Part shown: piece after piece, positions 1 through 64,000 of the stretch | Position numbering within the stretch: position 1 is the stretch's first letter | Layout: every line of letters starts with the position of its first letter | Source of the DNA: a virus | Taxonomy: Duplodnaviria > Heunggongvirae > Uroviricota > Caudoviricetes | Strand: one strand, 5' to 3' | IMG/VR virus record: IMGVR_UViG_3300045963_000248 | Location: 20,510 to 84,509 of that record | DNA length: 64,000 bases | The notes under the pieces: generated by a model | What the model was told of the DNA's origin: nothing | Seen by the model: the letters and a program-made list of their open reading frames with translations, nothing else | Databases searched by the model: none | Position numbers and translations under genes: made by a program

Positions 1-131
1 TTCAAGTTTTTCCACTAAATCTTTTTCAATAAAATTATCAATGCATGCTGAGCAGGGGCATTCAAATTCTTTAGAAGTAAAGTGATCTGTAATTTGAATA
101 TTTTCGTTTTTTTTGAATTTTAAAAGCATAC
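1..131 (-). CDS. partial CDS (N-terminal part, continues left of window), Cys-containing hypothetical protein
   Basis: ATG at 131..129 on minus strand; open frame to window edge (MLLKFKKNENIQITDHFTSKEFECPCSACIDNF...). Confidence 0.35.
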
Positions 132-140
132 CATCCTAAA

Positions 141-184
141 TAAAAAAAGGAGCTATACAAAAGAGGGAGGGAATGTATAGCTCC
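141..184 (-). terminator. intrinsic terminator-like hairpin (10-bp stem GGAGCTATAC/GTATAGCTCC) followed by T-run on minus strand
   Basis: perfect inverted repeat 149..158 / 175..184, A-run 141..148 on + (= U-run after hairpin on minus). Confidence 0.55.
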
Positions 185-205
185 AATATCGCTCATCCTG
201 AGCAT
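141..205 (-). ncRNA. candidate small RNA (~60 nt) from minus-strand sigma70 promoter to hairpin terminator
   Basis: promoter 213..241 (-) directly upstream, terminator 141..184 directly downstream, no ORF. Confidence 0.3.
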
Positions 206-212
206 TTGTTAA

Positions 213-241
213 ATAATAACACACTTTAAAAACAATGTCAA
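213..241 (-). promoter_or_regulatory. sigma70-type promoter, minus strand (TTGACA-17-TATTAT)
   Basis: revcomp of 236..241 = TTGACA; revcomp of 213..218 = TATTAT; 17-nt spacer. Confidence 0.5.
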
Positions 242-339
242 CTTTTTTCTTTACTTTGGCGAAAATATAGCTTATAGTATATAACGCTCCTCTTGGAGTA
301 CCGCAACCACTCGGACTTTCGAAATATATATCTTAATTC

Positions 340-368
340 TTGACAAAATATATAGTTTAGTATATAAT
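340..368 (+). promoter_or_regulatory. early sigma70-type promoter (TTGACA-17-TATAAT)
   Basis: ttgaca 340..345, tataat 363..368, consensus hexamers and spacing. Confidence 0.6.
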
Positions 369-403
369 TATACAACAAATATTAAAAATAATTAATTTAG
401 TTG

Positions 404-431
404 TTGACAAAAAAGTAATTATGAGTATAAT
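404..431 (+). promoter_or_regulatory. early sigma70-type promoter (TTGACA-16-TATAAT), tandem to 340..368
   Basis: ttgaca 404..409, tataat 426..431; flanking sequence is a near-duplicate of the upstream promoter unit. Confidence 0.6.
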
Positions 432-540
432 GGCTGAATTACTTGGCGGCGTTTCGCTTAGGCTCCACTTGCTGTGAGTACGTTGCTGAGCATGACAATT
501 GTGAAGCCCTAAATGCGCCCTTTTCTGAAAAATCCCAAAA

Positions 541-577
541 TACACACTATTTTCAATAATTTAACAACTTAATGTAG
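541..577 (+). promoter_or_regulatory. phage late-promoter motif copy 1 (TACACA-N14-TTAACAACTTA-ATG-TAG)
   Basis: one of ten near-identical bipartite motifs, all + strand, upstream of structural operons. Confidence 0.6.
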
Positions 578-684
578 AGAGTCTGAGTAAAACAAGTCAG
601 ACCGACACTTTAGAGTGTTATAGGGAATTCCCAGCAAGCTGCTAACGGAGTAACCAGACTTTCTTTTTAAAACAGGATGTTTAT

Positions 685-960
685 ATGCGAAAGAATGACA
701 TGTATTTTTTACTAGTATTATTATTTATTGTAAAATTGATAGCCTTGCCTATTGGATTCCCTGATGCAGCAGTACTTTTAGTATTATTAGCTTATCGACC
801 AGTATCTCAGCTTTTAAAACTGCAGGAAAAACAGAAAATTTCAAATGAGAATGCTGTAAAGTTTGCTGAAGTGGAAAATTCTTTAGAAAATATGCAGAAA
901 ACTATAGAGTCAATAAAAATTAAAGAAGCTATTGTTAACCAATTTGGTGGGAAAAGATAA
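685..960 (+). CDS. small membrane protein
   Basis: hydrophobic N-terminus; first ORF after late promoter copy 1; start overlaps next gene (ATGA). Confidence 0.45.
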   Translation: MRKNDMYFLLVLLFIVKLIALPIGFPDAAVLLVLLAYRPVSQLLKLQEKQKISNENAVKFAEVENSLENMQKTIESIKIKEAIVNQFGGKR

Positions 961-1385
961 TGACTAATTTATTAGATCTAACACAATTTCGTACTTTGAA
1001 AGAGCTTCAAGATTATGCAAATGCTCAATTTTTGACTATCAGCACTATGAAAGAAAAACTCGACGATCAAAAAAATAAGATAGCTCACTTGGAATCTTTA
1101 CTTGTAAATAAAGCTACAGTACTCGGAGTAGATTCGCAATCAGAAGAGATTGCTAAAATTGAAATAAATCGCATGTATCAAAAAGTTTTAAAAGCTCCTC
1201 TAGATTTTGCAGAAGTGAAAGCATTAGAAACGTTTACAAAAATACTTTTAGCGGCTAAAGGTAAAGAAGTTGACGAGAAAAAAGAAAAGAAAACTGAAAA
1301 AGCTTTAAAGCAATTATCACCGCAGGAATTAATTAATATTGCATTACAAAAAACTCCAGAAGAGCAGGAATCTGAAGGTAACTAA
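960..1385 (+). CDS. coiled-coil protein; candidate small terminase subunit by position only
   Basis: 141 aa, translationally coupled upstream of HNH + large terminase. Confidence 0.45.
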   Translation: MTNLLDLTQFRTLKELQDYANAQFLTISTMKEKLDDQKNKIAHLESLLVNKATVLGVDSQSEEIAKIEINRMYQKVLKAPLDFAEVKALETFTKILLAAKGKEVDEKKEKKTEKALKQLSPQELINIALQKTPEEQESEGN

Positions 1386-2026
1386 TGTCACGGGAAGATT
1401 ATTTAAAACGTCGAGAAGCTCAATTAAAATATAAAGCAGATAAACTGCGTAATAGAACCCCAGAGCAAATTGAGTTAGATCGAATTAAATCAAAAGAGTA
1501 CCGGATCGCTAATAAAGAGCGCATTAGAGAAGCTCAAAAAAAATATTACAATGATAACAAAGAGACGTTATTACAAGATGCTCAAGAATATCGAGATAGT
1601 CACCGAAAACAGATCTCCGAGAGAAACTTAAAAAAATATAAATCTGATAAACAGAAAATTCTAACTAAAAATAGAAATTACTATTACAAAAATAAAGATA
1701 GAGTTAAAGCTCAGAGAGATCAGTATCGTAGTGAAAATTTAGCGCAACATAATCATCGAAGTGCTCTGCGACATGCGGTAAAATTAAAAGCTACTCCAAA
1801 ATGGTTAACGGAAGAAGATATTTTAAACATTAAAGCTGTGTATAAAAAAGCAAAAGAGTTACAGGAGTTAGATGGGATTCCCCGAGAAGTAGATCATATA
1901 GTTCCCTTACAAGGTGAAACAGTATCAGGTTTGCATGTTCCTTGGAATTTACAAATCTTAACTAAATCTGAAAATTCCAGTAAAAAAAATAAGTTATTAG
2001 AGGAGATAGCATGTCAAGTACATTAA
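1385..2026 (+). CDS. HNH endonuclease (terminase-associated), basic YxxNK repeats + C-terminal HNH
   Basis: C-terminal GIPREVDHIVPLQGETVSGLHVPWNLQILTKSEN motif; paralog of 7843..8418 and 8873..9517; overlaps terminase start. Confidence 0.8.
   Translation: MSREDYLKRREAQLKYKADKLRNRTPEQIELDRIKSKEYRIANKERIREAQKKYYNDNKETLLQDAQEYRDSHRKQISERNLKKYKSDKQKILTKNRNYYYKNKDRVKAQRDQYRSENLAQHNHRSALRHAVKLKATPKWLTEEDILNIKAVYKKAKELQELDGIPREVDHIVPLQGETVSGLHVPWNLQILTKSENSSKKNKLLEEIACQVH
1781..1960 (+). repeat. dispersed repeat (HNH C-terminal domain coding), copy 1 of 3
   Basis: ~75-80% nt identity to 8195..8375 and 9281..9460. Confidence 0.6.
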
Positions 2027-3447
2027 CTCCTGCAGAAGCCCGTAAAGCAATATGGTTAAGCGGGAACATTGTAGATTTTCTACTAGATGCAAATCAGAAA
2101 GAAATCTATAAACAATACAAAGAATCTAGAAGGAAAACTCAAGTCGTAGTTTTAGCTAGACAGATGGGAAAGTCTTATGGACTTCTTACAATCGGAGTAC
2201 AAGAATGCCTATTACGTCCTAATATTACAGTCCACTATATAGCTCCGCGATTAAATCAAGGTAAGAAGATTGTAAGAGCTACTTTTCAAGAAATTTTTAA
2301 AACATGCCCTAAAGAATTAAGACCTGAATATAAAACTCAAGAATCCTGTTATATATTCCCTAATGGGAGTAGACTAGAGCTTGGAGGCTTTAATGCGGGG
2401 GAAATTGAATCTCAACGAGGTCCAAAATCGAACCTAATAATTTGTGATGAAGCTGGTTTCTGTGATGGATTAAATTACGGATTGCGATCTGTTCTATTTC
2501 CTAAATTAAATAGTACTAAAGGAAAAATGTTACTCTGTAGTACTTTACCAAAATCTGCAGCTCATGAATATTGGGAGATTGTAAAGAAGGCAGAATACGA
2601 TGGAACTCTCCTAAAAAAAGATATATTTGACTGCCCTAGGTATACTAAAGAAGAGATAGATAGTTTCGCAGAAGAGGTAGGTGGCTATGACTCCGTAGAT
2701 TTTCAACGTGAGTACAAATGCATGATGATTACGGACCAAGAATCCGCAGTATTCCCAGAAGCTACCGAAGAAAAAATGGCAAATATTATAAAAGAAAATA
2801 AACGTCCAGCATTTTACGATAGCTATGCAGCAATGGATATTGGTTTTCGAGACTATACTGCAGTAATATACGGATATTATGATTTTTTAAAAGGTAAAAT
2901 AATAATTGAAGATGAAATACTTTTAAAAGGTAGTAAAGTTACTACTAATTCTTTAGCGGGACTTATAAAAATTAAAGAAGATGAATTATTTCCTTCAAAG
3001 CCAGTATACCTTCGAGTATCAGATAATAATAATCCTATTTTTCTAAACGATTTAGCACAAGAGCCTCACAAATTGTATTTTATGCCAACGCTAAAAGACG
3101 ATAAGGATTCTGCAATCAGTAAAGTGAGATTATTAATCCAACAGGAAAAGATAATAATCCACCCGCGATGTAAAACACTAATTAACCACGTAAAATACGC
3201 AACTTGGGATAGTAAAAGAAGTAAATTCGAAAGAGACTTACAAAATGGTCACTTTGACGCAGCAGATGCTTTAATTTACCTGGTGCGAAACATTCAATTA
3301 CAAAAAAATCCCTATCCAAATAGTTATTTTCTCCCCGAAGGTGTTCTCTGGGATACTACCGACCGAAATGCTCCTAAAAACGATTTTGAAAAGAATATGA
3401 AGGAACTTTTTAATCCATTTCGTAAAAAAGAACAGAAAATCTCTTAA
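2011..3447 (+). CDS. terL: terminase large subunit
   Basis: Walker A-like VVLARQMGKS, Walker B IICDEAGF, C-terminal nuclease-like region; 478 aa; position before portal. Confidence 0.85.
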   Translation: MSSTLTPAEARKAIWLSGNIVDFLLDANQKEIYKQYKESRRKTQVVVLARQMGKSYGLLTIGVQECLLRPNITVHYIAPRLNQGKKIVRATFQEIFKTCPKELRPEYKTQESCYIFPNGSRLELGGFNAGEIESQRGPKSNLIICDEAGFCDGLNYGLRSVLFPKLNSTKGKMLLCSTLPKSAAHEYWEIVKKAEYDGTLLKKDIFDCPRYTKEEIDSFAEEVGGYDSVDFQREYKCMMITDQESAVFPEATEEKMANIIKENKRPAFYDSYAAMDIGFRDYTAVIYGYYDFLKGKIIIEDEILLKGSKVTTNSLAGLIKIKEDELFPSKPVYLRVSDNNNPIFLNDLAQEPHKLYFMPTLKDDKDSAISKVRLLIQQEKIIIHPRCKTLINHVKYATWDSKRSKFERDLQNGHFDAADALIYLVRNIQLQKNPYPNSYFLPEGVLWDTTDRNAPKNDFEKNMKELFNPFRKKEQKIS

Positions 3448-3459
3448 AAATCTCCAAAA

Positions 3460-3496
3460 TACACATAAATAATCAATATTTAACAACTTAATGTAG
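3460..3496 (+). promoter_or_regulatory. phage late-promoter motif copy 2
   Basis: TACACA 3460..3465, 14-nt spacer, TTAACAACTTA 3480..3490, TAG 3494..3496. Confidence 0.6.
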
Positions 3497-3525
3497 CACG
3501 AAGCTCTATAAAAATAGGTGAATAA

Positions 3526-5610
3526 ATGGTAACTACTTCAAATCGTAAAATCGAATCGACATATTTTGCCGCTAAATCCGATCCTCTGGAAGTAGCAGTT
3601 ACAGTAATGGATAAAGTAGAAACTTTTACTCAAACTCTTCGAGGTTTAGGTATTCACCAAAAACTAAGAGACTGCTGGGCAGCTTACCACGGAGCATATT
3701 ACAACACTTTCGGCGGCGGGCACCAAATTACTTTCGGCGGCGAGCAAGGTGAACTTTCTCACTTACCGATAAACCACATTAGAAATATTGCTCAACACAT
3801 GAAAACAATGACTCTAGCTTCTAGACCTAGTTTTGATGCCAGAGCAGCAAATACCGACCCAAAATCGCTTATACAAGCTCAATTAGCTTCAGGCTTACTA
3901 GATTACTATATGCGTGAAAAACGCTTAGAAAGATACATTTCTACAGCCGTGGAATACGCTATTGTTTTAGGAGCCGGGTACGTAAAGACAGCTTGGGACC
4001 AAGGACAAGGAAAAATTACAGAAAGAGATACTGACGAGGAAGGAAGAGACGTAATAATCCGTGAAGGTGATATTACTTTTTCCAACCTCTCCCCTTTTGA
4101 AGTTATTTACGACTTATCGAAACAAGATCAAAATCACGATTGGCTAATTACAGTAGAATTCAAAAATAGATACGATATTATTGCAAAGTTCCCGGAGCAC
4201 GAATCTGAAATTTTAGGGCTTGGCGGAAAAGACGAATGGCAAGGGTTAATTTTTAACAAAACTATGGCTACGGAAGAAATTCCAGTGTTTACTTTTTTCC
4301 ACAGACCTACAGATTCAGTACCTGACGGAAGAGAGATCATTTTAGTATCTGAAAACTGTGTTTTAACAGATCAGCCGCTACCGTACAAAGAAATACCAGT
4401 TTATCGAGTTTCCCCGAACGACGTTTTGGGAACTGCAATGGGTTACGCTAACATTTACGATTTATTGCCAATTCAAGATGCAATTAATACTTGCTATACT
4501 TCAGTATTTTCAAATCAAGTTGCTTTTGGGACACAAAACCTATTTGTCGAAACTGGAAGTAATATTTCCATGTCAAATTTAGGCGGCGGATTAAATATTA
4601 TCGAAGGGTTAAAAAAACCAGAAGTGTTACAACTTTTAGGAACATCCCCCCAAAGTTTTCAGTTAATTACTATGCTAGAAAATCTAATGGAAACACTTTC
4701 AGGGATAAACTCAGTCACCCGGGGTAATCCAGAAGCTAATTTAAAATCAGGAACATCTTTAGCTATGGTGCAATCTATGGCAGTACAGTTTATTTCTGGT
4801 TTACAGCAACAATATGTATGTTTACTAGAAGATGTTGGTACAGGTGTAATTAATATTCTAAAAGATTATGCTACAGAGCCGAGAGTAGCCAGTATAGTTG
4901 GAAAAAATAATAAAGCTTATTTGAAAACTTTTAAATCTGATGATTTACAAGAAGTAAATAGAGTAATTGTAGACGTAGGAAATCCTCTTGCAAAAACTAC
5001 TGCAGGAAGAATGGAAATTGCACAACAATTAATGCAAATGAAGCCTGACGACTTTACTATTGCTCAATTTATACAGTTAATTAATACTGGTAATTTAGAT
5101 GTAATGACAGATAGATCAACTAAAAAAATTAATCAACTAGAAATGGAAAATGAAAGACTAATGGCAGGAACTCCTGTAAAAGCTTTTGCATTTGACGACC
5201 ATATTGAACACATAAAAGAACATACAAGTTTACTAGACGATCCAGATATTCGTGAAAGTGACGAATTAAATGCTGCAGTATTAGCACATATTCAAGAACA
5301 CATCGATTTATCGAGAAACACTGACCCTGCAGTACAGCAAGCGTTAGGACACCAAGTTTTACCTCCTCTACCGCCGCCAATGCCAATGGACGCAAACGGT
5401 AATCCGTTACCTCCGCCTCCAGTAGGTCCAGATGGACAGCCTTTACAGGTTCCACCGGCAAATGCTCAGGGAGCTATGCAAAATGATGCTGGAAATATGC
5501 CTAATCCACCGGCACCTACTCCTAATTTACCAAATGTTCCACAGGGAGCAGAAGTTCAAGCAACAAATCCGCAAGATATGCTAAGTATTGTCGCAGGTCA
5601 GAAAAGTTAA
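3526..5610 (+). CDS. portal protein (Pro-rich C-terminal tail)
   Basis: 694 aa directly after large terminase; size and position typical of portal; C-terminal PPLPPPMP... low-complexity tail. Confidence 0.7.
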   Translation: MVTTSNRKIESTYFAAKSDPLEVAVTVMDKVETFTQTLRGLGIHQKLRDCWAAYHGAYYNTFGGGHQITFGGEQGELSHLPINHIRNIAQHMKTMTLASRPSFDARAANTDPKSLIQAQLASGLLDYYMREKRLERYISTAVEYAIVLGAGYVKTAWDQGQGKITERDTDEEGRDVIIREGDITFSNLSPFEVIYDLSKQDQNHDWLITVEFKNRYDIIAKFPEHESEILGLGGKDEWQGLIFNKTMATEEIPVFTFFHRPTDSVPDGREIILVSENCVLTDQPLPYKEIPVYRVSPNDVLGTAMGYANIYDLLPIQDAINTCYTSVFSNQVAFGTQNLFVETGSNISMSNLGGGLNIIEGLKKPEVLQLLGTSPQSFQLITMLENLMETLSGINSVTRGNPEANLKSGTSLAMVQSMAVQFISGLQQQYVCLLEDVGTGVINILKDYATEPRVASIVGKNNKAYLKTFKSDDLQEVNRVIVDVGNPLAKTTAGRMEIAQQLMQMKPDDFTIAQFIQLINTGNLDVMTDRSTKKINQLEMENERLMAGTPVKAFAFDDHIEHIKEHTSLLDDPDIRESDELNAAVLAHIQEHIDLSRNTDPAVQQALGHQVLPPLPPPMPMDANGNPLPPPPVGPDGQPLQVPPANAQGAMQNDAGNMPNPPAPTPNLPNVPQGAEVQATNPQDMLSIVAGQKS

Positions 5611-5655
5611 ATATGAAGTGGTGTAAAAAACAAATACGATAAAAGAGGGTAAGAA

Positions 5656-6369
5656 ATGCACGACGAAAACGATCCAAGATTTAAAAAATTATTAGACAAT
5701 TTAAAAAGTCAGACGGATGCGTATAACGCTGCAAATAAACCTGTAATACAAATTCCAGATTCGTTGCAAGCTCATGGCGAAGTTACTCATCAAATTCCAA
5801 TGGATATGCCAAAATCTGTACCAGCGGAGCAACTTGCTCACGTAGCGGAAGAAATTCCACATAATCCAGGAATGTTAAAAAATCTAGAAGATCAATCTGC
5901 AAAATTCCTAGGCGCTGGAAATAAAATGGAGCAATTTGATCACGTGGTAAATCCAGCAAAAATCACAGATCTTTCCCCTCAGTTACTAAATAAATACATG
6001 AAAACTGGTATCCCTTTAGTCGATAAAGCATACAGTCCACTTGGAAATATCGCAAGAAAAGCTAGTAGCCTTGCTCCAGCGCTTTTAAAAGCTTTAGGAG
6101 TAGGAGGAGCACTTTACGGAATGTCTCAGGGGGATGCTTTTGCAGCCGATCCTACAGGTATGCTACACAGCGAGGAAGCTGGAAAAGGTAGCGATGTAAT
6201 TCCTACAGGTGCAGATCATTTCAATGCAGTAAACGACTCTAGAATGGATACTAAAATACTTCCTAAAGCTATTTCCCCGCAGTCCATAGACGCAACTCAG
6301 GAACCAGAGGAGCGGGCAAAGACGCAAGCATTCGATGCACTTTTAAATCAGATGAGACAGAAGCCTTAA
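5656..6369 (+). CDS. hypothetical head-module protein
   Basis: 237 aa ORF with SD (agaggg) between portal and scaffold. Confidence 0.5.
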   Translation: MHDENDPRFKKLLDNLKSQTDAYNAANKPVIQIPDSLQAHGEVTHQIPMDMPKSVPAEQLAHVAEEIPHNPGMLKNLEDQSAKFLGAGNKMEQFDHVVNPAKITDLSPQLLNKYMKTGIPLVDKAYSPLGNIARKASSLAPALLKALGVGGALYGMSQGDAFAADPTGMLHSEEAGKGSDVIPTGADHFNAVNDSRMDTKILPKAISPQSIDATQEPEERAKTQAFDALLNQMRQKP

Positions 6370-6697
6370 AACGTTTTACATACCAGTGTTTTGAAATATC
6401 AGGTCTTCTATAAGGTATTTTAGTATTATATTTGTATACACCGTTTAGCCAAGCATACGCTACGTGCTCAGGGGAATCCGTTCCAATAGTTTTTACCACA
6501 AAATCGTAACCTAAAGATGCTTTCTGTATTTCAGACAGTTTTACATTTTTGTATTTAAATGCTTTTTTAGCGTCCGAGAGGAATTTAGGCATAATGCCGT
6601 ATTCACCTTTTGCAGAGGAAGCATGTTGTAAATATTTCCCGTCTGAGGATTCGAGATAGCGTATAATTTTTAATGTTTCAGTTTTTTGCATATCCAT
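6269..6697 (-). CDS. putative lysozyme-like / lytic transglycosylase (SLT-like) protein; convergent moron in head module
   Basis: ES...GxxGIMP...AYAWLNG resembles SLT family motifs (ES / GLMQ / AYNxG); own sigma70 promoter 6704..6732 (-); 100-nt 3' overlap with 5656..6369. Confidence 0.4.
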   Translation of the reverse strand: MDMQKTETLKIIRYLESSDGKYLQHASSAKGEYGIMPKFLSDAKKAFKYKNVKLSEIQKASLGYDFVVKTIGTDSPEHVAYAWLNGVYKYNTKIPYRRPDISKHWYVKRFKASVSSDLKVHRMLASLPAPLVPELRLWTAGK

Positions 6698-6703
6698 AAA
6701 ACT

Positions 6704-6732
6704 AGTTTACCATTAAATTACAATAATGTCAA
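6704..6732 (-). promoter_or_regulatory. sigma70-type promoter, minus strand (TTGACA-17-TAAACT) for 6269..6697
   Basis: revcomp 6727..6732 = TTGACA; revcomp 6704..6709 = TAAACT; 17-nt spacer; overlaps upstream half of late promoter copy 3. Confidence 0.5.
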
Positions 6733-6733
6733 A

Positions 6734-6772
6734 TACACAAAAACAGATCAAATTTAACAACTTATACTGTAG
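6734..6772 (+). promoter_or_regulatory. phage late-promoter motif copy 3
   Basis: TACACA 6734..6739, N14, TTAACAACTTA 6754..6764, TAG 6770..6772; 31 nt identical to copy 4. Confidence 0.6.
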
Positions 6773-6812
6773 CAAGCAATAATGCCCTACAACTATAGCC
6801 TACCCCGAAAGG

Positions 6813-7757
6813 ATGGCAACAGGAGTATTTATGTCAGGTGAAAACGAAGGGTCAATCGACTCGTCGGCGGATTTTAGTCCAGAAGAAACAGCAGAATTTG
6901 ATGCAGAACAATCAGTTGGAGAGCAAGCTCCGGTATCTGCAGAACAAAAAGCTATCGAAGAGAAAATTAACGAATTAGAAATGGAACTTAAAGTTAACGG
7001 AAAAGTTATTAAGGAAAAAGTAAACCTTAACGATAAAGTACGTTTACAAAAAGCATTTCAAATGGAAAAAGCTGCACAGGAAGCAATGGCTAAATCTGCT
7101 AGCTCTCAAAAACAAATTGCTCAGATGGAGCAGGAAATGGATCAATTTTTACAAATGTTAAAAAATGACCCAATGAAAATTCTCAGTAATCCAGCTTTAG
7201 GATTAAAACTTGAAGATATGGCAGATAAAATACTAGCACAGAAAATTGAAGAAGCTAGCAAATCTCCAGAAACTATTGAGCTAGAAAAAGCTAGAGCAAA
7301 ACTAGAAGAATATGAAAAGAAAATACACGAAGAGAAATTAGCTAGAGAAACTGCAGAAAGACAGAAATTAGAAGCAGATGCAGAAGCTCATATTCAAGGT
7401 GAAATTATGGAAGCTATCGAATCTGGAAGCTTGCCGAAGTCTCCGTATATTATTAATAAAATGGCACAGCTTGCTAGTATTGCTTTTGATAATAATATTG
7501 ATGTAAACATGAAAGATTTAGCACCTATTGTAAAACGTATGTATTCTAGAGATATGAAGGATATGGCTGAAAAGATGTCAGATGATGAAATTGAAGAAAT
7601 TATTACATCGGATCGCGTTAAGAGTATTCGAAATAAAAGAATACAGGCGGCGAGAGGTAAAATGCAAAGTGCCACTAAAATTGTAGATACTGGCTCAAAA
7701 TCTCCTGCAAAAAAAGAAACTCCAGTACAAAGACGAAGACTCGATGCTGACTGGTAA
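6813..7757 (+). CDS. scaffolding protein (acidic coiled-coil)
   Basis: 314 aa, E/K-rich coiled-coil, located between portal and capsid. Confidence 0.55.
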   Translation: MATGVFMSGENEGSIDSSADFSPEETAEFDAEQSVGEQAPVSAEQKAIEEKINELEMELKVNGKVIKEKVNLNDKVRLQKAFQMEKAAQEAMAKSASSQKQIAQMEQEMDQFLQMLKNDPMKILSNPALGLKLEDMADKILAQKIEEASKSPETIELEKARAKLEEYEKKIHEEKLARETAERQKLEADAEAHIQGEIMEAIESGSLPKSPYIINKMAQLASIAFDNNIDVNMKDLAPIVKRMYSRDMKDMAEKMSDDEIEEIITSDRVKSIRNKRIQAARGKMQSATKIVDTGSKSPAKKETPVQRRRLDADW

Positions 7758-7785
7758 GATTAACTAAAATTTAACCCCTAACTGA

Positions 7786-7808
7786 GGGAGCTTATGGCTC
7801 CCTTTTCT
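7786..7808 (+). terminator. intrinsic terminator (GGGAGC-TTATG-GCTCCC + TTTT)
   Basis: 6-bp GC-rich stem 7786..7802 then T-run 7803..7806, after scaffold gene. Confidence 0.55.
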
Positions 7809-7841
7809 ACACAAAAACAGATCAAATTTAACAACTTATAG
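7808..7841 (+). promoter_or_regulatory. phage late-promoter motif copy 4 (start codon 7843 lies 2 nt after TAG: near-leaderless)
   Basis: TACACA 7808..7813, N14, TTAACAACTTA 7828..7838, TAG 7839..7841. Confidence 0.6.
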
Positions 7842-7842
7842 T

Positions 7843-8418
7843 ATGAAACATTGTAAAAAGTGTAATACTTTAAAGTTAAAAATTGAATTCCATAAAAATA
7901 AATCATTGAAAGATGGGCTATATGGAACTTGTAAAATTTGTACTAGAGCTATCAATAAACAATATACCAAAAACAATCCGGACATTATAAAAAAATCTAG
8001 TAGAAAATCTTATATTAAAAATAAAGATAAGATACTTTTAGAGAATAAAAAATGGGCAGAAAATAATACTGAAAAAGTAAAAGCTATAAAAAATAAATGG
8101 GCTAATAAACACATAGACCAAAAAAGAAGTAAAAATAGAAGGTGGAAAAAGGAAAATCCAGATAAAGTTAATGCTCAAACTGCTAAACGTCGAGCTGCTA
8201 AATTACAAGCAACTCCTCCTTGGATATCTGAGGAGCATTTAAAAGAAATAGAAAAATTCTATACGGAAGCTAAAAGGTTAGAAGCTACAGATGGAATTCC
8301 TCGAGAAGTGGATCATATATTACCTCTACAAGGGGATGGAGTTTCCGGTCTTCACGTTCCTTGGAATTTACAAGTTATTACTGAGTTTGAAAATAGAAGT
8401 AAACATAATAAATACTGA
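7843..8418 (+). CDS. HNH endonuclease with N-terminal CxxC zinc ribbon
   Basis: CKKC...CKIC ribbon, basic NK repeats, C-terminal AKLQATPPWISEEHL...GIPREVDHILPLQGDGVSGLHVPWNL motif. Confidence 0.8.
   Translation: MKHCKKCNTLKLKIEFHKNKSLKDGLYGTCKICTRAINKQYTKNNPDIIKKSSRKSYIKNKDKILLENKKWAENNTEKVKAIKNKWANKHIDQKRSKNRRWKKENPDKVNAQTAKRRAAKLQATPPWISEEHLKEIEKFYTEAKRLEATDGIPREVDHILPLQGDGVSGLHVPWNLQVITEFENRSKHNKY
8195..8375 (+). repeat. dispersed repeat (HNH C-terminal domain coding), copy 2 of 3
   Basis: ~75-80% nt identity to 1781..1960 and 9281..9460. Confidence 0.6.
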
Positions 8419-8586
8419 GAGTGAGACACTATGCTCATAAACTGTTCCCGAAAAAGAGACACATTCTAGGTAGCGAGAGGTCGGGATAAAAAAACCTATG
8501 CTGTTAAAACCTAGAGCCTTTGGTAGTTTCGGCGGTAAGAAACATGTAAACTATTTTATCACCCAGACTTCTTAGGGATTCTGGCG

Positions 8587-8618
8587 GCAAGGCTTCTTCG
8601 GAAGCCTTTGCTTTTTTA
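8587..8618 (+). terminator. intrinsic terminator (AAGGCTTC-UUCG-GAAGCCTT + T7)
   Basis: 8-bp stem with UUCG tetraloop 8589..8608, T-run 8612..8618. Confidence 0.6.
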
Positions 8619-8647
8619 TTGACTTGTATTTAAAAACATGATAGAAT
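8619..8647 (+). promoter_or_regulatory. sigma70-type promoter (TTGACT-17-TAGAAT)
   Basis: ttgact 8619..8624, tagaat 8642..8647, 17-nt spacer. Confidence 0.5.
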
Positions 8648-8653
8648 ACAATT

Positions 8654-8710
8654 CTCCTTAGATAAAAGTTGCTTTCCAGAAGAGCCGCTACTCACAGAGC
8701 GGCTTTTTTA
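8654..8710 (+). ncRNA. candidate small RNA (~57 nt) bounded by promoter 8619..8647 and terminator 8683..8710
   Basis: no ORF or start codon; promoter and terminator only ~35 nt apart. Confidence 0.35.
8683..8710 (+). terminator. intrinsic terminator (AGCCGCT-loop-AGCGGCT + T6)
   Basis: 7-bp stem 8683..8689 / 8698..8704, T-run 8704..8709. Confidence 0.6.
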
Positions 8711-8718
8711 TTTCTCCC

Positions 8719-8738
8719 GAAATTAACACTACAGTTAA
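8719..8738 (+). promoter_or_regulatory. degenerate late-promoter-like copy (AAATTAACACTACAGTTAAT)
   Basis: partial match to TTAACAACTTA..TAG core without the upstream TACACA half. Confidence 0.3.
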
Positions 8739-8768
8739 TATTAGGAGACAAACTAGAAAATTCCTCTA

Positions 8769-8787
8769 AAATTAACACTATAGTATG
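8769..8787 (+). promoter_or_regulatory. degenerate late-promoter-like copy (AAATTAACACTATAGTATG)
   Basis: core resembles copy 4/5 (TTAACA[A]CT[T]ATAGTAT) but with 2-nt deletion and no upstream half. Confidence 0.3.
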
Positions 8788-8821
8788 TATTAAATTTTGA
8801 CATGTTTTTGTATCAAAAAAC

Positions 8822-8855
8822 TGCATAAAAAACCTTTACAATTAACAACTTATAG
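8822..8855 (+). promoter_or_regulatory. phage late-promoter motif copy 5
   Basis: TGCATA 8822..8827, N14, TTAACAACTTA 8842..8852, TAG 8853..8855. Confidence 0.55.
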
Positions 8856-8872
8856 TATAAAGTATAGTTGAG

Positions 8873-9517
8873 GTGACTGTGAAAACTTGTACAAAGTGCG
8901 GCATTGAAAAAGAATTAACGGTTGATAATTTTAAACCAAGAAAGAAGTCTAAAGATGGATTTAGAAATGATTGTAGAGTATGTTCTAATTTAAAACATGC
9001 GGAATGGACTATTGAGAATTTAGATAAAGCAAAAGCTAATCAAGCTAGATGGTATCAGAATAATAAAGAACATGCCAAAATAGTTCAAGATAAATATTAC
9101 CAAGACAATAAAGAAAAGAAATTAGCACAGCAAAAAATTTATCGCAAAAATAATAAAATAAAAATAGATTTGAAAAATAAAAACTGGGCAGATAAGAATC
9201 CTGCTAAAATAAAACAGTATAATAAAGAATTCGGACAAAGACATCCTGACAAAATTGCAGCAAAAACTGCAAAAAGACGAGCTGCTAAACTACAAGCCAC
9301 TCCTCCGTGGCTTACAGAAGAGCACTTAAAGCAAATTGAAGATTTATATACTGAGTCTAAACGACTAGAAGCTTTAGATGGGATTCCTCGTGAAGTTGAT
9401 CATATCATACCGTTATTAGGGGAGACTGTTAGAGGTTTACACGTGCCTTGGAATTTAAGAGTAATTACGGCTAAAGAAAACGGTAGTAAAAACAATAAGT
9501 TAATTCTAATAGATTAA
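8873..9517 (+). CDS. HNH endonuclease with N-terminal CxxC zinc ribbon (GTG start; alternative GTG at 8879)
   Basis: CTKC...CRVC ribbon, basic NK repeats, C-terminal AKLQATPPWLTEEHL...GIPREVDHIIPLLGETVRGLHVPWNL. Confidence 0.8.
   Translation: MTVKTCTKCGIEKELTVDNFKPRKKSKDGFRNDCRVCSNLKHAEWTIENLDKAKANQARWYQNNKEHAKIVQDKYYQDNKEKKLAQQKIYRKNNKIKIDLKNKNWADKNPAKIKQYNKEFGQRHPDKIAAKTAKRRAAKLQATPPWLTEEHLKQIEDLYTESKRLEALDGIPREVDHIIPLLGETVRGLHVPWNLRVITAKENGSKNNKLILID
9281..9460 (+). repeat. dispersed repeat (HNH C-terminal domain coding), copy 3 of 3
   Basis: ~75-80% nt identity to 1781..1960 and 8195..8375. Confidence 0.6.
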
Positions 9518-9520
9518 AAT

Positions 9521-9557
9521 TACGCAACTTTCATTAAATTTTAACAACTTAATATAG
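9521..9557 (+). promoter_or_regulatory. phage late-promoter motif copy 6 (capsid operon)
   Basis: TACGCA 9521..9526, N14, TTAACAACTTA 9541..9551, TAG 9555..9557; followed by 130-nt leader with CCUC-UUCG-GGGG stem-loop. Confidence 0.6.
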
Positions 9558-9691
9558 GATTGCCTCTTCGGGGGAATACTAGATTAGACGCACAGCAAGC
9601 TTTCTGCCCTGTAGCCATCCTATCACGTAAATACCAAAAAAGCAATACTAATTTATTAAACTTATTATTATTTTAAACAAAGGATTTTTTT

Positions 9692-10939
9692 ATGGCAAAC
9701 GTTGCCGCAGACCTAACCCGATTAAACGGGCTTGTTAAAGAAGTGTATGGAGATAGTGTTATTGAACTTATTCCAATACAATCTAAACTTCAATCAATCA
9801 TTAAATTCGCTGAGAGAAACAAAACTCCAGGGAACTTTTTCTCTCAACCTTTAGCTCTTCAATTAGAGCACGGTGTAACTTATGCAGATGGTGACGATGG
9901 AGCTTTCGCTCTTAACGACGCTATTTCTTCTGTAGTTAAACATGCAAGAGTACGCGGTTCTCAAATGCTTTTGAGATCAGTAATCGCTTACGAACTTCTT
10001 GCAGCAGCTAATACAAAAGACAACAGATCTTTTGAAAACGCTACAAAATATATCGTTCAAGCAATGGTAGATTCTATGTCTAAAAAACATGAAGTATCAT
10101 TAATGTACGGTGGTAACAACATCGGTATCGTTTCTGGAGCAGTAACTTCTGCAGTTTCGATCACTGACGCTGAATGGGCACCAGGTATCTATTCAGGTGC
10201 AAAAGATATGAAAGTTGACATCTTTGACTCTGCAAAATCAGTGTTAAGAGGAACTTTCGTAATTTCAGGTGTTGACTTCGACCTTAAAAAAATTACTATG
10301 ACAACTGACGCTGCTGCGGCTGGTGTTGTTGCTACAGACGTAATCCTTCCTGCTGGTGCATACCAAATCGGTGGATCTTCTGCTGGTAAAGAAATGGTAG
10401 GATTACACGAAATCCTAGCTAACACTGGTACACTTTTCGAAATTTCTGCTGCTCAGTATGAATTATGGAAAGGTAACGTGTATAACGCTGGTGGAGAATT
10501 AACTTTCGAAAAACTTATTAAAGCAATGGCTCGTCCGGCTGAAAAAGGTTTAGAAAAAGACGTTATCGCTATCGTTAACCCAAAAACTTGGTCATCTTTA
10601 ATGAAAGATCAAGCTGCTTTAAGAAGATTTGACTCTTCATACAGCACTAAGAAATTAGATAACGGTGCAATGGCTATCGAATTTTATTGTCAATCAGGTA
10701 AAATTGAAGTTCAATCTTCTATTTACTGTAAAGAAGCTTACGCTTATATCTTCAATGCTGAAGACATGAAACGTATTGGTTCTACAGACATCACTTTCCA
10801 ATTACCAGGATTACCAGATAATTTCTTAACTCAAGCTCCAAACAATGCTGGATATGAATTAAGATGTTACGTAAACTCTGCATTATTCTGTAGAGCGCCA
10901 GGTAAGACTTTATTGATTACGGGTATCACGCATCCATGA
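9692..10939 (+). CDS. major capsid protein
   Basis: 415 aa after scaffold; own promoter, long leader, strong terminator downstream; composition typical of a highly expressed structural protein. Confidence 0.65.
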   Translation: MANVAADLTRLNGLVKEVYGDSVIELIPIQSKLQSIIKFAERNKTPGNFFSQPLALQLEHGVTYADGDDGAFALNDAISSVVKHARVRGSQMLLRSVIAYELLAAANTKDNRSFENATKYIVQAMVDSMSKKHEVSLMYGGNNIGIVSGAVTSAVSITDAEWAPGIYSGAKDMKVDIFDSAKSVLRGTFVISGVDFDLKKITMTTDAAAAGVVATDVILPAGAYQIGGSSAGKEMVGLHEILANTGTLFEISAAQYELWKGNVYNAGGELTFEKLIKAMARPAEKGLEKDVIAIVNPKTWSSLMKDQAALRRFDSSYSTKKLDNGAMAIEFYCQSGKIEVQSSIYCKEAYAYIFNAEDMKRIGSTDITFQLPGLPDNFLTQAPNNAGYELRCYVNSALFCRAPGKTLLITGITHP

Positions 10940-10966
10940 TTTCAACTACTTAGCTAACTAAGTGTA

Positions 10967-10995
10967 GAAGGCGAGAATTTCTCGCCTTCTTTTTA
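10967..10995 (+). terminator. intrinsic terminator (GAAGGCGAG-AATTT-CTCGCCTTC + T5)
   Basis: 9-bp GC-rich stem 10967..10989, T-run 10990..10994, right after capsid gene. Confidence 0.7.
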
Positions 10996-11014
10996 ACCTT
11001 ATTAAGGATGATAT

Positions 11015-11530
11015 ATGATTAAATTTTTAATAAAATGTACAGAATGTCTAGAGGAGAAAAGTGAATCTGAATTTCATGGAGATCCTTTAAAAATTAATAG
11101 AAGAAGATCTAATTGTAAAAAGTGTGAGAATGCCAGGTGTGCTAGGTATTTTCAAAATAATAAAGAAAAGCGTAATGCTTATCAATTAGAGCGTCACCAT
11201 AAACGTAAACTAAGTGATCCTATGTATATTTTAAAACGTCGCTATAGGAATCGCCTTAAAAAAGTATTTCGCTACAAAGGCATTGTAAAAGTAACTTCCT
11301 CCATGGAATTCCTAGGATGTACCGCAGAAGAGTTTAAAGTTTATTTTGAAAGCTTATTTTCCCCCGAAATGAACTGGGATGCCGTTTACGCGGGAAAAAT
11401 CCATATCGACCATATTATCCCAATTTCCACCGCCAAAACAGAAGAAGAATTAGTAAAACTGTCACATTACACTAATTTACAACCTCTCTGGGCTGTTGAT
11501 AACTTGAAAAAAGGCTCCGGGGACATTTAG
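11015..11530 (+). CDS. HNH-family endonuclease-like protein with N-terminal Cys cluster
   Basis: CTEC...CKKC N-terminus; C-terminal HIDHIIPIS...N..PLW..DN motif. Confidence 0.55.
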   Translation: MIKFLIKCTECLEEKSESEFHGDPLKINRRRSNCKKCENARCARYFQNNKEKRNAYQLERHHKRKLSDPMYILKRRYRNRLKKVFRYKGIVKVTSSMEFLGCTAEEFKVYFESLFSPEMNWDAVYAGKIHIDHIIPISTAKTEEELVKLSHYTNLQPLWAVDNLKKGSGDI

Positions 11531-11539
11531 AAAACAAAA

Positions 11540-11575
11540 TACACACTTTACATCTATTTTTAACAACTTATATAG
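11540..11575 (+). promoter_or_regulatory. phage late-promoter motif copy 7 (ATG only 9 nt after TAG)
   Basis: TACACA 11540..11545, N14, TTAACAACTTA 11560..11570, TAG 11573..11575. Confidence 0.6.
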
Positions 11576-11584
11576 AGGTAAACC

Positions 11585-12052
11585 ATGTCTATAATTGTCA
11601 CAGTAAATAATATACCATTTAACTTACCTACAGAAGGTGAACCTGCTCCGTGGGGCGAGTCGCTTACAAATTACCTTGCTGAAGTTGCCGCTGTTTTAAA
11701 CTCTTTAAAAGGTGCTAACGACATTTTGGAAACTGGTGCAAACATTGCATTAAATCAAACTACTTTTGCCGATATTCAAGATTTTAAATTTAATCCAAAT
11801 ACAGTAAGATCTTTTATTGTTAACGGAAGTATTTCCCGAACTACAGACTCAGTAAAACAATATGAACAATTTACATTAACAGGATTACGCACCGACACAG
11901 ATTGGATACTATTCCAAGAAGGACTCGGGGATACAGGTGTAATTTTAGATATAACAAATGCCGGTCAGGTACAGTATAAATCTTCTACGATTTCCGGAAG
12001 TAATTATGCTGGTAAAATACTATTTAGAGGAATCGCAGTTGCACAAAGTTAA
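11585..12052 (+). CDS. structural protein (function unknown)
   Basis: 155 aa, first ORF of fibre operon. Confidence 0.45.
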   Translation: MSIIVTVNNIPFNLPTEGEPAPWGESLTNYLAEVAAVLNSLKGANDILETGANIALNQTTFADIQDFKFNPNTVRSFIVNGSISRTTDSVKQYEQFTLTGLRTDTDWILFQEGLGDTGVILDITNAGQVQYKSSTISGSNYAGKILFRGIAVAQS

Positions 12053-12081
12053 TTACGTTCTACAACAATTAGGGAGAGAAA

Positions 12082-15000
12082 ATGACTATTAAAACATTTA
12101 AGTATTTTGACGCAGGAATTGGATTTAAAGACCAAGCTGCAGACAACATCACGACAGAAGGCGTAATTTACAAAAACGGCAACTTTTTAAAATTATATAT
12201 TCAAGCAGCAGCGAGACAAATCGTAACAGATTCGCAAACGCAAACGCTTACAAATAAAACTTTTACTTCCCCCGTAATAAACTCGCCTACTGGTATTACA
12301 AAAGCAGACGTAGGACTCGGGAACGTAGATAATACTTCTGATGCTACAAAAAACGCAGCTACAGTTTCTTTAACAAATAAAACAATTGACGCAAGTTTAA
12401 ATACACTTTCAAATATTTCAAATGCAAGCATTGCAACTTCTGCAGCTATTGCATATTCAAAATTAGCAGCGCTTACCGCGTCACGAGCTTTAGTTTCTGA
12501 CGGAACTGGAGTAGTTTCTGTATCTACAGTAACAAGTACAGAATTAGGATTGCTATCCGGGAAAACTGGAGCACTAGTTACAACTAACGACACTGGTACT
12601 GTAACTTCAACAATGATTGCAGATAATAGTATTGTAAACGTAGATATAAATTCTGCTGCAGCAATTGCAAGAACAAAATTAGCTTCAGGAACAAATAATG
12701 CACTACAGGCAAACAATGGTTCTGGAGTTTTATCAGACATTACAGATATCACCGTAGGAACTAATAACTTCACTTTAGCAAATACAAAACACATCGAATT
12801 ACAGGCTGCTACAGATTCCACTACAACTGGTTCTAACGCTTCTTTAGCTGCGTTTACCGGTGGAGCCGTTCGCCTCACTAATGCTTCTTTGGTATCCTTA
12901 GCAAATATTCCCGCAGGTGCTAATGGGCAAGAATTAGTTATTTTTAATAGAACAGGTGTCGCAATTACAGTTGTCGATTCCTCTCTCGCTTCGGGAACTG
13001 CAGCTAATAGAATTTTCACAGGAACTTCTGCTACAATTACAATGGCAAAAGATGCTGCTTTAATTTTAAGTTACGATAGTACTTCTGCAAGATGGCAGGT
13101 AATCGGCGGAACAGGCGGCGGAAGCTCTGAATTACCATTCGATACTTTAGCGCAACAATCTTTTGAATCTGCAGTATTAACAGATTTTACACAAACTGGT
13201 TTAACTCTGGTTACAGCTAGTAACTTATTAATTAAAAATGCAAAAGCTGCACAATTAATTTCTGCGGGATCAACACAAAGTTTTAAACAGGTAATTCCTG
13301 TAGATAACGAATTCAAAGGTAAAAACCTCACATTGAATTTGTATACAAGATCTTCAGCTACACAAGGTAACGTTACAATATTGATTTTCGACGAAACTAA
13401 CGCTACAAATTTAGCCGCGTCTCAGCCAATTACGCTTGCATCGCAAGCCATTTCCGCAACAACAAATACGAATACAACACTTTCTGGACTTTCAGTTTCA
13501 GATGTTAACAAATTAAAAATTGGGCAAACTGTAACTGGTTCTGGTATTGCTACAGGAACGACAATTACTGCTTTTAGTTCTTCTGCGCTTACAGCTACAC
13601 TTTCCCAAGCTGCTTCCGCGAGTGCTACAGTTACTTTAAGAATTTCTGATTTACCGGCAAAACAATCTTTTACTTTTGACGTGCCAACTTCGTGTATCTC
13701 GCTAAGTTACACAATCTCAGCTTTAGCAGAAACAGGTTCGCCGGAATCATATTTTGACGATATCGCTATAAAATTAACTTCAACTGCTTTAAGTAGCACT
13801 AGTATTACAATTCCAAAAAATAACGACTACGACTGGGTGGATTCTGGATTAACTACTGCAAGTGCATTTCAAGGCTTTGGAACTCCCTCGGCAGTATCAA
13901 TTCAAAAAAGAAGAGTAGGGGATTCTTTATTTTTAAGAGGTTCTTTTACTATATCTACAATAACTTCTACTGAATATAGAATACCATTACCAGATTCACT
14001 ATTAATTAAAACTGGCTATGTTGCAGCTTCTCCTTTAGGTGATTTAACATTTAACGCAGCATTTGGAAATGGAAACAATTACTTTGTAGGATCTAGTGCT
14101 GCCGGAAATGGATATTTGAATATTTATATGCAATCTAATGCAGCGGCTTACGCAATTGTAAACACATCTACACCTATGCCAGTGGCTCCTTCTACTCTTT
14201 ACTTTACATCAGGACCAATTCCTATAGCAGGGTGGTCAGCAGTAGAAACAACCTCAACAACAATTCCGCTTACAACAGCGCAATTAGTTCAAACTCCTGA
14301 CTCAATGTTAAGACTTTCAGGGGGGTCAGCCACAGGTTCAGCTATTTGGACAGGATATACAGTAGTTGAAAACACCGGGTCTGCTTTTAAATTAAACTCA
14401 GCGACTGGACAAGTTACAGTTTTATTAGACGGTATCTATAATATCTCAGCTTCAGGTACAGCTTCTGCTGGTGGAGGAGCACAGATATTTGTAAACGGAC
14501 TTCAGTATGCTGGTTATGGATTCTCAACTGCTACTGGCGGAAATTTACCTTATACAGTTCCTGCTAACTTAAAAGCTAATGATATAATTTCAGTATCTAA
14601 CTCAACAGCTTCTGGAGCAGTTTCTAATGCCTTTTTAGAAGTATCCTACGCTGGCTCACTAAAACAACTGAATCCATCTTCAGATACAAAAATAACCATT
14701 CCTACTCATCAATTACGTTTTGAAGGTGCCTCTACTCGTGGAGCAGTAGCTACTCAGATTGTAAAATTTGATACACAGACAATTACTCAGGGCGATGCTT
14801 GGACAGTAGTTTCAGACTCTAATAATGGAACATATATTCAGCTTAAAAAAGCAGGTACTTTAGCTTTAACAGGTTCACTTAACCTTCCAGATCAGACATT
14901 ATACTTAACATTAAATCAAACTACTTTAACAGCAGCTCCTCTAGCTTCAGAGATATTATCATCTTCTGAAAACGTAGCAAGTAGAGTAAAAACAGCATCG

Positions 15001-16983
15001 GCTGTAATCCCAGTAAAAATAGGGGACATAGTTAGAGTTGCAGCATCTTCTGCGCCTAACTCTAATATTCAAAATAGTTTTATTCTTTCACTCACAGAAA
15101 CAAGCATCGCTGCTAACTTTTCAAACGTATTACCGCAATGGTCGCAGAGTGATTCTTCTGTACGTTTAAATACTGCCAATGGTTACGGATCGACGAATAC
15201 TAAAATTAGAAGATTTACAAATACTGTGGATAATTTAGGTACAGCAATTACTTACGCTGATTCAGCTACTTTAGGCGCAAGTTTTACAGTAAATGAAGAT
15301 GGTATTTATCACATTTCATACTCAGATATTTTCTCAACAGGGTCTAATTTGGGTATTTCAAAAAATTCTTCACAATTAACTACTCAAGTTAATGGAATAA
15401 CGGTAGCGGATAGATTAGATATTTCTACAACTTCTGCTGCGGATTTTTCAAATGTTGCTACTTGGCAAGGGAACTTAATTAAAAATGATGTAATAAGACC
15501 ACATACAAATGGAGTAAGCTCTGGTACACTTCCAGATCAAGCACAGTTCACAATCTCGAAAGTAGGTAAACCAAACCTATCTTCTGTAGATGTTACTAGT
15601 TTTGTGAACATGAAAACACAGGATGTGGAAGCAATCGAAGCTATGACAGCAAGTACGTCATGGGGAAGCACGAACACAGGCGTATTTATACCGAGCATCA
15701 CAAAGAACACTAATCTAGGTATAATTCAAGTTGTAAGTGATTCTGCAAATGGAGCTTATTTTAAAGCGTTAAAAGATTGTACACTTAATATTTCAGTAAC
15801 AAAAACAGGTACAGTCACTGGAACTCCAGCATTTGCAATTACGAGAAACGCTACACTATTAACAGCAGCGGCAGGATTTGACGGAATATTGGCAAACCAT
15901 ACATTCTCAGCAACAAGCAATATGTTCTTAACTATTGGAACTACGGTTAAGCTAGTTACAGGAGATCTGATAAGAGTACAAAGAAATGATACTTCGGTAA
16001 CAACGATGTCTTCATTATCCCTTACAGCTACCGCAGACAACAACGCCACAGCTTCACCAACTCAACAAGTATCTTCAGACACAATGAATTTTGTGTTTAA
16101 GAGTACTGCAATAGATCCTGCTGTAGATGCTATAGGGACGTTTAATACTTACACTTATGCTGCTTCAAGTAACACAGCCACAATAGCTGCAAGTGCTCCT
16201 ACTCAAACTACAAGCTCAATGAACGTGAATGGTATTCAAGTTTTCGCAAGAGCTTATAATGCAACTTCTACAAGTGCTTCTCCAGCAAGAGTAGATATTT
16301 TTGTTGGAAAAGGCTTAAAAAGTAAACAGGTAGACGCTTACGGAGCTTTGGCAAAAGCTTCAATGTTTAGTTATGATCGAGTACAAATAAATACTACTAG
16401 TGAATACGGAGCTGGTATTACATACAGTGAAGTAACTGGGATACTTACAATTGAGGGGGCAACAAACTTACTTACCACTTGCGTTAATAAGCAACTAGGA
16501 GCTGATGCAAGTTTTAATATCTACTCTTCAGGTTACTTTGTAATAAATGCTTCGAAATCTCCATCTCTAGTTACGATTCCCTCACAGCAAACAGTAGCAG
16601 CAAGTTACTGGTTAAGTGCCAGCTTCGCCGCAAGCACGACAATACCAATTAACTTTGACAGTATTGAGTTTGATACACACGGAGCTGCTACAACTTCTCC
16701 TACTGCTTGGAAATTCACGGCACCTAGTACAGGATTTTATACTACTGAAGTATTTGTCTCAGGTTCTGGAACTGCTCCTACTTTTAATATTTATAAAAAT
16801 GGAACGATTTATAAACCTATTTCCTTCCATGCAACTGGAAGTGTAGGGACAGGCTCTACAAATATTAAACTAGTAAAAGGAGACTTTATAGATATTCGAC
16901 CTTCTATAAGCAGTACTTTAGTAGGAGGATCTTTATCTACCACTCAAACTAGAATAAGTATTATTAAAGCTGGAGGATACTAA
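12082..16983 (+). CDS. giant tail fibre / receptor-binding protein (1633 aa)
   Basis: S/T/A/G/N-rich beta-rich composition; N-terminal LTNKTFTSPVINSPTGITKADVGLGNVDN domain shared with 25385..27622. Confidence 0.7.
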   Translation: MTIKTFKYFDAGIGFKDQAADNITTEGVIYKNGNFLKLYIQAAARQIVTDSQTQTLTNKTFTSPVINSPTGITKADVGLGNVDNTSDATKNAATVSLTNKTIDASLNTLSNISNASIATSAAIAYSKLAALTASRALVSDGTGVVSVSTVTSTELGLLSGKTGALVTTNDTGTVTSTMIADNSIVNVDINSAAAIARTKLASGTNNALQANNGSGVLSDITDITVGTNNFTLANTKHIELQAATDSTTTGSNASLAAFTGGAVRLTNASLVSLANIPAGANGQELVIFNRTGVAITVVDSSLASGTAANRIFTGTSATITMAKDAALILSYDSTSARWQVIGGTGGGSSELPFDTLAQQSFESAVLTDFTQTGLTLVTASNLLIKNAKAAQLISAGSTQSFKQVIPVDNEFKGKNLTLNLYTRSSATQGNVTILIFDETNATNLAASQPITLASQAISATTNTNTTLSGLSVSDVNKLKIGQTVTGSGIATGTTITAFSSSALTATLSQAASASATVTLRISDLPAKQSFTFDVPTSCISLSYTISALAETGSPESYFDDIAIKLTSTALSSTSITIPKNNDYDWVDSGLTTASAFQGFGTPSAVSIQKRRVGDSLFLRGSFTISTITSTEYRIPLPDSLLIKTGYVAASPLGDLTFNAAFGNGNNYFVGSSAAGNGYLNIYMQSNAAAYAIVNTSTPMPVAPSTLYFTSGPIPIAGWSAVETTSTTIPLTTAQLVQTPDSMLRLSGGSATGSAIWTGYTVVENTGSAFKLNSATGQVTVLLDGIYNISASGTASAGGGAQIFVNGLQYAGYGFSTATGGNLPYTVPANLKANDIISVSNSTASGAVSNAFLEVSYAGSLKQLNPSSDTKITIPTHQLRFEGASTRGAVATQIVKFDTQTITQGDAWTVVSDSNNGTYIQLKKAGTLALTGSLNLPDQTLYLTLNQTTLTAAPLASEILSSSENVASRVKTASAVIPVKIGDIVRVAASSAPNSNIQNSFILSLTETSIAANFSNVLPQWSQSDSSVRLNTANGYGSTNTKIRRFTNTVDNLGTAITYADSATLGASFTVNEDGIYHISYSDIFSTGSNLGISKNSSQLTTQVNGITVADRLDISTTSAADFSNVATWQGNLIKNDVIRPHTNGVSSGTLPDQAQFTISKVGKPNLSSVDVTSFVNMKTQDVEAIEAMTASTSWGSTNTGVFIPSITKNTNLGIIQVVSDSANGAYFKALKDCTLNISVTKTGTVTGTPAFAITRNATLLTAAAGFDGILANHTFSATSNMFLTIGTTVKLVTGDLIRVQRNDTSVTTMSSLSLTATADNNATASPTQQVSSDTMNFVFKSTAIDPAVDAIGTFNTYTYAASSNTATIAASAPTQTTSSMNVNGIQVFARAYNATSTSASPARVDIFVGKGLKSKQVDAYGALAKASMFSYDRVQINTTSEYGAGITYSEVTGILTIEGATNLLTTCVNKQLGADASFNIYSSGYFVINASKSPSLVTIPSQQTVAASYWLSASFAASTTIPINFDSIEFDTHGAATTSPTAWKFTAPSTGFYTTEVFVSGSGTAPTFNIYKNGTIYKPISFHATGSVGTGSTNIKLVKGDFIDIRPSISSTLVGGSLSTTQTRISIIKAGGY

Positions 16984-17378
16984 TGATTAGAATGACATTA
17001 ACTATGCCTTCAGGACAATTTGTATGGCGTGATTTTGAATCTCAAGAATTAGCAGATCAATACGTAGCAGAAGTTACTTTAGGACAAAATTGGGGACCAA
17101 AACAGCAAATAATTACACATGCTGAAATTCCAGCTATTCCGGCAATTCCCGGACATGGAATTGTTCCCGCAGAATTTGATTCTTTAGGAAATGAAATTTC
17201 TCCAATGCACCCAGCTACAGCAACTATTCCAGAAGTTCCGGCAATTCCTGCTTGGAACGAAATTATTCCCGGATTTACAGTAGAATTTACAGATGTTACA
17301 GTACAAGTTTTACAGGACGAAAAACAACAAAAAATAGCCGAATTGCAAGCTCAACTTGCTGCGCTACAAGGAAATTAA
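16983..17378 (+). CDS. hypothetical protein with IPAIPAIPG Pro-rich repeats
   Basis: ATGA overlap with upstream fibre gene. Confidence 0.45.
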   Translation: MIRMTLTMPSGQFVWRDFESQELADQYVAEVTLGQNWGPKQQIITHAEIPAIPAIPGHGIVPAEFDSLGNEISPMHPATATIPEVPAIPAWNEIIPGFTVEFTDVTVQVLQDEKQQKIAELQAQLAALQGN

Positions 17379-17798
17379 ATGTTAGAGTTAGCAGTATTAT
17401 TAAAATGTTTAAATATGTACTCACACAAAGCACACCACGTTGTTGCTAGAGCAGTATTTTTACAAGACCACGAATTCTTAGCTGAAATTTACAGTAAGGC
17501 AGATTCAGATTACGACAATGTAATTGAAAGATTTATTGGGCTGAACAGTACAGAAGCTTTAGACGAGCAATCTGTATTGTCGCAAGCTGTGCAGAAATGT
17601 GGAACTTACCCGCTAAAAGGCGTAAAGGAAAACAAAGATTTACTGGTATCTTGTCTAAAACAAATACAGGAAATTAACGGTAAAATTGAAGTGCTTTGCA
17701 AGGCTTCGGGAACGACTCAGGGAACTATACAAATGATTGGTGATATTGCTGATAAAAATGAAGTATTAATTTATAAACTTAAACAGAGAGTGCAATAA
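17379..17798 (+). CDS. hypothetical protein
   Basis: 139 aa, translationally coupled. Confidence 0.45.
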   Translation: MLELAVLLKCLNMYSHKAHHVVARAVFLQDHEFLAEIYSKADSDYDNVIERFIGLNSTEALDEQSVLSQAVQKCGTYPLKGVKENKDLLVSCLKQIQEINGKIEVLCKASGTTQGTIQMIGDIADKNEVLIYKLKQRVQ

Positions 17799-17986
17799 TG
17801 AGCTGGAAATACGCGAACGAAAAACGAAAAGAAGAAAAAGTCCTAAAAGGAGTAGATCCGCTTCCAAAAGCTCCAAAAATGGCAGATTTTTCTGAAAAAG
17901 TTCCCCCGATTTCTGAGGATGGAGCAATGCAGCCTAAGCCTAAGAAATTTGGTAAATTAATGTCATCTTTGAAAAAGTATGTTTGA
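17798..17986 (+). CDS. small basic hypothetical protein
   Basis: 62 aa, overlapping start/stop. Confidence 0.35.
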   Translation: MSWKYANEKRKEEKVLKGVDPLPKAPKMADFSEKVPPISEDGAMQPKPKKFGKLMSSLKKYV

Positions 17987-18242
17987 GAAATTAAAAGCTT
18001 GGGTACATAAAGGAAATTCTCTAGGGATACCATTTCCGGTGTTTAGGGACCCTTTATCAGGTCGTGGGAGTATTTCTGCAACTTTAGTATTTATTAGCTC
18101 AATTTGTGTAGTACTTAGCTTAGTTACAAAAATAATAGATCATTCTGGTAGTTTTTCATTTTTTATAGCATCCTGTTCATTATATTTTGGAAGAAAAGCC
18201 CAAACTAAAGCAGATTCGCTTCCAGACGACAAAACTACCTAA
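17979..18242 (+). CDS. small membrane protein
   Basis: two hydrophobic segments (ISATLVFISSICVVLSLV / FFIASCSLYF). Confidence 0.35.
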   Translation: MFEKLKAWVHKGNSLGIPFPVFRDPLSGRGSISATLVFISSICVVLSLVTKIIDHSGSFSFFIASCSLYFGRKAQTKADSLPDDKTT

Positions 18243-18272
18243 AAATCATTAAAATTTAACAACTTATTGTAG
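18236..18272 (+). promoter_or_regulatory. phage late-promoter motif copy 8
   Basis: TACCTA 18236..18241, N14, TTAACAACTTA 18256..18266, TAG 18270..18272. Confidence 0.55.
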
Positions 18273-18296
18273 CGTACAACGTGAAAACGGAATAAT

Positions 18297-19052
18297 ATGG
18301 CATCATCTGGTAAATTCGGGATTAAGAAATTACAAAAATCTTCGGGTTCGCTGGGAGTGTTCGATATTATCGACGATTCACAAATACGTATTATTGTGGA
18401 AAATGCGGGCGTAACCAATATTGTAGCTGTATACGGAAAAATACAGGGACAGAATTCTTACCAGCTTTTAGACACAGTAGTGGGCAGTACAAATAAACTC
18501 ATCGATGTTTCTTTGTATGATTTTTTAGATTTAGAAGTAGTTACTTACGACTCAAATAGTAATTATATAGATATTGCAGGTTCTGGATTTAGCAATGTAA
18601 CAGTTTCTGGAGGCGGGGGAGGTCCCGCGAGCAGCGTAACGGTTACGAATTTTCCAAATCCGCAGAATGTAGTTGTAACAAATGCTCCACACGTAATTGT
18701 AGATAATTTACCTGTAGGAGTTACTAAGAGTGTTTTTAACGAGGTTTTAGCAGTAGCTAGTGGGGTAACAACAGTATTAATTACCTATACTGTACCAGCA
18801 GGAAAAACTGCAGTATTGGAAAAAGCTTTCGCATCCGGGGACAATATTGGACAATATAATGTCTTTGTAAACGGAGTGAGAATAGATAGCATGAAAACTT
18901 ATTTTGGCGGAGCTTTAAACGTTAATTTTGATTTCAGCTCAGGTTATAGCGGATACGCATTAGCAACTGGAGACGTAGTAGTAGTAAAAGTTTTACATAC
19001 TAGACCAACTCCTGGAGATTTTACAGCAAGAATACAAATATCGGAGAATTAA
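18297..19052 (+). CDS. fibre-like structural protein (Gly-run SGGGGGP)
   Basis: 251 aa, beta-rich composition similar to N-terminus of 25385 protein (GVFDIIDDSQIRIIVENAG vs GEFDVTSYDKIVFSTEHAG). Confidence 0.5.
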   Translation: MASSGKFGIKKLQKSSGSLGVFDIIDDSQIRIIVENAGVTNIVAVYGKIQGQNSYQLLDTVVGSTNKLIDVSLYDFLDLEVVTYDSNSNYIDIAGSGFSNVTVSGGGGGPASSVTVTNFPNPQNVVVTNAPHVIVDNLPVGVTKSVFNEVLAVASGVTTVLITYTVPAGKTAVLEKAFASGDNIGQYNVFVNGVRIDSMKTYFGGALNVNFDFSSGYSGYALATGDVVVVKVLHTRPTPGDFTARIQISEN

Positions 19053-19053
19053 A

Positions 19054-19224
19054 ATGACACCATTAGAAAAAAAGAAAATTGAAGTTGAATTATTAAGAGT
19101 AAATGCGGCAAAAGAAGAAATGTATCTAAAGATTTTAGAAAGCGAAGAGCAAATTGAAAGATTAAAAAGTTTAGCAAAAATACAAGAAACAAAAGAAATA
19201 GAATTAAAAGAAAAATTAAAATAA
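19054..19224 (+). CDS. small coiled-coil protein (56 aa, below ORF-track cutoff)
   Basis: ATG 19054 overlaps upstream stop; MTPLEKKKIEVELLRVNAAKEEMYLKILESEEQIERLKSLAKIQETKEIELKEKLK. Confidence 0.35.
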   Translation: MTPLEKKKIEVELLRVNAAKEEMYLKILESEEQIERLKSLAKIQETKEIELKEKLK

Positions 19225-19274
19225 CAAAAATAGATACACCTAATGTGTATTATTAATTAAAGGGAGAGAGATAG

Positions 19275-20171
19275 ATGTCAGATTTAAACAGTTCATTACC
19301 AGTCCGGACCGAAAATGACGGGGATGTAGTAGTAAAGATTTCGGATGCCACGGTTACGAGTCAAAAGTTAGCAGTAAATTCAGATGGATCTGTAAATATT
19401 ACTGATAATGGTGCAAGTTTAACAGTAGACGGTACAGTAGAATTAGGCGCTACAAGCTTAGCAGCTCTAGAATCTATTACAGTACAAAACGGTTCAGGCG
19501 GCGCTGCAGTAAATATCCAAGATGGTGGTAACTCAATTACTGTCGATGGTACTGTAGAGTTAGGAGCAACTTCACTTGCTGCTTTAGAAAGTATCACAGT
19601 ACAAAACGGTGCTGGCGGATCTGCGGTAAATATTCAAGATGGTGGAAACAGTATTACAGTAGATGGTACTCTAACAGTAACTGCTACTGCTTTAGATATT
19701 AGAGCATTAGCTTTTGCAACAGATAAAGCTGATGTAAGCGGATCTATTGTTGGCGCAGATTTAAGAATTGCAGGTGCTGCAGTTACAACTTTAAATCCAG
19801 TACCAGTAGTAATGAGTACATCTCTTCCGGGAACAGCAGTACAAGATTATGCAACAGGTTCTTCAATAGCAGCAGCGGCTTCTTCAACTCATGATTATAC
19901 TGTATCAGCTTTAAAAAGTTTACAGTTATCAAGAGTTTGGGCTTCAGCTTCTGGTAAAATAAAAGTAGTAGTTCAATACGAAACTGCAGCAGCTTCTGGA
20001 ACATTCAATACTAAATTTGTAGGTTTTAATTCTACTGCTAATCCAAATGTTGATATTACAATTGTATCTCCTTTTACTCAAGTAACAGGCGCTAAAATAA
20101 GAGTAATAATTACTAACTTAGATAAATCAGCAGAAGATGTTTACTCGACAATTGAAGGAACTGAAGTTTAA
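19275..20171 (+). CDS. structural protein with 40-aa tandem repeat
   Basis: LTVDGTVELGATSLAALESITVQNGxGGxAVNIQDGGNSI repeated twice in tandem. Confidence 0.55.
   Translation: MSDLNSSLPVRTENDGDVVVKISDATVTSQKLAVNSDGSVNITDNGASLTVDGTVELGATSLAALESITVQNGSGGAAVNIQDGGNSITVDGTVELGATSLAALESITVQNGAGGSAVNIQDGGNSITVDGTLTVTATALDIRALAFATDKADVSGSIVGADLRIAGAAVTTLNPVPVVMSTSLPGTAVQDYATGSSIAAAASSTHDYTVSALKSLQLSRVWASASGKIKVVVQYETAAASGTFNTKFVGFNSTANPNVDITIVSPFTQVTGAKIRVIITNLDKSAEDVYSTIEGTEV
19422..19661 (+). repeat. 2 x 120-nt tandem repeat inside CDS 19275..20171
   Basis: near-identical 120-nt units read directly from sequence. Confidence 0.7.
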
Positions 20172-20183
20172 TTAGGATTATAA

Positions 20184-20594
20184 ATGGCGGATCTAACTGA
20201 ATTACAAGCAGCATTACCCTCTAAGATCATAGGAAGTGATCTTACTGGTAATGAGACAAACGCAGTAAATGCTACTCCTACTGGTGACTTAACAGTATCA
20301 GATGGACTTAGTGCTGGCGGGCTTGTCGGCAATTTAAATTTGGTTACAGCTAATACAGCTTACGAAGCAAAAGTTTCGACTAGTAGATTAACAAATAGAA
20401 AGATTTTAACAATAGTAGCATTCGATGCTGATATGTTTTTTGGAATGAGTAATACTGTAACTACAAGTACAGGATTTCCCCTCTATAAAGGACAATCAGT
20501 ATCGTTTTCTATTGATGCAAACTCTCCAACATTTCAAGTGTGGTTAGTTTGCTCTGGTGCAAATAAAAATGCAAGAATAATGGAGACTCCATAA
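20184..20594 (+). CDS. hypothetical structural protein
   Basis: 136 aa, coupled to neighbours. Confidence 0.45.
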   Translation: MADLTELQAALPSKIIGSDLTGNETNAVNATPTGDLTVSDGLSAGGLVGNLNLVTANTAYEAKVSTSRLTNRKILTIVAFDADMFFGMSNTVTTSTGFPLYKGQSVSFSIDANSPTFQVWLVCSGANKNARIMETP

Positions 20595-20920
20595 TGTCAG
20601 ATAAAATGAAATTATCGCAAGTGGCAAAGTCAGTACCATTTGACAACACGGGTACAAGTTTTGTATCTACGAATGTTCAAGACGCAATAGTAGAAGCTCC
20701 AACATTAGCTTCAGGCGGCGGAAGTGGTTTAATTCCTGAATACACTACCGATCCAGTATCTCCTGTAGCTGGGCAAGTTTGGGTAAAAGCAAGCACTACG
20801 ACTGAAGGTACTCCTATGGGATTACTTTTAGCAATTACAAAAGAGATTACAGTAGTTACAGGATATCAATTAAGTTATAAAACAACAGAAGGTACGATTG
20901 TTCGTACAACTTTAGCATAA
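20594..20920 (+). CDS. hypothetical structural protein
   Basis: 108 aa, ATGTCA overlap. Confidence 0.45.
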   Translation: MSDKMKLSQVAKSVPFDNTGTSFVSTNVQDAIVEAPTLASGGGSGLIPEYTTDPVSPVAGQVWVKASTTTEGTPMGLLLAITKEITVVTGYQLSYKTTEGTIVRTTLA

Positions 20921-20928
20921 GGATAAAT

Positions 20929-21564
20929 GTGAAAACAGCAAACTGTTTACATTGTACAAAAGAATACACTACTAGAAAACTAACTCAAAAGTTTTGCGCT
21001 AAATCTTGTGCAAATAGTGCTAAAAAAGGTATCACATGTTCTCCTGCAACTCAATTTAAAAAAGGATCAGTTCCAGTTAATAAAAAAGAAAGTATAAAAA
21101 AAGTTTGTAAGTGCGGTAAAGAATTTGAAGTTAAGCCTTCAGAGGATAGAATTAAATCATGCTCTCAATCTTGTGCTAAAAAAGGATTACCTTCTCCTAA
21201 TAAAGGTAAAAAAGCATCTGAGGAAACTAGAAAAAAACAAAGAGATTCAAAATTAGGAATTAGAGGAGAAGCTCACTGGAACTATCGAGGTTATAAAAAT
21301 AAAAATGAGCGTAAAATTGCAATAGCTCAAGATGAATACAAACAATGGAGATTAGCAATATTCAAAAGAGATGAGTATACTTGTCAAATTTGTAATATTA
21401 AAGGTGGTACATTGCAAGCAGACCATATTGTACCATGGTGTATAAATAAAGAATTAAGATATGATATTAATAATGGAAGAACTTTGTGCATAGAATGTCA
21501 CAGAAAGACTCCAACTTATGGTGTAAAAGCTATAAAATATAAGGAGATTAAAAATGAGCGATAA
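20929..21564 (+). CDS. HNH endonuclease with multiple N-terminal Cys pairs
   Basis: CxxC x several; CQICNIKGGTLQADHIVPW...GRTLCIECHRK HNH motif; inserted between structural genes. Confidence 0.7.
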   Translation: MKTANCLHCTKEYTTRKLTQKFCAKSCANSAKKGITCSPATQFKKGSVPVNKKESIKKVCKCGKEFEVKPSEDRIKSCSQSCAKKGLPSPNKGKKASEETRKKQRDSKLGIRGEAHWNYRGYKNKNERKIAIAQDEYKQWRLAIFKRDEYTCQICNIKGGTLQADHIVPWCINKELRYDINNGRTLCIECHRKTPTYGVKAIKYKEIKNER

Positions 21565-24562
21565 CCTACCAGTAAGTCCGGGAACCGGCGCGACAATAGC
21601 AGCCGACGATGTTGGGGGAGTTTTACATCAAAGAGTAAAAGTAGTAATAGGAGCAGACGGAGTTTCTGATGGAGATATTTCAGCAGCTAATCCAATGCCA
21701 GTTACAGGTACTGTTGCAATCTCGAATTCATCAGTAGAAATATCAAATGACGTAGGCAATCCTATTCCAGTTTCTGGAACTGTAGCTATTTCCAATTCTA
21801 GTATTGAAATAGCAAATGATGTTGGAAATCCAGTTCCTGTAAATGGAACAGTAACAGCTAACGCCGGTACAAATTTAAATACATCTGCACTGAATCTAGA
21901 AACTACACAAGCTGCAATGTCAGCCAAACTTCCAGCAACTTTAGGAGCTAAAACTACTGCCAATTCTTTAGCTGTAAATATAGCTTCAGACCAGACAGTT
22001 CCAGTTTCAGGAACCGTTACAGCCAATTTAGGAACTATTGCCGGAGCTAGCACTTCAGCTTTACAAACTACAGGTAACTCTAGTTTAAGTTCTATAGATA
22101 CAAAAACACCAGCGCTAGGACAGGCTTTAGCAGCAGCTAGTACTCCTGTAGTTTTAACTGCAGCTCAAATAGCAACATTAACTCCATTAAGTTCAGTTTC
22201 TGTTTCAAATTTTCCGGCAACTCAACCAGTAAGCATTGCAGCTTCTGTAGCAGTTACTGGACCGCTAACAGATACACAATTAAGAGCTACTGCAGTTCCA
22301 GTTTCGGGAACAGTAGCTGTTTCAACTTTACCAGCAATACCAGCAGGTACGAACGTTATAGGGCACGTTATAGTAGATTCTGCTCCAACTACAACCGTAA
22401 CAGGTACAGTTACTTCAAACATTGGTACAGGTAACTTAACCGGAATTACAAATACAGTAGTTGTAAAAGCAGATACATTAGTAAATCAAACTAACGCTTT
22501 TAAAGTGGATGGTTCCGCAGTAACTCAACCTGTATCAGGTACAGTAGCTATCTCGGGAACTCCTAACGTAGCTGTGACTTCTTTACCTGCATTACCAACT
22601 GGTGCTAATACAATTGGTGCAATTTCGAATACAGCTTTTACAGCAAACGCCGGAACGAATTTAAATACTTCAGCGTTAAATTTAGAAACAACTCAAGCTG
22701 CAATGTCAGCAAAATTACCGGCAAGTTTAGGTGCTAAAACTACAGCTAACTCACTGGCAGTAAATATCGCATCTGACCAGACAGTTCCAGTATCTTCTAC
22801 GACTTTAGCAACATCCGCATTGCAAACTTCTGGAAATGCCCTACTCACCACAATTGCAGCAAATACTGGCGCGCAGAGTGTGGATACTTTACAGACGGGG
22901 ACAATTACCGCATTAAACGGTAACGTAGCTATAAACGCACAAGGGGCTTACACTGTTTTAGCTCAATTAACTGGAACGTGGGTAGGTACTGTTATATTTG
23001 AAGGACTTCTCCCGGATGCAACTACGTGGCAACAGCTTCCAGCGTCCATAGTTACGGCTTCACTACCGTATGCTTCTACTTTCTCAACTACTGCTAACGG
23101 GGTTTTCCTAATTACTGGTGGTGGATATACACAAATAAGAACAAGAGCATCTTTATTTACATCTGGAACAATTTCAGTTGCATTAAATGCTTCGCTAGCT
23201 CAACAAACTATTTTATCTTCACAACTTGGACAGTGGAACGTAAATCCAGCAGTACCAACTTTTCAAAATACAACCGCAGCACTTGGATCAGGTGCAACTT
23301 TTACATCTCAAACTTTCGATACAATAGATGGAAGAGCATATGTTTCTTATTCAGCATTTTCAGTTACAACATTAACAATTTATTTTGATGCTTCAGCGGA
23401 TGGAACTAATTGGTATACTGCTGACACTTACCAAGTAGCTGCCGGATCTTCTAATTATTCTTGTCACAAAACATCAGGAAGGTACTCACGAGTTAGAGTT
23501 GTGAACGGATCAGTTGCAAATGCCGGCGGTATTGCAAATCTATCGGTAAGCTTTGCTCAATCGTCAGTTGGATCTGAAACAGATATTATGGTAGTTGACG
23601 CTTTTGGGAATCCAATCAATTCAGTTTTATCAGCAGGGCTATACAACCTAGCAGTAGCGCAAGGTGCGACAAATTACGTAGCTTCTTCAGTGAATAGTTC
23701 AGTAGCTCAGTTAGCAGCATCTGCAACATTTACAGGAACTCCAGAATCTACATTTAACCAGCAATCATATTCAATTTTAGTAACTTCAGATCAAAACATG
23801 ACGCTGACAGTATTACAATATATTGATGCTGCTGGAACTAAGGTAATCTCCTCTATTCCATATTCTATTATAGCGGGTGCTCCTTTTGCTAGATCTGGTG
23901 TTTTAAATGGTAACTATTGTAAAGTTACAGTTCAAAATAACGGCGCATCTGCAACAACTACTTTTCAAATTGATACTGCTTACGGAACTATCCCGTCAGC
24001 TACTCAATTAAATAACGCTCCGTGTGCAATTAATGAAATAAATGGAGTAGCATTTTCAACTACTACAAAAAATGCACAGGCAACTAACGTACTCCCAACT
24101 CAAGATTTACATAATTCAGGTAGAAATACTACAAATTATTTTATGGCAGCTCAGGTAATTTCTTCGTCTACAGATACTCTAGTTTCGCTTACAGGTTACA
24201 AATCCGGAGCAGCAGTTACAGCAACAACAACTCCAGCGGTTGTTACAGCAGGTAAAACTTTCAGAGTTACTTCTATAACTTTAACTTATATTGGTATTGC
24301 AACAGCAGGATCGATTCGCTTTACACTGAGAGCAAATACAGGGGGTGTGGTAGCAATTGGATCTCCAGTAGTAGATAACTGGATTATAGGAACTTCTTCT
24401 GCAACCGCAGGGGTATCTTCCACAATTTCCATACCGATTCCAGAAGGAATAGAATTTGCAGCAGGTACAGGAATTGGCTTATCTATTTTAGGATTAGGAG
24501 CGACAGGTACCGCAGCAGCGGTAGGATACGGAGTAGCAGTTATTAAAGGGTACGAATACTAG
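21554..24562 (+). CDS. tail fibre protein (1002 aa) with internal ~55-aa duplication
   Basis: T/S/A/N-rich; NAGTNLNTSALNLETTQAAMSAKLPA(T/S)LGAKTTANSLAVNIASDQTVPVS present twice. Confidence 0.65.
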   Translation: MSDNLPVSPGTGATIAADDVGGVLHQRVKVVIGADGVSDGDISAANPMPVTGTVAISNSSVEISNDVGNPIPVSGTVAISNSSIEIANDVGNPVPVNGTVTANAGTNLNTSALNLETTQAAMSAKLPATLGAKTTANSLAVNIASDQTVPVSGTVTANLGTIAGASTSALQTTGNSSLSSIDTKTPALGQALAAASTPVVLTAAQIATLTPLSSVSVSNFPATQPVSIAASVAVTGPLTDTQLRATAVPVSGTVAVSTLPAIPAGTNVIGHVIVDSAPTTTVTGTVTSNIGTGNLTGITNTVVVKADTLVNQTNAFKVDGSAVTQPVSGTVAISGTPNVAVTSLPALPTGANTIGAISNTAFTANAGTNLNTSALNLETTQAAMSAKLPASLGAKTTANSLAVNIASDQTVPVSSTTLATSALQTSGNALLTTIAANTGAQSVDTLQTGTITALNGNVAINAQGAYTVLAQLTGTWVGTVIFEGLLPDATTWQQLPASIVTASLPYASTFSTTANGVFLITGGGYTQIRTRASLFTSGTISVALNASLAQQTILSSQLGQWNVNPAVPTFQNTTAALGSGATFTSQTFDTIDGRAYVSYSAFSVTTLTIYFDASADGTNWYTADTYQVAAGSSNYSCHKTSGRYSRVRVVNGSVANAGGIANLSVSFAQSSVGSETDIMVVDAFGNPINSVLSAGLYNLAVAQGATNYVASSVNSSVAQLAASATFTGTPESTFNQQSYSILVTSDQNMTLTVLQYIDAAGTKVISSIPYSIIAGAPFARSGVLNGNYCKVTVQNNGASATTTFQIDTAYGTIPSATQLNNAPCAINEINGVAFSTTTKNAQATNVLPTQDLHNSGRNTTNYFMAAQVISSSTDTLVSLTGYKSGAAVTATTTPAVVTAGKTFRVTSITLTYIGIATAGSIRFTLRANTGGVVAIGSPVVDNWIIGTSSATAGVSSTISIPIPEGIEFAAGTGIGLSILGLGATGTAAAVGYGVAVIKGYEY
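21853..22035 (+). repeat. internal duplication copy A in fibre gene
   Basis: ~80% nt identity to 22637..22797; differences mostly synonymous. Confidence 0.6.
22637..22797 (+). repeat. internal duplication copy B in fibre gene
   Basis: see copy A. Confidence 0.6.
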
Positions 24563-24571
24563 GAGTAAAAT

Positions 24572-24958
24572 ATGATTAATTCAACTTATAACCCACTTAG
24601 CGTAGCTGAATTTGACAAGTCAAAAATGGCTTTTAACGGACAAAAAGTAAAAGCTATAGTTCCGGCGGGAACAGTAATGAATATTGATTTACCGCTAACT
24701 GACGACCATTTAATTACAGGTGCTATGATTAATTTAGATGGTAACGTTCCCGGGGATGAAATTAAATTTCACATTGTTCACCCGGTATACGGAATTGTAA
24801 ATACATTTATTAACTGGTATGCAGCAGATTTTAACAAAGAAATACCGTACCCGGCTAAGCTTCCAGCGGGATTAATTATTAGAATTGCTTACACTTCCAC
24901 GGGAACTGCAGACGTAAATATTTACGCTAACTTTTCCTTACACAAGGTATTGGTATAA
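24572..24958 (+). CDS. hypothetical structural protein
   Basis: 128 aa, follows fibre. Confidence 0.45.
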   Translation: MINSTYNPLSVAEFDKSKMAFNGQKVKAIVPAGTVMNIDLPLTDDHLITGAMINLDGNVPGDEIKFHIVHPVYGIVNTFINWYAADFNKEIPYPAKLPAGLIIRIAYTSTGTADVNIYANFSLHKVLV

Positions 24959-25383
24959 TGTTAATTATTACAAGTTCACCTAAAAAATGGAAACTCGGAG
25001 CACAGTTAATTAAGTTTTATCAAAAAACTGAGTTTTCTCATATTGCTATTGTAAAAGGGCAGTTGGTATTCCAAGCTAGCCACGGTTATGTAAACTGTAT
25101 GCATGTGGATACTTTTTTAGAAGATAATAAAGTAATTAATAAATTCAAAATTCCAGAGTCTGCGGTAGATATGAATTATGTTTACCACCAATTAGGTAAA
25201 AAATATAGTTATCAGCAAATCTTTCAAATAGCATTAAAATACCTTACCGGAATTACAATAAGAATTAAAAACAATAAATTTATCTGCTCAGAATTTGTAG
25301 GGAAAGCTTTACATTTAGATTGGGTAGATGATTTTACAACACCAAAACAAATATCAGATTATTTAGAAAAAATAGGAAAATAA
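24958..25383 (+). CDS. hypothetical protein; possible permuted papain-like (His-then-Cys) peptidase
   Basis: FSHIAIV ... CSEFVG spacing resembles YiiX/permuted NlpC-P60-like enzymes; weak. Confidence 0.35.
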   Translation: MLIITSSPKKWKLGAQLIKFYQKTEFSHIAIVKGQLVFQASHGYVNCMHVDTFLEDNKVINKFKIPESAVDMNYVYHQLGKKYSYQQIFQIALKYLTGITIRIKNNKFICSEFVGKALHLDWVDDFTTPKQISDYLEKIGK

Positions 25384-25384
25384 T

Positions 25385-27622
25385 ATGGCTATTGGAAAAG
25401 TAAGTTTAGATAAATTAATTACCAGTACCCAAAGTCTCGGGGAATTCGACGTTACTTCCTACGATAAAATAGTCTTCAGCACAGAACATGCTGGACCTAC
25501 TTTTGAAATTGAAGTTAAAGGTCGATTAGCAGGAGAGCATACATTTACTCCTATCGACGTAATGACTGGCTTGTCTCCAAAAACAATAAATATAATTCAA
25601 TGGGATTATATTCAAATTAATGTAGTAGTATATGATAGTACTTCTAATTTTGTACATTTAGTTGGCTCTGGAACAGATTCTGAAAACATTGCTTCAGGAG
25701 CTGGAATCGGTGTAATAAACGTTCCTGCAGGGACAAATCTCGTTAACGTTTCAGAAATGACTTTCACAAGCTCGGACTCTTCTGTAACTATCACAGGAAA
25801 TACAGCAACAAATACAATTAATATTCAAGCACCGACAGGTTCCGGAACTGTAACTCTAAACGGAGTACAGACTCTTACAAATAAAACATTAACAGCTCCA
25901 GTAATTACTTCTCCAACTGGAATTGTAAAAGCAGACGTAGGTTTAGGAAACGTTGTAAACAGCGATACTAGCACTACTGCAAATATTACAGATTCTTCTA
26001 ATAAAAGATTTATTACAGATGCACAGCAAACAGTATTAGGGAATACTTCAGGTACAAACACCGGCGACCAAACAACTATTTCAGGAAACGCAGCTACTGC
26101 AACAGCTTTACAAACTGTAAGAACAATTGCGGGGACGAGTTTCGACGGTACGGCAAATATTTCTATCGATCACGTAAATTTACAAAACATTGGCACAAAT
26201 ACTCACGCACAAATTGATACAGCTCTATCACGTTTAGCAAATACTTCAGGGACAAATACCGGAGATCAAGATTTAAGCGGGTACGTTCCAAATACAAGAA
26301 CTGTAAATGGGCATACTTTATCTGCAGATGTTACAGTTACAAAAAGTGATGTTGGTCTTTCTAACGTTCCAAATGTGGACGCTACAGCTAGAGCAAATCA
26401 TACAGGCACACAATTAGCAGCTACAATTTCAGATTTTAGCTCTGCAGCAAAATCAGCAACAGTAGCAGATGCAATTGTAAATGGTGTAGTAGATGTTGCA
26501 CCTTCTCAAAATGCAGTATTCGATGCATTAGCTTTAAAAGCAGATGCTTCCGCATTATCTAGTTATATTTTAACTTCCCAAAAAGGTGTAGCAAACGGAG
26601 TAGCAACTCTAGATGCTAGCACTTTAATTCCTATTACACAAATTCCCCCGGCAGCTCTGGAGCGATTAGTAATTGTAGCAGATCAAACTGCAAGATTTGC
26701 CCTTACGACAGCTACTGTACAAAACGGGGACACAGTAAAACAAAATGATACTTTAGTAATGTATTTTGTAATAGATGATACAAATTTAAGTAATTCAGCA
26801 GGGTATTCAATTTATACCGCTGGAACTGCGACTTCAGTAGCATGGTCAGGAATTACAGGTATTCCCGCTCCGGTAACAGCTCTTTCGGGAACTAACACTG
26901 GAGATCAAACTACTATTACCGGAAACGCCGGTAGTGCTACAGTATTACAAACTGCAAGAACTATTTCAGGAACTTCATTTAATGGTTCTGCAAATATTGT
27001 AATAGATCACACCGGCTTAAGCAGCATTGGCACAAATACTCACGCGCAAATCGATACAGCGCTTACCCGATTAGCTAATACTTCTGGCACGAATACCGGC
27101 GACCAAACTATAACTTTATCAGGTGACGTTTCAGGCTCGGGAACAGGAGCAATTACAGCAAGCATTTCTAATACCACAGTAACGGGAAAACTCCTTACTG
27201 GGTATTCTTCTACTACTGGAACTATCACAGCTTCAGATTCTATTTTAACAGCTATAAACAAGTTAAATGGCAACATGGCAGTCGGCGTAACTGGAGATAT
27301 CAATCTAACTACTTTTTCCGCAGCTAATAACCAGGCTACAGTAGCTAACGTTACAGGATTAGCCTTTGCAGCGGGAACAATTCGAGGATTTGAAGCCATA
27401 GTTTCAGTAGCAATAAACGCTACAACGCCTTTAAATGCCATTTTCAAATTACAAGGCATCCAATTAGCTTCTGGATTCGTAATGTCAGCCGATTTTACAG
27501 GTGACGATACGGGTGTAGTATTTACAATAACTTCCGCTGGACAAGTTCAGTATACAAGTGCTTCAAGTGCAGGATTTGTATCAAATAAAGTGTCTTTTAG
27601 GGCTATGGTTACTCAAGTATAA
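25385..27622 (+). CDS. tail fibre protein (745 aa) with internal ~75-aa duplication
   Basis: shares LTNKT(L/F)T(A/S)PVI(T/N)SPTGI(V/T)KADVGLGNV domain with 12082 gene; GTNTHAQIDTAL(S/T)RLANTSGTNTGDQ twice. Confidence 0.65.
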   Translation: MAIGKVSLDKLITSTQSLGEFDVTSYDKIVFSTEHAGPTFEIEVKGRLAGEHTFTPIDVMTGLSPKTINIIQWDYIQINVVVYDSTSNFVHLVGSGTDSENIASGAGIGVINVPAGTNLVNVSEMTFTSSDSSVTITGNTATNTINIQAPTGSGTVTLNGVQTLTNKTLTAPVITSPTGIVKADVGLGNVVNSDTSTTANITDSSNKRFITDAQQTVLGNTSGTNTGDQTTISGNAATATALQTVRTIAGTSFDGTANISIDHVNLQNIGTNTHAQIDTALSRLANTSGTNTGDQDLSGYVPNTRTVNGHTLSADVTVTKSDVGLSNVPNVDATARANHTGTQLAATISDFSSAAKSATVADAIVNGVVDVAPSQNAVFDALALKADASALSSYILTSQKGVANGVATLDASTLIPITQIPPAALERLVIVADQTARFALTTATVQNGDTVKQNDTLVMYFVIDDTNLSNSAGYSIYTAGTATSVAWSGITGIPAPVTALSGTNTGDQTTITGNAGSATVLQTARTISGTSFNGSANIVIDHTGLSSIGTNTHAQIDTALTRLANTSGTNTGDQTITLSGDVSGSGTGAITASISNTTVTGKLLTGYSSTTGTITASDSILTAINKLNGNMAVGVTGDINLTTFSAANNQATVANVTGLAFAAGTIRGFEAIVSVAINATTPLNAIFKLQGIQLASGFVMSADFTGDDTGVVFTITSAGQVQYTSASSAGFVSNKVSFRAMVTQV
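26048..26285 (+). repeat. internal duplication copy 1 in fibre gene 25385..27622
   Basis: matches 26888..27110 at protein and nt level. Confidence 0.55.
26888..27110 (+). repeat. internal duplication copy 2 in fibre gene 25385..27622
   Basis: see copy 1. Confidence 0.55.
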
Positions 27623-27627
27623 CTAAA

Positions 27628-27664
27628 TACATAAAATTAGAGTATTTTTAACAACTTAATGTAG
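27628..27664 (+). promoter_or_regulatory. phage late-promoter motif copy 9
   Basis: TACATA 27628..27633, N14, TTAACAACTTA 27648..27658, TAG 27662..27664. Confidence 0.55.
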
Positions 27665-27681
27665 GACAAAAGGAGAACGAA

Positions 27682-28107
27682 ATGAAAGAATTTACAGACT
27701 TACTTAAAAAGAAAGCCGCAGAGCAAGCAGATGCTCCAAAAAGCTCACATGAAATGGAAGCAAAAGCATCAGCTATTAAATCGTTAATGGCAAGCTTAAA
27801 AGATCACATGGGTGGAGAATTAAAAGACGGTTTGAAAAAAGTAACTGTCGCTTCTAATTCACCGGAGGGTCTTGAAAAGGGTTTGGACCTAGCGAAAAAA
27901 GTAGTTCCGACAGGCATGGATCATAGTGCTCCAACTCCAAAAGGTGTTGAAGAATTAATGCACGAAAATGATGATGAAGAAATGGATGAATCTCCAGAAA
28001 TGGAAGCATCTGAAGATGAGTCAGCAGAAAATGGTTCTGACGAAGAAAGAAAAATTGCAGAACTTGAAAAACAACTTATGGAATTAAAAGCTAAAAAAAT
28101 GGCTTAA
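27682..28107 (+). CDS. acidic coiled-coil protein (assembly/scaffold-like)
   Basis: 141 aa, D/E-rich C-terminus, SD aaggag. Confidence 0.45.
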   Translation: MKEFTDLLKKKAAEQADAPKSSHEMEAKASAIKSLMASLKDHMGGELKDGLKKVTVASNSPEGLEKGLDLAKKVVPTGMDHSAPTPKGVEELMHENDDEEMDESPEMEASEDESAENGSDEERKIAELEKQLMELKAKKMA

Positions 28108-28133
28108 TAGCATTCCAGCTAATAGGACTATAA

Positions 28134-29117
28134 ATGGCAATTAAAACCGGAATGACAGTCTCAGACCTGTTAATCTCTATAAAAAGTAGAATGATGCTTC
28201 CTGAAGCAAATAGCACGTTTTCAGACGATGATTTAATTTCATTTATGAACGAAGAAATGCTAATTGGTTTAGTACCGTCAATTTTACAAATGAAAGACAA
28301 TTACCTAACGGCTAAATTTATACAGCCGATAAATTCCCCACAAGTAAAATATCCTTTACCGGAACGCGCTCTCGGGAATAAATTAAATGACATGTCTTAC
28401 AGTTCAGACGGAATAAATGAGTACGAAATGACTCAAATTAATTCTGATGAAAAATATTCAGGTATTGGTATGAGCACTAATACTGGATACATGAGACAAT
28501 TTTATATGCAAGGCGATAGCATTGTATTATACCCCGATATTAATAGTACAGTACAAGGATTTTTGTATTTCTATTATTATATGCGTCCAAATACATTAGT
28601 AAAAAACGCAGCGGTAGCAACAATACAAAGCATAAACAGAACTACTGGAGATATCTCAGTAATAAATATGCCAAGTACGTACAGCTCAGCACAGACTTTT
28701 GATTTCGTAAAAAGAAATTCACCACACAGCATTATGTCAAAAATTGATGGGACTCCCGCAATTGATTTAGTGGTATCTAACGTTCAAAATTCTGCAAAAG
28801 TAATTACAATTGCAGACGTAAATAATATTCCAAGTAATTTACAGGCTGGAGATTATATTTCTTTAGCGGGGGAATCCTGTATTCCTAACGTACCTACAGA
28901 ATTACACATGATTTTAGCTCAAAGAGTAGCTTGTCGAGTTTTAGAAGCAATCGGAGATACTGCAGGATTAACTAACGCTAATAATAAACTTCAGGAAATG
29001 GAAGGAAAAACTGGTGTTATTTTAGATCAAAGAGTGGAAGGTGCGGTTCATAAAGTAAAAAATAGAGGAACTACCCGAACGATTCGCGGAAGAAGTTTTG
29101 GACGAGGCTTTTTTTAA
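28134..29117 (+). CDS. structural protein (tail/adaptor candidate)
   Basis: 327 aa. Confidence 0.5.
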   Translation: MAIKTGMTVSDLLISIKSRMMLPEANSTFSDDDLISFMNEEMLIGLVPSILQMKDNYLTAKFIQPINSPQVKYPLPERALGNKLNDMSYSSDGINEYEMTQINSDEKYSGIGMSTNTGYMRQFYMQGDSIVLYPDINSTVQGFLYFYYYMRPNTLVKNAAVATIQSINRTTGDISVINMPSTYSSAQTFDFVKRNSPHSIMSKIDGTPAIDLVVSNVQNSAKVITIADVNNIPSNLQAGDYISLAGESCIPNVPTELHMILAQRVACRVLEAIGDTAGLTNANNKLQEMEGKTGVILDQRVEGAVHKVKNRGTTRTIRGRSFGRGFF

Positions 29118-29128
29118 CAGGATGATAA

Positions 29129-32100
29129 ATGTCAAAAACAATGACTCTGAAACCGAAAGGTTTATACACATATTATAATTCCCTAGCAGACGTAAATCCT
29201 GGCGCTTTATTACGCGCAAACAATGTAATTATCCAACAAGAAGGCGTAGCACAGCCTAGACGCGGTATTAAATACTGGTCTAATACTTTTGGTATTTCTA
29301 CAGATAGAGCAAAACAATTACTAGAATACAAAGCTAGAATATTTACACATTACAATAATACAATAGCATTCGATAGCACTGGAGCTGGTGCATTTACAGC
29401 TTTCACGGGAACTTTTAATTCCCCAAAATCTGACACAAGAATAAAATCTATAGAATCAAAAGGTAACTTTTATTTTACTAGTGATTCCGGTATCAAGAAA
29501 ATATCTGCAAAAACTGTAAATGATATTACAGCAAGTAGCATAGTTAACTCAGGAACAGTAGCTGCTTTAGGCGGGTACGGTGTTGCAAAGTTACCAGCGG
29601 TAGGATTTCTAAAAGCTGGTTACAAATCAGTATATAAAATCACATGGGCATTCCAGGATAATAATAATTTATTAGTGGAAGGCGCTCCTAGTGACGATAT
29701 ATCTATTACAAACGAATCTACAATAAACGATCTTTATACTGAACTTAGTATAATAATCCCAACTCAAATAACTAATACAAATTATATTTATAGAATTTAC
29801 CGCGCTAACTCCGTACTTGCTACTGGAACTGCAGAACGGGAATTCAATTTAATTTTTGAAGGAAATCCAACTTCAACAGAAATTACAAATAGAAGTATAG
29901 ATTACATTGATAAACTCTCTGACGATTTTCGAGCTGGCGGATTACCCTTATACACGAATGCTGTATCAGGCGGGGGATCACTTTCCGCCAACGAAATTCC
30001 TCCTTTAGCAGTCGATTTAGCTTTATACAATAACCATTTATTTTATGCGAATACAAAACTAGCACATTTTAAAGAGTATAGTATAAATAATTTAGATAAC
30101 TTTTTTCAAAAAACTATTACAATAAAAGACGGCACTGTTTCGAATACTTACTTTTTTGACGGCGACAACGAAATAAATTTAGTAAAAGCTGAAAATAAAG
30201 CTTTTATTACGAATCTTTCTTATTTCTTACTCACTTCTGCCAGTAACGAAAGAGAGTATTACGTATTATTTGATAAAACTGCAGGTGGACCTTTGCCAGC
30301 AGTAAATCTTGAAAATGATGGCAGGATTCCAATACAAGTAGATATTTCAGGGACAAATACTGCAAATAGCATAGCAACAACTTTAGCAGCAAAATTAAAT
30401 TTATATGATGACTTTATAGCAACAGTTACCGATTCAAGTAATGTTCCCGATTTAGCCGGAACTTACGTTAGAATTGAAAATATTAAAAATGGAACTTGCC
30501 ACACAGTAGATGATACAAATACAGTAATTAGTCCTTATGGAGCTTGTGATAGTATTCTAGATGCTACAAATTTAATCTTCTCACATATTCAATCTGGAGT
30601 AGGAGAGGATTCTCCGACTAAGCAAGTTTTATGGTCTTCTCAATTAGATCTTTTAGGTGTAGACGAAACTGCTAAATCTTGGGTAAAAGTAATTAACCAA
30701 AATAACAGTGAAATAGTTACAGCATATTATATCTCTGGTGTAAATGACACCCCGGGGAAAATAATACTAAAACGTAAAGATTACCTAAACACTCCTTTTT
30801 ATTTAACAACAAATAGTACAGCGGGATCTTTCGATATTTTCCCAAATTTACCATTAGATTCTGATCCTGTAAACTTAAAAAAATACGGCAGCTCGGATTC
30901 TGCTTCAGTAAATGCACTTTATATTTCAAAACAAGACGAGCCGGAATCTGTACCTCTAAGTAATGTTGTTTTAGTCGGTTCTAGCGATGCACCTATTTTA
31001 CGAATTGTTGCTCTCCGGGAATCTCTATTCATTTTTAAAACAGATGGTATTTTCAGATTAAACGGTAGCGATACAACTAACTTTTCAGTAAATCTTTTCG
31101 ATGGCACAGCTATTTTAAAAGTACCTGATAGTGTAGCCGTGCTAACAAACGAAGTTTACTATTTCGGAACACAAGGTATTGCGAAACTTTCAGAAGTTGG
31201 TAACACTGTAATTAGTACTCCAATTCAAGATAAGTTTTTACCATTAATTTCGACGGCAGCTAATTTAGCACCAGCTAGTTTTGGCGTAGCTTACGAAACA
31301 GATCGCAGTTACCTAATTTGGACTTTATTATCTAAAACAGATACGGTAGCTCAAGTAGCCTACAGATTTAATGTTGACACAAATACTTGGACAGAATGGA
31401 AAATTCCAAAAACTTGTATTGTCTTAAATCATAGCGAGGATAAATTATATTTTGGCTCACCTTCTATAAATTTAGTAGAAGTAGAAAGAAAAAACTTTGA
31501 TAGATTCGATTATGCAGATAGAGAAATAGTTTCAGATATTCCCGCGTTAAGTGTGGAAGGCGTAGTAATAAAACCTACCGGAGCAACTAATTTTGAAGCT
31601 GGGGACGTTGTAATACAATATCAATATCTTACTATTTCAAGGGTGACTCAGATTTTACAGATGTTAGATACAGATCCAAATATGATGCTAACAAGTTGGG
31701 TAAATACTTTTACAATTTCTCCCGGAGATAGCTTAAGTTCTGCAGTTACAGCAATTGTAGCTGAGCTAAACGTGAGGGATAATTCCGGATTCACGGATAC
31801 CTGGGGGAATACAGCTTACGTATTTTCTAATTCAACTGACTTTGCTACAATTTTAACTGAGTGGAACAAATTAATAGATAGACTTAATCAATCTTCTGTG
31901 GTATACTTTTCCAACTATCCTAAGTATACTTATATTGTTCCTATAGAAGCTACAGTTTTAAGTAAGGATATTTCTAGTACAGTAATTACTTTAGATAAAA
32001 CATTGCCATTTTTAGAAGGCGCTGTAACTTTATATAAAGCAATAAATTCTGAATTAGAATACGTACCGCAACATGGCGGAGACGCATTAAGTTTTAAACA

Positions 32101-32428
32101 ATTTTCGACAGCTCAGGCAACTTTCCAAAACAGAAGTTTCCATTCTGCGAAGCTAGGATTTAATAGTGATTTATCGACTGATTTTGAGTATATTGAGTTT
32201 TTTCCTAACTCTTATTCTGTTTATGGCAATGACTTTTACGGAACTGGTTCTGTATGGGGAGGCGTTGGGGACAAGGCACCACTCAGAACGTTCGTACCTC
32301 GTAAGAAACAAAGGGCGAAATTTATCGGAGTGAGAGTATCCCATTCCGGAGCATTAGAAACATATTCACTTTACGGAGTGACACTCTCATTTAGAGAATA
32401 CGAAGTTAACGATAGAGCGTATAGATAG
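29129..32428 (+). CDS. large structural protein (1099 aa), tail tube/nozzle candidate
   Basis: size and position in tail module. Confidence 0.55.
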   Translation: MSKTMTLKPKGLYTYYNSLADVNPGALLRANNVIIQQEGVAQPRRGIKYWSNTFGISTDRAKQLLEYKARIFTHYNNTIAFDSTGAGAFTAFTGTFNSPKSDTRIKSIESKGNFYFTSDSGIKKISAKTVNDITASSIVNSGTVAALGGYGVAKLPAVGFLKAGYKSVYKITWAFQDNNNLLVEGAPSDDISITNESTINDLYTELSIIIPTQITNTNYIYRIYRANSVLATGTAEREFNLIFEGNPTSTEITNRSIDYIDKLSDDFRAGGLPLYTNAVSGGGSLSANEIPPLAVDLALYNNHLFYANTKLAHFKEYSINNLDNFFQKTITIKDGTVSNTYFFDGDNEINLVKAENKAFITNLSYFLLTSASNEREYYVLFDKTAGGPLPAVNLENDGRIPIQVDISGTNTANSIATTLAAKLNLYDDFIATVTDSSNVPDLAGTYVRIENIKNGTCHTVDDTNTVISPYGACDSILDATNLIFSHIQSGVGEDSPTKQVLWSSQLDLLGVDETAKSWVKVINQNNSEIVTAYYISGVNDTPGKIILKRKDYLNTPFYLTTNSTAGSFDIFPNLPLDSDPVNLKKYGSSDSASVNALYISKQDEPESVPLSNVVLVGSSDAPILRIVALRESLFIFKTDGIFRLNGSDTTNFSVNLFDGTAILKVPDSVAVLTNEVYYFGTQGIAKLSEVGNTVISTPIQDKFLPLISTAANLAPASFGVAYETDRSYLIWTLLSKTDTVAQVAYRFNVDTNTWTEWKIPKTCIVLNHSEDKLYFGSPSINLVEVERKNFDRFDYADREIVSDIPALSVEGVVIKPTGATNFEAGDVVIQYQYLTISRVTQILQMLDTDPNMMLTSWVNTFTISPGDSLSSAVTAIVAELNVRDNSGFTDTWGNTAYVFSNSTDFATILTEWNKLIDRLNQSSVVYFSNYPKYTYIVPIEATVLSKDISSTVITLDKTLPFLEGAVTLYKAINSELEYVPQHGGDALSFKQFSTAQATFQNRSFHSAKLGFNSDLSTDFEYIEFFPNSYSVYGNDFYGTGSVWGGVGDKAPLRTFVPRKKQRAKFIGVRVSHSGALETYSLYGVTLSFREYEVNDRAYR

Positions 32429-32436
32429 GAAACTAA

Positions 32437-32844
32437 ATGGCAAAAAGAGCTTTAAATGTTAAAAAGATTAATTCTGCAGATTTTACAGCTTCAAATAATG
32501 AAGACATAAAAAAACTCGGAAGATCGCTAAATCCTTTTTTTGATAGTATTACGCAGGTTTTAAATAAAGGGCTTACAGTAGCTCAACATTTACCTTTTGA
32601 ATACCAGGAATTTGAAGTTGAAGTGGATGCATTTGGAGTTCCGAAGTCTCCGCTAAAGATGTCTACAGAACTTGTAGCTCCAGTGAAAGGGATGATTGTA
32701 GTTAATGCTTTTGCAACAGGAAGCGCCCCTACAGCAACTCCATTTGTAGTTTCTACCACGGATAAAAATATTATAACAGTTTCCCGAGTAACGGGATTAC
32801 CAGCAAATACTAAATTTAAAATAACAGCAATGGTTGTGAGTTAA
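32437..32844 (+). CDS. hypothetical structural protein
   Basis: 135 aa. Confidence 0.45.
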   Translation: MAKRALNVKKINSADFTASNNEDIKKLGRSLNPFFDSITQVLNKGLTVAQHLPFEYQEFEVEVDAFGVPKSPLKMSTELVAPVKGMIVVNAFATGSAPTATPFVVSTTDKNIITVSRVTGLPANTKFKITAMVVS

Positions 32845-32846
32845 AA

Positions 32847-34958
32847 ATGTCAGATCCTAATGAAGATTTAAAAAACAAACTAGGTAACGAGTACGATTTG
32901 TATTCTGGACTTAAGGATAAATTCCAAGGTTTCGATAAAGAAGGTAATGCTACTTTTGATGACGAGGGAAAAGTATCCTCTTTTAGTAAAAATGACTTTG
33001 CAAAAATGAACGAGCAGTTAAAAAAAGACTTCGGGGATAAATCTTACGAAGATACATTTAATCAAAATCAATATAAAGATTTAGCAAATAGCGGAAATAA
33101 ATTTCAAGGATTTGCCGGAGATCAGGCAATCTTTAGAAATGAAAAAGGTGACTTGGAGAATTTTGGTAATCAGGGTGGATTTGCCAGCTTTTTAAAAAAG
33201 CAACAGCCTAATGCACAATTTGATATATCGAAGCAAGGGCAGTCCCAGAGAACTAGTAATAGCTATAATGCTAATTTAGATTTTCTTGGGCAAAAGCAAG
33301 GCGCTCAGCAAAAAACAAATTCTGGATTTTCTCAGTATGTTCCGCAAAAAGCTTTAGCGAATACTTCGAAAAATTTAATGAATCCGGCAGCGGCAACTGA
33401 CGATGCACAGGAAGATACAGCTCCAGATTTATCTCAAAGTGTAACACCTCCAAGTTTACCAGAAACTCCAGGTGGAACTTTCGAAAGTTTTAAAACAAAA
33501 CAAACAACTAAAAGTGGATTTAGTCAACCAGTTTCTAAAAATCCAAATGTAAAGAAAAAAGCTCCTCCTCGCCTAGGCGCACCAGCTCCTACTTTAGGCG
33601 GAATGGCAACAGGAATGTTGCAGAATCAAGCTGAGAAAAAGTTAGGTGATGTACAAGATCAAGCTTCAATGCTTGGTAACGAACATTTACAGGATGCTAC
33701 CGGAACTAACGTAGATTTTGCTTCTTTAGCAAATGGAAATATTTCAAATAACGTTCAAAATTTAGCAAAAAAACAAGTAGCTCAGCAAGCTACTCAGCAA
33801 GGGCAGGAATTCCTAGATGCTAACGATCCTACTGGTGGAGCACTTTCTGGAGCTATGGATTATAAAAATTTACTAAACGGAAACATTGCACAGAATGTTC
33901 AAAATTTAGCAAAACAACAATTAAGTAATACAGTAAAAAATCAAGCAACTTCATATTTAAGTAGTATCGATCCTACAGGCGGGATGGCTGTGCAAGGATT
34001 AAATGCTGCAAAATCTCTTACCGGCGGCGGAAGCGTAGTCGATAAAGGACAAGCTGCAGGACAATTAGCTGCACGAGCTGCTGCAATGAATGCGCTAGGC
34101 GCTGCTACAGGTGGCATGGGTTATTTAGCTAATCCGGAATTACTACAAGGCGCTGCTGGATTAACAGATAAATTAGGACAGAATTTAGGTCCTGCTGGAT
34201 TTGTAACTAAGCCCGGAAGTATTGCTTTAACGGCAGGGGCAAAAGGACTAAACGCAGGATTAGACCTTAGCGGTAAAGTTGGCGGAGAAGCAGTTAGAGG
34301 TTTTAAAAATGCCGGAGAAGGCGTTGCAAAAATAGGAACAGAAGGATTAGATGAAGTAGCAAAAGCTCCAGGAGCTGTAGGAAATTTACTACAAAAATTC
34401 TTACAAAATCCAGGAACAATAGCTAAAGGAATTGGGAATGCCGGGAAAGCGGCAGTAGCAAAAGCAGCCGACGTTGCTCGTGCTGCAGCAAATGCAGTTT
34501 CTCGAGTCGTTAGCTGGGTATGCTTTACACCTGATACTGAAATATTAATGGCAAACGGTAAATACAAAAAAATAAAACAAATTAAGTTAGGCGAAGAAGT
34601 AATGCTAGGCGGAAAAGTTACAGCAATCGGAACTGCAATGGCAAAAGATTTATATCTTTATGACGGCGTAGAAGTTTCCGAAGGGCATGCTCTTTACGAA
34701 AATGGGATTTGGTTACGTGTAGAGGATAGTAGATATGCTGTTAAAATTGACCAAGACGAAGAATTTCTAGTTTACCCGATGGCAACTGAAAATCACTTAG
34801 TAGTTACAAAAGGTCAGATTTGGGCAGATATTATGGAAACAGATGATAAACATAATCAAACTGAGGACGGAAGAATCCAAGAATTAAATAATCAAAAACA
34901 TGCAAACTCTTTACTAGATATGTTTTTAAAAAGCTACTTTACTAAAAAGAAAAAATAA
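32847..34958 (+). CDS. virion protein with Q/N/G-rich repeats and C-terminal Hint (intein-like autoprocessing) domain
   Basis: imperfect repeats N(I/V)(S/A)(N/Q)NVQNLAK(K/Q)Q; Hint block A CFTPDTEILMANG and block B SEGH near C-terminus. Confidence 0.65.
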   Translation: MSDPNEDLKNKLGNEYDLYSGLKDKFQGFDKEGNATFDDEGKVSSFSKNDFAKMNEQLKKDFGDKSYEDTFNQNQYKDLANSGNKFQGFAGDQAIFRNEKGDLENFGNQGGFASFLKKQQPNAQFDISKQGQSQRTSNSYNANLDFLGQKQGAQQKTNSGFSQYVPQKALANTSKNLMNPAAATDDAQEDTAPDLSQSVTPPSLPETPGGTFESFKTKQTTKSGFSQPVSKNPNVKKKAPPRLGAPAPTLGGMATGMLQNQAEKKLGDVQDQASMLGNEHLQDATGTNVDFASLANGNISNNVQNLAKKQVAQQATQQGQEFLDANDPTGGALSGAMDYKNLLNGNIAQNVQNLAKQQLSNTVKNQATSYLSSIDPTGGMAVQGLNAAKSLTGGGSVVDKGQAAGQLAARAAAMNALGAATGGMGYLANPELLQGAAGLTDKLGQNLGPAGFVTKPGSIALTAGAKGLNAGLDLSGKVGGEAVRGFKNAGEGVAKIGTEGLDEVAKAPGAVGNLLQKFLQNPGTIAKGIGNAGKAAVAKAADVARAAANAVSRVVSWVCFTPDTEILMANGKYKKIKQIKLGEEVMLGGKVTAIGTAMAKDLYLYDGVEVSEGHALYENGIWLRVEDSRYAVKIDQDEEFLVYPMATENHLVVTKGQIWADIMETDDKHNQTEDGRIQELNNQKHANSLLDMFLKSYFTKKKK
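34521..34805 (+). other. Hint / bacterial-intein-like domain within CDS 32847..34958
   Basis: Cys1 at 34521..34523 (CFTPDTEILMANG), SxxH (SEGH), C-terminal ENHLVV; followed by 50-aa tail. Confidence 0.6.
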
Positions 34959-34959
34959 T

Positions 34960-35388
34960 ATGGAAATAAAAAATTACAATCCGGAAGATTACTCAGTATT
35001 GCAAGAATGGTTTAAGCAGTACGAATGGGAAGAGTGTATTCCGGGAACAATTACAAAAAATGCATATATGGTTTACAATAATAATAAACCAGTTGCTTTT
35101 TCGTATTTTGTATCGACAGATTGTAACATAGCTTTTTTAGGATTTGTACTTACAGATAAAACAGCAGGGATGAAATCTAGAAATGACGCTTTAGATTTGC
35201 TACTTAAACATATTTTTGAGCAAGCTAAGTTAGCCGGCTTTGAATTTATGTATTTTTTCACAGATACTAAAGCAGTAGTTTCTCGTATGGAGAAGTTGAA
35301 ATTAATGCAAGTAGTTAATAATACAAAAGGGTATAAATTAGTAGGTAGTTTAAATGGAAGCCCTATTGATTTTTTCTACGAAGATTAG
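34960..35388 (+). CDS. possible GNAT-family acetyltransferase-like protein
   Basis: 142 aa; IAFLGFVLTDK ... LLKHIFEQAKLAGFEFMYF spacing resembles GNAT motif A/B; weak. Confidence 0.35.
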   Translation: MEIKNYNPEDYSVLQEWFKQYEWEECIPGTITKNAYMVYNNNKPVAFSYFVSTDCNIAFLGFVLTDKTAGMKSRNDALDLLLKHIFEQAKLAGFEFMYFFTDTKAVVSRMEKLKLMQVVNNTKGYKLVGSLNGSPIDFFYED

Positions 35389-35395
35389 TAATAGT

Positions 35396-35431
35396 TACAC
35401 ACATTTAGTGTATTTTTAACAACTTATATAG
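35396..35431 (+). promoter_or_regulatory. phage late-promoter motif copy 10
   Basis: TACACA 35396..35401, N14, TTAACAACTTA 35416..35426, TAG 35429..35431. Confidence 0.6.
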
Positions 35432-35441
35432 AGGTAAATAT

Positions 35442-36530
35442 ATGGCGTTTGATTTCTTAAATAATTTATTTGGTGGACCAAGTGCAGAAGATCAAGGGAG
35501 CGCTGCAGAAGATGCATATGCTCAAGATCAACAACAAAAGCAGTTACAAGATGAGACTGATGCTTATAATCAGCAAGTCCAACAGTCCAAAATGGGACCA
35601 GCTAGTCCATTCTTTACTTCGGGAATTTCAGGTAAAATGCCAAGCCTCGCCGATTTAGTTAAAAATGGAGATAGTAATTCTGATCCAGATCGAGCAGAGC
35701 TTGACGCAGAAACTGCAGCATATAATAAACAATTAAATGAGCCATCTCAATTTGCAGGAATGAAAGATATTTATAAATCAGCTTTAAATAATCTTGGTGG
35801 CGGGAATAGAGTTCTAGCTGGCGGTTTAGATATTGGAGCTGGACTTTTAGGTAGAAAAGAAGTTGCTCAGGGAGCTAAGCAAGCTGTAAGTGGATATGAC
35901 GATGCTTTAGCATCTATAAAAAATAGACAAGATATTAATGGTGATGCATTTAATGCAGTAACAGATTCGCCAGAACAATTAGCAGCTAGACAAGTTGCAA
36001 TGAAAGGTTTAACTGACAGAGCTACAATGGGATTAACTCCAGAAGATCAATTAGCTTTACAAAACATTAATAGACAAGCAGCGCAAGCTAACCAAGCAAA
36101 TCAAGCTAGTATACAACAAAATATGGCTAGACGCGGAATGGCAAATTCTGGTTTAGGTTTAGCACAAAGTATGGGAGCTGCAGATCAAGCGTTACAAAAC
36201 CAATCTTTAGCAGGGCAACAGCAAGCAGCACAATCTTTTGCAGCTAAGCAAGGTGCTTTAAATAATTTAGCAGGGCAATCTAACACAGCTTTAAATGCTG
36301 ACTATACTCGTCAAATGGGTAAAGCAACTAATTTATCAGCTATAAATCAATTTAACTCGCAACAGAGAGCACAACAAAATGCTCAGCTTGCTAACGCAGC
36401 TATTGGAAAAGGGCAAACTCAACAAGGTATTGCTACAAATGTTGGAGCTAGTACAGGAAGAATTGGACAATCAATTGCTGGCTTAGTTAATCCTCAAGAT
36501 CAAAAACCAAAAGTTCCAGGACAGGCATAA
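35442..36530 (+). CDS. Q/A/N-rich internal virion / ejection protein candidate
   Basis: 362 aa low-complexity. Confidence 0.5.
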   Translation: MAFDFLNNLFGGPSAEDQGSAAEDAYAQDQQQKQLQDETDAYNQQVQQSKMGPASPFFTSGISGKMPSLADLVKNGDSNSDPDRAELDAETAAYNKQLNEPSQFAGMKDIYKSALNNLGGGNRVLAGGLDIGAGLLGRKEVAQGAKQAVSGYDDALASIKNRQDINGDAFNAVTDSPEQLAARQVAMKGLTDRATMGLTPEDQLALQNINRQAAQANQANQASIQQNMARRGMANSGLGLAQSMGAADQALQNQSLAGQQQAAQSFAAKQGALNNLAGQSNTALNADYTRQMGKATNLSAINQFNSQQRAQQNAQLANAAIGKGQTQQGIATNVGASTGRIGQSIAGLVNPQDQKPKVPGQA

Positions 36531-36531
36531 A

Positions 36532-38112
36532 ATGATAGATAAACCAGTATACAGTCTTAGAGATCTAATGGGATTAAACGACGACGGAGTTCCCGCGTTA
36601 ACTCCAGACCAATTAGCTTCTAAAAATGTAGCTCCAAAAGAAGAATCTCCTTGGGAGCAATCTCCAATTGGTAAAGTTTTAGCAAGTGCGAGCGGAGAGC
36701 AACAATCTCCTCAAGACGCTGCAGATGCTGCGATAAATCGTATATTCCCAATGCAACAAGAAAATGCTCAAAAAGAAAAAGCAGCGGTATTAGCTGAAGC
36801 AAATAAACCGGAAAACTTTGTTCCTAAATTTGATGATAAAGATCTACAAAATAGAGAAGCATATAATAATAGAGGCGTACCTGATATGCCGCCAAAGAAA
36901 TCTTCAGACTATTCAGACGCTGAGTATAATAAAGATCTAGCTGATAACGGATACGGTTCTAATCGTTCCCCAGCTTCAAAAGCTATTTCACAAATGGTAT
37001 CAGGAAATAAATCAGAAGCTCCCGCAGCAGCTCCAGCGGCAAATCCGTTAGAAGATACTGAAATGAAAAATGCAATGGAGCAAGCGAGATCTAATAGAGA
37101 ACGTGCTAACTATATGAGTAGTATGTCTGATCTATCTAGTGCTATAATTGGCTCAGGTGGAGCTGATATGTCTAAAAACAGAATTACTTCTGTCGATAGA
37201 GATCTAGCAACTGCAGACCAACCTTTACAAGATTTAAATTTACAAAGAGATGAATATAAGAAATTCTTACAAAATAAAGATGACAGAGAAAAAAATGATC
37301 CAAATAGTGCAGTATCCAAAGCTATGCGAGATGTATTAGGTAAATCTGGAGTAAAACTACCAGAGACTGCTACGTATGCTACAATGGAAAAATTAGCTCC
37401 TCAAATTATGCACCACGAAGAAATGCAACAAAAAATTAAAGATAGAGCTTTACAATATGCTCAATTAAATGCCACTAAGCAATTAGCATTAAGTTCAAAA
37501 GCTAGCGATAAGCAAATTGCCGCCGCTGGAAAAACACAACAAATGCTAGAACAAATGCGAGGAAATCCTGCAGTTCAGCAAGCAGAAAAAGATATATATG
37601 CGGCATCTAAAGTTAACTCAATGGTTAACTTAAAATCCGATCCAAATCAATTAGATAATCAACAAGTTCAATTACTAGCCTCAGAAGTTGGTAAAATAGC
37701 TACAGGTGGAGTTCCAACTACTCACGAATTACAAGGATTAAATGTTTCAACTTTACCTAGTAAATTAGCAGGAATTACTCAAACATTTTTAAATAAACCA
37801 TCTCCGGCAAACAAAGCTGCATTCGTAAAATCGATGCAAGAGTACGTAAACTCTTTAACTGTAGATGCTAGAAAAGTAGTTACAGATCGGTATGGAAGAA
37901 TTTTAGAATCTAATAAAGCACACATTTCACCAGATGATTATAATACTTTAAAATCTCAATATATGGGTAGATTCGACCAAGCAGAAAATAATACATCGTC
38001 TAAAGGTTCCGTATCTCCTCAGACTTTACAAGATTACGCAAAGAAACATAATATAGATACAAATGCTGCAGCAGATTTACTAACTAAAGCAGGTTATAAT
38101 GTCCAAAAATAA
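36532..38112 (+). CDS. internal virion / ejection protein candidate
   Basis: 526 aa, coupled. Confidence 0.5.
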   Translation: MIDKPVYSLRDLMGLNDDGVPALTPDQLASKNVAPKEESPWEQSPIGKVLASASGEQQSPQDAADAAINRIFPMQQENAQKEKAAVLAEANKPENFVPKFDDKDLQNREAYNNRGVPDMPPKKSSDYSDAEYNKDLADNGYGSNRSPASKAISQMVSGNKSEAPAAAPAANPLEDTEMKNAMEQARSNRERANYMSSMSDLSSAIIGSGGADMSKNRITSVDRDLATADQPLQDLNLQRDEYKKFLQNKDDREKNDPNSAVSKAMRDVLGKSGVKLPETATYATMEKLAPQIMHHEEMQQKIKDRALQYAQLNATKQLALSSKASDKQIAAAGKTQQMLEQMRGNPAVQQAEKDIYAASKVNSMVNLKSDPNQLDNQQVQLLASEVGKIATGGVPTTHELQGLNVSTLPSKLAGITQTFLNKPSPANKAAFVKSMQEYVNSLTVDARKVVTDRYGRILESNKAHISPDDYNTLKSQYMGRFDQAENNTSSKGSVSPQTLQDYAKKHNIDTNAAADLLTKAGYNVQK

Positions 38113-40363
38113 TGTCGATCTAAATGATTTACCAGCTCCTAGTGATTTGGTATCAGCAGATCATTTACCTTCTCCAGCAGAACTGGCAGGAGCTTCAGCT
38201 TCTCCAGAAACTCCAGGATATTTAGAAACATTAGCACATCACGTTCCACAAGGTTTAAGTTTTGGATTATCCGATGAATTAAAAGGTGCATTATCATCTC
38301 CAGTAGGTGCATTTCATACAATGCGAGAATTAGTAGGAGCTAAAGTTGCTCCTGAAGATACTGCAGAATATAAAAAAGTACGAGATGCTGAAAGAGCTGC
38401 ATTAGCTGCAACTCAGGAAGCTAACCCAATTACTGCAATAGCAGGACAAATTGCCGGAGGATTACTTCCCGGAGGATTAGTTGCTAAAGGTGTAGGAGCA
38501 TTAGCAGGAGCGCCTCTAACAGGTGTGCAGACAGCTTTAAGAGCTGGAGCGGCAGAAGGTGCATTATATGGTACTGGACAGTCAGACGCTGAAACTGGAA
38601 CAGGATTAGCTACAGGAGCTGCTACAGGTGGAGTACTCGGTGGAGCTATCGGCGGAACAGTTGGAAAGCTTGGTAAATTTTTAGGAGGAAACGCTGCAGA
38701 CGTTGCAAGCGGAGCTTCTCAGAATTTAGAAAAAGGCGCATTACAAGATTTAGGAGAATCTAAACTTGGAAGTAGACTTAAGGGATTTTTCCAAGCTGGT
38801 AAAGAAGGCGTAGATACTTCCTCAGAAGCTGCAGAAGCTGCTAGAGGTGTTGCCAATAAAGAGGAAGCTGGTAAAATATTAGACATTGCTCAGAAAAAAT
38901 CTATGGAAGTTGGTAAGGAAATTGGAGACAGAGTGAAAGCCGCTGGACCAATGAAACCGTCTGCATTAGAAGAAATAATGCCGCAATTACCTCAAAAAGT
39001 TCAAGAGGAAGTAGTCCAAGTATTACCGGGGAGAATTAATAAAATTTCAAATGCTCCGAAAGTTTTACAAGATGAATTATCAAGTGTTGAGAAAAATATT
39101 CAACAAATTATAGAAACTAATCCAGATCAGACTGTAAAGAATTTTCAGAAAGTTTCTACTGAAATGGTAGATCCTAATATTCTAGCCGGTGAGCTAGAGT
39201 ATAATCAATTAGCACAAGCTCAGTCTAATAGAATTAAACAAGCATTACAAGAAAATCCACAACAAACTCTTTCGGATTTGTATAATAATATAGTAAATAA
39301 AGAAGCTCCGTCCCCGGAACTTGATGATTTATTTCAACAATTAAAATATAAATCTGCAGTATCTAAATTAGCAAAAGAAGCTCAAGTAAATACAGGAATG
39401 GTTCCACCGGAAATTCAAAGTCTACAGCAATTACTAGATAAGAAATCAGCTTTGAAAAAAGCAGTTTCTCAATTTGGTAAAGTTGAAGTAGCAGAACCTG
39501 ATCAAATAGTAAAAGAAGTTGTGTCTAGATTAGATGCTTCCCATATTGCAGAAAGTGATAAAGCTCCTGCTGGAAAATTAAAAGATATCATTAGTAAGTA
39601 CGTAAAACCTGACGGTACAGTTGACCCTGAAAAATCGGTTGAATTTAGAAATTCATTAAATCATTTTACTAAAAGTACAGATTCCTACGAAATTGGAAAT
39701 TTAGCTAGAAAATTAAATACAGAAATTGGAGCATTTAGACGGGAAGCTGCTGGAGATTTATCTGGACAATTTCACGATATGAAATCTTTTGCGGATTTAT
39801 TAAAAATAGATACTGCAGGAATGACTGAGAATGAAATTAAAAACGAAATAGCTCCTAGATTTGCAAAATACTTAGAAAAATCAGAATCTACCGCAAGTAT
39901 GGATTCTGGACGTATGCAAGATTTAGTAGATAAATTTGTAGAAGCCACTGGAAACGATCCAGAAATAGCTAACAGTTTAAATAAAATTGCACAGAATGCA
40001 AAATACAGCGAATTACACAAAGTAAAATCTGGAAGTACAGGATCTATGTTTAATGACGGTGTGAATCGTTTAATGTTCGCATTCCCTCTGGAAACTGCAG
40101 GACAAGTAGCATCAAATCCATTATTACAAAAAGTAGCTAGTACCACTGCTACGTCTGGTGACAAGCTTTTAAATCTTCCCGCAGCAGCATGGAGAACAGT
40201 AGGAGCTAAAGTAAGCACTTCTTCCCCTACACTTAGCAAATTAGCAAATCAAATGGCAGATGCTACAGATGCTGGGAAAAAGAGAGCAATTTTGAATATA
40301 TTAAATCAAATGCCATTGTTTAGAAAAAGTATAGAGAGTTTAGCCGGAGTAGAGGAGAAATAA
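38099..40363 (+). CDS. Gly/Ala-rich internal virion protein (754 aa)
   Basis: GxxxG-rich segments (GGLLPGGLVAKGVGALAGAPLTG...). Confidence 0.5.
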   Translation: MSKNNVDLNDLPAPSDLVSADHLPSPAELAGASASPETPGYLETLAHHVPQGLSFGLSDELKGALSSPVGAFHTMRELVGAKVAPEDTAEYKKVRDAERAALAATQEANPITAIAGQIAGGLLPGGLVAKGVGALAGAPLTGVQTALRAGAAEGALYGTGQSDAETGTGLATGAATGGVLGGAIGGTVGKLGKFLGGNAADVASGASQNLEKGALQDLGESKLGSRLKGFFQAGKEGVDTSSEAAEAARGVANKEEAGKILDIAQKKSMEVGKEIGDRVKAAGPMKPSALEEIMPQLPQKVQEEVVQVLPGRINKISNAPKVLQDELSSVEKNIQQIIETNPDQTVKNFQKVSTEMVDPNILAGELEYNQLAQAQSNRIKQALQENPQQTLSDLYNNIVNKEAPSPELDDLFQQLKYKSAVSKLAKEAQVNTGMVPPEIQSLQQLLDKKSALKKAVSQFGKVEVAEPDQIVKEVVSRLDASHIAESDKAPAGKLKDIISKYVKPDGTVDPEKSVEFRNSLNHFTKSTDSYEIGNLARKLNTEIGAFRREAAGDLSGQFHDMKSFADLLKIDTAGMTENEIKNEIAPRFAKYLEKSESTASMDSGRMQDLVDKFVEATGNDPEIANSLNKIAQNAKYSELHKVKSGSTGSMFNDGVNRLMFAFPLETAGQVASNPLLQKVASTTATSGDKLLNLPAAAWRTVGAKVSTSSPTLSKLANQMADATDAGKKRAILNILNQMPLFRKSIESLAGVEEK

Positions 40364-40364
40364 T

Positions 40365-40640
40365 GTGGAAAAGCGATTTGAAAAGTTAGAAGATAAATTA
40401 GACACAGTTTCAGAACAATTAAATAGTATCGATAAAACGTTAACTGCAAATACGATAATTTTGGAAGAACACCAAAGACGCAGTTTAGCTAACGAAAAAG
40501 CTGTGGAACTTTTACAAAAACAAGTTCTCCCAATTGCAAAACATGTTCATGTAATGTCAGTATTTGGAAAAATAGCATTAGCAATTTTAAGTAGCAGTTT
40601 AGGATGGTATCTTTTACAAAGAGCTTTTAAATTAAGTTAA
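40365..40640 (+). CDS. small coiled-coil protein with C-terminal TM segment (GTG start)
   Basis: 91 aa; last + strand gene. Confidence 0.4.
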   Translation: MEKRFEKLEDKLDTVSEQLNSIDKTLTANTIILEEHQRRSLANEKAVELLQKQVLPIAKHVHVMSVFGKIALAILSSSLGWYLLQRAFKLS

Positions 40641-41078
40641 TTTCCGAAGTATACGTAAACTTAAAATACTATCTTCAATTTCTTCGAGAACTTCTTCCCG
40701 AGAGCTAGCAGTATCTTTAGTTTTTTCCAATAACTCGTCCAATTGCGTCGGGTAATTATTATAATTTATTCCCCCGGTAATTTCTTTTATAGTTAGCAAA
40801 TCATTATTACGTATATTATTTCGTGTCTCGCAATCTTTTTTCTGTTCCTTGGGATGCAGGGAATCTTCTGAAAAACTAGCACAATAATACTCGTCTGTAA
40901 ATTGATTTAAAAACTCCAGCTCTGCCGGGGATAATTTCTTCAGGTAGTCGTAATCAATTACACCTTGCCTAGCTTTCGTGTTCTTGGATTTTACCAGCCT
41001 TGGATAGTTTTTTAAGCTTATTTTTTTTTGAGGCTGTGGTGAATCTTTTTTTGTGGAACTTTTCTTTTTCGTACTCAA
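40632..41078 (-). CDS. hypothetical protein (start uncertain; 110-nt overlap with upstream ORF)
   Basis: 148 aa ORF, K-rich N-terminus, no alternative ATG/GTG/TTG start downstream. Confidence 0.3.
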   Translation of the reverse strand: MSTKKKSSTKKDSPQPQKKISLKNYPRLVKSKNTKARQGVIDYDYLKKLSPAELEFLNQFTDEYYCASFSEDSLHPKEQKKDCETRNNIRNNDLLTIKEITGGINYNNYPTQLDELLEKTKDTASSREEVLEEIEDSILSLRILRKLT

Positions 41079-41322
41079 ACACTAACTCCGTGTAATTTGG
41101 TATGTGATTTTTATTAAATTTAACCATTCTTCCGATGAATGATTTTTTAAATACTGATTCTTTTGCTTTGTTATTTTCTTTTTTGTATAGCCAGAAAAAA
41201 AATGCTATTGGTTTTTTATAAAAGCCTGTTTCGAGCTGATACTTTTTTTTAAAAGCGAGGACTGTGAAATCCTCGCCTGTATCTTCAATATCCTGTAGAG
41301 CTATTTTATAGAGATCTTCCAT
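40969..41322 (-). CDS. hypothetical protein
   Basis: 117 aa. Confidence 0.35.
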   Translation of the reverse strand: MEDLYKIALQDIEDTGEDFTVLAFKKKYQLETGFYKKPIAFFFWLYKKENNKAKESVFKKSFIGRMVKFNKNHIPNYTELVFEYEKEKFHKKRFTTASKKNKLKKLSKAGKIQEHES

Positions 41323-42085
41323 AAGTTTTACTTTTCTCAGTAAGGTAAACTTCAGTAGCTACTTTTGTTCTGTTAACTTCTGTTTCCTGTTTAAAAGAAA
41401 CTTTAATTGGGTTTGTAATTAAAGGGCAGTTAGCAAATTCTACATTTACAATTCCAAAGAATGTATTAAATTCCTGAGAGTGGGTTCCGCTTAAGTCTCC
41501 ATCACAGGCGACAGTAGCTAATCCGTCTGCAAATCCAGCTTTAATAGCTTTTTCTGGCAACGCATAGTATTCGTCGTGAATTAACGCTTGGTATGCTTTT
41601 AAAGACATATTAGCACGTTTAGCAACGCCAATATCTAAAGCTTCTGCAACGTCTCCGTAAAAATCTACTCTAACGTTTAGTTCCCCCGGAAACTGCCCGC
41701 CTACGCCATTCAGTGCAGCTCTGTGTGACATTAAAACACCAGATTCTGCCATTAATCTTTTTCCCGGTAAAGCTTGCACAATTTGGAATCCCATACTTGC
41801 TGCAAACATTGTAATAGTGTGTATTGGTCTGCGAGAAGTCTTAGCAAAACGGATTAATTCCATTCCTGCGAAAATGCTACCACCCGGAGTATTTAATACT
41901 AAGTAAATTGGCTCTTCGCTAACAAGGTCATTTAATCTCTGGATGTCCACCATAGCAGCAGTAACAGAAGCGCCATCCACTTCAGAAGAAAGAGACACCG
42001 TGTTGTCAGCCTTTAAAATTACAGTTTCAGCCGCAACTGAAAACGACAGCAAAAGCGCTGCAATAATTAACATTTTTTTAAACAT
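41306..42085 (-). CDS. secreted ClpP/S49(SppA/NfeD)-like serine protease
   Basis: Sec signal (MFKKMLIIAALLLSFSVAA); YLVLNTPGGSIFAGMELI matches ClpP/crotonase-fold protease motif. Confidence 0.6.
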   Translation of the reverse strand: MFKKMLIIAALLLSFSVAAETVILKADNTVSLSSEVDGASVTAAMVDIQRLNDLVSEEPIYLVLNTPGGSIFAGMELIRFAKTSRRPIHTITMFAASMGFQIVQALPGKRLMAESGVLMSHRAALNGVGGQFPGELNVRVDFYGDVAEALDIGVAKRANMSLKAYQALIHDEYYALPEKAIKAGFADGLATVACDGDLSGTHSQEFNTFFGIVNVEFANCPLITNPIKVSFKQETEVNRTKVATEVYLTEKSKTYGRSL

Positions 42086-42141
42086 GAAAACTCCTATATG
42101 TTTTTAAGAAAGTAGGAGTATAGCACGGAAGTTAAGTATTG

Positions 42142-42366
42142 TCAATAACTTTTATGTAAAATATTATGAGGATCGTGAATAGTCCAAGTTCCGTCTTTAA
42201 CATGGGCAATAGCCTCCGGCGATAGGCTAAAGTTTCTCGGTTCTCCCTGAAATTTCCACAAACCTACAATGAGTGGAATTCCCTGGGAATACTCAATTCC
42301 TCGGATAAGTATTACCTTTCCATTCAGACTGATTATTTCACCATTATTGTCAAATATATCCAACAT
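42142..42366 (-). CDS. small protein, paralog of 43852..44139
   Basis: shared MLDIFD(N/E)(N/D)G(E/K)II N-terminus. Confidence 0.4.
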   Translation of the reverse strand: MLDIFDNNGEIISLNGKVILIRGIEYSQGIPLIVGLWKFQGEPRNFSLSPEAIAHVKDGTWTIHDPHNILHKSY

Positions 42367-42884
42367 TACAATCTCCCAAATAGTTCTCTAAAATAGTAAT
42401 CTTGATCTTTAAAAAAGCATCCAAAAAGCCCATCTGACGGATGCATAATTGACTTAGGGCAGCCGTTTTTCCTGTAACCCTCAACGTGATCTTTCCCTAG
42501 AGTACAGTGCCCTAATTCGTGTATCACTAAAGCGTATTTTTGCTCCACAGAGGCATTTTGGAAGTAAGCATAGTGTATTGATATAAATTTGGAAGCATGT
42601 CCATTAAACCCTTCGCAAAGCCCTACCCAATTCTTTACCGGAAACTTATCTACGAATTTTACTACTAGATTTTTGTAATCAGGGGATGCGCCGTACATTA
42701 TTGCTGTATCGTTAAAATACTTTACAATTGGAGTTAGTCCCGATTCTATTTGAGGTTTTTGATAAACCGCCCCAGTGAAAATAAGATAGTGAAGTATACA
42801 AGATAGTATAATAAAAACCGACCAATCACTCAGTATCCTTTTTACGTTTTTTAGAAGTTCTACGAGTTTCATTTTCGGCTCCAC
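42366..42884 (-). CDS. membrane-anchored zinc metallopeptidase (metzincin-like HELGHxxxGxxH + Met-turn SIMHP)
   Basis: N-terminal TM; HExxH motif VIHELGHCTLGKDH. Confidence 0.55.
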   Translation of the reverse strand: MEPKMKLVELLKNVKRILSDWSVFIILSCILHYLIFTGAVYQKPQIESGLTPIVKYFNDTAIMYGASPDYKNLVVKFVDKFPVKNWVGLCEGFNGHASKFISIHYAYFQNASVEQKYALVIHELGHCTLGKDHVEGYRKNGCPKSIMHPSDGLFGCFFKDQDYYFRELFGRL

Positions 42885-43164
42885 TTTTTCTCTTATGGCA
42901 ATCTTTACATATTATTTGTAACTTGTCAACAGGTACTTTTAAACGTGTTACAAAGCTGTCTAAGCTGTCCCAGCCTGTTGTAGGTGTAACCGGCTCAATA
43001 TGGTCGATCTGCACCTCTTTACGGGTAAAAATAAGCTTACAAGCTGCACATAGATACTGATTACGATCCACTCTCGCTGCTACCAGAGCTTGGTTCCGTT
43101 CCCGGTCCCGCATCCATGCCCTCCGTAGCACCTGTACTGCCCACGCTTTTAATTTGGAGTCCAT
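42826..43164 (-). CDS. small HNH endonuclease
   Basis: CAACKL...IDHIEP...CKDCHKRK; overlaps both neighbours. Confidence 0.55.
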   Translation of the reverse strand: MDSKLKAWAVQVLRRAWMRDRERNQALVAARVDRNQYLCAACKLIFTRKEVQIDHIEPVTPTTGWDSLDSFVTRLKVPVDKLQIICKDCHKRKSGAENETRRTSKKRKKDTE

Positions 43165-43603
43165 TCCATTCCTCTGTCACGTAAATATAATCATCTACCA
43201 ACATCGTGTCAGCAGAATTTCCAGTAGATACTGAAATAAATAAATCAAGTTCTTCGAAATTATACCCGATCGGCTTCGGGGTAAGCAATTGCCCACCTAT
43301 ATGGGTTTTTTTAAAAAGCTTTACATTTTTGTAACTACTACGGAAATCCCAAATTCCAGACGTGCTAGCTAAATAGGTTCCCTCGGAAACAATTGTTTTA
43401 TCAAATGCAGATGTTCGTATTTTTATAATTCTAGCCATTAAGCTAATTTTAGAAACTATTTTACTTTTAGTATACTGCTGCTTGTGTAAATTGTACCCGC
43501 GAATCCAATCGCCTTCTTTTACGTCTACAGCTAAAATATCTTCGTAAGCTTTACTCAGATGGTTCCATTTCTGGATTACACTGTGTTTGTGGATTAAGAA
43601 CAT
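43061..43603 (-). CDS. hypothetical protein with low-complexity C-terminus overlapping the HNH ORF
   Basis: 180 aa; 104-nt overlap with 42826..43164. Confidence 0.4.
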   Translation of the reverse strand: MFLIHKHSVIQKWNHLSKAYEDILAVDVKEGDWIRGYNLHKQQYTKSKIVSKISLMARIIKIRTSAFDKTIVSEGTYLASTSGIWDFRSSYKNVKLFKKTHIGGQLLTPKPIGYNFEELDLFISVSTGNSADTMLVDDYIYVTEEWNGLQIKSVGSTGATEGMDAGPGTEPSSGSSESGS

Positions 43604-43851
43604 GAGTATCCCTATGTTTACAATTTAAGCACATAATTATCTTTTTTCCGGGAGCATCGAAAAAAGTTAAATTAATACTATGACATTTAACACATTCTGG
43701 CTCCACTGTCAACTCTTTTTTCCTCTTTTTCTCTTTAATTAGCGAAAGTACCTCTTCAACGGGTATTTTATCGAATTTGGATTCAATAAAACTTTGTGTA
43801 CGCTGAAATGCTGCTTTTAAGGTAGCTAATTCTGATAGGAGTTTTTTATTG

Positions 43852-44139
43852 TCAGAGGACAGTCTCCGGATCGCGTCCTTCAGTTTCCGGACTTCCCCCG
43901 ACTCTCCTGCCTCTCTCGGAAATGACTTGTGCGGCTTTTTCAGAAGTACTCCTTTTGTCTACTATTTTATAGTAATCGAATACTGGATTATGAGTTAAAT
44001 TCCTAGGCTCAAAACAATGAAAGTGACTGTCTGTTTCAAAAAAGACCTTGCAATTTATTAAGTCAGTTCCAGATAAACAATGTATTTCATTTTGAATAAT
44101 TTTACCATCTTCGTCAAAAATGTCTAACATTATTTCCAC
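43852..44139 (-). CDS. small protein, paralog of 42142..42366
   Basis: MEIMLDIFDEDGKII N-terminus. Confidence 0.4.
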   Translation of the reverse strand: MEIMLDIFDEDGKIIQNEIHCLSGTDLINCKVFFETDSHFHCFEPRNLTHNPVFDYYKIVDKRSTSEKAAQVISERGRRVGGSPETEGRDPETVL

Positions 44140-44795
44140 CGGTTCGCTTTCATTTTAGCTTGCCACCACATTACAATTTCCATTTGTAAGGAATTCACTG
44201 TGGAGTCGTTTAAAATAACTACATCGATATTTTCACGAGATTCCCCGAGTAATTCAGAAGCGTGTGCGTCTGCAGCTAACGCCGGTAATCCTGGGCGTAA
44301 CACTAAAAAATTGTACCCGCCTAAATCTTTAATTAACTGTCTTTCGTTTAGAAATCTAGCATCTGAAATTATAAAATTACCTTCGAGTTTTTTAAGAGTA
44401 TTTTTGCAGATATTTATCCAAATATCGTTCCCGAAAGCAGCGCGGCAGAAATCCGTACCTACTCGCTGTAACAGATCTCGGGGAGAAATGAGAGTAAATC
44501 CTAATCCTTTAGAATTTAACTCATTAATTTGATCTGGTGTGAAAACACATCCCGTGTCTCGCAGATTTGCAACAAGGCATTCCAAATGGTGTTCTGTAAC
44601 TTGTACAGGCACTTGGAATAGTGAATCTTTTAAATTGTCGTCATAAAAATGATTTAAAGGTATTTCAAAAGTTTTAGAACATAATAATTTTAAAGGGTCT
44701 GCAAAAGAAATTTGTTTAAATCCAAAGTCTTTTACCATAATTTGAGCTAAAGTGTCTTTTCCAGATCTAGCTCTCCCGTTTACACCAATAATCAT
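44130..44795 (-). CDS. deoxynucleoside monophosphate kinase-like P-loop kinase
   Basis: GVNGRARSGKDT P-loop, architecture like T4 gp1-type dNMP kinases. Confidence 0.55.
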   Translation of the reverse strand: MIIGVNGRARSGKDTLAQIMVKDFGFKQISFADPLKLLCSKTFEIPLNHFYDDNLKDSLFQVPVQVTEHHLECLVANLRDTGCVFTPDQINELNSKGLGFTLISPRDLLQRVGTDFCRAAFGNDIWINICKNTLKKLEGNFIISDARFLNERQLIKDLGGYNFLVLRPGLPALAADAHASELLGESRENIDVVILNDSTVNSLQMEIVMWWQAKMKANRWK

Positions 44796-44838
44796 GTTCC
44801 CTCCGATGATTCAGTATACCATATCTAAAAAAGGATGT

Positions 44839-45177
44839 CTAGCATTTTTTTAAAATAAAATCCACAATGCTATCTGTAACTTTTTCCAAGCTGTGCGCAT
44901 TATTTCCGTATACAGTACAGGCAAGCTCCTCAACATCGTCAGAATCCATTTTAGAGGAGTTTTCAGTATCTGTGCTGCACATAAAAGCATGGAACACTTC
45001 ATGCCTAATAATAGCGGTGCGCAGCTCTGATTTGTCAAAATACATTTCTTTATCGTCAGGATAAACTACAGCTTTACTGTCTTTACCATGTTTACGAATA
45101 TAGACGGCGTGAGTCTGGACAAATATTTTCCATTTCACGCCTTTAATTGACTGCTCAAGAAATTTTGCAGAAGTCAT
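44839..45177 (-). CDS. small HExxH metallopeptidase-like protein
   Basis: IRHEVFHAF motif. Confidence 0.4.
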   Translation of the reverse strand: MTSAKFLEQSIKGVKWKIFVQTHAVYIRKHGKDSKAVVYPDDKEMYFDKSELRTAIIRHEVFHAFMCSTDTENSSKMDSDDVEELACTVYGNNAHSLEKVTDSIVDFILKKC

Positions 45178-45185
45178 AACATTTC

Positions 45186-46112
45186 CTACTTTAATCTACT
45201 TTTTTGATCTTTAGATAGAAGATTTTTAGTATCTTTGTACTCCTTACCGCAATCCCGGCAAGTGTATCTTTGCTGTTTTGCAGAATTAGAATAAATAAAT
45301 CCATTCTTTTTAATATCAGTACTTCCGCACGAGCATCTCTCTTCTAAATTTTCATTAAATACTGACCAACGGATAGTTTTATCCCACGGAGCTAATTTAA
45401 GGTATAATTCTTCTAAACTTAAAACATCGTACATATTGTATTTTTTCATACTCTCGAAAGCTTTAGGATTACCCTTCATACACTCATTCCAAAGTTTGAA
45501 TCCGGAAAAATCAGAGTGATCTAGTTTTTTGTATTTAGTACATAACATTTCTGTCATGTAAGCTAATTTGTTACTAGTAAAGTTAAAATTCTTCTTAGCA
45601 ATTCTTAGCGTATCGATATTTCTAAAACTAGAAGTAGGTTTCATTCCATGCTTTATAAATCTAGCATTTAATTTAGGTAAGTCAAAACGAATACCATTTT
45701 GTGTAATTGTCACATCACATTCTTCCAGTAAACTATGAATTATCTTTAAAAGTTTTCTATCGTCTCTAACGTCTTTTTCATTTTTTGTATCAAAATACAT
45801 AACTTCTTTTTCAGGAGCGCCTAGCCATTTAGCACTGAAGCTTAAAATAGACCAATCAGTTTTAATCATGTCTAAACTAATATTCTGATCGAAAGTACCC
45901 CAAGCAAAAACTTCCATAGGTAAAGTTTCAATGTCTAATAGTAATACTTTAGGGGAAGAGTTATCCTCCTCTTCAACTTTTTTACGCATTTGACGGTAAT
46001 AGGTTTTACGTAAAGCATTAGGAGTATGTTCTGGAAAAATAACTGCAATCTGTTGCCAAGTCATTCCCTGTTGTCTACAGATTACCAATCTTTCTAATTC
46101 AGTATCATTCAT
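45186..46112 (-). CDS. DEDD-type 3'-5' exonuclease with N-terminal HTH and C-terminal zinc ribbon
   Basis: LLLDIETLP exo I motif; CSCG...CRDCG ribbon. Confidence 0.55.
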   Translation of the reverse strand: MNDTELERLVICRQQGMTWQQIAVIFPEHTPNALRKTYYRQMRKKVEEEDNSSPKVLLLDIETLPMEVFAWGTFDQNISLDMIKTDWSILSFSAKWLGAPEKEVMYFDTKNEKDVRDDRKLLKIIHSLLEECDVTITQNGIRFDLPKLNARFIKHGMKPTSSFRNIDTLRIAKKNFNFTSNKLAYMTEMLCTKYKKLDHSDFSGFKLWNECMKGNPKAFESMKKYNMYDVLSLEELYLKLAPWDKTIRWSVFNENLEERCSCGSTDIKKNGFIYSNSAKQQRYTCRDCGKEYKDTKNLLSKDQKSRLK

Positions 46113-46123
46113 AAAATTCCTTT

Positions 46124-46276
46124 TTAGTTTAACGGACTATTCCTGTCCACTTGTAAATGTTCTGTTATTTTCGCCTGATATAGTGCTATCGAATTCATTA
46201 CGATATTCCGCATAGCTTCAGTTTCATCCTCACTGAGAGGATCTTCCACTTCCAGAGACTCAATTACAATTTCCAT
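46124..46276 (-). CDS. small acidic protein (50 aa, below ORF-track cutoff)
   Basis: ATG 46276, stop 12 nt before exonuclease ATG. Confidence 0.3.
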   Translation of the reverse strand: MEIVIESLEVEDPLSEDETEAMRNIVMNSIALYQAKITEHLQVDRNSPLN

Positions 46277-46326
46277 AATTTCGTCTATCCAAGCTTTATT
46301 AAGTTCTACTCGTATTGGCTTAATAA

Positions 46327-46719
46327 TTACTCCTTAGACAGTTCCAATTCAGTTGCTTCATGTTCTTCTTCTAATTCGTCCCCGAAGTCCACTTCCTCTG
46401 AAATTTGAGTTCTAACCTGCTTCATTTGCTCTTGGTACATTTTTATTTCAGAAATGATAACTTCTACACGTTCCTCGCCTAAAATGCGGGAAATGTCTTC
46501 TCTATTTTCTGCGGTGAGCTGATCGTAACTTGCTAACTGATATAGCATTTGCTCAGCTTGGTCGATTGTTAAATTTACTTTTGTAGCAATAGCAACAGTA
46601 TTAAAATACTTACCGTCCATTACACGACCTAAATGTTCGTAGCCATCTTTTGTAGTAATATACACAGTACTGTTTTCATCACGTTTTTGTAAAAGTTCGA
46701 TAAGTTCTTTAATTTTCAT
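46327..46719 (-). CDS. acidic hypothetical protein
   Basis: 130 aa, E/D-rich C-terminus. Confidence 0.45.
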   Translation of the reverse strand: MKIKELIELLQKRDENSTVYITTKDGYEHLGRVMDGKYFNTVAIATKVNLTIDQAEQMLYQLASYDQLTAENREDISRILGEERVEVIISEIKMYQEQMKQVRTQISEEVDFGDELEEEHEATELELSKE

Positions 46720-46891
46720 TGTAAACTCCTATTAGTTGGTAATTATATAAACTGTAAGCTAAAGATCTAATACTATCTTTAATACTCAATAAATAATTTT
46801 TATCCCCGTAATCCCAGCGTATTTTACCACACTCTGACATAGAAATCAACACAATTCGATCACTCCAATCAGAATAATAAATGCTAATCAT
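46709..46891 (-). CDS. small hypothetical protein
   Basis: 60 aa, overlapping stops/starts. Confidence 0.3.
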   Translation of the reverse strand: MISIYYSDWSDRIVLISMSECGKIRWDYGDKNYLLSIKDSIRSLAYSLYNYQLIGVYNEN

Positions 46892-47090
46892 TTAAAAACT
46901 CCTCTAACTGTAAGTAAATTAAATGTTCTACAGATTTTACAGCGCCTCCGTATCTGGAATAATGCGGTGTCTGGTCCACAAAACTTTCCCCGCATTCGCA
47001 TTGCCGGAATTGACCGGGATATTCACTTCTTAGAATAGTATCGCAAATGCTACACTGGCACAGTTCCGGGGAAAATATAACTTTTTCCAT
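46884..47090 (-). CDS. zinc-ribbon mini-protein
   Basis: CQCSIC ... CECG. Confidence 0.4.
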   Translation of the reverse strand: MEKVIFSPELCQCSICDTILRSEYPGQFRQCECGESFVDQTPHYSRYGGAVKSVEHLIYLQLEEFLND

Positions 47091-47299
47091 TATTTAATCT
47101 CCTGAAAATACTTTTTAAATTGATCTAATTTATATAGCATCCTAATATTAATGTCTTCTCGGAGCATGCATACTTCGTCTCCAAAATCCACTAAAAGGCT
47201 GTAAGTAGCATTGTTGTCTTTGTGGCGGAACCGTTTCGGATCGATACACTCACACAGTTGCGGAAATCCACAGGTTTTACAATTGGCTAATTTAGTCAT
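47090..47299 (-). CDS. Cys-rich mini-protein
   Basis: CKTCGFPQLCEC. Confidence 0.4.
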   Translation of the reverse strand: MTKLANCKTCGFPQLCECIDPKRFRHKDNNATYSLLVDFGDEVCMLREDINIRMLYKLDQFKKYFQEIK

Positions 47300-47489
47300 T
47301 TAAGTATTCCTTTAGATGTTCCCAAACTTCTCCGTATTTTTCAGCTTCTTTTTCACTTCCATATTTTATTTTAAGGCGGAAAACTTCGTCGTAAATTCCT
47401 TCCAAGAGCAGTTTATTTTTTACAGCGTTTACGATTGCATCTCTGTCGAAGTCATCTTCGCATTCTGTTGTAATTGTGTACTTAATCAT
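47292..47489 (-). CDS. small hypothetical protein
   Basis: 65 aa. Confidence 0.4.
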   Translation of the reverse strand: MIKYTITTECEDDFDRDAIVNAVKNKLLLEGIYDEVFRLKIKYGSEKEAEKYGEVWEHLKEYLND

Positions 47490-47627
47490 TTTCTCTCCTG
47501 AACTTTTCAGTTTTATCTTGCAAATAGCACATAATACAGTATACAGAAGTCATTCCTAAAAAAAGCCCAATTCCAAAAGCGGAATATAAAATTGCCATAC
47601 TTACGGGATCTGCTAAAATTATACCAT

Positions 47628-48005
47628 TCACACAAGTTCCCGGTTTAGTATTTCTTTTAATTTCAAAGCTGCAGTACGAGTTAACATTACCTGACCGTAA
47701 CTATCTATAATACTCACATACTCGGGATCGAAACTAACCATAGCTCCGTCTGTTAAATTTAAATTAACTTCATTTAGGTAGTCTAAAATCTCAGTGTCTG
47801 TAGCTAGAGTTAATCTTGTATTATTTGTAAAAGTGAGATTTCTAGTTTTCATTCTAAAATACTGGATTTCCCCAATTAATTTATCACCATTTAATCGAAC
47901 TTCAGGTTCCTGAAATAATTTAGTAATTACTCCAAGTCCGTGGAGAGTATTATAATAGAGTTCTCCAACTTTTAGCCCGTACAAGTAATATTTTTCTTTT
48001 AACAT
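47628..48005 (-). CDS. hypothetical protein
   Basis: 125 aa. Confidence 0.45.
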   Translation of the reverse strand: MLKEKYYLYGLKVGELYYNTLHGLGVITKLFQEPEVRLNGDKLIGEIQYFRMKTRNLTFTNNTRLTLATDTEILDYLNEVNLNLTDGAMVSFDPEYVSIIDSYGQVMLTRTAALKLKEILNRELV

Positions 48006-48226
48006 TTATACCTCAACATTACAGTTAAAAAAGCCAAGTTAGCAAAATAATTTATTAACAAAATATATTGGTGCGTCTGAAACGCAAATACAGTTAACAG
48101 GATTTCCCCGAATAGCCACAGGAGGAGCATTCCCCAGCCTATATGGCATCTTTTATCTTTATATGCTCTCAGAGCTTCGGGTAAACCACAAAGGGCTAAG
48201 CAAAGGCTTCCTGTAAACGCTATCAC
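47999..48226 (-). CDS. small 2-TM membrane protein
   Basis: 75 aa, hydrophobic. Confidence 0.4.
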   Translation of the reverse strand: MIAFTGSLCLALCGLPEALRAYKDKRCHIGWGMLLLWLFGEILLTVFAFQTHQYILLINYFANLAFLTVMLRYKC

Positions 48227-48229
48227 CTA

Positions 48230-48403
48230 ATACCCCCAATCCCAGTCATCATTCTTTTTTTCTTCGTCTTTTTCCGGCAAAATACACTCAAAGCTTTTAC
48301 AGCAATGTTCGCAAAATGCTCTACCGTTTTTTCGTACCCAAGCTGCATCTATTTTTATAGAACACTCGCAATACGGACATTCAATTAATTTAGTATCCAT
48401 TAT
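48230..48403 (-). CDS. Cys-rich zinc-finger mini-protein (57 aa, below ORF-track cutoff)
   Basis: MDTKLIECPYCECSIKIDAAWVRKNGRAFCEHCCKSFECI... Confidence 0.35.
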
Positions 48404-48651
48404 TTTCCTTTTGGAATGTTTACTAAACGTATTTCTAAAAACTTAGTATCTAAACCGCGAACTTTGGAAAAATCAACATCATGTTTTAAATTGTGATCAG
48501 CTTTTCGGTCAATTTTTCTGTATCCGTATTTAAACTTAATAATTACAGTTCCAGAAAAGAACCTACTGTGTAAATTTATAGCTATGCCGAAAGCTCGGAA
48601 AGTCCGAGAACCGTCGGCGGTAATGATTCTTTTTTCGTCTCTAATTAACAT
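48400..48651 (-). CDS. hypothetical protein (ATG start with AGGAG SD; track ORF 48400..48720 uses upstream TTG)
   Basis: ttaggagtaaaaATG at 48651. Confidence 0.4.
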   Translation of the reverse strand: MLIRDEKRIITADGSRTFRAFGIAINLHSRFFSGTVIIKFKYGYRKIDRKADHNLKHDVDFSKVRGLDTKFLEIRLVNIPKGK

Positions 48652-48777
48652 TTTTACTCCTAAAGCATAGCAAAAGCTACACAAACAATTCCCAAAACAA
48701 AGTGACCAGTACAGAAACAAATTATAGCGGCAAAAAATAACATAAATCCCCCTTTGCAGTTCCTAGAGTTAGTATAC

Positions 48778-49290
48778 CTATTTTTCAGAAGCTGTCAAGT
48801 CTTTTATAAATCTACTTACACTTTGACGCGGAATTCCATATTTTCTAGATATCTGCATAACTTTTAAACCGTTTTGGAAGTCAATTCTAATCTCAGAAAT
48901 TAACTGAGGCTCGTGAGGTTTATCGCCTTTTTTAGAAACTGAATATCTAGATTTTCCAGCGACGTTATCGGTATTTTCTTTAGCTGATACCCATCTCAAA
49001 TTTGAAACGTGATTATTATTTTTATCTCTATCAATATGATCTATATATTTGTGATTTTCAGGATTAGGAATAAAAGCTTCGGCTACTAATCGATGAATGT
49101 ATTCTTGGTATAATTTAGGATTATACATTCCAACTTTCCAATAACCGTTACCGTTAGTAGAAAGCTTTAAATAAATTTCATTTTTAATTGAATAAACTTT
49201 ACCTGAGTCACAGATACAATAGTTCGGGCACTGAGGGATCACTTTCATGTTCATAAATACTCCTATGTTAATAGGACAAGTATAGCTCAA
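48778..49290 (-). CDS. HNH homing endonuclease (HNH_3 + C-terminal HTH)
   Basis: YWKVG...IHRLVAEAFIPNPENHKYIDHIDRDKNNNHVSNLRWVSAKEN; sits between polA and downstream genes. Confidence 0.8.
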   Translation of the reverse strand: MSYTCPINIGVFMNMKVIPQCPNYCICDSGKVYSIKNEIYLKLSTNGNGYWKVGMYNPKLYQEYIHRLVAEAFIPNPENHKYIDHIDRDKNNNHVSNLRWVSAKENTDNVAGKSRYSVSKKGDKPHEPQLISEIRIDFQNGLKVMQISRKYGIPRQSVSRFIKDLTASEK

Positions 49291-49314
49291 CTTTAGTAAG
49301 AAGTCAAGCTTTTT

Positions 49315-51807
49315 TTAGTGCCCATCTGCAAATGTACTAGCTATTTCGGGCACCGCAATTAACGGCATTAATAAAGTATTAGTATTTTCCATACTATCCT
49401 GCATAATTACTTTAGCCCGTTCCAAATCTTTAGACTCACAAGTTACTATTATTTGGTCATGTACGACTGCGCAAATCCAAGCATTCAGTTTTTCACGTTT
49501 AAATTTAACCGTCATATCAATCATAGCTCTACTAACTAGACTAGTAGCTGCAGATTGTATTGGAAAATTCAAAGCATTATTTAATAAATTATTGTATTCT
49601 TTTCTAATAAATTTTAATTCGCTTAAAGGCACATATTTAGTTTTTGCAATATTTATTAGTTTTCTAAAATCTAAAATATCATCTCCAAACTGTTTACGTA
49701 TTTCTACAATTCTTGGTAAATGTCTTATTCTGCCAAACTTTGAGGTAACTCTTCCTGTAGTTTTTACTTCCTTTAAGTATTTATCCATAGAGCGCTTTAA
49801 ACCGGGAAAAGCGGTAAAATAGTTATCTATTATTTCCTGCGCTTCTGAGGGTTCGATATTAAGCATCTTGGATAATTTATAATCCTTAAGACCGTAACGA
49901 ATTCCAAGGGCGTAAGCTTTAGCATTTTGACGTTTATCCGGATTTACTTTCTTTAAAAAGTTAGGTGCTTTTTTATCAGCAGATACACCTTCTAATTTCT
50001 CAGCTCCAATTGCTACCACTGAATACATATCTAAGTTATCTGTAAATATTTTTATAAGAGCGTCATCCCCTGCATCGTCAGCAAAGACTCGCGGTTCCAG
50101 AGATTCATAGTCATCGTCTAAGAATTTAAAACCTTCAGGCGCAATAAATAATTCACGCACTCGATCAGTATAAAATACAATACGTGGATCTTCGGGATCT
50201 CCCTCGTCTTCTTCTAATTGTTTCGGCAATTGCTGTAAATCACTTGAAAAACGTCCACTAGTAGTTCCATGTTGTTTAAAACTAGGATAAAAAATACCGT
50301 CTTCCTGTTGCTCCAAAAACCGTTCAAAATAGCTACCTTTTATTTTTGTAAGCTTATTAAAAACGCGCAATTCCTTTGCCCACGCTAAATCGTGTTCAGA
50401 AGCTAGCAATTCTATCATTTCCTCGTTAAACTGTGGCGCACCCTTTTCAGTTTTACTAATCGGCTTTATTCCCATTAAATCAAATACTATTTTACCTAGC
50501 TGCTGCTTAGAGCCAATATTTACAGCATGCTCGCTTCCCGTGGAAGCAATTAACAGTCTTTTTTGTATTTCATCAATTTCGTACTCCATAAGCTGATTGG
50601 CGAAATCTTTTAAAAACTCTACTGCTCGCAATTTATCTGGAGCTATGTAAAAATCAGAAGGAAATTGTAAACTCTTTTTAGTAATAGAGTATTTTCCCGC
50701 AGCAGTAAGCGGCAAAGGTAAATCAAAAAGTCTAGCAACTTCCTGCGCAAAGCTTCCCGTATTCTTAGGCGGGAATTCCTCTGCTAAACGCTGCTTTACA
50801 AATTCCTGTCCTGCGTCTGTAGCTAATATTGCAATAACAACATTTGTTTCTATTTTTTTAAGCTCTACGCCAATGTCAAAATTATACTGTTTTAGTTTTT
50901 CCATGTCTAAATGTACACCTTTGCTTTCCATTGGAATCGTACATAAAGTATACAGAGGCATTACTTCCTCTTCGTAAAAAAAGTCTACTAAGTTTTCTTC
51001 TGCCAATCTTGTATTTAGATACTGGAATAATCTGAGTGTAATATCCACGTCAGCGTTACAGTATTTAGCTATTATTGGCATATCGCCTTTATACATTTCT
51101 TTATTGCTTTTTAACCATTTTCCACCTTTAGCCTTTACATTTTGCTCCAATTCCAGTTGCTCCTGATTAGCTGCATCCTGACCGTCAAATTGCAATTCTC
51201 TGCTAAAGCGTACAGCAAGGTCTTTTAAGCCGAAATTAGATTCCTCGTCTAGGGTATGCTGCATTAAAACAGTATCAGCGTATAGCGCCGGAGAAAGGTC
51301 TATTCCGAAGTTACTTTTAGTAATTCGAATATCGAAACTTGCATTGTGCATTATTAGTTTCTTTTTTAGGAGTTCCCGAATTACTCTGTCAGCAGCTCCT
51401 CCCGGTTCCGTTACCCATGTTAAAATGTGATCTAGTGAATTCGGAGTCGGGAATCCTTCTTTGTATTCGTACAGCGGTAAATACCAAGCTTCTCCCGGGC
51501 ACCCGCACACAGCAAAGCCAATTACAGTATCTTTTCTGGTGTTTAATCCTGTAGTTTCAGTATCGTATGCTAAAATGTCATATTTTCGAATGTGAGCTAG
51601 CATCTCCTGAAAATCACTAGCATTCTGTACAACATTGTATTGCTTAAATTTAATTTTGTATAGCAGTAAATATTTAGAGGAAAACTCAAATTCGCATTCC
51701 TGAAAAATTAACTGATCGCCTTGGAAATACGGTTTTGTAAGTTCCCCGGCTGAAATTGCTTCCAACAAATCGCGGTATGCACTGTCTGAGTCTATACTAT
51801 AAATCAT
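49315..51807 (-). CDS. polA: DNA polymerase I (family A) with 3'-5' exonuclease domain
   Basis: exo I ILAYDTETTGL; motif A DYESLEPRV; motif B RQNAKAYALGIRYG; motif C VHDQ. Confidence 0.9.
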   Translation of the reverse strand: MIYSIDSDSAYRDLLEAISAGELTKPYFQGDQLIFQECEFEFSSKYLLLYKIKFKQYNVVQNASDFQEMLAHIRKYDILAYDTETTGLNTRKDTVIGFAVCGCPGEAWYLPLYEYKEGFPTPNSLDHILTWVTEPGGAADRVIRELLKKKLIMHNASFDIRITKSNFGIDLSPALYADTVLMQHTLDEESNFGLKDLAVRFSRELQFDGQDAANQEQLELEQNVKAKGGKWLKSNKEMYKGDMPIIAKYCNADVDITLRLFQYLNTRLAEENLVDFFYEEEVMPLYTLCTIPMESKGVHLDMEKLKQYNFDIGVELKKIETNVVIAILATDAGQEFVKQRLAEEFPPKNTGSFAQEVARLFDLPLPLTAAGKYSITKKSLQFPSDFYIAPDKLRAVEFLKDFANQLMEYEIDEIQKRLLIASTGSEHAVNIGSKQQLGKIVFDLMGIKPISKTEKGAPQFNEEMIELLASEHDLAWAKELRVFNKLTKIKGSYFERFLEQQEDGIFYPSFKQHGTTSGRFSSDLQQLPKQLEEDEGDPEDPRIVFYTDRVRELFIAPEGFKFLDDDYESLEPRVFADDAGDDALIKIFTDNLDMYSVVAIGAEKLEGVSADKKAPNFLKKVNPDKRQNAKAYALGIRYGLKDYKLSKMLNIEPSEAQEIIDNYFTAFPGLKRSMDKYLKEVKTTGRVTSKFGRIRHLPRIVEIRKQFGDDILDFRKLINIAKTKYVPLSELKFIRKEYNNLLNNALNFPIQSAATSLVSRAMIDMTVKFKREKLNAWICAVVHDQIIVTCESKDLERAKVIMQDSMENTNTLLMPLIAVPEIASTFADGH

Positions 51808-51912
51808 TAGTATCCTCCGTAAATAATAAACTGCATGTAGTTGTAGCTATGCGACACGGTAATTCCAACAACTAAAAAAGCAAATACTTTTTTCCAGTGG
51901 ACTGCCATAAAT

Positions 51913-52110
51913 CTATTTAATTTCATGTAAATCCTTTTGTATAAAATTAATCAATTGGATTCCTGTAGTTTTATTTATACTGAGTACACACTTGACTAAT
52001 TCAGTTACTTCTTCTTTGTCTCGCATTACTAATCTAATTTTCCCTGCGTTAGCGTTTACCCCAAAATCCGAAATGCTCTGTGCCATAATTTTAACGTGTG
52101 TTGTATTCAT
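51913..52110 (-). CDS. small hypothetical protein
   Basis: 65 aa. Confidence 0.4.
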   Translation of the reverse strand: MNTTHVKIMAQSISDFGVNANAGKIRLVMRDKEEVTELVKCVLSINKTTGIQLINFIQKDLHEIK

Positions 52111-52143
52111 TTTCTACCTCCCTTTGGTAAAAACAGAATAGCA

Positions 52144-52551
52144 TTAATTTAAAACTGTGTCAACTCTATCAACTAATTTATTGATATTATACATATTTAT
52201 CTTACCCCGAGTCCCCGGTTCGATTAGCTGCATTGCACGTAAATTTCGTAAAGCTTTCTCAAAAGTTTTATCGCACATATTTACGTTATAGCAATGGTGA
52301 TGCACTTTATTTCCCGGCTCTGCAGTATACAAATAATACAAAACAGTGAGATCTGCACCAGAGAGTATTTGCAATTGTTCCGGCGTAACCAGAGTGGGTA
52401 GCCAGCTCCGGGAAACCATTTCTGCTTCGTAAAAATATGTGGAAATAGTTTTTAGGTGTGTATTTAGCCTATTAGCTAATTCCTGTCTGCTAGCTCCGGG
52501 AAAAGCACGAATTCCTAAAGCTATTTTTAAAATAACGTAAGGTCTATTCAT
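52144..52551 (-). CDS. hypothetical protein, possible wHTH regulator
   Basis: 135 aa; ASRQELANRLNTHLKTISTYF helix-turn-helix-like. Confidence 0.4.
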   Translation of the reverse strand: MNRPYVILKIALGIRAFPGASRQELANRLNTHLKTISTYFYEAEMVSRSWLPTLVTPEQLQILSGADLTVLYYLYTAEPGNKVHHHCYNVNMCDKTFEKALRNLRAMQLIEPGTRGKINMYNINKLVDRVDTVLN

Positions 52552-52753
52552 TTTTTACTCCCGTAAGCATGTTTCCAATTTTATTTGCTAAATATAGAAT
52601 AATTACTGTAGCACAAACTGCTATAAAGTTTTTAGTATCAAAAACGTAATTCTGCTGTAGGTAAAATGCTACCTGTACTCCAATTGCTGCAGCTCCAGCT
52701 CCGAGGGAAATTAATGCTAATCCTAAAAGCGTATTTAGTATTTGTCTTTTCAT
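52544..52753 (-). CDS. small 2-TM membrane protein
   Basis: 69 aa hydrophobic. Confidence 0.4.
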   Translation of the reverse strand: MKRQILNTLLGLALISLGAGAAAIGVQVAFYLQQNYVFDTKNFIAVCATVIILYLANKIGNMLTGVKNE

Positions 52754-52761
52754 TGTTACTC

Positions 52762-52998
52762 CTAAAAGTATTTGTTCTTGCGCAAAAATTCTACGAAAAT
52801 TTTAGCGTCTTTTAGTTTTTTAAAGTATTTAATCTTACTTTTATTTTGTCTTTTGATGTGTACTTTGTAATACTCTATTCCTGTTATACACACTTTGAAC
52901 ACGTATTCTTTACCTATTCTTTTTTTAGTTGCCGACGTATTTACACCGTTGTGTAAAGGTTTTGGCAACCCGTAAATTTTCTCATTAATGTAATTCAT
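52762..52998 (-). CDS. small basic protein
   Basis: 78 aa, K/R-rich. Confidence 0.4.
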   Translation of the reverse strand: MNYINEKIYGLPKPLHNGVNTSATKKRIGKEYVFKVCITGIEYYKVHIKRQNKSKIKYFKKLKDAKIFVEFLRKNKYF

Positions 52999-54977
52999 TA
53001 AAATAACCCTCCGTCTGCTCCCGCAGCTTCTCTTTTTCTCTGTAAAAGTTCCTGTAATTCCTGTGCTTCAATTTCTTCCAATTCCCGCAGAGTTCCGCGT
53101 AAGCCGTTCCAAGCCAAATCCACGTGGAAAAGTTGCCCGGTACGATTTTTTACACAATCAATACTAAAATAATTATCAAACTCAGGAGTCCGGGAACTGT
53201 ATCCCGGTCTGTGAACTGTAAGCATAGCTGTAACTGCCTGAGCAACGCTGGCAGAGCCTTTAGCAGCGTTATAGCTTGTAATAGGCTGATCTACAGTACT
53301 AGACATTTTATTAGGCTGTAATAGCACTATGACGATTTTATTTGTATTTATAGCAATTTCCCGAAGTCCTTGGATAACTTCCGCAGAAGCTTGCGTAGGG
53401 TCGGAATATTTTGACTGTACGAGTTCCAGATAGTCAACAATAATTAAGGGGATGTCGATACCGAGGAGCTGTTCTCTTTTGACAATACTCTCTTTAATCT
53501 CGTCAATACTCTGACCTGTCTTGAAAACGAAGGATACATTAGCGTAATTATCCTGTAAAATATCGTGGACCTTTTTGATTTCCAAATGATTATCAGAAGT
53601 ATAAATGTCGTAAAGCTCATCTCGTTTCATTCCAGTATGTCTTTGTGTAAGCTTTTGTATCACATCATACTGAGACATGTCAAATGAAAAGAACATACTA
53701 TGGTAACTATTTTTACTAGTATGATTTATCATATTTAAAGCAAGGGAAGTTTTACCCGATCCCGGAGAGCCGAGAATACTATAAAGCCTTCCACGCTGGA
53801 AATTTAACTGTCTGTCTAAAGCGGGAATACCTACCTGCATAGTGTTTTCATCTATGTTTTTAGCATAGTGGATAAATGCTTCGTACCCTTCTCCAATCCC
53901 TACTACGTCTCGCATATCCTGTTGTTTTATAGAAGCAGGAATATGTGCATTAATTTTTTGTAATAGTGCATCAGTTTTTACAGAATAAGTTCCCCCGAGC
54001 CAAAGCGGAGAGTAAATCTGAGTAATAATGTTTTTCCAAATTTCATCTTTAGAAAATTTATCTGATCCGGTGCGAGCACTTTGTAAATCGGCTGCAGCTT
54101 TCAGAGCGTAGTAATTATGAGTTTCGTCCATTCCCATAGCTTTATTACTAGCACCTAAAATCATTAGCGCGTGGGAGCGTTCCCCCGCTTCGAAATAGCC
54201 TAAGCTCAGTGCGTATTTTTCCGGGGAGAGCTTATCTGGTTTTTTTGTCCAATCAATTTTAGAGAAATCTAAATCCGGAGTAATTTCGGAAAGTGTCTTT
54301 TCAATTTTAGGAGTTGCATCCTTCAGCTTCTTCAGGATGCCTGGCAAAGCTGCAGGAAGCCATGCTCCGGCAATATCGTCGGGTGTATAGTTTATTTTAG
54401 CATTAGCTTTCACTACGTCCACTGTTGAATTTAGGTCAGCAATTGAACAAGGTATTTTGTATAGCCCGGTATCTTTGTGTCTCGTTAAAGGGATTCTAAA
54501 GATCCTAGTAGCGTTATAAATACTAGTATCAAAAGATTTTAAACCTTTTGCCAAATTTGACGCAATGTTTTTAGCTTCTGTAGGTGTTAAGAAAGTATCT
54601 TTTAGTTCCACGGAAACTTCGAATCCTTTGCTCCCGGAAAAGAATATCTGAATCGATTCCTCGGGAATCCCGTTCTGCTTTAGACGGGAAATGATTTCTT
54701 TTGCATCGTCTCGTGCTAAATCTGGATTATCTTCTGGATCTTTTGGATTTGGTCGGTGATCAAAATCGAAAGCTAGTTTATTGGTAATTACGTCTTTCAT
54801 TCCAGCAACGCTACCACGCTCTGAAAACTCTTTAAATTGGTTTTCGTTAAACAGATATATCGATTTATAGAAATCTCTATCTAGTGTCGGTAATTGACTA
54901 TAAACGTCTGTGGTAACTGGTATTAGTTTACCTTTATCAGTTAAGCTGTCGCAGAGTCTGTAATACAGTTGTGTCAT
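52998..54977 (-). CDS. bifunctional primase-polymerase (AEP-like) / DnaB-type helicase
   Basis: N-terminal KLAFDFDH (DxD); C-terminal Walker A GSPGSGKTS and Walker B LIIVDYLE. Confidence 0.85.
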   Translation of the reverse strand: MTQLYYRLCDSLTDKGKLIPVTTDVYSQLPTLDRDFYKSIYLFNENQFKEFSERGSVAGMKDVITNKLAFDFDHRPNPKDPEDNPDLARDDAKEIISRLKQNGIPEESIQIFFSGSKGFEVSVELKDTFLTPTEAKNIASNLAKGLKSFDTSIYNATRIFRIPLTRHKDTGLYKIPCSIADLNSTVDVVKANAKINYTPDDIAGAWLPAALPGILKKLKDATPKIEKTLSEITPDLDFSKIDWTKKPDKLSPEKYALSLGYFEAGERSHALMILGASNKAMGMDETHNYYALKAAADLQSARTGSDKFSKDEIWKNIITQIYSPLWLGGTYSVKTDALLQKINAHIPASIKQQDMRDVVGIGEGYEAFIHYAKNIDENTMQVGIPALDRQLNFQRGRLYSILGSPGSGKTSLALNMINHTSKNSYHSMFFSFDMSQYDVIQKLTQRHTGMKRDELYDIYTSDNHLEIKKVHDILQDNYANVSFVFKTGQSIDEIKESIVKREQLLGIDIPLIIVDYLELVQSKYSDPTQASAEVIQGLREIAINTNKIVIVLLQPNKMSSTVDQPITSYNAAKGSASVAQAVTAMLTVHRPGYSSRTPEFDNYFSIDCVKNRTGQLFHVDLAWNGLRGTLRELEEIEAQELQELLQRKREAAGADGGLF

Positions 54978-55195
54978 TTTTGTTCCTTCTTTAAAATTAA
55001 TTCAGCTTCTTTAATTGCCTGTCGTGTGGTTAAATAGTCGTGCATTGCCATCATCGCATTTGCAAACCAACCAAGCATTAAGCCTTCGTCAATATCCTCT
55101 ATTTTCCAATTTTGTTCTTTTTTGGTTCGCATAAAAAAATCAGCCCACACTTTCGCATCTGGACTAAAATGTATATTCTTATCATAATCACTCAT
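54974..55195 (-). CDS. small hypothetical protein
   Basis: 73 aa. Confidence 0.4.
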   Translation of the reverse strand: MSDYDKNIHFSPDAKVWADFFMRTKKEQNWKIEDIDEGLMLGWFANAMMAMHDYLTTRQAIKEAELILKKEQK

Positions 55196-55211
55196 CTCTA
55201 ATCCTCCTCTG

Positions 55212-55568
55212 TTATTCTAAAAATATTGCTTCACCGAATTTGGTGTAATCTATTAAGTTACTTTTATATCCCTTGGGACACAATCCCTTTTCATCGCATA
55301 GGTAATTAAGCACAATCCCGTCCCTATTATTCACCCACTGATAATAAGCCTTCTTTTCTTTTGGTGGAGTGTGGATTGACCAGTCTTCGGGATATTCAAA
55401 AATGTAATTATTCCTCGTCCACGAAGAGTCGCCAGGGAATTGTCTCATTATTTGACCATCTACTAATTTAACTATGTGAGTTTTATTTGATATTTCTTTT
55501 CCACTTAACAACGCTTCCATTAATTCTTTTTGTGAGTTCATTTTAGTTCTCCTACTTCCTTTAACCAT
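55212..55568 (-). CDS. hypothetical protein
   Basis: 118 aa. Confidence 0.45.
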   Translation of the reverse strand: MVKGSRRTKMNSQKELMEALLSGKEISNKTHIVKLVDGQIMRQFPGDSSWTRNNYIFEYPEDWSIHTPPKEKKAYYQWVNNRDGIVLNYLCDEKGLCPKGYKSNLIDYTKFGEAIFLE

Positions 55569-55960
55569 TGTTTTTCAACCTCTGTCGGATAATCTTTTTC
55601 TACAAAATATGATTTCGCTTGCTCAAGAAGTTTGTCTCTCTTTTGGATTTCATTTTCATACGAATTATATTTATATTTCTTCACTTGACATGAAACAGTC
55701 CCAGAATCATTGGATAAGAAATTTTCACAATGGTAATTCATGGAATTATTTAAATCATATTTCAACTTATCTATTTCTTCCTGCGCTTTTTTACGAGCTT
55801 TGGCATAAGCAAGCCATGCTTCATGTGTATCGAAATCTACATAGTCATCTATGCTGTGTGGGTATCTTTCAAGTTGAAGATCCCTAGGCGAGTCATTATT
55901 AAGCACATAAATCTCAAACTCCTCTCTCCACTTATTCTCTAATTCATCTTGTGAGTTCAT
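55538..55960 (-). CDS. hypothetical protein
   Basis: 140 aa. Confidence 0.45.
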   Translation of the reverse strand: MNSQDELENKWREEFEIYVLNNDSPRDLQLERYPHSIDDYVDFDTHEAWLAYAKARKKAQEEIDKLKYDLNNSMNYHCENFLSNDSGTVSCQVKKYKYNSYENEIQKRDKLLEQAKSYFVEKDYPTEVEKQWLKEVGELK

Positions 55961-56221
55961 TTATTCTCCTTTGTCGAATAGCTTTTCTTTAAGATTTAAA
56001 AAATCTAAACTGGAATTTGTTCCAAATGTGTTCATGAATATTTCACTAAACTCACTCTCTGTTATTTCAATTTTCTTTTCAGGTAAATCAAAGGTGACTG
56101 TTATTTTGTGTTTATGACAATGTTCCTTTTCTCTAACTGGGTAGGCATAAGGTAAAAAATTGCCTTCTTTTAAAATATCTATACCTCTATCGCAAGTCCA
56201 AAACTCTTTTGTCGTTTTCAT
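55961..56221 (-). CDS. small hypothetical protein
   Basis: 86 aa. Confidence 0.4.
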   Translation of the reverse strand: MKTTKEFWTCDRGIDILKEGNFLPYAYPVREKEHCHKHKITVTFDLPEKKIEITESEFSEIFMNTFGTNSSLDFLNLKEKLFDKGE

Positions 56222-56241
56222 TCATCCTCCTTTTAAGGGCA

Positions 56242-56511
56242 CTAGTTTTCTTCTTCTCTTTTTACTCTGTTACGGTGCAGTTCCCGCTGAGTTTCTTTTA
56301 CAGCTAAATCAAATCCTTCAAATTTACCCATCTGTATTCTTTCGAAATCAATAGCTGTTTGAATATTTTCCTGAGTAGTAGGATCTGTAGTATTTTCCAT
56401 AGCTACATTTAAATTATCGTTAGTGTTTTTTAATTCAGCTAGAGTGGGATTTTTACCGCAACTAGCTAATAGTGTTAATATTATTATGCTACGCATTTGA
56501 ATGTCCCCCAT
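56242..56511 (-). CDS. small lipoprotein
   Basis: MRSIIILTLLASC lipobox. Confidence 0.4.
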   Translation of the reverse strand: MGDIQMRSIIILTLLASCGKNPTLAELKNTNDNLNVAMENTTDPTTQENIQTAIDFERIQMGKFEGFDLAVKETQRELHRNRVKREEEN

Positions 56512-56729
56512 TTTTTTAGTTCTTTAAAGCTAGCTTCTAATTCCAGTTTTTCATCTATTAAACTTACGTATCTTTCGAATACAATTTGTCTATCTTTGGA
56601 ATTGTGAATTATATCCATATATTCCTCGATTAACTTAATCTCACTTAACAAATTATCATACTTTTTTACCATTACATAGCTAATTTGCATAAACCCTCCT
56701 ACTCGTATTCCCCATTTATACGCGCCCAT
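56484..56729 (-). CDS. small hypothetical protein
   Basis: 81 aa. Confidence 0.4.
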   Translation of the reverse strand: MGAYKWGIRVGGFMQISYVMVKKYDNLLSEIKLIEEYMDIIHNSKDRQIVFERYVSLIDEKLELEASFKELKKWGTFKCVA

Positions 56730-56950
56730 TCCTCGATTACAGCAACTTCGTGCATAGTTTCGCGGAATCTTTTCTCAAATCTTGGTATTAAATCTGACAG
56801 GTGTGAATTGTCCTCTTCCAGCTCCGGGTGTAAATCTATAAGTGCGTTTATAGCAACTTCTGGATCGTCACAGGATACTCTGTAAAGGTCTGTACAGATT
56901 TCGTAAAGCTCACTGTTGGGTACGTTCTGAATGTATTCTTGTATTTTCAT
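56699..56950 (-). CDS. small acidic protein
   Basis: 83 aa. Confidence 0.4.
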   Translation of the reverse strand: MKIQEYIQNVPNSELYEICTDLYRVSCDDPEVAINALIDLHPELEEDNSHLSDLIPRFEKRFRETMHEVAVIEEWARINGEYE

Positions 56951-56989
56951 TTTTCCCCCTAATTCAGTGTATCATATCTAAAAAACATG

Positions 56990-57172
56990 TCAAGCTTTCT
57001 TTTTTAAAATCTCACTTGGCGGCAAATTCATTAACTTATTTTTTACAGGTTTTGTTTTATTCCTAGATAAATACTTGGAAATAGCTATTTGAGTTTCTCG
57101 TATCATTTCGTCCCACTCTCTCCGAATGCGAGATCCCGGAGGAAACCAATCGTCTATGGTCAGCTTAGCCAC
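56990..57172 (-). CDS. small basic protein
   Basis: 60 aa. Confidence 0.35.
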   Translation of the reverse strand: MAKLTIDDWFPPGSRIRREWDEMIRETQIAISKYLSRNKTKPVKNKLMNLPPSEILKKKA

Positions 57173-57180
57173 TTAAACTC

Positions 57181-57206
57181 CAAAAAGCCGGATTTTAGGC
57201 TCCGGC
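57181..57206 (-). terminator. intrinsic terminator on minus strand (GCCGGA-loop-TCCGGC + U-run)
   Basis: 6-bp stem 57187..57192 / 57201..57206; A-run 57181..57186 on + strand; downstream of 57241..57513. Confidence 0.5.
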
Positions 57207-57240
57207 AAACCTCTACGCCTATCATTTGGCTTTTAGGGAC

Positions 57241-57513
57241 TTAGCCCAATTTAACTAGTAATCTTCTTTTTAACTGTGGAGATTCTTTAGCCTGTGCTTC
57301 ACGCATAGTTTGCTTAAATTCCTCAGTGCTTTTCGGAGAGTTAAAAATCCTTTCGTATTTTGCTTTTGGGTCCTCAACTTGGATTTTCATTCCTTTTTTT
57401 AATTCAATATCTTTAAATACTGAAATCTGTAGGAATTTCTCACCTGTTTGCGAGTTTACATTTTCGTACAATGCTGCGAATTCTACTGGATAATTTGATT
57501 TTACTTCTGACAT
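57241..57513 (-). CDS. hypothetical protein
   Basis: 90 aa, downstream of ERF. Confidence 0.45.
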   Translation of the reverse strand: MSEVKSNYPVEFAALYENVNSQTGEKFLQISVFKDIELKKGMKIQVEDPKAKYERIFNSPKSTEEFKQTMREAQAKESPQLKRRLLVKLG

Positions 57514-57522
57514 TTTTTACTC

Positions 57523-58113
57523 CTAAATACCTAAATCATTTTCAGATTTAGCTGTTGTTTTATTTCTTGAAAAGCTTGGTGCTTTTACTGTTGCTTTTGC
57601 TGCAGAATCTGTGAGTTTTGGCGGTGTATTCCCATCGGCTAAAGTTGCAGCAGTAGATAATTTACCTTCTGGTAAGTTAGGTGCGGAAGCCTTCACTACT
57701 ACAGCTTGCGGAACAGGTCTAGCTTCTGTGCTAGCGTCGGTATCCTCAGATGCCATGCCTAAAATAGCTTGCAAACTGTATCTTCTTAAATACGAAATAG
57801 CTGCACCGGCTTTTTGAGTTACATTTATTTTATTCATTTCTGGAATACCAATACTGGATTCCTCTGAAATGTATTGTCCAGATTTATGTAATAAAATAGT
57901 TGTCAGGGAAACTTCCGTAAGTGTAGATTTACCTACAAGTTGAGTTACCGATAAACCATTTTTTTCTAACACTGGCTTTGCTGTCGCTAAAACGCTAGCA
58001 AGGTCGGAGTAATTGTATCCGTATCCTGAGCTGTCTTTTTTAGCTGTGGAAAGTTCTGCTTGAGCTAACGCTAACGCTGCTCCAATTTCGTTTAAGTTTT
58101 CTGATGTTCTCAT
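57523..58113 (-). CDS. ERF-family single-strand annealing protein
   Basis: SGYGYNYSDLASVLATAKPVLEKNGL resembles P22 Erf N-terminal motif (FGKYKYRSCEDILEGVKPLL). Confidence 0.6.
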   Translation of the reverse strand: MRTSENLNEIGAALALAQAELSTAKKDSSGYGYNYSDLASVLATAKPVLEKNGLSVTQLVGKSTLTEVSLTTILLHKSGQYISEESSIGIPEMNKINVTQKAGAAISYLRRYSLQAILGMASEDTDASTEARPVPQAVVVKASAPNLPEGKLSTAATLADGNTPPKLTDSAAKATVKAPSFSRNKTTAKSENDLGI

Positions 58114-58904
58114 TATTTTCCTCCTACGTGGATTTGTAAATTCGCATTTGAATTTCCAATTGCTTTATTAAAATCTTTTCTGACTTCGTAATCTAAATAG
58201 TCTCGCATTCCGATTCCGTAACGACTAGCTACTTCAGCTTTTACTTTCATTTCTGCATCCAGTAATTCTTTACGCATTGCTACCTGCTCCTGCTGAGCTT
58301 TAATTTCTAACTGCTGATTTCGGGTAACTTGAATTAACTGTAATGATTTCTCAATGTCAGCATTTAATTTTATAGTATTCAAATTCACACGAACGATTCT
58401 GAAAATGTCACCATATTGCTCATTAATAGTTTTTTGTAAAGCTTCTTTAATTTCATCCTCGATCGCTACTCGGTTCGAAGTAATATCTTTAGATTTAAAA
58501 CGTGCTACAGATTTTTGCAATTCGTTTACAAAAGCTTTCTGTAAAATATTATAACCTAAAACGTCATTAGCATTCCCGTTCTCATCTTTAATTCTAGCAA
58601 TGCTTTTAGTTTTTTTGTAAAAAGCAATTACCTTTTCTGGGTTTGTATCAAAAGTTAAATTTGCGTCTAACTCCTGTAATGGAATACTGTCAGCATCCCT
58701 CGCAGTAACGTTATCAGCATGTACGATATTTTGAGTTAAATCTATTGTCTGCATAGAATCTAAAACAACAAATTCAAAACCTGAAGTACGAATATCATCG
58801 TTAATTCTTCCCGAAAAGGTTGTGACGATTCCCGCTTTTCCTTGCTCCACGTAACTACAGCTTGCTAAACTAAATAGCAAACTAATTAATACTACTAATT
58901 TCAT
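58113..58904 (-). CDS. SPFH/band-7 (stomatin/HflK-like) domain lipoprotein
   Basis: lipobox LASC; SPFH-like core GKAGIVTTFSGRI...FEFVVLDSMQ...; coiled-coil C-terminus. Confidence 0.65.
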   Translation of the reverse strand: MKLVVLISLLFSLASCSYVEQGKAGIVTTFSGRINDDIRTSGFEFVVLDSMQTIDLTQNIVHADNVTARDADSIPLQELDANLTFDTNPEKVIAFYKKTKSIARIKDENGNANDVLGYNILQKAFVNELQKSVARFKSKDITSNRVAIEDEIKEALQKTINEQYGDIFRIVRVNLNTIKLNADIEKSLQLIQVTRNQQLEIKAQQEQVAMRKELLDAEMKVKAEVASRYGIGMRDYLDYEVRKDFNKAIGNSNANLQIHVGGK

Positions 58905-58905
58905 T

Positions 58906-59079
58906 TTATACTCCCAATATTGCTAATTCTTCCACGGTAATTCGGGAAAAATCAGTTGTTGAATTTCTTACTTTAAATTTAGCTCTAACTAAATGTTTCT
59001 TTTTTAGCTTACCAGTTTTACTGCCAAACATTTTTGCTAAAGTGCGTTTGTGTACTTTTTTTAAGTCCTCAATTTTCAT
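58906..59079 (-). CDS. small basic protein (57 aa, below ORF-track cutoff)
   Basis: AGGAGA SD 5 nt upstream; MKIEDLKKVHKRTLAKMFGSK... Confidence 0.4.
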   Translation of the reverse strand: MKIEDLKKVHKRTLAKMFGSKTGKLKKKHLVRAKFKVRNSTTDFSRITVEELAILGV

Positions 59080-59249
59080 TTTTTCTCCTGTTGTAATTTA
59101 TCTATTCTATTTGAGCACAGCATGGTATAGTCGAAAGCTAAAAGTATTATTACCACTTTAATCTGTGCGCTAAGCTCCGGACTAAACAATAGCACAAAAA
59201 TTAATACAAAGTCAAGCGCTAATTTTACTTGGTACATTTTAGATTTCAT
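59076..59249 (-). CDS. small TM protein (57 aa), ATGA-coupled to neighbours
   Basis: MKSKMYQVKLALDFVLIFVLLF... Confidence 0.35.
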   Translation of the reverse strand: MKSKMYQVKLALDFVLIFVLLFSPELSAQIKVVIILLAFDYTMLCSNRIDKLQQEKK

Positions 59250-59401
59250 AATTCACTTCCTAGAATTGTAATCCAAAGTATAACTAAAAATCCTATTACT
59301 GTTTTTGGAAATGTAATTACTAAAAAGATACCTAATCCAATAAAACTTAAAAATAAAACGCCTACGCAAAAACTTAAAAATAACTCTACTAAACTATTCA
59401 T
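59246..59401 (-). CDS. small 2-TM protein (51 aa), start overlaps stop of nuclease gene
   Basis: MNSLVELFLSFCVGVLFLSFIGLGIFLVITFPKTVIGFLVILWITILGSEL. Confidence 0.35.
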   Translation of the reverse strand: MNSLVELFLSFCVGVLFLSFIGLGIFLVITFPKTVIGFLVILWITILGSEL

Positions 59402-60269
59402 TTTCGTCCACCTTTTCGTAAATATCGGCTCCGAAACCGGAACCGAAACAATGCGAGTAAAAAGGACATTTCTTTCCAAACGCAAAGCATCCTTTTTTAT
59501 TTTTAGCAAAACTTCTTTTACTAATTTTTGTAAAAGCTTTACTGAATTTTTCCAGAGTTTCCGCGATCAGTTCCGGCGGAGGCTCCCCGACAATAATTTG
59601 TGTACTGAAATCTTTTTTATTTATTGTGAGAAATCCTACAAATTTGTATTCTGGATACGCTGCATTGTATAGCGCAGTCTGTTCTTTTGTTTTAAAACTG
59701 TTCTTCGGGTACGGCGCTGAAGTAGATTTATTATCTAAAATAGCTGCAACAATGCTACCGTCTGGTAACTGTATTTCAGCAATTAAGTCGATAATTCCCC
59801 GAACCAATCCGCCTTGCTTCGGGAACGGTATTTGGAATTCTTTCTGTACAGCAATTACACGAATAATTTTAGGCAGAATGTGTTCCGCGTAAGCTTCCAA
59901 CATTTTTAGCCCTTTTGCTTCCATGCTAAAAAAATGCTCGTAATGTGCTCTTTTGTTTGCGTCTGTTACTCCGGCAATATCCCACTGAACTTCGTCGTCT
60001 ACAATTTCCAGCATTAAATCTGACTTGTAATAGTCAATATTAAAATTCTGCTCGTGCTGTAGCCAGTTATCGATAAACGCTTGTTTAGCTTTTTCCAGAT
60101 TACGTTCCAATAAAAGTATGTTTAGTGCCTCGTCGTAAGCATTCCCGAAAAGTAGCGCAGAAGAAGTTAGAATACTCCTGTAACGTTTTTCGTAATGTAA
60201 TTCGTATTTGTATCCGCACGTCTCCAGAGTTTCTCGGGCACTGTGGCTAAGTTTCTGTATTTTACCCAT
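59394..60269 (-). CDS. PD-(D/E)XK nuclease, Cas4/RecB-like with Cys4 cluster
   Basis: N-terminal LETCGY Cys plus C-terminal CFAFGKKCPFYSHC; pairs with ERF. Confidence 0.65.
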   Translation of the reverse strand: MGKIQKLSHSARETLETCGYKYELHYEKRYRSILTSSALLFGNAYDEALNILLLERNLEKAKQAFIDNWLQHEQNFNIDYYKSDLMLEIVDDEVQWDIAGVTDANKRAHYEHFFSMEAKGLKMLEAYAEHILPKIIRVIAVQKEFQIPFPKQGGLVRGIIDLIAEIQLPDGSIVAAILDNKSTSAPYPKNSFKTKEQTALYNAAYPEYKFVGFLTINKKDFSTQIIVGEPPPELIAETLEKFSKAFTKISKRSFAKNKKGCFAFGKKCPFYSHCFGSGFGADIYEKVDENE

Positions 60270-60366
60270 TAAAAATACTCCTAAAAATAGCCCTAGCTAC
60301 CAAAAATGCTACAGCAAAAACAAAACCTAAAACAATTACGCTAACTGCGCTTGCTAAAAAATGCAT

Positions 60367-60570
60367 TTATAACTCCTCTATATGAACAATTTCAGCCCAG
60401 GAAGATTCAGCTTGCGAAGCTTCTAATATTATCTTCCCCAATACTGTCTTGTCTCTTACGACATAGACTTCTTCCGGATCACCTACTGTTGAATAAAATT
60501 CTAAATTATAAATATTACCAATTAATTGCACAGCTTTGTTATCTATAATTTTTGACGTAATAACTTGCAT
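60367..60570 (-). CDS. small hypothetical protein
   Basis: 67 aa. Confidence 0.35.
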   Translation of the reverse strand: MQVITSKIIDNKAVQLIGNIYNLEFYSTVGDPEEVYVVRDKTVLGKIILEASQAESSWAEIVHIEEL

Positions 60571-60694
60571 ACTATCTCCTATTTTTCATCTATAAAAATC
60601 CTAATTATGGCTCGTCCGGCAATGTATGCTAAAACGCTAATAAATCCAAAAATAACTATACCTAAAATACTTTCTAAAAAATTCACAATAACTC

Positions 60695-61135
60695 CTAAAA
60701 CTGTAACCGAATCCCGGCTCCAATTCTTTTTTCTGTATCACCAGTAAGAAAAACACTTACCTTGCTAGCTACTGGAACATCCACTAAAACGCCGTAGTCA
60801 GGCTTTTTTAGCTTAATATCAGATAGAGCGTAAACTCCTAGGCTGATTCCATTTTGACTCACTATACGCTCGTTTAGCGTCTCGTGTGTCGAATTCGATA
60901 CAGTATCTATTACTCCTGTATCTGTAATTGTTGTCGTATCCGTCTCAGCTCCCGAAGGATCTTTTACGTGTACAATTTTCGTCACCGTATTCTTTTTTTC
61001 TTTTACAACTTCTTTAACTTCCACTTTTACAACTTCCCGCGTTTCGATTTTAGTTTTGTGTGGCAGTAAAAAATACCCTACTGCTACTCCAGCAAGAGCT
61101 GTAATTGCTGTTAACTTTAATTGTTTTAAATCCAT
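60695..61135 (-). CDS. membrane-anchored protein with beta-rich C-terminus ending in Phe (spanin-like?)
   Basis: N-terminal TM LTAITALAGVAVGYFLL; ends GIRLQF. Confidence 0.4.
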   Translation of the reverse strand: MDLKQLKLTAITALAGVAVGYFLLPHKTKIETREVVKVEVKEVVKEKKNTVTKIVHVKDPSGAETDTTTITDTGVIDTVSNSTHETLNERIVSQNGISLGVYALSDIKLKKPDYGVLVDVPVASKVSVFLTGDTEKRIGAGIRLQF

Positions 61136-61136
61136 T

Positions 61137-61520
61137 TTAAATCTCCTGTTTGCAGTCCGGACAAACCCAAAACTGTAAGTTAGCTGATATTTTATTTAAA
61201 TACTTTTTTTTATGTTGGCATCCTGTACTTATTTGTACTCCGGGATGCCAAGGTGTTCCGTCTAACGCTAATTCTAACTCAAAGAGTAATTCGTCTGCTT
61301 CTGAATTGTATTTCTGCGTCGTAACAGTAAAGCCTCTACCTAAATATGTACTACTCGATACTGTAAGATTGTCAGCAATACTTCCGGGATTCCCGCAGCC
61401 GTATCCGAATTCTCCTATGTACCATCCTACAAATTCTGTTTTACCATTTAGCTCTTCCACTTTTTGTCCGTTCTCTGTAATTATGTATTGCATATTATGC
61501 TCCTTGTAAATAAAAGGCAC
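61137..61520 (-). CDS. hypothetical protein with C-terminal zinc ribbon
   Basis: GCQH...VCPDC. Confidence 0.45.
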   Translation of the reverse strand: MPFIYKEHNMQYIITENGQKVEELNGKTEFVGWYIGEFGYGCGNPGSIADNLTVSSSTYLGRGFTVTTQKYNSEADELLFELELALDGTPWHPGVQISTGCQHKKKYLNKISANLQFWVCPDCKQEI

Positions 61521-61544
61521 CTTGCGATGCCTTCTACGTATAGT

Positions 61545-62276
61545 CTACATCATTATTGTCCAAAAGTCATCACTCATATTACGATTTTGTATAACTTTAA
61601 ATGGCATCCAAAAATAGCCATTTTGACCCCAATCGTCTCCCCACGAGTTTTTAACTAGTAACATCTTTTTATGAGTATTGTACCCTATAGCAACTACTGC
61701 ATGCCCTCCGGCTGCTCTTTCCAATAGTTTAGGGTAAGGCATTATTCCAGTATTAGCAACTTCCTCAGTTAGGAAAGATTCATATACTGTAAATCCCATT
61801 ACTATGCCGTGCCCGGAAGCTATACAATCTAGCATTTCTTTTAGATTACTTACCCGGCGGTAACTTAGAAGTTTTCTATGCATTGCGTTTGCATAAGCCA
61901 GTGCGGAAGGTTCTTTTTTAAATGCCTCCACAATATATGGGTAAAACTGTTCAGAGCAAGCTCCAACTTTAGCGCATGCTTTTATCCCGTCTCGAATCGA
62001 TGCTCCGGAATCATTACTAATCGAGCCTTCCAGTTTTCGTTCCTGAAAGTAAATAAATAAAGCAGAGATTTCAGTTTTAGCTACTAACTCTTCTTCAATT
62101 AAACTTGCAATTGCGTTTCCAGTACACGAGCCTAAATCCCCCTGATCTTTTATAGCGGAATCTTCGTCTCGTAAATCCATAGATACTGGAAGTTTCATAT
62201 TTGACATTTTATATTTTAGATCTCTGTGATCTGGTAAATCTGGTAGCCATTTTTTTGCTATTTTAAAATTTTGCAT
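61545..62276 (-). CDS. papain-family (C1) cysteine peptidase
   Basis: catalytic Cys QGDLGSCTGNAIAS, His GGHAVVAIGY, Asn KNSWGDDWGQNGYFWMPF: canonical C1 triad context. Confidence 0.75.
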   Translation of the reverse strand: MQNFKIAKKWLPDLPDHRDLKYKMSNMKLPVSMDLRDEDSAIKDQGDLGSCTGNAIASLIEEELVAKTEISALFIYFQERKLEGSISNDSGASIRDGIKACAKVGACSEQFYPYIVEAFKKEPSALAYANAMHRKLLSYRRVSNLKEMLDCIASGHGIVMGFTVYESFLTEEVANTGIMPYPKLLERAAGGHAVVAIGYNTHKKMLLVKNSWGDDWGQNGYFWMPFKVIQNRNMSDDFWTIMM

Positions 62277-62282
62277 ATATTC

Positions 62283-63074
62283 CTATGGTGCCGTTACAGT
62301 TGCATGGTCGAGCGTGACTGCAGTCTGTGCTAATAATCTTCCATTAATTGTTGCTCCTGTTTGCATTGCAATTAATGTTTGGGAAAGTATATTCCCTTCC
62401 ATGTGTGCTCCTGTACCTACAGTTACAACATCTCCTACGACAAAGAAAATATTCTTAGCTTGGATTCCTCCAGTTAAAATTATATGCATTCCAGAAGCTA
62501 CAGTAACTCCTCCGGCAATCTGTAAAATAATTACATCTTCAGATCCTCCGTTAAAATAAACATCAGAGGCAATTAGTAAACCAGTTCCCCATTTGTATAG
62601 TCCAGGTTCCAAAGTTAGTCCACTAATATTTCCACTAGCTAATTCAGTTGCATCCGGATTAGGTCTGCCCATAGCATCGGTGTAAGCTGCTTCCATATCT
62701 GAAACTGCAGTAGTTAAATTACTCGGAGTCGGGACTGCGTAATTCGCAGCATAGATTTTTCCAGTAACTTGAGCTGAAGTTGAGAAAACATTTGAAGCAT
62801 CGGCTACTAAAGAAAATCCTGTAATAAAAGATGCAGCGGCGGGACTCACTCCTAAATTTCCAGTAATAGTCGAAGGCACCACTGTTGAAATTGCAGCCTT
62901 TGCTAGGATTACAAAATTACCTGCAGTACGCAAGTTTACTGGATCTGGTCCAGCCATTTGTCCGGGATTCTGAGTGTGACCGGAGTCTGCTCCACTCGGC
63001 GGAGAGTCGCTTCCGCAACTTGTTAGCAATAGCAATCCAGCTAGGATTACAATCGCCATTTTTAACTTTTTCAT
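62283..63074 (-). CDS. DUF3494 (ice-binding-like beta-helix) lipoprotein
   Basis: lipobox LLLTSC; LRTAGNFVILAKAAISTV...ITGNLGVSPAA and C-terminal repetitive beta-helix typical of DUF3494. Confidence 0.65.
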   Translation of the reverse strand: MKKLKMAIVILAGLLLLTSCGSDSPPSGADSGHTQNPGQMAGPDPVNLRTAGNFVILAKAAISTVVPSTITGNLGVSPAAASFITGFSLVADASNVFSTSAQVTGKIYAANYAVPTPSNLTTAVSDMEAAYTDAMGRPNPDATELASGNISGLTLEPGLYKWGTGLLIASDVYFNGGSEDVIILQIAGGVTVASGMHIILTGGIQAKNIFFVVGDVVTVGTGAHMEGNILSQTLIAMQTGATINGRLLAQTAVTLDHATVTAP

Positions 63075-63155
63075 TTTACTTCCTTGTTTAAATATATATA
63101 ACCTACAAAATAAGTTATAAATACACCGTACAGGTCTACGTCAGATTTGTCAACG

Positions 63156-63347
63156 TTAAAGCTTAGACTTGCTATCAATCAACAAATAAGCATAGCCAAA
63201 CGCAATCATTAACCCGAACCAAACACAAGAAAGTAAACCGAATCCAGCAGAAGCTCCATAATTTTCCATAAATGCAAAGTAAATAGTTGTTACAGTGCAA
63301 GCTAGAAAAGCTCCAGTACTAAATAATGATAATACACTTAAAATCAT
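63156..63347 (-). CDS. small 2-TM protein, holin candidate
   Basis: 63 aa, two hydrophobic helices, charged C-terminus DSKSKL; near peptidase. Confidence 0.4.
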   Translation of the reverse strand: MILSVLSLFSTGAFLACTVTTIYFAFMENYGASAGFGLLSCVWFGLMIAFGYAYLLIDSKSKL

Positions 63348-63721
63348 CTTCCAATCTCATATTTAGAGTTTAAGTAACTCAGTTCGTAATAAGCTCTTGT
63401 TCTATTTTCAAAAAGTTCCCGGGAAACTTCTTGCACTTCCAGTTTAGCATTTATTAAAATACGAATCACCGCAAACTTGTCACCAATCGGGGCAACAAAA
63501 GCATTTTCAATTGCGTCTGCTACTTCTGTTTTATTTAATAATCTTTCATGTTCTAAAAATAAAAACTGCAATGCGTCTGCTTTTAAAGAAGCGTTACCGT
63601 TTGCATAAACGTATCCTGCATCGTTTAGCAATGCCATTAGCTCACGAGAACTAACTCCTAATTCTTTTGCTTTGTCACTTAATTTTACTGCACTTCCAAA
63701 ATTACTCATTAAATACTCCAT
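63344..63721 (-). CDS. hypothetical protein
   Basis: 125 aa. Confidence 0.45.
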   Translation of the reverse strand: MEYLMSNFGSAVKLSDKAKELGVSSRELMALLNDAGYVYANGNASLKADALQFLFLEHERLLNKTEVADAIENAFVAPIGDKFAVIRILINAKLEVQEVSRELFENRTRAYYELSYLNSKYEIGR

Positions 63722-63863
63722 CGATTTGTTGCGGCGTTAAATTATTCTGTATTACTGTAACTGCTACTGAAAATTCCAGCATGTCGTTTACGATAACTTC
63801 GTTTTTCTCATTTTTAGTAGCTATTGCTAGCTTTACAATTTCCAATGCTTTTTCCAATGTCAT
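63702..63863 (-). CDS. small hypothetical protein (start at ATG 63863 with AAGGGAG SD; track ORF extends to 63920)
   Basis: gaaaaagggagcataaaATG. Confidence 0.35.
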   Translation of the reverse strand: MTLEKALEIVKLAIATKNEKNEVIVNDMLEFSVAVTVIQNNLTPQQIDGVFNE

Positions 63864-63864
63864 T

Positions 63865-64000
63865 TTATGCTCCCTTTTTCCAGAACTGATTTGTGAACGT
63901 TTTTGTGGCATGCTGTGCATGTTTTACATTATGTGTTACTAATTTATTAAATACCGTTACAGAGCTGTCTAAATACTGTTCCGCAGCTTCGGAATGCCCT
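63865..64000 (-). CDS. partial CDS (C-terminal part; begins right of window)
   Basis: open frame to window end, stop overlaps downstream ATG (TAAAATG). Confidence 0.3.
   Translation of the reverse strand, partial: GHSEAAEQYLDSSVTVFNKLVTHNVKHAQHATKTFTNQFWKKGA

Follow-up and report, generated by a model that had tools for sequence, protein, structure and literature searches.

Positions 130-684 of the window (the whole 64,000-nt stretch analysed here) form, in the reading that we favor on balance, a single divergent control region in which the terminator behind the leftward promoter P_L is a promoter-proximal attenuator, or gate, of the endolysin operon. The region is of a broadly familiar type among phage control regions. 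It is the sole divergence point of transcription in a circular or permuted phage genome of ~84 kb, with a leftward arm of endolysin, nucleotide-metabolism and replication genes, all oriented away from 130-684, and a rightward arm of packaging and structural genes. The window sequence recurs unchanged in a circularly assembled contig of 83 kb, and a JGI contig matched the window at 99.99% identity (one mismatch in 10,657 nt). The replication set is T7-like (family-A DNA polymerase and primase-helicase), and an RNR-like protein, dUTPase, DNA polymerase and primase-helicase among its gene products suggest that the phage is virulent. Six sister phages, with p91 proteins 58-67% identical, retain the entire layout of the region, and the signals named in a preliminary description of this DNA all exist, are statistically unusual and keep their positions in these six phages.

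The map given here is a hypothesis on how transcription is organised in an uncultivated family of ~80-kb freshwater phages without a cultured relative. Megablast found no cultured near relative, and among 50,697 phage records TerL matched at no more than 26.5% identity (~26%). A TerL scan of genome collections gave no match, and 185,579 genomes yielded chance matches only and no relative. Five leader-pattern matches in genome collections, considered as a clue to the host, were discarded as chance matches in unrelated MAGs. A scan of window proteins against Pfam or PHROGs recognised no phage RNA polymerase, sigma factor or antiterminator, and none is named in the precomputed Pfam lists for the called genes of contigs L016, L031, L032 and L034, which together cover most of the genome.

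The rightward side of the region begins with predicted sigma70 promoters in tandem:

250-278, plus strand: P_R0, weak promoter, TTTACT-17-TATAGT, 9 of 12 consensus positions
286-299, plus strand: hairpin 3' of P_R0, GCUCC-UCUU-GGAGU, a conserved 5' hairpin (GCUC-GAAA-GAGU in the sisters)
340-368, plus strand: P_R1, TTGACA-17-TATAAT, 12 of 12 positions against the sigma70 consensus
404-431, plus strand: P_R2, TTGACA-16-TATAAT, 12 of 12 positions, followed by GGCTGA

The preliminary description had placed two strong consensus promoters at 340..368 and 404..431, and both proved to be exact matches; the weaker third rightward promoter that it had suspected at ~256..285 corresponds to P_R0 at 250-278. 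Its proposal that the two strong promoters lie in near-duplicate units held for the existence of the repeats and failed for their assignment, as the full unit AAATATAG..GTATATAA joins P_R0 (248-284) to P_R1 (331-367) at 73% identity and not P_R1 to P_R2. The likeness of P_R2 to P_R1 is limited to the upstream and -35 part (386-412 versus 322-348, 78%). All three promoters are conserved in the seven-phage alignment, and five of the six sisters carry an equivalent of P_R2 (TTTACA-16-TATAAT-GGCTGA). Judged by their sequence, P_R0, P_R1 and P_R2 would be used by host RNA polymerase and would fire rightward.

Promoter matches were scored against the sigma70 hexamers at 16-18 bp spacing, and chance or non-functional look-alikes are a concern in AT-rich DNA. 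The genome is 64% AT, and the six matches of at least 11/12 found in the 64 kb (both strands) are only twice the 2.9 expected from a Markov-1 model. However, three of the six (P_R1, P_R2 and P_L) fall within the 555-nt intergenic region 130-684, and in 3000 simulations at the composition of this region at least one match occurred in 2.8% and three or more in none. The positions are also kept, and the hairpins covary, among phages that share only 58-67% identity in the flanking proteins, so that conservation strongly disfavors the chance reading, to which we give hardly any credence.

The -10 element and spacer of P_R1, AGTTTAGTATATAAT, are invariant in the seven phages (AGTTTAGTATATAAT(A/T)ATACA), which is more than a promoter needs and would be expected if conserved spacers served as operators of a repressor-controlled switch of the lysis/lysogeny type. 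A distant subfamily has face-to-face promoters and a palindromic AGTATACT reminiscent of the P2/186 switches. Yet the searched genes and the precomputed Pfam lists held no integrase and no CI/Cro-like or other repressor match, the gene content points to a virulent phage, and the 185,579 genomes showed nothing related beyond chance matches. We regard such a switch as very unlikely.

Between the rightward promoters and the packaging operon lies a stretch that resembles the 5' part of a lost gene:

438-559, plus strand: orphan 5'UTR of a lost early gene, as read from the seven-phage alignment, with a hairpin block (442-490) and a deletion scar
513-515, plus strand: ATG of a degraded ribosome-binding site and start codon, GTGAAGCCCTAAATG, homologous to the sister gene start
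513-572, plus strand: remnant open reading frame of 19 codons, within and after the orphan 5'UTR

Sister phages carry AGGAAGCCCGAACTATG at the start of a GNAT acetyltransferase gene or another gene, and these genes are positioned between P_R2 and the late promoter described below. This placement supports the view that in the sisters the rightward promoters drive a variable accessory gene of early type (GNAT acetyltransferase or other small genes). In the window phage this early-gene slot, as it reads in the alignment, is deleted, and 438-560 is an orphan 5'UTR because the slot is empty. Downstream of the strong promoters there is thus an early-gene "moron" slot, whose content differs from sister to sister and which is empty here. 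Because the gene slot is deleted, the rightward promoters would feed the orphan 5'UTR and continue into the late promoter at 560-577 and the leader of p91 and the packaging genes.

The remainder of the rightward side belongs to a second class of signals:

560-577, plus strand: late-promoter-type motif TTTAACAACTTAATGTAG, 26.1 bits, one of ten plus-strand copies in the window
577-668, plus strand: structured late leader, predicted fold -25.1 kcal/mol (z = -2.49)
577-585 with 655-663, plus strand: closing stem of the late leader, GAGAGUCUG with CAGACUUUC, inner hairpins inside
664-668, plus strand: U5 run ending the late leader
674-677, plus strand: p91 ribosome-binding site, AGGA
685-960, plus strand: p91, small membrane protein with a hydrophobic N-terminal region and a charged C-terminus

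The copies of the late motif are all intergenic in the structural arm and score 25-32 bits. The family was counted as 11 members, including the copy at 560-577, which matches the pattern found upstream of structural-arm genes (TTTAACAACTTA-WWD-TAG); this distribution suggests that the motif acts as a promoter. A second late-promoter copy had been proposed for the rightward leader, and TTTAACAACTTAATGTAG bears this out. The overlap of two transcription classes proposed with it also stands: because the late-promoter copy lies downstream of the rightward promoters, the p91 leader would be common to both classes. The hydrophobic N-terminal region of p91 is consistent with two segments, and p91 is the first gene of a rightward operon (p91-p141-HNH-TerL) whose gene order is kept in all relatives.

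The ~230-nt rightward leader described earlier is present but consists of two parts, the orphan 5'UTR (438-512 and the scar) and the separate structured late leader (577-668). Folding of 436-690 as a single structured RNA was rejected (z-score +0.26), as structure is confined to 576-672. The closing stem and inner hairpins of the late leader covary both in the close subfamily and in the distant subfamily, and covariance model R1 found its best window match, a weak one, at 577-676. Together these describe a conserved, covarying, closed multi-hairpin element outside Rfam that precedes the packaging operon. By its predicted fold, the closing stem with its U-run would make a weak terminator candidate. 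It is not evident why strong sigma70 promoters should read into packaging and structural genes, unless the late leader halts their transcripts as well.

On the other strand, the following features lie between the divergence point and the endolysin gene:

241-213, minus strand: P_L, TTGACA-17-TATTAT, 11 of 12 positions, with an upstream TG
203-191, minus strand: HP1, small 5' hairpin GCUC-AGGAU-GAGC, with GGA in the loop
184-142, minus strand: T_L (HP2), intrinsic-terminator-type hairpin with arms 184-174 and 159-149 and a U7 run at 148-142
137-134, minus strand: endolysin ribosome-binding site, AGGA, 4 nt past the end of the U-run and 4 nt upstream of the ATG
129-1, minus strand: 5' end of the endolysin gene (ATG 129-127), which continues past the left edge of the window

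The minus-strand TTGACA-17-TATTAT had been noted at 213..241, and P_L is indeed a near-consensus promoter there; six sisters have it at the same position (TTGAC(A/T)-17/18-TAnnnT). Its predicted start at ~206-204 gives an RNA of 63-65 nt ending at the U-run. The hairpin and U-run described at 141..184 are likewise real, the stem being perfect over 11 bp (149-159/174-184) and not 10 bp as first stated. It encloses a 14-nt loop, UUCCCUCCCUCUUU, and a standard terminator scan, which allows loops of 3-8 nt, missed it. With a dG of -15.6 kcal/mol the stem-loop equals the capsid-gene terminator in stability, and the 64-kb window has just one other perfect hairpin of 8 bp or more that is followed by a run of at least five T. 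A stable hairpin with an adjoining U-run is what defines an intrinsic terminator, and each of the seven phages has the U-run (U6-7). With 14 nt the loop is on the large side for efficient intrinsic termination, which could therefore be weak here.

The six sisters keep P_L, HP1, HP2, the U6-7 run, the ribosome-binding site and the endolysin ATG, with predicted RNAs of 65-71 nt. Ten of 19 base pairs changed on both sides, compared with 2.7 +/- 1.3 in shuffles (none of 500 reached the observed value), and 91.6% of the cells of the P_L RNA alignment are paired as against 29-48% when the 3' partners are slid. The stem of HP1 covaries while its loop reads (C)AGGA(U/A)G in 7/7 phages, and the T_L loop core (AUCCCUC/UCCCUC) is likewise kept while its stems covary. 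The leftward promoter-to-terminator unit of the preliminary description is thus a genuine conserved structured RNA, as this stem covariation in seven phages shows. Covariance model R2 found one P_L RNA element per genome, always at the same place, and no further P_L RNA in IMG/VR among the 80 listed loci of 117 pattern matches. For positions 1-1200 of the window, the best Rfam 15 match (E <= 10) scored 22.5 bits against a gathering score of 48.4. We therefore have a conserved, covarying two-hairpin terminator leader outside Rfam that stands before the endolysin operon.

Several other interpretations of this RNA were tried and rejected. Kissing between the loops of HP1 and HP2 is possible in some phages (GGAU/AUCC) and not in the window, in sister phage L042 or in L043. 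A look-alike of the late motif inside P_L (TTTAACAAATG), which might have made P_L a hybrid late promoter, scores <12 bits and is not conserved; neither is a plus-strand reading frame from GAGGGAGGGAATG in the hairpin loop. The same 11-bp stem also occurs in the unrelated phage L040, which has no protein homology to the window phage; there it belongs to an ordinary terminator between genes, downstream of a capsid-like one, and the match is probably a coincidence.

The full endolysin, taken from the complete gene on the identical contig L016, has 134 aa and matches Peptidase_M15_3 in Pfam as well as phrog_894 (E = 2.5e-6). Its gene heads the leftward operon and starts at 129, not at 131 as earlier described. 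The operon also includes an AAA ATPase, a protein that, judged by eye from its sequence, is probably HU/IHF-like, and other genes. Its genes are tightly packed over the 9.3 kb downstream of the endolysin start, where no minus-strand promoter better than 10/12 was found. The packing of terminator, ribosome-binding site and ATG is the same in the six sisters, and the U-run lies 1-7 nt from the endolysin ribosome-binding-site region in all seven phages. This adjacency and the absence of another strong promoter for 9.3 kb of downstream operon both favor an attenuator in front of the minus-strand gene, which was the second of the options first proposed. Of the first, an antisense or regulatory sRNA, the antisense role is rejected, as no transcription from the opposite strand is predicted across 142-206. 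As the first 9.3 kb of the operon showed no strong promoter besides P_L, T_L would act as its attenuator or gate.

In the mechanism that we propose, P_L would give rise to the conserved two-hairpin RNA of about 65 nt, and HP2 with its U7 run would be an intrinsic terminator 4 nt before the endolysin ribosome-binding site. Most P_L transcripts would end as the short RNA and the endolysin operon would be expressed only through read-through, most likely aided by a factor that reads the conserved loops. The signals themselves, how rare they are, their conservation and covariation and the genes around them are observed; use of the promoters by host RNA polymerase, the efficiency of termination, the regulation of read-through and the timing are what we infer from this arrangement. 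The conserved loops fit the seed of a trans-acting sRNA equally well as a factor-binding site. Attenuation coupled to translation of a leader peptide was rejected, as the AUG is missing in two of the seven sister sequences (AGGAAG) and no reading frame is conserved; in the window a possibly leaderless 44-codon frame (205-71) spans the T_L hairpin. No conserved alternative (antiterminator) fold for T_L was found in the seven-phage comparison. The distant subfamily is without this terminator; in its place a late-type motif immediately precedes the ribosome-binding site of the endolysin, and terminator gating is therefore not universal in the family. Our literature search for a comparable terminator-before-endolysin design returned nothing specific.

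The unit from P_L to T_L might be mainly a free-standing trans-acting sRNA of 65-71 nt, with endolysin read-through incidental and with the SD-like (AGGAUG) and anti-SD-like (AUCCCUC) loops acting on mRNAs of host or phage, ribosomes or a protein of CsrA/Hfq type. Its own consensus promoter, two hairpins and Rho-independent terminator are classic sRNA anatomy, and loops kept above covarying stems are what a seed or a protein-binding loop would show. The window loop also complements the ribosome-binding site of the gene at 5656 over 9 nt (AAAAGAGGG; 8 loop nt and the adjoining stem base), its best target match being the 8-mer AAAGAGGG within this complement, and the best Rfam match in L042 was the Hfq sRNA CyaR, at 21 bits far below the gathering score of 47. 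Against this, the element must also be a leader, because in each of the seven phages the U-run adjoins the ribosome-binding site of the endolysin, whose operon has no other strong promoter. Specific complementarity to a target does not extend further anywhere in the 83 kb, there is a single copy per genome, and the links to CsrA and Hfq are a matter of resemblance. A role mainly as an sRNA thus seems unlikely to us.

A wider proposal, which we hold as speculative and rather improbable, is that the P_L RNA represents a new class of phage regulatory RNA, combining an anti-SD-loop terminator with a GGA-loop hairpin into a timing switch read by a factor and perhaps also acting in trans, with the late leader as its counterpart on the other arm. 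Antitermination of put/nut type, or dependent on a protein, would then set the timing of the operon for endolysin and early metabolism, ribosome-binding sites or a global RNA-binding protein might at the same time be trans targets of the terminated RNA, and with the late leader (577-668) as counterpart both genome arms would be gated by structured RNAs.

The region could instead be mainly a replication origin, in which the tandem promoters supply priming or activating transcripts and the short leftward RNA is a primer. Transcripts from promoters prime or activate replication at the T7 primary origin and at T4 oriF/oriG, and the window phage has the T7-like replication set. The cumulative GC skew changes direction here and again at ~40 kb, and the very AT-rich 320-435 is followed by a GC-rich transcribed hairpin block. 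However, the skew is fully confounded with gene orientation, as both arms are transcribed outward; no iterons or DnaA-box-like repeats were found beyond the promoter duplications; and the sisters carry ordinary protein genes directly behind the promoters. As the main function of the region an origin is quite unlikely. An origin role is compatible with promoter function.

The divergent region with its gated endolysin operon, the reading preferred here, can be set beside several known systems. Strong promoters for host RNA polymerase are clustered in T7 (A1, A2, A3) and in the early regions of T5 and T4, with gene 0.3/ocr as the T7 early gene. The window phage likewise has tandem strong promoters within ~200 nt and a structured leader, and the early gene of its sisters (GNAT acetyltransferase or other small genes) parallels the accessory, host-directed 0.3/ocr. 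Unlike those clusters, the promoters here lie at an internal divergent junction and not at a genome end, and they read into the packaging and structural arm; there is no recognisable RNA polymerase of the phage's own, and the early gene is missing in the window phage.

For the RNA itself, RsaE/RoxS-type sRNAs have anti-Shine-Dalgarno or C-rich loops, and CsrB/RsmZ-type RNAs present GGA hairpins as CsrA/RsmA sites. The T_L loop, AUCCCUC(U/C), complements GGAG/GAGG ribosome-binding sites as in the former, and the HP1 loop with its flanks (ACAGGAUG) is similar to the CsrA SELEX consensus, with GGA in a hairpin loop. In contrast to CsrB/RsmZ, a single GGA hairpin is found here and no array, and neither family gave an Rfam match. 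HK022 putL/putR and lambda nut (boxA and boxB) also have two stem-loops in ~65-70 nt behind a main early promoter with conserved loops, and five of the seven terminator loops contain a boxA-like CUCUUUA. The second stem-loop of the P_L RNA is, however, itself a terminator with a U-run, whereas put and nut act on downstream terminators; no N-like gene, sequence similarity or Rfam match to them was found.

In the T4 lysozyme gene e, structure in the early leader masks the ribosome-binding site, and the start of a late promoter lies within the hairpin. Here too an endolysin could be reached from an early host-type promoter and be restrained by RNA structure in the early leader, but the predicted fold leaves the ribosome-binding site free, the structure is that of a terminator, and in this subfamily no late promoter precedes the endolysin (late PWM <12 bits).

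In lambdoid late control, transcription from the constitutive promoter PR' stops at tR' (6S RNA) until the Q antiterminator allows expression of S-R-Rz. Both systems place a strong sigma70 promoter, a short stretch and a strong intrinsic terminator in front of a lysis gene, which in the window reads as P_L (241-213), a leader of about 65 nt, T_L (184-142) and the ATG at 129. In both, the promoter alone should give a short terminated RNA and expression needs read-through. No Q-family gene was found upstream of P_L, where only rightward promoters lie, or in the searched proteins and Pfam lists; an unrecognisable analogue of Q may exist. As for a sigma70-dependent promoter-proximal pause element, a -10-like sequence in the initial transcribed region, the P_L transcript has a candidate in the -10-like GATATT between about +17 and +22 (site 212-185), which is not conserved in the sisters. 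The PR' leader is about 194 nt long compared with 65 nt here, where the terminator adjoins the ribosome-binding site, and the operon behind P_L holds the presumed HU/IHF-like protein, the AAA ATPase and nucleotide-metabolism genes in place of lambdoid virion genes. The conserved terminator loop and the 5' GGA hairpin have no counterpart at PR'. If read-through is regulated, the P_L element would be a timing device of antitermination type without any known antiterminator family; if the terminator merely leaks, it would be an ordinary attenuator that sets expression.

The gene-free stretch between positions 130 and 684 of the window (555 nt) is the sole divergence point of the phage genome, with an endolysin gene to the left and the small membrane protein gene p91 to the right. 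The genome has a size of about 84 kb and is either circular or permuted, because window positions 1-6763 were identical to the Logan contig SRR35489880_36899 (83,281 bp), whose ends the window spans, and the window matched a JGI contig at 99.99% identity. Positions 1-4684 were also identical to a contig of a second run (SRR35489358). Rightward, p91 is followed by p141, an HNH endonuclease, the large terminase (TerL), the portal and a 40-kb structural arm with the major head protein and tail fibres among its genes. From 40.6 kb to 64 kb only minus-strand genes were observed, including a family-A DNA polymerase, a primase-helicase, Erf, an exonuclease and a dNMP kinase; unusual phage cargo was also observed there at 61545-63074 (minus strand), an adjacent papain-family cysteine peptidase (Peptidase_C1, E = 4e-18) and ice-binding-like protein (PF11999, E = 3e-67). 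The leftward operon continues tightly packed beyond the window, the endolysin being followed by a 122-aa protein (HU/IHF-like as judged by eye from its sequence), a 108-aa protein, an AAA ATPase, a phosphoesterase and a lipoprotein, after which come RNR-like and dUTPase genes. GC skew turns at this region, which favors a transcription-primed replication origin, but the skew is confounded with gene direction and we consider such an origin unlikely.

Features of the divergent region and its surroundings (window coordinates, strand, description)
129-127, minus: ATG of the first leftward gene, M15-type endolysin (134 aa); left border of the gene-free stretch
149-159 and 174-184, minus as RNA: arms of hairpin HP2, 11 bp, perfect, 14-nt loop
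241-213, minus: promoter P_L, TTGACA-17-TATTAT, 11/12, TG upstream
250-278, plus: promoter P_R0, TTTACT-17-TATAGT, 9/12
340-368, plus: promoter P_R1, TTGACA-17-TATAAT, 12/12
404-431, plus: promoter P_R2, TTGACA-16-TATAAT, 12/12
561, 3480, 6754, 7828, 8842, 9541, 11560, 18256, 27648, 35416, plus: late-motif copies
685, plus: start of p91; right border of the gene-free stretch
2011-3447, plus: large terminase
3526-5610, plus: portal
10967-10989: terminator after the major head protein gene (9692-10939), 10-bp GC-rich stem, 3-nt loop, T5 run

The consensus scan confirmed the promoters that the preliminary description had placed at 340-368, 404-431 and, on the minus strand, 213-241. Six sites of at least 11/12 were found on both strands of the 64 kb (2.9 expected under a first-order Markov model), three of them within the 555-nt region; none of 3000 simulated 555-nt sequences with the region's own composition contained three matches, and 2.8% contained one or more. 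The near-duplicate promoter units described earlier do exist as a repeat (AAATATAG..GTATATAA), which joins P_R0 to P_R1, while P_R2 shares only the -35 flank with P_R1; the endolysin start, previously put at 131, is at 129. Additional near-consensus sigma70 promoters (TTGACA-16/17-TATACT or TATTAT) were observed in left-arm intergenic gaps at 48798-48771 and 42145-42117 (minus strand) and, on a contig of the same phage reaching past the window end (L031), at 1858-1830 and 9274-9301. One of the L031 promoters serves an isolated 97-aa gene on the opposite strand and marks a second, small point of divergence.

A protein search with p91 returned 27 relatives (53-74% identity), and contigs fetched for six of these gave six distinct intergenic sequences. 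The window architecture was kept in all six sister phages (alignment A7). All rightward promoters were among the conserved elements: P_R2, P_R0 together with its 5' hairpin, and P_R1, whose spacer and -10 element are invariant. That the signals arose by chance is a negligible prospect, excluded by this conservation. Cultured phages included no close relative, the top TerL match being 26.5% identical. More distantly (TerL ~55%, p91 ~35% identical), 16 distinct metagenomic phages had the common order endolysin, intergenic region, p91, p141, TerL. Their leftward sigma70 promoter, kept in 15 of the 16 with an invariant TGTATAAT, has the rightward promoters on one side and the late promoter on the other. 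Promoters of the distant subfamily consequently face each other, whereas those of the window stand back-to-back. A conserved hairpin block separates the leftward promoter from the rightward TATACT promoters that it faces (L002-L029; for example L010 6136-6164, L012 1232-1261 and L015 971-1000), and palindromic AGTATACT motifs recur near these promoters.

The RNA predicted from P_L is 63-65 nt, starting at about 206-204. The hairpin and U-run reported in front of the endolysin gene are present, with U7 at 148-142 (minus strand), although the stem has 11 rather than 10 bp. The RNA folds with z = -2.5, and the HP2 stem-loop (-15.6 kcal/mol) equals the terminator behind the major-capsid gene; besides these two (149-184 and 10967-10989), no perfect hairpin of 8 bp or more in the window had a T5+ run behind it. 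Every sister phage had the same order of elements: TTGAC(A/T)-17/18-TAnnnT, a first hairpin (HP1; 5-9 bp, loop (C)AGGA(U/A)G), a short spacer (rich in C and U in the six sisters, unlike GAUAUU in the window), HP2 (11-14 bp), U6-7, an RBS 1-7 nt on, and the endolysin ATG. The HP2 stem sequence varied among phages with pairing preserved, and the loop core AUCCCUC(U/C) was retained.

HP2 5' arm by phage
Window: GGAGCUAUACA
L041, L042, L043, L045: GCCUACACA
L044: GAGCCUUUGCAG
L048: GCCUACGUA

Two-sided changes were observed in 10 of 19 pairs (2.7 +/- 1.3 in shuffles, 0/500 as high), and 91.6% of cells were paired, versus 29-48% with partners slid. A covariance model of this RNA (R2) matched once per genome, only at this site, with no match in the distant subfamily, which has no hairpin before the endolysin RBS, or among the 80 listed of 117 IMG/VR candidates; the Rfam search found no fitting family. 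A free-standing trans-acting sRNA, compatible with attenuation, is a possibility to which we give limited weight. We take the HP1 loop (ACAGGAUG) to resemble CsrA sites, and the HP2 loop is presumably anti-Shine-Dalgarno-like, with a boxA-like CUCUUUA in 5/7 phages. In an unrelated phage (IMGVR_UViG_3300027917_000048, L040 232-273), the identical 11-bp stem (GGAGCTATACA/TGTATAGCTCC) was observed around another loop, of 20 nt, as a bidirectional terminator behind a capsid-like gene, probably a coincidence since no protein homology to the window was found. A leader peptide in the P_L RNA, kissing of the HP1 and HP2 loops, a hybrid late promoter at P_L and a plus-strand ORF in the hairpin loop were tested and dropped.

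Sister phages (L041-L051) have a variable gene slot (for example L041 2020-2355) downstream of the P_R2 homologue and upstream of the late promoter; its occupant is a 111-aa GNAT acetyltransferase, a 109-aa protein accompanied by small ORFs or by an HNH gene, or an additional gene of 165 aa. In the window, the homologous hairpin block of the 5'UTR persists, together with an RBS and start that are degraded (GTGAAGCCCTAAATG, ATG 513-515; sisters AGGAAGCCCGAACTATG). The slot is lost in the window phage, because only a 19-codon remnant stands behind them.

The motif TTTAACAACTTA-WWD-TAG occurred in 10 copies in the window, all plus-strand and intergenic in the structural arm, several immediately 5' of an RBS, a distribution from which we infer a promoter. 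The copy noted previously in the rightward leader is real, because its score (560-577, 26 bits) falls among those of the family, which run from 25 to 32. The distant subfamily has ATAACAAATRTA as its late motif, also immediately 5' of the endolysin RBS. An eleventh copy (TTTTTTAACAACTTAAGGTAGAGAG) lies outside the window in L031 (9722 = window 64000, reversed) and is the only one oriented in the left-arm direction. Directly behind it begins ~1.1 kb of the same phage (L031 3330-4418) with no ORF above 43 aa, apparently more G+C-rich than its surroundings by eye and with no Rfam match at E <= 1, a candidate large late non-coding RNA. A 30-nt direct repeat (AAAAACAGATCAAATTTAACAACTTATA; 6740-6769 and 7814-7843), which includes a late promoter, brackets a 1,047-nt segment with a 314-aa ORF (6813-7757). 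The circular Logan assembly of the same phage was without 6764-7810, which points to either an insertion/deletion polymorphism or the repeat having collapsed in assembly. Three paralogous HNH endonuclease genes (1385-2026, 7843-8418, 8873-9517; mutual identity 40-43%) were also observed, two directly downstream of late-promoter copies and one overlapping the terminase start; that at 1385-2026 had no counterpart between p141 and TerL in distant relatives, which suggests free-standing homing endonucleases.

The late leader before p91 is also structured (-25.1 kcal/mol, z = -2.5 in the window). Its closing stem covaries in close relatives, in each case with a U-rich run and then the p91 RBS behind it; 92.5% of cells were paired, with a covariation score of 0.313 versus 0.172 shuffled (0/500).

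Late-leader closing stem by phage
Window: GAGAGUCUG / CAGACUUUC
L041: AGCUCAAG / CUUGAGCU
L043: AGCUCUCG / CGAGAGCU
L044: AGCUCG / CGAGCU

Distant relatives conserve ~80 nt 5' of p91 far above the protein level, as a closed stem-loop series (96% of cells paired; covariation 0.164 versus 0.101 shuffled, reached by 0/500), and the covariance model of this leader had its best window match, a weak one, at 577-676 (12.8 bits, E = 2.7). The rightward leader as a single 250-nt structured RNA was tested and dropped.

Host sigma70 RNA polymerase would first occupy P_L and P_R0-2. Rightward transcripts would lead into the accessory early gene in sister phages and, in the window phage, would traverse an orphan 5'UTR and then the late leader. 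Leftward transcripts would form HP1 and HP2, and most would stop at the U-run. The endolysin operon may thus be expressed by read-through only, because there is no other strong promoter (none above 10/12 on the minus strand over the 9.3 kb scanned behind the endolysin start) and the RBS begins 4 nt past the U-run. We lean slightly towards the P_L-HP1-HP2 unit acting as a promoter-proximal attenuator or gate. Read-through would probably be aided by a factor recognizing the loops, since these are conserved and no conserved alternative fold was found among the compared phages. Scanned proteins and precomputed Pfam lists contained no RNA polymerase, sigma factor, antiterminator, repressor or integrase family. 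A repressor-controlled switch is highly improbable, as a repressor, an integrase and a prophage copy were all looked for and none was found. The preliminary description was of a real, well-observed feature and largely right in outline.

Two RNA motifs absent from Rfam are described here, in a control region belonging to a phage family without a cultured member. The closest functional analogue of the P_L unit is lambda PR'-tR' with 6S RNA ahead of the lysis genes, but the unit does not qualify as a member of that family, as the Q gene is missing from the scanned proteins and precomputed Pfam lists. The tandem promoters resemble T7 A1-A3 in front of an accessory early gene. The region is not categorically new, since its cluster of tandem early promoters, the terminator leader close behind P_L and the structured late leader are all of kinds already known from phage control regions.

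Follow-up and report, generated by a model that had tools for sequence, protein, structure and literature searches.

The window, as we call the whole 64-kb stretch of phage DNA that was analysed, carries its late genes on the + strand (terminase, portal, capsid and internal-virion-protein genes among them) and its early/replication genes on the other strand. An 11-nt core, TTAACAACTTA, recurs ten times in the late region, each time preceded by a TACACA-like hexamer (the box). The copies, with their predicted transcription starts (+1), and the neighboring features are the following.

340..431, + strand: two perfect host-type promoters, TTGACA-N17-TATAAT (340-368) and TTGACA-N16-TATAAT (404-431), 110-200 nt upstream of copy 1
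541..577, + strand: putative late promoter copy 1; box TACACA 541-546, core TTAACAACTTA 561-571, predicted +1 A576; a 109-nt leader, the gene of a 91-aa membrane protein (685), then the small and large terminase genes
3460..3496, + strand: putative late promoter copy 2; box 3460-3465, core 3480-3490, predicted +1 about A3495; 12 nt past the terminase stop codon, with the portal gene (3526) 31 nt downstream
6734..6770, + strand: putative late promoter copy 3; box 6734-6739, core 6754-6764, predicted +1 about G6769; upstream of a 314-aa head-module gene (6813)
7784..7807, + strand: intrinsic-terminator-like hairpin, GGGAGC..GCTCCC and then a T run, abutting copy 4
7808..7844, + strand: putative late promoter copy 4; box 7808-7813, core 7828-7838, predicted +1 A7843, at once the first base of the start codon (ATG) of an HNH/endonuclease VII-like gene (7843-8418)
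8722..8787, + strand: two decayed cores with a 1-nt deletion, ATTAACACTACAG (8722-8734) and ATTAACACTATAGTATG (8771-8787), read directly from the sequence
8822..8858, + strand: putative late promoter copy 5; the weakest box, TGCATA (8822-8827), core 8842-8852, predicted +1 about A8857; 16 nt from the GTG start of a second HNH-like gene (8873)
9521..9557, + strand: putative late promoter copy 6; box TACGCA 9521-9526, core 9541-9551, predicted +1 about A9556; a 136-nt leader and the major capsid gene (9692-10939)
10967-10994: strong terminator closing the copy 6/capsid transcript unit
11540..11576, + strand: putative late promoter copy 7; core 11560-11570, predicted +1 about G11575; GAGG at +1 to +4, ATG at 11585, operon with the gene of a 1633-aa protein
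18236..18272, + strand: putative late promoter copy 8; box TACCTA, core 18256-18266, predicted +1 about A18271; shares bases with the preceding gene's stop codon, next gene at 18297
27628..27664, + strand: putative late promoter copy 9; box TACATA, core 27648-27658, predicted +1 about A27663; followed by a gene at 27682 and the internal-virion-protein operon
35396..35432, + strand: putative late promoter copy 10; core 35416-35426, predicted +1 about G35431; upstream of the last late operon (35442-40640)
40632..41078, - strand: gene of a conserved 148-aa orphan protein of no known fold; it closes the leftward module and converges with the late operon at that operon's end

The ten exact copies of TTAACAACTTA in the window compare with 0.18 ± 0.39 expected by chance in dinucleotide-preserving shuffles. 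All ten are on the + strand and between + strand ORFs, most of them 3-12 nt past the stop codon of the upstream gene. The initial annotation had listed ten + strand copies (box starts from 541 to 35396) with an exact 14-nt spacing. A search with the pattern TRCNYA-N14-TTAACAACTTA, for which 0.01 matches are expected, returned the same ten sites, and the distance from box to 11-mer is exactly 14 nt in 10/10. A position-weight-matrix scan of both strands was bimodal: the ten sites score 38-48, and nothing else in 128 kb exceeds 6.2. The TAG described downstream of the core is real but loosely placed; the constant part is a purine at the fifth nucleotide after the 11-mer (A in seven copies, G in three), preceded by T in 8/10. 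The distance from the predicted start site to the next start codon is 0-136 nt across the window copies. The very short distances reported earlier hold: the gene at copy 4 is leaderless and lacks a Shine-Dalgarno sequence, its ATG following the 11-mer by 4 nt, and in copies 7 and 10 GAGG comes directly after TATA, right at the predicted +1, with the ATG 10-11 nt past that start.

Each copy had been placed at the head of a structural operon. The copies do precede structural genes, as well as homing endonuclease genes, but a clear terminator lies upstream of copy 4 only, so that most copies would be internal promoters and not separate operon heads. Nowhere else in the window is a promoter paired with a clear terminator as copy 4 is with the hairpin at 7784..7807. 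Between copies 3 and 4, a run of 33 nt is identical (6734-6766 and 7808-7840), where 31 had been counted. Their recent duplication together with the HNH insertion is plausible, but the counterparts of these two copies in a 95%-identical relative (L003) differ from each other, and gene conversion explains the identity equally well. The decayed cores, which sit in a 403-nt spacer upstream of copy 5, are probably remnants of earlier endonuclease-gene promoters. Beyond the window there is at least an eleventh copy; it lies at 3302-3340 of a near-identical contig (L128), within the leftward module, and precedes an ORF-free region. This ORF-free stretch gave no Rfam match even at E = 1 and a fold z-score of -0.84, and no similar sequence was found among the loci fetched.

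The two promoters at 340 and 404 match the consensus at 12 of 12 positions and show which consensus the host sigma70 uses. The stretch downstream of them (432-545) has no unusual fold (z = 0.08). Other consensus TTGACA/TATAAT promoters occur in the leftward (early/replication) modules of the window and its relatives, co-directional with the genes. This supports the earlier remark that sigma70-like promoters occur only in the early region and in front of morons: consensus sites are limited to the early/replication side and the two at 340-431. A replication-module locus (L131) contains no copy of the motif.

Among related phages, the 9-nt core TTAACAACT was found upstream of structural genes in well over 100 IMG/VR stretches whose proteins, capsid and portal included, are only 25-70% identical to those of the window; in divergent relatives the same core precedes portal, capsid and tail genes. 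The 9-mer instances in relatives are 115 intergenic versus 15 coding. About 20 contigs of distant relatives (67-104 kb) carry a TTAACAACT copy in synteny with copy 10. A first exact-pattern scan of IMG/VR, with TAC-N17-core, had returned mostly chance single matches, and several matches only in the 95% relative. Across the family, the logo shows one block, aaT-TTAACAACT-AT-ATAT-AG, which spans -17 to +2, and no conserved -35 element. The TACACA box, found at -35 to -30 in 10/10 window copies, is confined to the window's lineage; the motif is therefore bipartite, as first described, in this lineage but not in the family. Lineage variants of the core also occur (TTAACAACTAC, TTAACAAGTTA) and, together with the lineage-specific -35 box, suggest co-evolution with a reader that would be phage-encoded. 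Strand-specific and intergenic in the weight-matrix scan and in the relatives, the motif behaves as the phage-specific late promoter that had been proposed.

Megablast of 12 kb found no cultured relative, and the tblastn matches of the capsid and portal were limited to a distant Silvanigrella phage and to portals of actinophages. The motif is absent from the Silvanigrella phage. Tblastn of the 148-aa family gave no match, and a literature search for the motif string gave nothing relevant.

When the window and the relatives are taken together, the distances from TTAACAACT to the start codon pile up at exactly 6 nt (seven cases, and two further cases with a variant first base), with a Shine-Dalgarno sequence in none. 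No start codon follows TTAACAACT at 7, 8 or 10 nt, and where a Shine-Dalgarno sequence is present the gene begins at ≥14 nt. This recurrent leaderless layout (core, 6 nt, ATG, no Shine-Dalgarno) would make the A of the TAG the +1; counted from TTAACAACT, this is the A (sometimes G) seven nucleotides on, with A/T-rich bases before it. TTAACAACT would then span -15 to -7 and TACACA -35 to -30. The leaderless spike, and Shine-Dalgarno sequences from +2, uphold the earlier argument that the motif is not a -35 box for a downstream -10 and that transcription would start at or inside it. With this predicted +1, TTAACAACT ends 6 nt before the start, which fits the -10 edge, about 6-8 bp from the start, of promoters read by phage sigmas (phiEco32 gp36, 7-11 gp47, T4 gp55 or SPO1 gp28/34 type), and the interval from TACACA to -12 is a 17-bp spacer, within the 16-18 bp of bipartite promoters of this class and fixed in 10/10 window copies and 9/9 copies in L003. 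Given the predicted start, the spacing of the two elements is that of sigma70-family promoters. The hexamer at -12 to -7, ACAACT, matches TATAAT at 2/6 positions and has C at -11; we know of no sigma -10 element that it resembles. The motif fails as a site for the host housekeeping sigma70 (TTGACA, TATAAT, A at -11, T at -7). It also fails as a MotA-box-type site, as TAnnnT is absent at -12 to -7 and the invariant block lies at -15 to +2, not near -30.

From its sequence and distribution, the motif is best taken for the late promoter by which a new, uncultured podophage of ~83 kb expresses its virion genes. We propose, with moderate confidence, that this promoter is most likely read by the multisubunit RNA polymerase core of the host together with a phage-specified sigma-like factor. 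TTAACAACT would serve as the -10 region with an extended upstream part, the A/T-rich segment from -6 to -1 would melt, and the window's lineage would have added the second box, TACACA, at exactly -35 to -30. The host core would be redirected by a phage specificity factor, as by gp36 of phiEco32, gp47 of 7-11 and gp55 of T4. With the early/replication genes of the other strand on TTGACA/TATAAT promoters, a switch to the motif would activate heads, tails, packaging and homing endonucleases late. The motif, its distribution, conservation and geometry are direct observations, as is the lack of a recognisable polymerase or sigma gene; that the motif acts as a promoter, where transcription starts, that it is used late and what kind of protein reads it we infer from the DNA.

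The search for this reader covered an essentially complete genome of ~83 kb, made up of the window and two further contigs (L126 and L128), which by coordinate arithmetic leave only about 0.3 kb uncovered. No T7-like RNA polymerase was found by Pfam, PHROGs or NCBIfam in any sizeable ORF of the three; a regular-expression search for the T7 motifs A, B and C found DNA polymerase only, and the DxDxD motif of two-barrel polymerases was not found. Sigma factors were sought by Pfam, NCBIfam and PHROGs on essentially all ORFs, by phmmer against phiEco32 gp36, 7-11 gp47 and T4 gp55, by hhalign of 22 conserved replication-module protein clusters against the same three proteins, and by a pattern search for the sigma region 2 signature, all with negative results. 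Remote sigma homologues can escape profile, phmmer, hhalign and pattern searches, and one candidate was modelled. No sliding clamp was recognised. The initial annotation had pointed beyond the window for a phage RNA polymerase or sigma gene; none is recognisable in L126 or L128.

The 148-aa orphan is conserved and syntenic, and its family is present in all relatives examined and in about 950 clusters in public data. Its AlphaFold model has a pLDDT of 48 with a shallow alignment and 83.6 with a deep one. The latter model has no significant structural neighbor, and the profile has no match in solved structures, Pfam or PHROGs; the protein is thus kept as a positional candidate only, and a weak one, for the partner gene of the promoter. 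A tentative possibility is that the reader is a new specificity protein from a conserved orphan gene, possibly this one, acting as a sigma replacement not detectably related to the sigma70 family or as a small polymerase-reprogramming factor, or alternatively a phage polymerase of unrecognised fold. Another protein considered as reader (52144-52551, 135 aa, two helix-turn-helix-like domains) was set aside: its matches, to Crp-HTH and replisome-organizer profiles, are only weak, and its gene lies between primase and polymerase and has no counterpart detectable at the same position in L131.

The initial annotation had favored a T3/SP6-like promoter of a single-subunit RNA polymerase. This reading is not supported: none of the genes in the essentially complete genome can be recognised as coding for an RNA polymerase, and the box lies at -35 to -30 with a 17-bp spacer, a trait of sigma-holoenzyme promoters and not of T7-type ones. 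The phage sigma factor or activator that it named as an alternative fits the geometry better, but no sigma gene was found. A stand-alone phage RNA polymerase, whether T7-like or of an unrecognised fold, would bind -17 to +2 as duplex DNA, and we consider it unlikely. The contiguous family-wide block of ~19 bp with no conserved -35, the A/T-rich -4 to -1 and the purine at the predicted +1 fit a T7-type promoter equally well. The copies are also very nearly identical to one another, and TTAAC falls, with the predicted +1, at -15 to -11, the register that it has in the T3 promoter (AATTAACCCTCACTAAAG). For several large late-module proteins (1633, 1002, 1099, 754 and 526 aa) no homologue of known function could be detected; they might include such an enzyme, but they lie inside the late operons that they would transcribe. 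Beyond the lack of Pfam RNA_pol, T7-motif and DxDxD matches in the ~83-kb genome, the lineage has a -35 element at the exact sigma spacing, whereas T7-type promoters form one contiguous element from about -17 to +6 and have none at -35; and the core is unchanged across very divergent phages, whereas T7-group promoters drift along with their polymerases. That a host alternative sigma reads the motif, the phage borrowing a host regulon signal and encoding no specificity factor, appears quite improbable. It would account for the undetectable phage sigma and for a 9-mer so constant over a broad family, as if anchored to a conserved host protein; the lineage-specific core variants and -35 box, however, suggest co-evolution with a phage gene, and to our knowledge the motif matches no known alternative-sigma consensus (sigma28, 32, 54, E, H, or the ECF-type AAC/CGT). 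A scan of 185,579 species genomes, performed with the 148-aa protein and not with the motif, gave one phage-like contig only.

The third possibility is that the motif is the site of a late activator or sigma appropriator for host sigma70, like T4 MotA/AsiA, Mu C/Mor or P2 Ogr, which we regard as very unlikely. TACACA does match TTGACA at 4/6 positions, the leftward module codes for small proteins with a helix-turn-helix (52144-52551, and 45186-46112 in its N-terminus), and a sigma70-like promoter overlaps one motif copy in each of two relatives (L001 and L002). The first of these proteins is the one not detectable at its position in L131. An activator on the conserved block from -15 to +2 would clash with the polymerase, the sigma70 -10 (TAnnnT) is absent at -12 to -7, and use of a downstream TA-rich -10 would start transcription inside the leaderless ORFs and past the Shine-Dalgarno sequence of copies 7 and 10. 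We give hardly any credence to an element that acts in RNA, as a processing site or as an enhancer of translation of the kind found in T7 gene 10, epsilon (UUAACUUUA). TTAACAACTTA superficially resembles TTAACTTTA, and several copies lie 10-30 nt upstream of a Shine-Dalgarno sequence. Yet the distance to the start codon varies (0-136 nt in the window, up to about 230 nt in relatives), one copy stands before an ORF-free region, the leaderless cases leave no room for an enhancer, and the fixed-distance upstream box and strict intergenic placement point to recognition at the DNA level.

The lone contig from the genome scan is labelled Flavobacteriaceae, and Bacteroidota-type promoters were considered because of this label. 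TAnnTTTG occurs 89 times in the window versus 75 ± 7 in shuffles, and the bipartite form (-33 TTTG / -7 TAnnTTTG) has one match versus 2.4 expected. The contig itself carries sigma70-consensus promoters. With these and with a window devoid of a Bacteroidota signal, the host label is probably a binning artefact.

The promoter described here is sharply defined, with 9-11 invariant bases, a predicted start site and an optional -35 module, and its owners are a widespread family of ~70-100 kb phages with no cultured member and no annotation. With the motif as a marker, late genes and transcription units can be assigned straight from the family's metagenomic contigs. A clean search problem arises as well, since TTAACAACT must have its reader among the conserved phage proteins, none of which resembles a known sigma factor or RNA polymerase. 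Should the reader be a divergent sigma, the gp55/gp36 class would be extended; should it not be a sigma, it would represent a new way of redirecting bacterial transcription. The single-element form of the family and the bipartite form of the lineage amount to a natural experiment on the gain of a -35 contact.

With T7, T3 and SP6 promoters the motif shares a contiguous element of ~20 bp, which would reach to the predicted start site, an A/T-rich -4 to -1, a purine at the predicted +1 and many near-identical copies on one strand; it differs in that no RNA polymerase gene is recognised, in the extra box at -35 to -30 and in a core conserved far deeper. T4 late promoters have TATAAATA at about -10, which gp55 recognises together with gp33 and the sliding clamp; this element has no -35, is nearly invariant over a deep family and serves free-standing homing endonuclease genes. 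The family-wide motif is likewise a single -10-region element with no -35, deeply invariant and also found before homing endonuclease genes. It has another sequence, no gp55-like protein was found and no sliding clamp recognised, and the window's lineage has a -35 box.

The closest analogues have been characterised by experiment. In phiEco32, the gp36 promoters consist of a single element, tAATGTAtA, with the start 6-8 bp downstream, whereas the gp47 promoters of phage 7-11 are bipartite (GTAAtg-N16-aCTA), so that phiEco32-like phages have single-element promoters in some members and bipartite ones in others (PMC8948821). The promoter sequence of our phage is unrelated to these, no gp36 or gp47 homologue was found by phmmer or hhalign, and its capsid, portal and 148-aa orphan have no cultured relative except the distant Silvanigrella phage. 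There are faint structural links to the portal and adaptor of SU10. The phiEco32-like phages, too, are podophages (~77-90 kb) whose late genes share one strand and whose early/replication genes lie on the other; they have host sigma70 promoters for the early genes and a short, highly conserved phage-specific element upstream of the late ones. The start 6-8 bp past the element has its parallel in the start predicted from sequence for the window, and the split between single and bipartite promoters recurs here, where the family has the single element and the window's lineage the bipartite form.

The window holds most of a phage genome of 36% G+C, laid out as follows.

1-40.6 kb, + strand: terminase, portal, major capsid, tail and internal-virion proteins, with four free-standing HNH/endonuclease VII-like genes interspersed
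10967-10994: strong terminator at the end of the capsid unit
40.6-64 kb, - strand: ClpP, dNMP kinase, exonuclease, family A DNA polymerase, primase-helicase, ERF, PD-(D/E)XK nuclease and many small ORFs
40632-41078: 148-aa orphan protein, last gene of the leftward module
45186-46112, - strand: 308-aa protein with Myb/sigma-region-4-like helix-turn-helix, exonuclease and zinc ribbon
61545-63074, - strand: ice-binding-like secreted or lipoprotein (Pfam Ice_binding, E = 3e-67)

An identical or near-identical genome, represented by an 83,281-bp Logan contig and a JGI contig, supplies about 10 kb of flank per side (L126 and L128). By coordinate arithmetic, the window and these flanks span the genome except for about 0.3 kb. 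Megablast returned no close cultured phage. The only match for the capsid and portal proteins was a Silvanigrella phage (26-27% identical), from which the motif is absent.

Ten copies of TTAACAACTTA, the exact count in the window, begin their sites at 541, 3460, 6734, 7808, 8822, 9521, 11540, 18236, 27628 and 35396 (copies 1 to 10), as initially reported; all are on the + strand. Dinucleotide-preserving shuffles predict 0.18 occurrences of this 11-mer. A TACACA-like hexamer (TRCNYA) precedes each copy at an exact spacing of 14 nt, and the bipartite pattern is matched 10 times in the window versus 0.01 expected. A weight matrix of the ten sites, run over both strands, scores these at 38-48 and the next best position in the window at 6.2, with no intermediate copies between. 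Every copy in the window is intergenic, between + strand ORFs; the motif is neither distributed equally over the strands nor found inside genes. The feature is real and highly non-random, and its strand-specific, intergenic placement bears out the promoter reading of the initial annotation: it is almost certainly a late promoter. Two descriptive details required correction. The position of the downstream "TAG" varies somewhat, and what stays constant is a purine as the fifth nucleotide past the 11-mer, mostly with a T before it; the identical stretch that copies 3 and 4 do share measures 33 nt, not 31. Most copies lie 3-12 nt downstream of a stop codon, and copy 4 alone among the window's ten has a clear terminator directly upstream; most copies act as internal boosters.

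The start of transcription can be placed from leaderless genes. An HNH gene has its ATG 4 nt past the 11-mer of copy 4, with no Shine-Dalgarno sequence, and the same arrangement recurs independently in related loci (L003, L005, L148, L205, L237 and L255); L006 has it twice, with a variant first base. Across 134 promoters, the distance from the 9-mer TTAACAACT to the start codon spikes at exactly 6 nt, with zero cases at 7, 8 and 10 nt, while genes with a Shine-Dalgarno sequence start at least 14 nt away. The 5' end of a leaderless mRNA is necessarily its AUG. The spike therefore puts +1 at the seventh nucleotide after TTAACAACT, which would be the A of the "TAG". For copies 1 to 10 the predicted starts are 576, 3495, 6769, 7843, 8857, 9556, 11575, 18271, 27663 and 35431. 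In copies 7 and 10, GAGG begins exactly at this position. The leaderless genes and the GAGG together support the earlier argument that the motif is not a -35 box and that initiation would occur inside it.

Relative to this +1, TTAACAACT occupies -15 to -7, followed by an A/T-rich -6 to -1, and TACACA occupies -35 to -30, 17 bp from -12. The layout would be canonical for the sigma70 family: a -35 element, a 17-bp spacer, an extended -10 and a start 7 nt after the -10. The hexamer in the motif is ACAACT, which is not a match to the housekeeping sigma70 -10. The window's perfect TTGACA-N16/17-TATAAT promoters show the normal consensus of the host. Several 11-of-12 sigma70 matches precede the window's leftward genes, many sigma70-consensus promoters run co-directionally with the genes of relatives' replication modules, and one such module (L131) has no copy of the motif. 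On these grounds the family seems to run a two-tier programme, in which early and replication genes, transcribed leftward, would depend on host sigma70 promoters, and the rightward virion genes and the mobile endonuclease genes on the TTAACAACT promoter.

Searching with the capsid protein recovered relatives (45-95% identity, contigs of 78-86 kb) that share the core, at comparable positions. The core is TTAACAACTTA in the window and the 95%-identical L003, TTAACAACTAC/T in L001, L002, L004 and L005, and TTAACAAGTTA in L006. Core variants differ in having C or G at -8, TTA or TAC at -6 to -4, and TACACA or none. A scan of IMG/VR with TTAACAACTAYNTATAG matched at least 120 stretches, many with terminase, portal, capsid and tail proteins 25-70% identical to the window's; 55 of the 120 matches listed contain at least two cores, mostly on one strand, and among the matches listed the 9-mer was intergenic 115 times versus 15 times coding. 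The logo of these relatives, aaT-TTAACAACT-AT-aTAT-AG, holds no information upstream of -18, so the TACACA box was added in the lineage of the window and L003 and does not characterise the family. The term bipartite, used initially, holds for that lineage, whereas the core of the family-wide element appears to be a single block lacking TACACA. The 148-aa orphan protein led to genomes more distant still (33-46% identity, contigs of 67-104 kb). In about 20 of 30, the late strand bears TTAACAACT at 6-8 kb from the 148-aa gene, syntenic with copy 10. The sole family match among 185,579 species genomes was L297 (CAZRNW010000001.1), a 34-kb phage-like contig with a TTAACAAGT promoter and seven near-consensus sigma70 promoters, from a bin labelled uncultured Flavobacteriaceae. 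The label is probably a binning artefact and therefore gives the family no host.

The initial annotation attributed the motif to a single-subunit polymerase or a phage sigma factor. No sizeable ORF of the window and flanks matched a T7-like polymerase in Pfam, PHROGs or NCBIfam, T7 motifs A, B and C were found nowhere outside the DNA polymerase, and the two-barrel DxDxD motif is absent. A T7-like polymerase is thus excluded as far as sequence methods allow, and these negatives leave the single-subunit attribution unsupported; we regard a novel phage polymerase as an improbable reader. Sigma factors were likewise not detected by family libraries, by phmmer with phiEco32 gp36, 7-11 gp47 and T4 gp55, by a region-2 signature search, or by hhalign of 22 conserved replication-module clusters against gp36, gp47 and gp55. 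Extending the search beyond the window, into the flanks to about 83 kb, yielded no recognisable phage RNAP or sigma gene.

An ordinary activator is unlikely, because the invariant block covers -15 to +2; the reader must belong to the initiating polymerase. An alternative sigma of the host seems a slender prospect, though together with the novel polymerase it is the chief rival reading. We favour, with moderate confidence, host core polymerase redirected by an unrecognised phage specificity factor. The 148-aa protein is, by position and conservation alone, a candidate for a link to transcription: its gene keeps its synteny in every relative examined, close genomes share the protein at 59-99% identity, and its family comprises about 950 clusters with the signature IDYDYLDKL..EK.WLN.F.EEY..ANF...LH..K..CY.RNNARNRD. 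It has no sequence match in Pfam, PHROGs or solved structures. Other conserved small proteins of the leftward module that may be candidates are encoded at 42142-42366, 43852-44139 and 55538-55960, and at 8374-8700 and 8672-9040 in L126.

Further promoters and leaders accompany the motif. Upstream of copy 1 are two features.

340-431, + strand: two perfect tandem sigma70 promoters (TTGACA-N17-TATAAT, TTGACA-N16-TATAAT) facing the late operon
213-241, - strand: divergent 11-of-12 sigma70 promoter facing the endolysin operon

The tandem pair lies 110-200 nt from copy 1, with no terminator or unusual RNA fold between (z = 0.08). The arrangement points either to early transcription reading into the holin-like and terminase genes or to a strong promoter cluster of a decoy or injection-end kind. 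In L001 (~11290-11340) and L002 (~2750-2800), a TTGACT-N17-TAGAAT sigma70-type promoter is overlaid on a late promoter copy, which suggests that the gene following the capsid gene is expressed both early and late. In L205 (~1225-1265), two cores abut in opposite orientation and form a palindrome, TATATAGTTGTTAA|TTAACAACTTAATATATG; they would drive divergent genes, one leaderless. An 11th copy (TACATA-N14-TTAACAACTTA-aggTAG) opens L128 3302-4418, just past the window's right end, and is directed along the leftward genes (the L128 + strand is the window's - strand). No ORF of at least 40 aa follows on that strand over ~1.07 kb, and the first ~650 nt have 44-48% G+C versus ~32% nearby. This stretch has no Rfam match even at E = 1, a fold z-score of -0.84 and no counterpart in any other locus retrieved. 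It may represent a decayed gene or a non-coding RNA transcribed late. The leader after copy 3 (6766-6812, GCAAGCAATAATGCCCTACAAC...) is kept in L003, L001 and L173 despite diverged surroundings, and the 136-nt capsid gene leader carries a CCTCTTCGGGGG hairpin; either leader may regulate its gene as an RNA element.

Mobile elements have invaded the structural module heavily. There are at least six free-standing HNH/endonuclease VII-like genes, five in the window (1385-2026, 7843-8418, 8873-9517, 11015-11530, 48778-49290) and one in L126 (1539-2072). Three are paralogous, being 43-45% identical to one L181 gene, and two have their own late promoter, one leaderless. A 703-aa protein (32847-34958) gives a weak Hint (intein-like) match. 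One spacer resembles the remains of a former mobile endonuclease cassette.

8419-8821: 403-nt spacer with terminators, a sigma70-like promoter and decayed cores
8589-8608: terminator
8619-8647: sigma70-like promoter with TG extension
8683-8709: second terminator, which would yield a ~55-nt RNA
8722-8734 and 8771-8787: two decayed promoter cores with a 1-nt deletion

The 308-aa protein (74% conserved in L181, 57% in L131) is an unusual fusion in which an N-terminal helix-turn-helix (residues ~5-48) is joined to an RNase H-fold 3'-5' exonuclease and, at the C-terminus, to a zinc ribbon. The ice-binding-like gene and an adjoining papain-family cysteine protease gene of the early region are probable morons; in the near-identical JGI contig the former is shorter (224 aa vs 263 aa).

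The motif adds to the known class of phage-specific late promoters, and its interest lies in the sharp signal, the absence of a recognisable reader and the breadth of the uncultured family in which it occurs. Among systems characterised by experiment, the phiEco32-like phages come closest; there, a divergent phage sigma reads the promoter (PMC8948821). Transcription starts 6-8 bp downstream of the gp36 promoter, a single 9-bp element, whereas the promoter of 7-11 gp47 is bipartite; gp36 and gp47 share just 15% identity (PMC8948821). This split between single-element and bipartite promoters matches that between the family and the lineage of the window.

Follow-up and report, generated by a model that had tools for sequence, protein, structure and literature searches.

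It is likely that most of the HNH genes in this phage are free-standing selfish genes of the homing-endonuclease type that colonise intergenic junctions of its genome. The window, the whole 64,000-nt stretch of DNA analysed here, comes from a novel, AT-rich phage of about 84 kb. Positions 1-12500 had no nucleotide match among GenBank phages, a terminase query against genome contigs retrieved no relative, and the capsid protein is only 26% identical to its counterpart in a Silvanigrella phage. The relatives used for comparison, given below as L loci, include those from IMG/VR scans; L017 is the same phage as the window.

The first-pass annotation had counted seven HNH genes, and a census with profiles and phmmer yields no further members. 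All copies sit between intact neighbouring genes, and are thus intergenic and not part of an intron or intein. Rfam at gathering thresholds returned nothing in the window, nor in L053 and L057, ARAGORN found zero tRNAs, and on 7700-9720 Rfam gave a single sub-threshold sRNA match (27 bits vs 80) and no intron-like RNA. Therefore, there is no sign of any HNH gene inside an intron.

A large phage HNH family with a repeat array

The three paralogous ORFs proposed initially are real, and all lie on the + strand: HNH1385 (1385..2026, 213 aa), HNH7843 (7843..8418, 191 aa) and HNH8873 (8873..9517, 214 aa with a GTG start). For HNH8873 the GTG at 8879 is the more likely true start, because it would give MKTCTKC as in homologs, behind the SD GAGGTGA. 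The C-terminal domain AKLxATPxW...GIPREVDHIxPL.G..V.GLHVPWNL..EN.SK.NK is common to all three proteins, and the Y-x-x-N-K-E repeats described for their N-termini are genuine and form strict 15-residue units, eight in HNH1385, five in HNH7843 and seven in HNH8873. As annotated, two of the three carry a CxxC...CxxC zinc ribbon (HNH7843 and HNH8873), which is missing from HNH1385. HNH11015 (11015..11530, +), located between the MCP terminator and g11585, encodes a zinc ribbon, few repeats and an HNH core with the residues IDHI...NLQ...DN; its assignment as an HNH gene is borne out by matches to phrog_1035 (1e-19) and to the family profile (5e-12).

The three paralogs and the more distant HNH11015 are members of a single phage HNH family, which is very large and uncharacterised. 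The family plan comprises an N-terminal zinc ribbon, a variable array of 15-residue helices, an AKRRAAKLxATPxW linker and a cysteine-less H-N-N core, and more than 3,700 homologs (E<=1e-10) were found in numerous phage settings, for example near RNR, helicase and polB. The hallmark of the HNH superfamily is a His acting as general base in the first strand, then an Asn, then a metal-binding Asn or His in a helix. These residues are found in the family, whose 120 compared members all keep V-D-H, P, G, H, N and N; the three paralogs likewise have D-H, N (NLQ) and N (EN), the catalytic residues being intact in every copy.

Profile searches placed the paralogs in PHROG families labelled HNH or endonuclease, namely PHROG 1035 (E from 1e-11 to 3e-24) and PHROG 26577 (E ~1e-18). 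None of the three had any match in NCBIfam, and Pfam HNH gave no match for HNH1385 or HNH7843 and scores below its 21.4-bit cut-off for HNH8873 (13.7 bits, E 0.069) and HNH11015 (16.7 bits). Alignment by hhalign to the Pfam-positive protein encoded at 20929 covered the DHI strand alone, with a probability of 8%. An AF2 model (pLDDT 96) predicts seven helices of 14 residues each, after which comes a beta-beta-alpha unit (strands 173-177 and 195-199, helix 200-205). Foldseek searches of the PDB ranked Cas9 HNH domains and colicin E7 at the top as weak matches (E ~1-10), and the best matches in BFVD were phage and giant-virus "HNHc/HNH endonuclease" models, with E down to 2e-10. Searching the PDB with a sequence profile yielded only a weak match, that of the zinc ribbon to Hpy99I (E 0.09).

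PHROG 1035, the best match of the paralogs, is annotated "endonuclease VII". The F-CphI/T4 endonuclease VII DHHRN family is comparable in that it includes a phage homing endonuclease that is free-standing and has an active site of the beta-beta-alpha-metal type. The hallmark of that family is DHDH between CX2-4C and CX2C, together with a conserved R and N (PMC6083498). In contrast, the core here is cysteine-free and reads VDHIxPL...GLHVPWNL...EN. An endonuclease VII identity was rejected on this basis, the motif being VDHI(I/V/L)PL without flanking cysteines and DHDH being absent.

Presence and absence at gene junctions

Comparison with related phages, a check suggested by the first-pass annotation, showed that HNH genes come and go at the g960|TerL, scaffold|MCP, MCP|g11585 and polA sites. 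This variation affects nearly every HNH site, among the family genes as well as the gene at 48778, with the gene at 42826 as the exception. HNH7843 has an ortholog in L024 and L025 (56% identical) and none in L016 and L018, and HNH11015 has orthologs in L024 (74%) and L016 (42%, 234 aa) and is missing from L004, L006 and L010. The HNH_3-type gene at 48778..49290 (-), which contains NUMOD4/HTH-like regions, was correctly placed immediately downstream of polA, 25 nt away (Pfam HNH_3, 6e-11); it is missing from that position in L048 (polA 85% identical), L049 (72%) and L026 (52%). Even the mutually closest relatives, with portal proteins 96.5% identical, differ in their HNH content, and genes of the 7843 and 8873 types alternate among close relatives. 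The gene at 20929..21564 (+), in the tail module, is also an HNH gene as annotated (Pfam HNH 2e-7, plus NUMOD3) and belongs to a different family. Two distant syntenic loci, L051 and L054, contain no homolog of it; for this comparison, IMG/VR queries with the tail protein at 21554-24562 and with 19275-20171 gave only distant or partial relatives.

Like free-standing homing genes, these are intergenic ORFs with a sporadic presence at the same junction, 42826 excepted. From this we infer nuclease activity, target sites and homing itself. In a mixed infection, the nuclease would nick or cut the HNH-less allele near the insertion site (intronless homing), and repair from the HNH-carrying genome would transfer the gene, flanks included, to the genome that was cut. 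The insertions are placed so that neighbours are spared. No co-conversion tracts were demonstrable, the orthologs being 42-74% identical.

The small HNH gene at 42826..43164 (-, 112 aa), whose annotation agrees with matches to PHROG HNH families (up to 7e-14), does not share this pattern. It occupies the same site in L048 and L049 with 90% and 80% identity, whereas the neighbouring genes are only 56-71% identical. As it is conserved beyond its neighbours, it is unlike a homing gene in its behaviour, and the idea that all seven HNH genes are alike in this respect does not hold. This gene probably serves the phage, judging from its conservation. The other genes might likewise be domesticated nucleases that degrade host DNA, exclude competitors but do not copy themselves, or use the repeat array to regulate late genes. 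Such a role would accord with the intact catalytic residues of every copy, with the late-gene promoter motif ahead of two of them and with the true conservation of 42826, but 1385, 7843, 8873, 11015 and 48778 are only sporadic in close relatives, which speaks against their being required, and we consider domestication unlikely. Moreover, marker exclusion is a homing-endonuclease phenotype (PMC12724721), so this explanation overlaps with selfish homing.

HNH1385 lies between g960 and the large terminase gene (TerL). Its ATG shares 1 nt with the g960 stop, and at the other end its final 16 nt run into the TerL start. A copy of ATGTCA stands at each end of the 626-nt insert (1385-1390 and 2011-2016), and the insertion reuses the start context of the terminase, with a new SD and ATG for the terminase. 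The first-pass annotation had considered this gene the probable packaging-associated HNH. It would then be a terminase-associated nuclease of the HK97 gp74/GVE2 HNHE type that cuts concatemers with the large terminase, which would explain its location. Consistent with this, it directly adjoins TerL and has translational coupling to both neighbours, and a 58%-identical gene has the same place and the same 16-nt overlap in L024 and L025. According to PMC3592412 and PMC5304195, terminase-adjacent HNH genes are common in cos phages, direct adjacency is likewise a feature of HK97 gp74, the phage Gamma HNH and GVE2 HNHE, and some of those proteins carry extra zinc ribbons. However, HNH1385 is missing from 16 of the 18 related g960-TerL junctions (L001-L016), and its counterparts are found only in L024 and L025, plus L017. 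The junctions without it include that of L016, whose terminase is 79% identical to that of the window and 82% to that of the HNH-bearing L024. Since the gene is absent from 16 of 18 loci, it is not a required packaging factor. Furthermore, it belongs to the same mobile family as HNH7843 and HNH8873. The terminase-associated proteins described in PMC3592412 and PMC5304195 are small, carry a [CxxC]2 zinc site in their core and are conserved with the terminase; HNH1385, in contrast, has 213 aa, an eight-unit array and no cysteine pair in its core, and most phages that have the same terminase lack it. It thus shares the adjacency of these nucleases and neither their architecture nor their conservation, and a packaging role appears very improbable. 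The gene is syntenic in two lineages, with 58% identity against 69-75% for its neighbours, a pattern that would fit vertical descent plus loss as well as repeated homing. For annotation, the lesson is that a terminase-adjacent HNH gene is not automatically a packaging factor.

Recombination, promoter capture and age of the paralogs

The recombination proposed in the initial reading is evident at two of the genes, HNH8873 and HNH7843. HNH8873 is chimeric, and its breakpoint lies near nt 9277, where informative sites shift from 121:27 on the left to 24:44 on the right (p=3.6e-11). Up to this point it is orthologous to P0002, P0003 and P0004, and 9278-9514 is of the 7843 type. Its nucleotide identity to P0002 is 78-85% and then drops to 64-69%, while identity to HNH7843 climbs from 45-58% to 72-77%. 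The N-terminal part grouped with P0002 in 200/200 bootstraps; the C-terminal part grouped with HNH7843 in 142/200 and with P0002 in 1/200. The GIPREVDH motif is common to HNH8873 and its in-genome paralogs, whereas the positional orthologs carry GIKRHVDH. The nuclease domain of HNH8873 was thus replaced by that of its neighbour HNH7843, through gene conversion or recombination of old date.

The motif TTAACAACTTA has 10 exact copies in the window, every one intergenic and on the + strand; allowing one mismatch, 13 were observed, a number reached by 0/100 shuffles. As the first reading had it, two of the paralogs, HNH7843 and HNH8873, have their own late-promoter copy, with TTAACAACTTA directly upstream. 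The copy before HNH7843 (7808..7840, +) lies in an exact 33-nt duplicate of the promoter-like element of the scaffold gene (6734..6766, +), which is the ancestral copy; the upstream motif of the scaffold gene is kept in L016, L024 and L018. The duplicate ends 2 nt before the HNH7843 ATG, its motif core ends 4 nt before, and the L024 ortholog of HNH7843 lacks the promoter motif. HNH7843 therefore captured its promoter by duplication of that of the scaffold gene. Upstream, a terminator hairpin follows the scaffold gene (7784..7807, +; GGGAGCC...GGCUCCC plus a U run, -14.1 kcal/mol, z = -3.5) and is also present in L024; a terminator-like hairpin with a T run (8586..8618, +) closes the transcription unit of HNH7843, which is self-contained between terminators with its duplicated promoter. 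Before HNH8873, the late-promoter-like element at 8821..8868 (+), with its core TTAACAACTTA at 8842-8852, is conserved ahead of the positional orthologs of L016, L018 and L129. The degenerate promoter copies reported in this region number two, at ~8720 and ~8769 (8720..8791, +), and on a reading of the sequence appear as core-like AAATTAACACTAyAGT elements 49 nt apart.

At the DNA level, the nuclease domains form a direct-repeat family of 256 nt (1737-1992, 8156-8411 and 9243-9498), with identities of 74, 67 and 61% for the three pairs; the third copy (+) encodes the nuclease domain of HNH8873 and roughly coincides with the recombination tract. The 75-80% identity over ~180 nt given earlier stands for HNH7843 vs HNH8873 (77%) only, the other pairs being at 69% and 66%, and the domain called almost identical in fact shows 61-77% amino-acid identity. 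The first-pass annotation had expected nucleotide similarity above the codon-usage background; none was found, the share of identical codons at identical residues being that expected from the codon usage of the phage itself (z = 1.3, -0.1 and 1.4), with no excess at synonymous codons. Therefore, the DNA "repeat" reflects only the conservation of a protein domain within an AT-rich genome. This lack of excess codon identity speaks against recent duplication or gene conversion. Synonymous sites are saturated between the paralogs, and their N-terminal parts are distant from each other, with mutual ranks of 79th-117th out of 119 family members. Thus, of the active homing, duplication and recombination hotspots originally suggested, mobility and an old recombination event are retained, while recent or "active" duplication is rejected; the paralogs are old and give no indication of current activity.

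It could still be argued that the paralogs arose by duplication within the genome and were inherited vertically without horizontal mobility, the differences among relatives being simple deletions. The rare GIPREVDH is common to all three, DGIPRE occurs in 3 of 120 sequences, all from this genome, and the C-domains of HNH7843 and HNH8873 are mutual best matches. However, the N-terminal two thirds of HNH8873 are 77% identical to P0002, which is on another contig, while HNH7843 ranks only 93rd of 119. In addition, the same junction holds different family members in different phages, sister phages included, further family members occupy other sites in L018 and, beside polA, in L049, and the family is distributed over unrelated phages. 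Vertical duplication alone is therefore quite unlikely, and colonisation by homing-type genes is the preferred reading.

Known mobile nucleases and the helix array

Free-standing homing endonuclease genes have precedents such as T4 mobE. According to PMC2790892 and PMC2988022, the T4-like MobA-E genes are, as here, HNH genes that lie intergenically between essential genes and occur sporadically in related phages, and their spread is thought to proceed by cutting the gene-less allele ("intronless homing"). The searches run here detected no sequence relationship to the Mob proteins; the present family of predicted nucleases differs in its zinc ribbon, 15-aa helical repeat array and Cys-less HNH core. 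The HNH genes of lactococcal Skunavirus phages (I-HmuI-like and others) are also several per genome, vary in number and location between close relatives, cluster by insertion site, lie among structural and packaging genes, and show marker exclusion (PMC12724721). I-HmuI-type enzymes, in contrast, use NUMOD/IENR DNA-binding modules, where the three paralogs have a different repeat array; in the window, NUMOD3 is found in the 20929 gene only.

The helix array is presumably the DNA-binding, target-recognition part of the protein. Its repeat consensus is N-[K/P]-[E/D]-K-[I/V]-x-A-x-x-K-x-[Y/W]-[R/Y]-x-x, family members have from ~3 to more than 8 units, and the spacing from the ribbon to ATPxW is quantised at 63, 78, 93, 108, 123 and 138 residues. 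A bolder, rather doubtful possibility is that the array is a modular DNA-reading domain of variable copy number, in which each repeat would contact a fixed step of DNA. If this were true, the array would fix both target length and specificity for a homing-endonuclease family with more than 3,700 members, and would be a new repeat-based scaffold for DNA recognition in a family that no Pfam or NCBIfam model matches above threshold and that has no relative among solved structures. The uncharacterised array may thus be a subject for structural and biochemical study.

The overall phenomenon is already known, as textbook phage biology. The phage is a natural example of selfish nuclease genes remodelling a head-gene module, by an insertion that preserves coupling, by the capture of a local promoter via duplication and by the swapping of a nuclease domain from a neighbour.

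HNH genes of the phage and their protein family

By sequence comparison the phage is new; megablast against 50,697 GenBank phage records gave no match to it, and the sole match of its capsid protein is from a Silvanigrella phage (26% identity). The source contig spans 84,509 bp, and a contig from a second sample (L017) shows 1 difference from the window in 13,781 bases. This phage genome segment (GC ~36%) has a structural module on the plus strand, from ~0.6 to 40.6 kb, where PHROG profiles identify the terminase (2011-3447, +), portal (3526-5610, +) and major capsid protein (MCP; 9692-10939, +). The replication module lies beyond 40.6 kb on the minus strand, with polA (49315-51807, -) and a primase-helicase (52998-54977, -) recognized by Pfam and PHROG. 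At the left end, a cluster of consensus sigma-70 promoters at 213-431 (TTGACA-17-TATAAT at 340-368, TTGACA-16-TATAAT at 404-431 and a divergent one at 241-213) probably serves as an early or divergent control region.

The first-pass annotation had described three HNH paralogs sharing a dispersed repeat and four further HNH genes, taken as signs of duplication and recombination; the observation is confirmed in part and its interpretation supported in part. The three ORFs (at 1385, 7843 and 8873) exist, protein comparison bears out their common C-terminal domain, and the other four genes (at 11015, 20929, 42826 and 48778) are supported by Pfam and PHROG matches. Screening all 496 stop-to-stop ORFs of the window by phmmer and profile revealed no additional HNH genes. 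The basic N-terminal 'YxxNKE' repeats are real and recur with a strict period of 15 residues; the 1385 protein has eight such units, 7843 five and 8873 seven. The zinc-ribbon CxxC pairs attributed to two of the paralogs are found in 7843 and 8873, with none in 1385.

The C-terminal domains had been called almost identical, but their protein identity is only 61-77%. A repeat search returned one 256-nt repeat family (1737-1992, 8156-8411 and 9243-9498); in the best 180-nt windows, the claimed 75-80% nucleotide identity over ~180 nt holds for 7843 against 8873 (77%) but not for the other pairs (69% and 66%). Identical codons at identical residues number 39, 41 and 54 in the three pairs, against 34.1, 41.3 and 47.8 predicted from the phage codon usage (z = 1.3, -0.1 and 1.4), with no excess. 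Thus, the DNA repeat is a conserved protein domain, and there is no sign of a recent duplication.

According to profile comparison, 1385, 7843, 8873 and, more distantly, 11015 (E 5e-12 against the family profile) are members of one very large family, with 1,625 proteins retrieved by 8873 at E<=1e-3 and 3,714 by 1385 at E<=1e-10. Most of them are labelled 'hypothetical' at source; the names that do occur are 'McrA' in the metagenome collection and, in GenBank phage records and BFVD, 'HNH endonuclease' or the like. The three paralogs fall below the cut-off of Pfam HNH, have no match in NCBIfam, and match PHROG 1035 ('endonuclease VII') and PHROG 26577 well. The label 'endonuclease VII' was rejected, since members of the Endo VII/F-CphI family have as their defining feature DHDH between cysteine pairs (PMC6083498), which these proteins lack. 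In VDHIxPL..G..xGLHVPWNL...EN, V-D-H, P, G, H, N and N are invariant in 120 of 120 members; the motif is of the HNH type, in an H-N-N form that lacks the zinc-binding cysteines usually found there. A confident AlphaFold model of the 8873 protein (pLDDT 96) predicts a small ribbon, a 14-residue helix for each of the seven repeats in succession (residues 35-139), a long helix and a beta-beta-alpha unit. Across the family, the spacing between the second CxxC and ATPxW changes in steps of 15 residues (peaks at 63, 78, 93, 108, 123 and 138) and 43 of 76 sequences share one 15-residue register, so variation in repeat number is modular.

Occupation of sites among related phages

Loci with the same terminase family (n=17) were retrieved for comparison, with terminase identities to the window's of 52-61% in L001-L015, 80% in L016 and 75% in L024/L025. 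Between g960, the gene upstream of the terminase gene TerL, and TerL itself, the HNH gene is present in the window and in L024/L025 (58% identical, with the same 16-nt TerL overlap) and absent from L001-L016, where g960 directly adjoins TerL. Between the scaffold and MCP genes, the 7843 type is found in the window and L024/L025 (56%) and is absent from L016 and L018; the 8873 type is found in the window, L016 (53%), L018 (50%) and L129 (74%) and is absent from L024/L025. Both types are absent from the distant L002, L004, L006 and L010. The site between MCP and g11585, the gene beyond it, is occupied in the window, L024 (74%) and L016 (42%, 234 aa) and empty in L004, L006 and L010. L016 and L024 are nearer to each other than to the window (portal 96.5%, g960 89%, TerL 82% and MCP 97.8% identical), yet they are unlike at the terminase and scaffold-MCP sites. 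Moreover, L018 has another family member further upstream, and in L049, the same contig as L024, one lies downstream of polA at a distance of 0.5 kb. About ten relatives of ~80 kb (P0234-P0242) have a polA at 69-85% identity. The polA-adjacent HNH_3 gene (48778..49290, -) is absent from L048, L049 and L026 (polA 85%, 72% and 52% identical, respectively), and no homolog of 20929 was found in the relatives compared, all distant. The otherwise near-identical L024 and L025 differ at the terminase-portal junction, where the opposite strand has an 89-aa pentapeptide-repeat ORF in the former (11966-12235, -) and a 224-aa ORF in the latter (6654-7328, -); the window has no ORF at this place, which is another variable junction.

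The 112-aa HNH gene at 42826-43164 (-) overlaps ORFs on both sides. At the same site it is 90% identical in L048 and 80% in L049, while its neighbours reach 56-71%. Conservation above that of flanking genes is the opposite of what the other HNH genes display, and 42826 looks like a functional phage gene rather than a homing gene.

At the terminase site, the L016 junction reads ...GGCAAT TAG CC ATGTCAGAT..., that is, the g960 stop, two bases and the TerL start. In the window, ATGTCA begins the HNH ORF at 1385, a second ATGTCA begins TerL at 2011, and the GAGGAG Shine-Dalgarno for TerL sits within the 3' end of the HNH ORF; the L024 layout is the same. The 626-nt insert thus uses the former terminase start context for its own ORF and provides the terminase with a new one, so that translational coupling is preserved. 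A packaging role proposed for 1385 is not supported, as the gene is missing from most phages with this terminase. Moreover, terminase-associated HNH proteins are described as small and of [CxxC]2 architecture (PMC3592412), whereas the 1385 protein lacks this small [CxxC]2 HNH.

Promoter-like copies and domain replacement near the capsid gene

The motif TTAACAACTTA has ten exact copies in the window (561, 3480, 6754, 7828, 8842, 9541, 11560, 18256, 27648 and 35416), all on the plus strand, intergenic and 5-150 nt upstream of structural genes, a count reached by 0 of 100 shuffles. Each has a AAATACACA-like element ~13-14 nt before it. Since the motif is kept at equivalent positions in L016, L018 and L024, we accept it as a late-gene promoter-like element, probably a late promoter or activator site. 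As had been noted for two of the three paralogs, it lies directly upstream of 7843 and 8873. The 7843 gene is a self-contained unit. It opens with the scaffold-gene terminator (7784-7807, +), has the scaffold promoter (6734-6766) repeated exactly over 33 nt (7808-7840, +) ahead of the ORF, and closes with a terminator (8586-8618, +). In L024 the ortholog is preceded by the same terminator but lacks the promoter motif, so the 33-nt promoter was acquired by local duplication in the window's lineage.

Between 7843 and 8873, the segment 8619-8714 (+) has a strong sigma-70-like promoter (TTGACT-17-TAGAAT with TG), followed by an unstructured RNA stretch of ~30 nt and, at 8678-8709, a terminator hairpin (-16.7 kcal/mol, z = -2.5); this layout would yield a small RNA candidate of ~60 nt within the late module. 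The same junction of L018 has an analogous terminator, TTGACT promoter, short transcript and terminator, with no sequence similarity. The 150-nt capsid gene leader (9552-9691), downstream of the promoter motif, starts with a small GC hairpin, GCCUCUUCGGGGG; the leader as a whole folds no better than shuffled sequence (z = 0.5).

The two parts of 8873 have different affinities. For the N-terminal two thirds, the closest relative is P0002, a positional ortholog from another phage (77% identical), and the in-genome 7843 ranks 93rd of 119; for the C-terminal domain, 7843 and 8873 are mutual best matches (77%), with P0002 at 67%. In bootstrapped neighbour-joining trees, 8873 joins P0002 in 200 of 200 replicates for the N-part, and for the C-part joins 7843 in 142 of 200 and P0002 in 1 of 200. 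Relative to P0002, DNA identity falls from 78-85% to 64-69% at ~residue 125, and relative to 7843 it rises from 45-58% to 72-77%. With the breakpoint at window nt 9277, informative sites divide 121:27 on its left and 24:44 on its right (Fisher p=3.6e-11 with 196 positions tested). P0002, P0003 and P0004, the positional orthologs, have GIKRHVDH in common, unlike the GIPREVDH of 8873, 7843, 1385 and the L024 copies, which makes 8873 the recipient. Therefore, the dispersed repeat does speak for recombination, as an old domain replacement between neighbouring copies, but not for recent duplication.

Probable homing endonuclease genes in these phage populations

The pattern of the HNH genes is quite probably that of free-standing homing endonuclease genes; nuclease activity, targets and homing itself are inferred. 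Known examples of such genes are T4 mobE and the Seg genes (PMC2790892, PMC2988022) and the HNH genes of Skunavirus, whose number and location vary and which cause marker exclusion (PMC12724721).

In the distant relatives L053 (11054-13073) and L057 (11090-12476), the capsid gene is apparently interrupted after ~residue 53, by ~1 kb with a GIY-YIG endonuclease ORF (11516-12169) in L053 and by ~200 nt in L057. The arrangement resembles an intron that has its homing gene in L053 and lacks it in L057; Rfam gave no group I intron match on either contig. GIY-YIG genes also occur in L002 (1682-2404, -) and in L021 (1030-1686), where the gene adjoins DNA polymerase B. They are thus present in related and unrelated phage contigs, and further families of homing endonucleases therefore circulate in the same phage populations.

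T4 has about fifteen homing endonuclease genes. In 89 Skunavirus genomes there are 212 intact HNH genes, a mean of 2.4 per genome (PMC12724721). Thus, seven HNH genes in a phage of ~84 kb are not exceptional; of note are its seamless terminase-start insertion, its captured promoter, the replaced domain of 8873 and the uncharacterised 15-residue repeat array.
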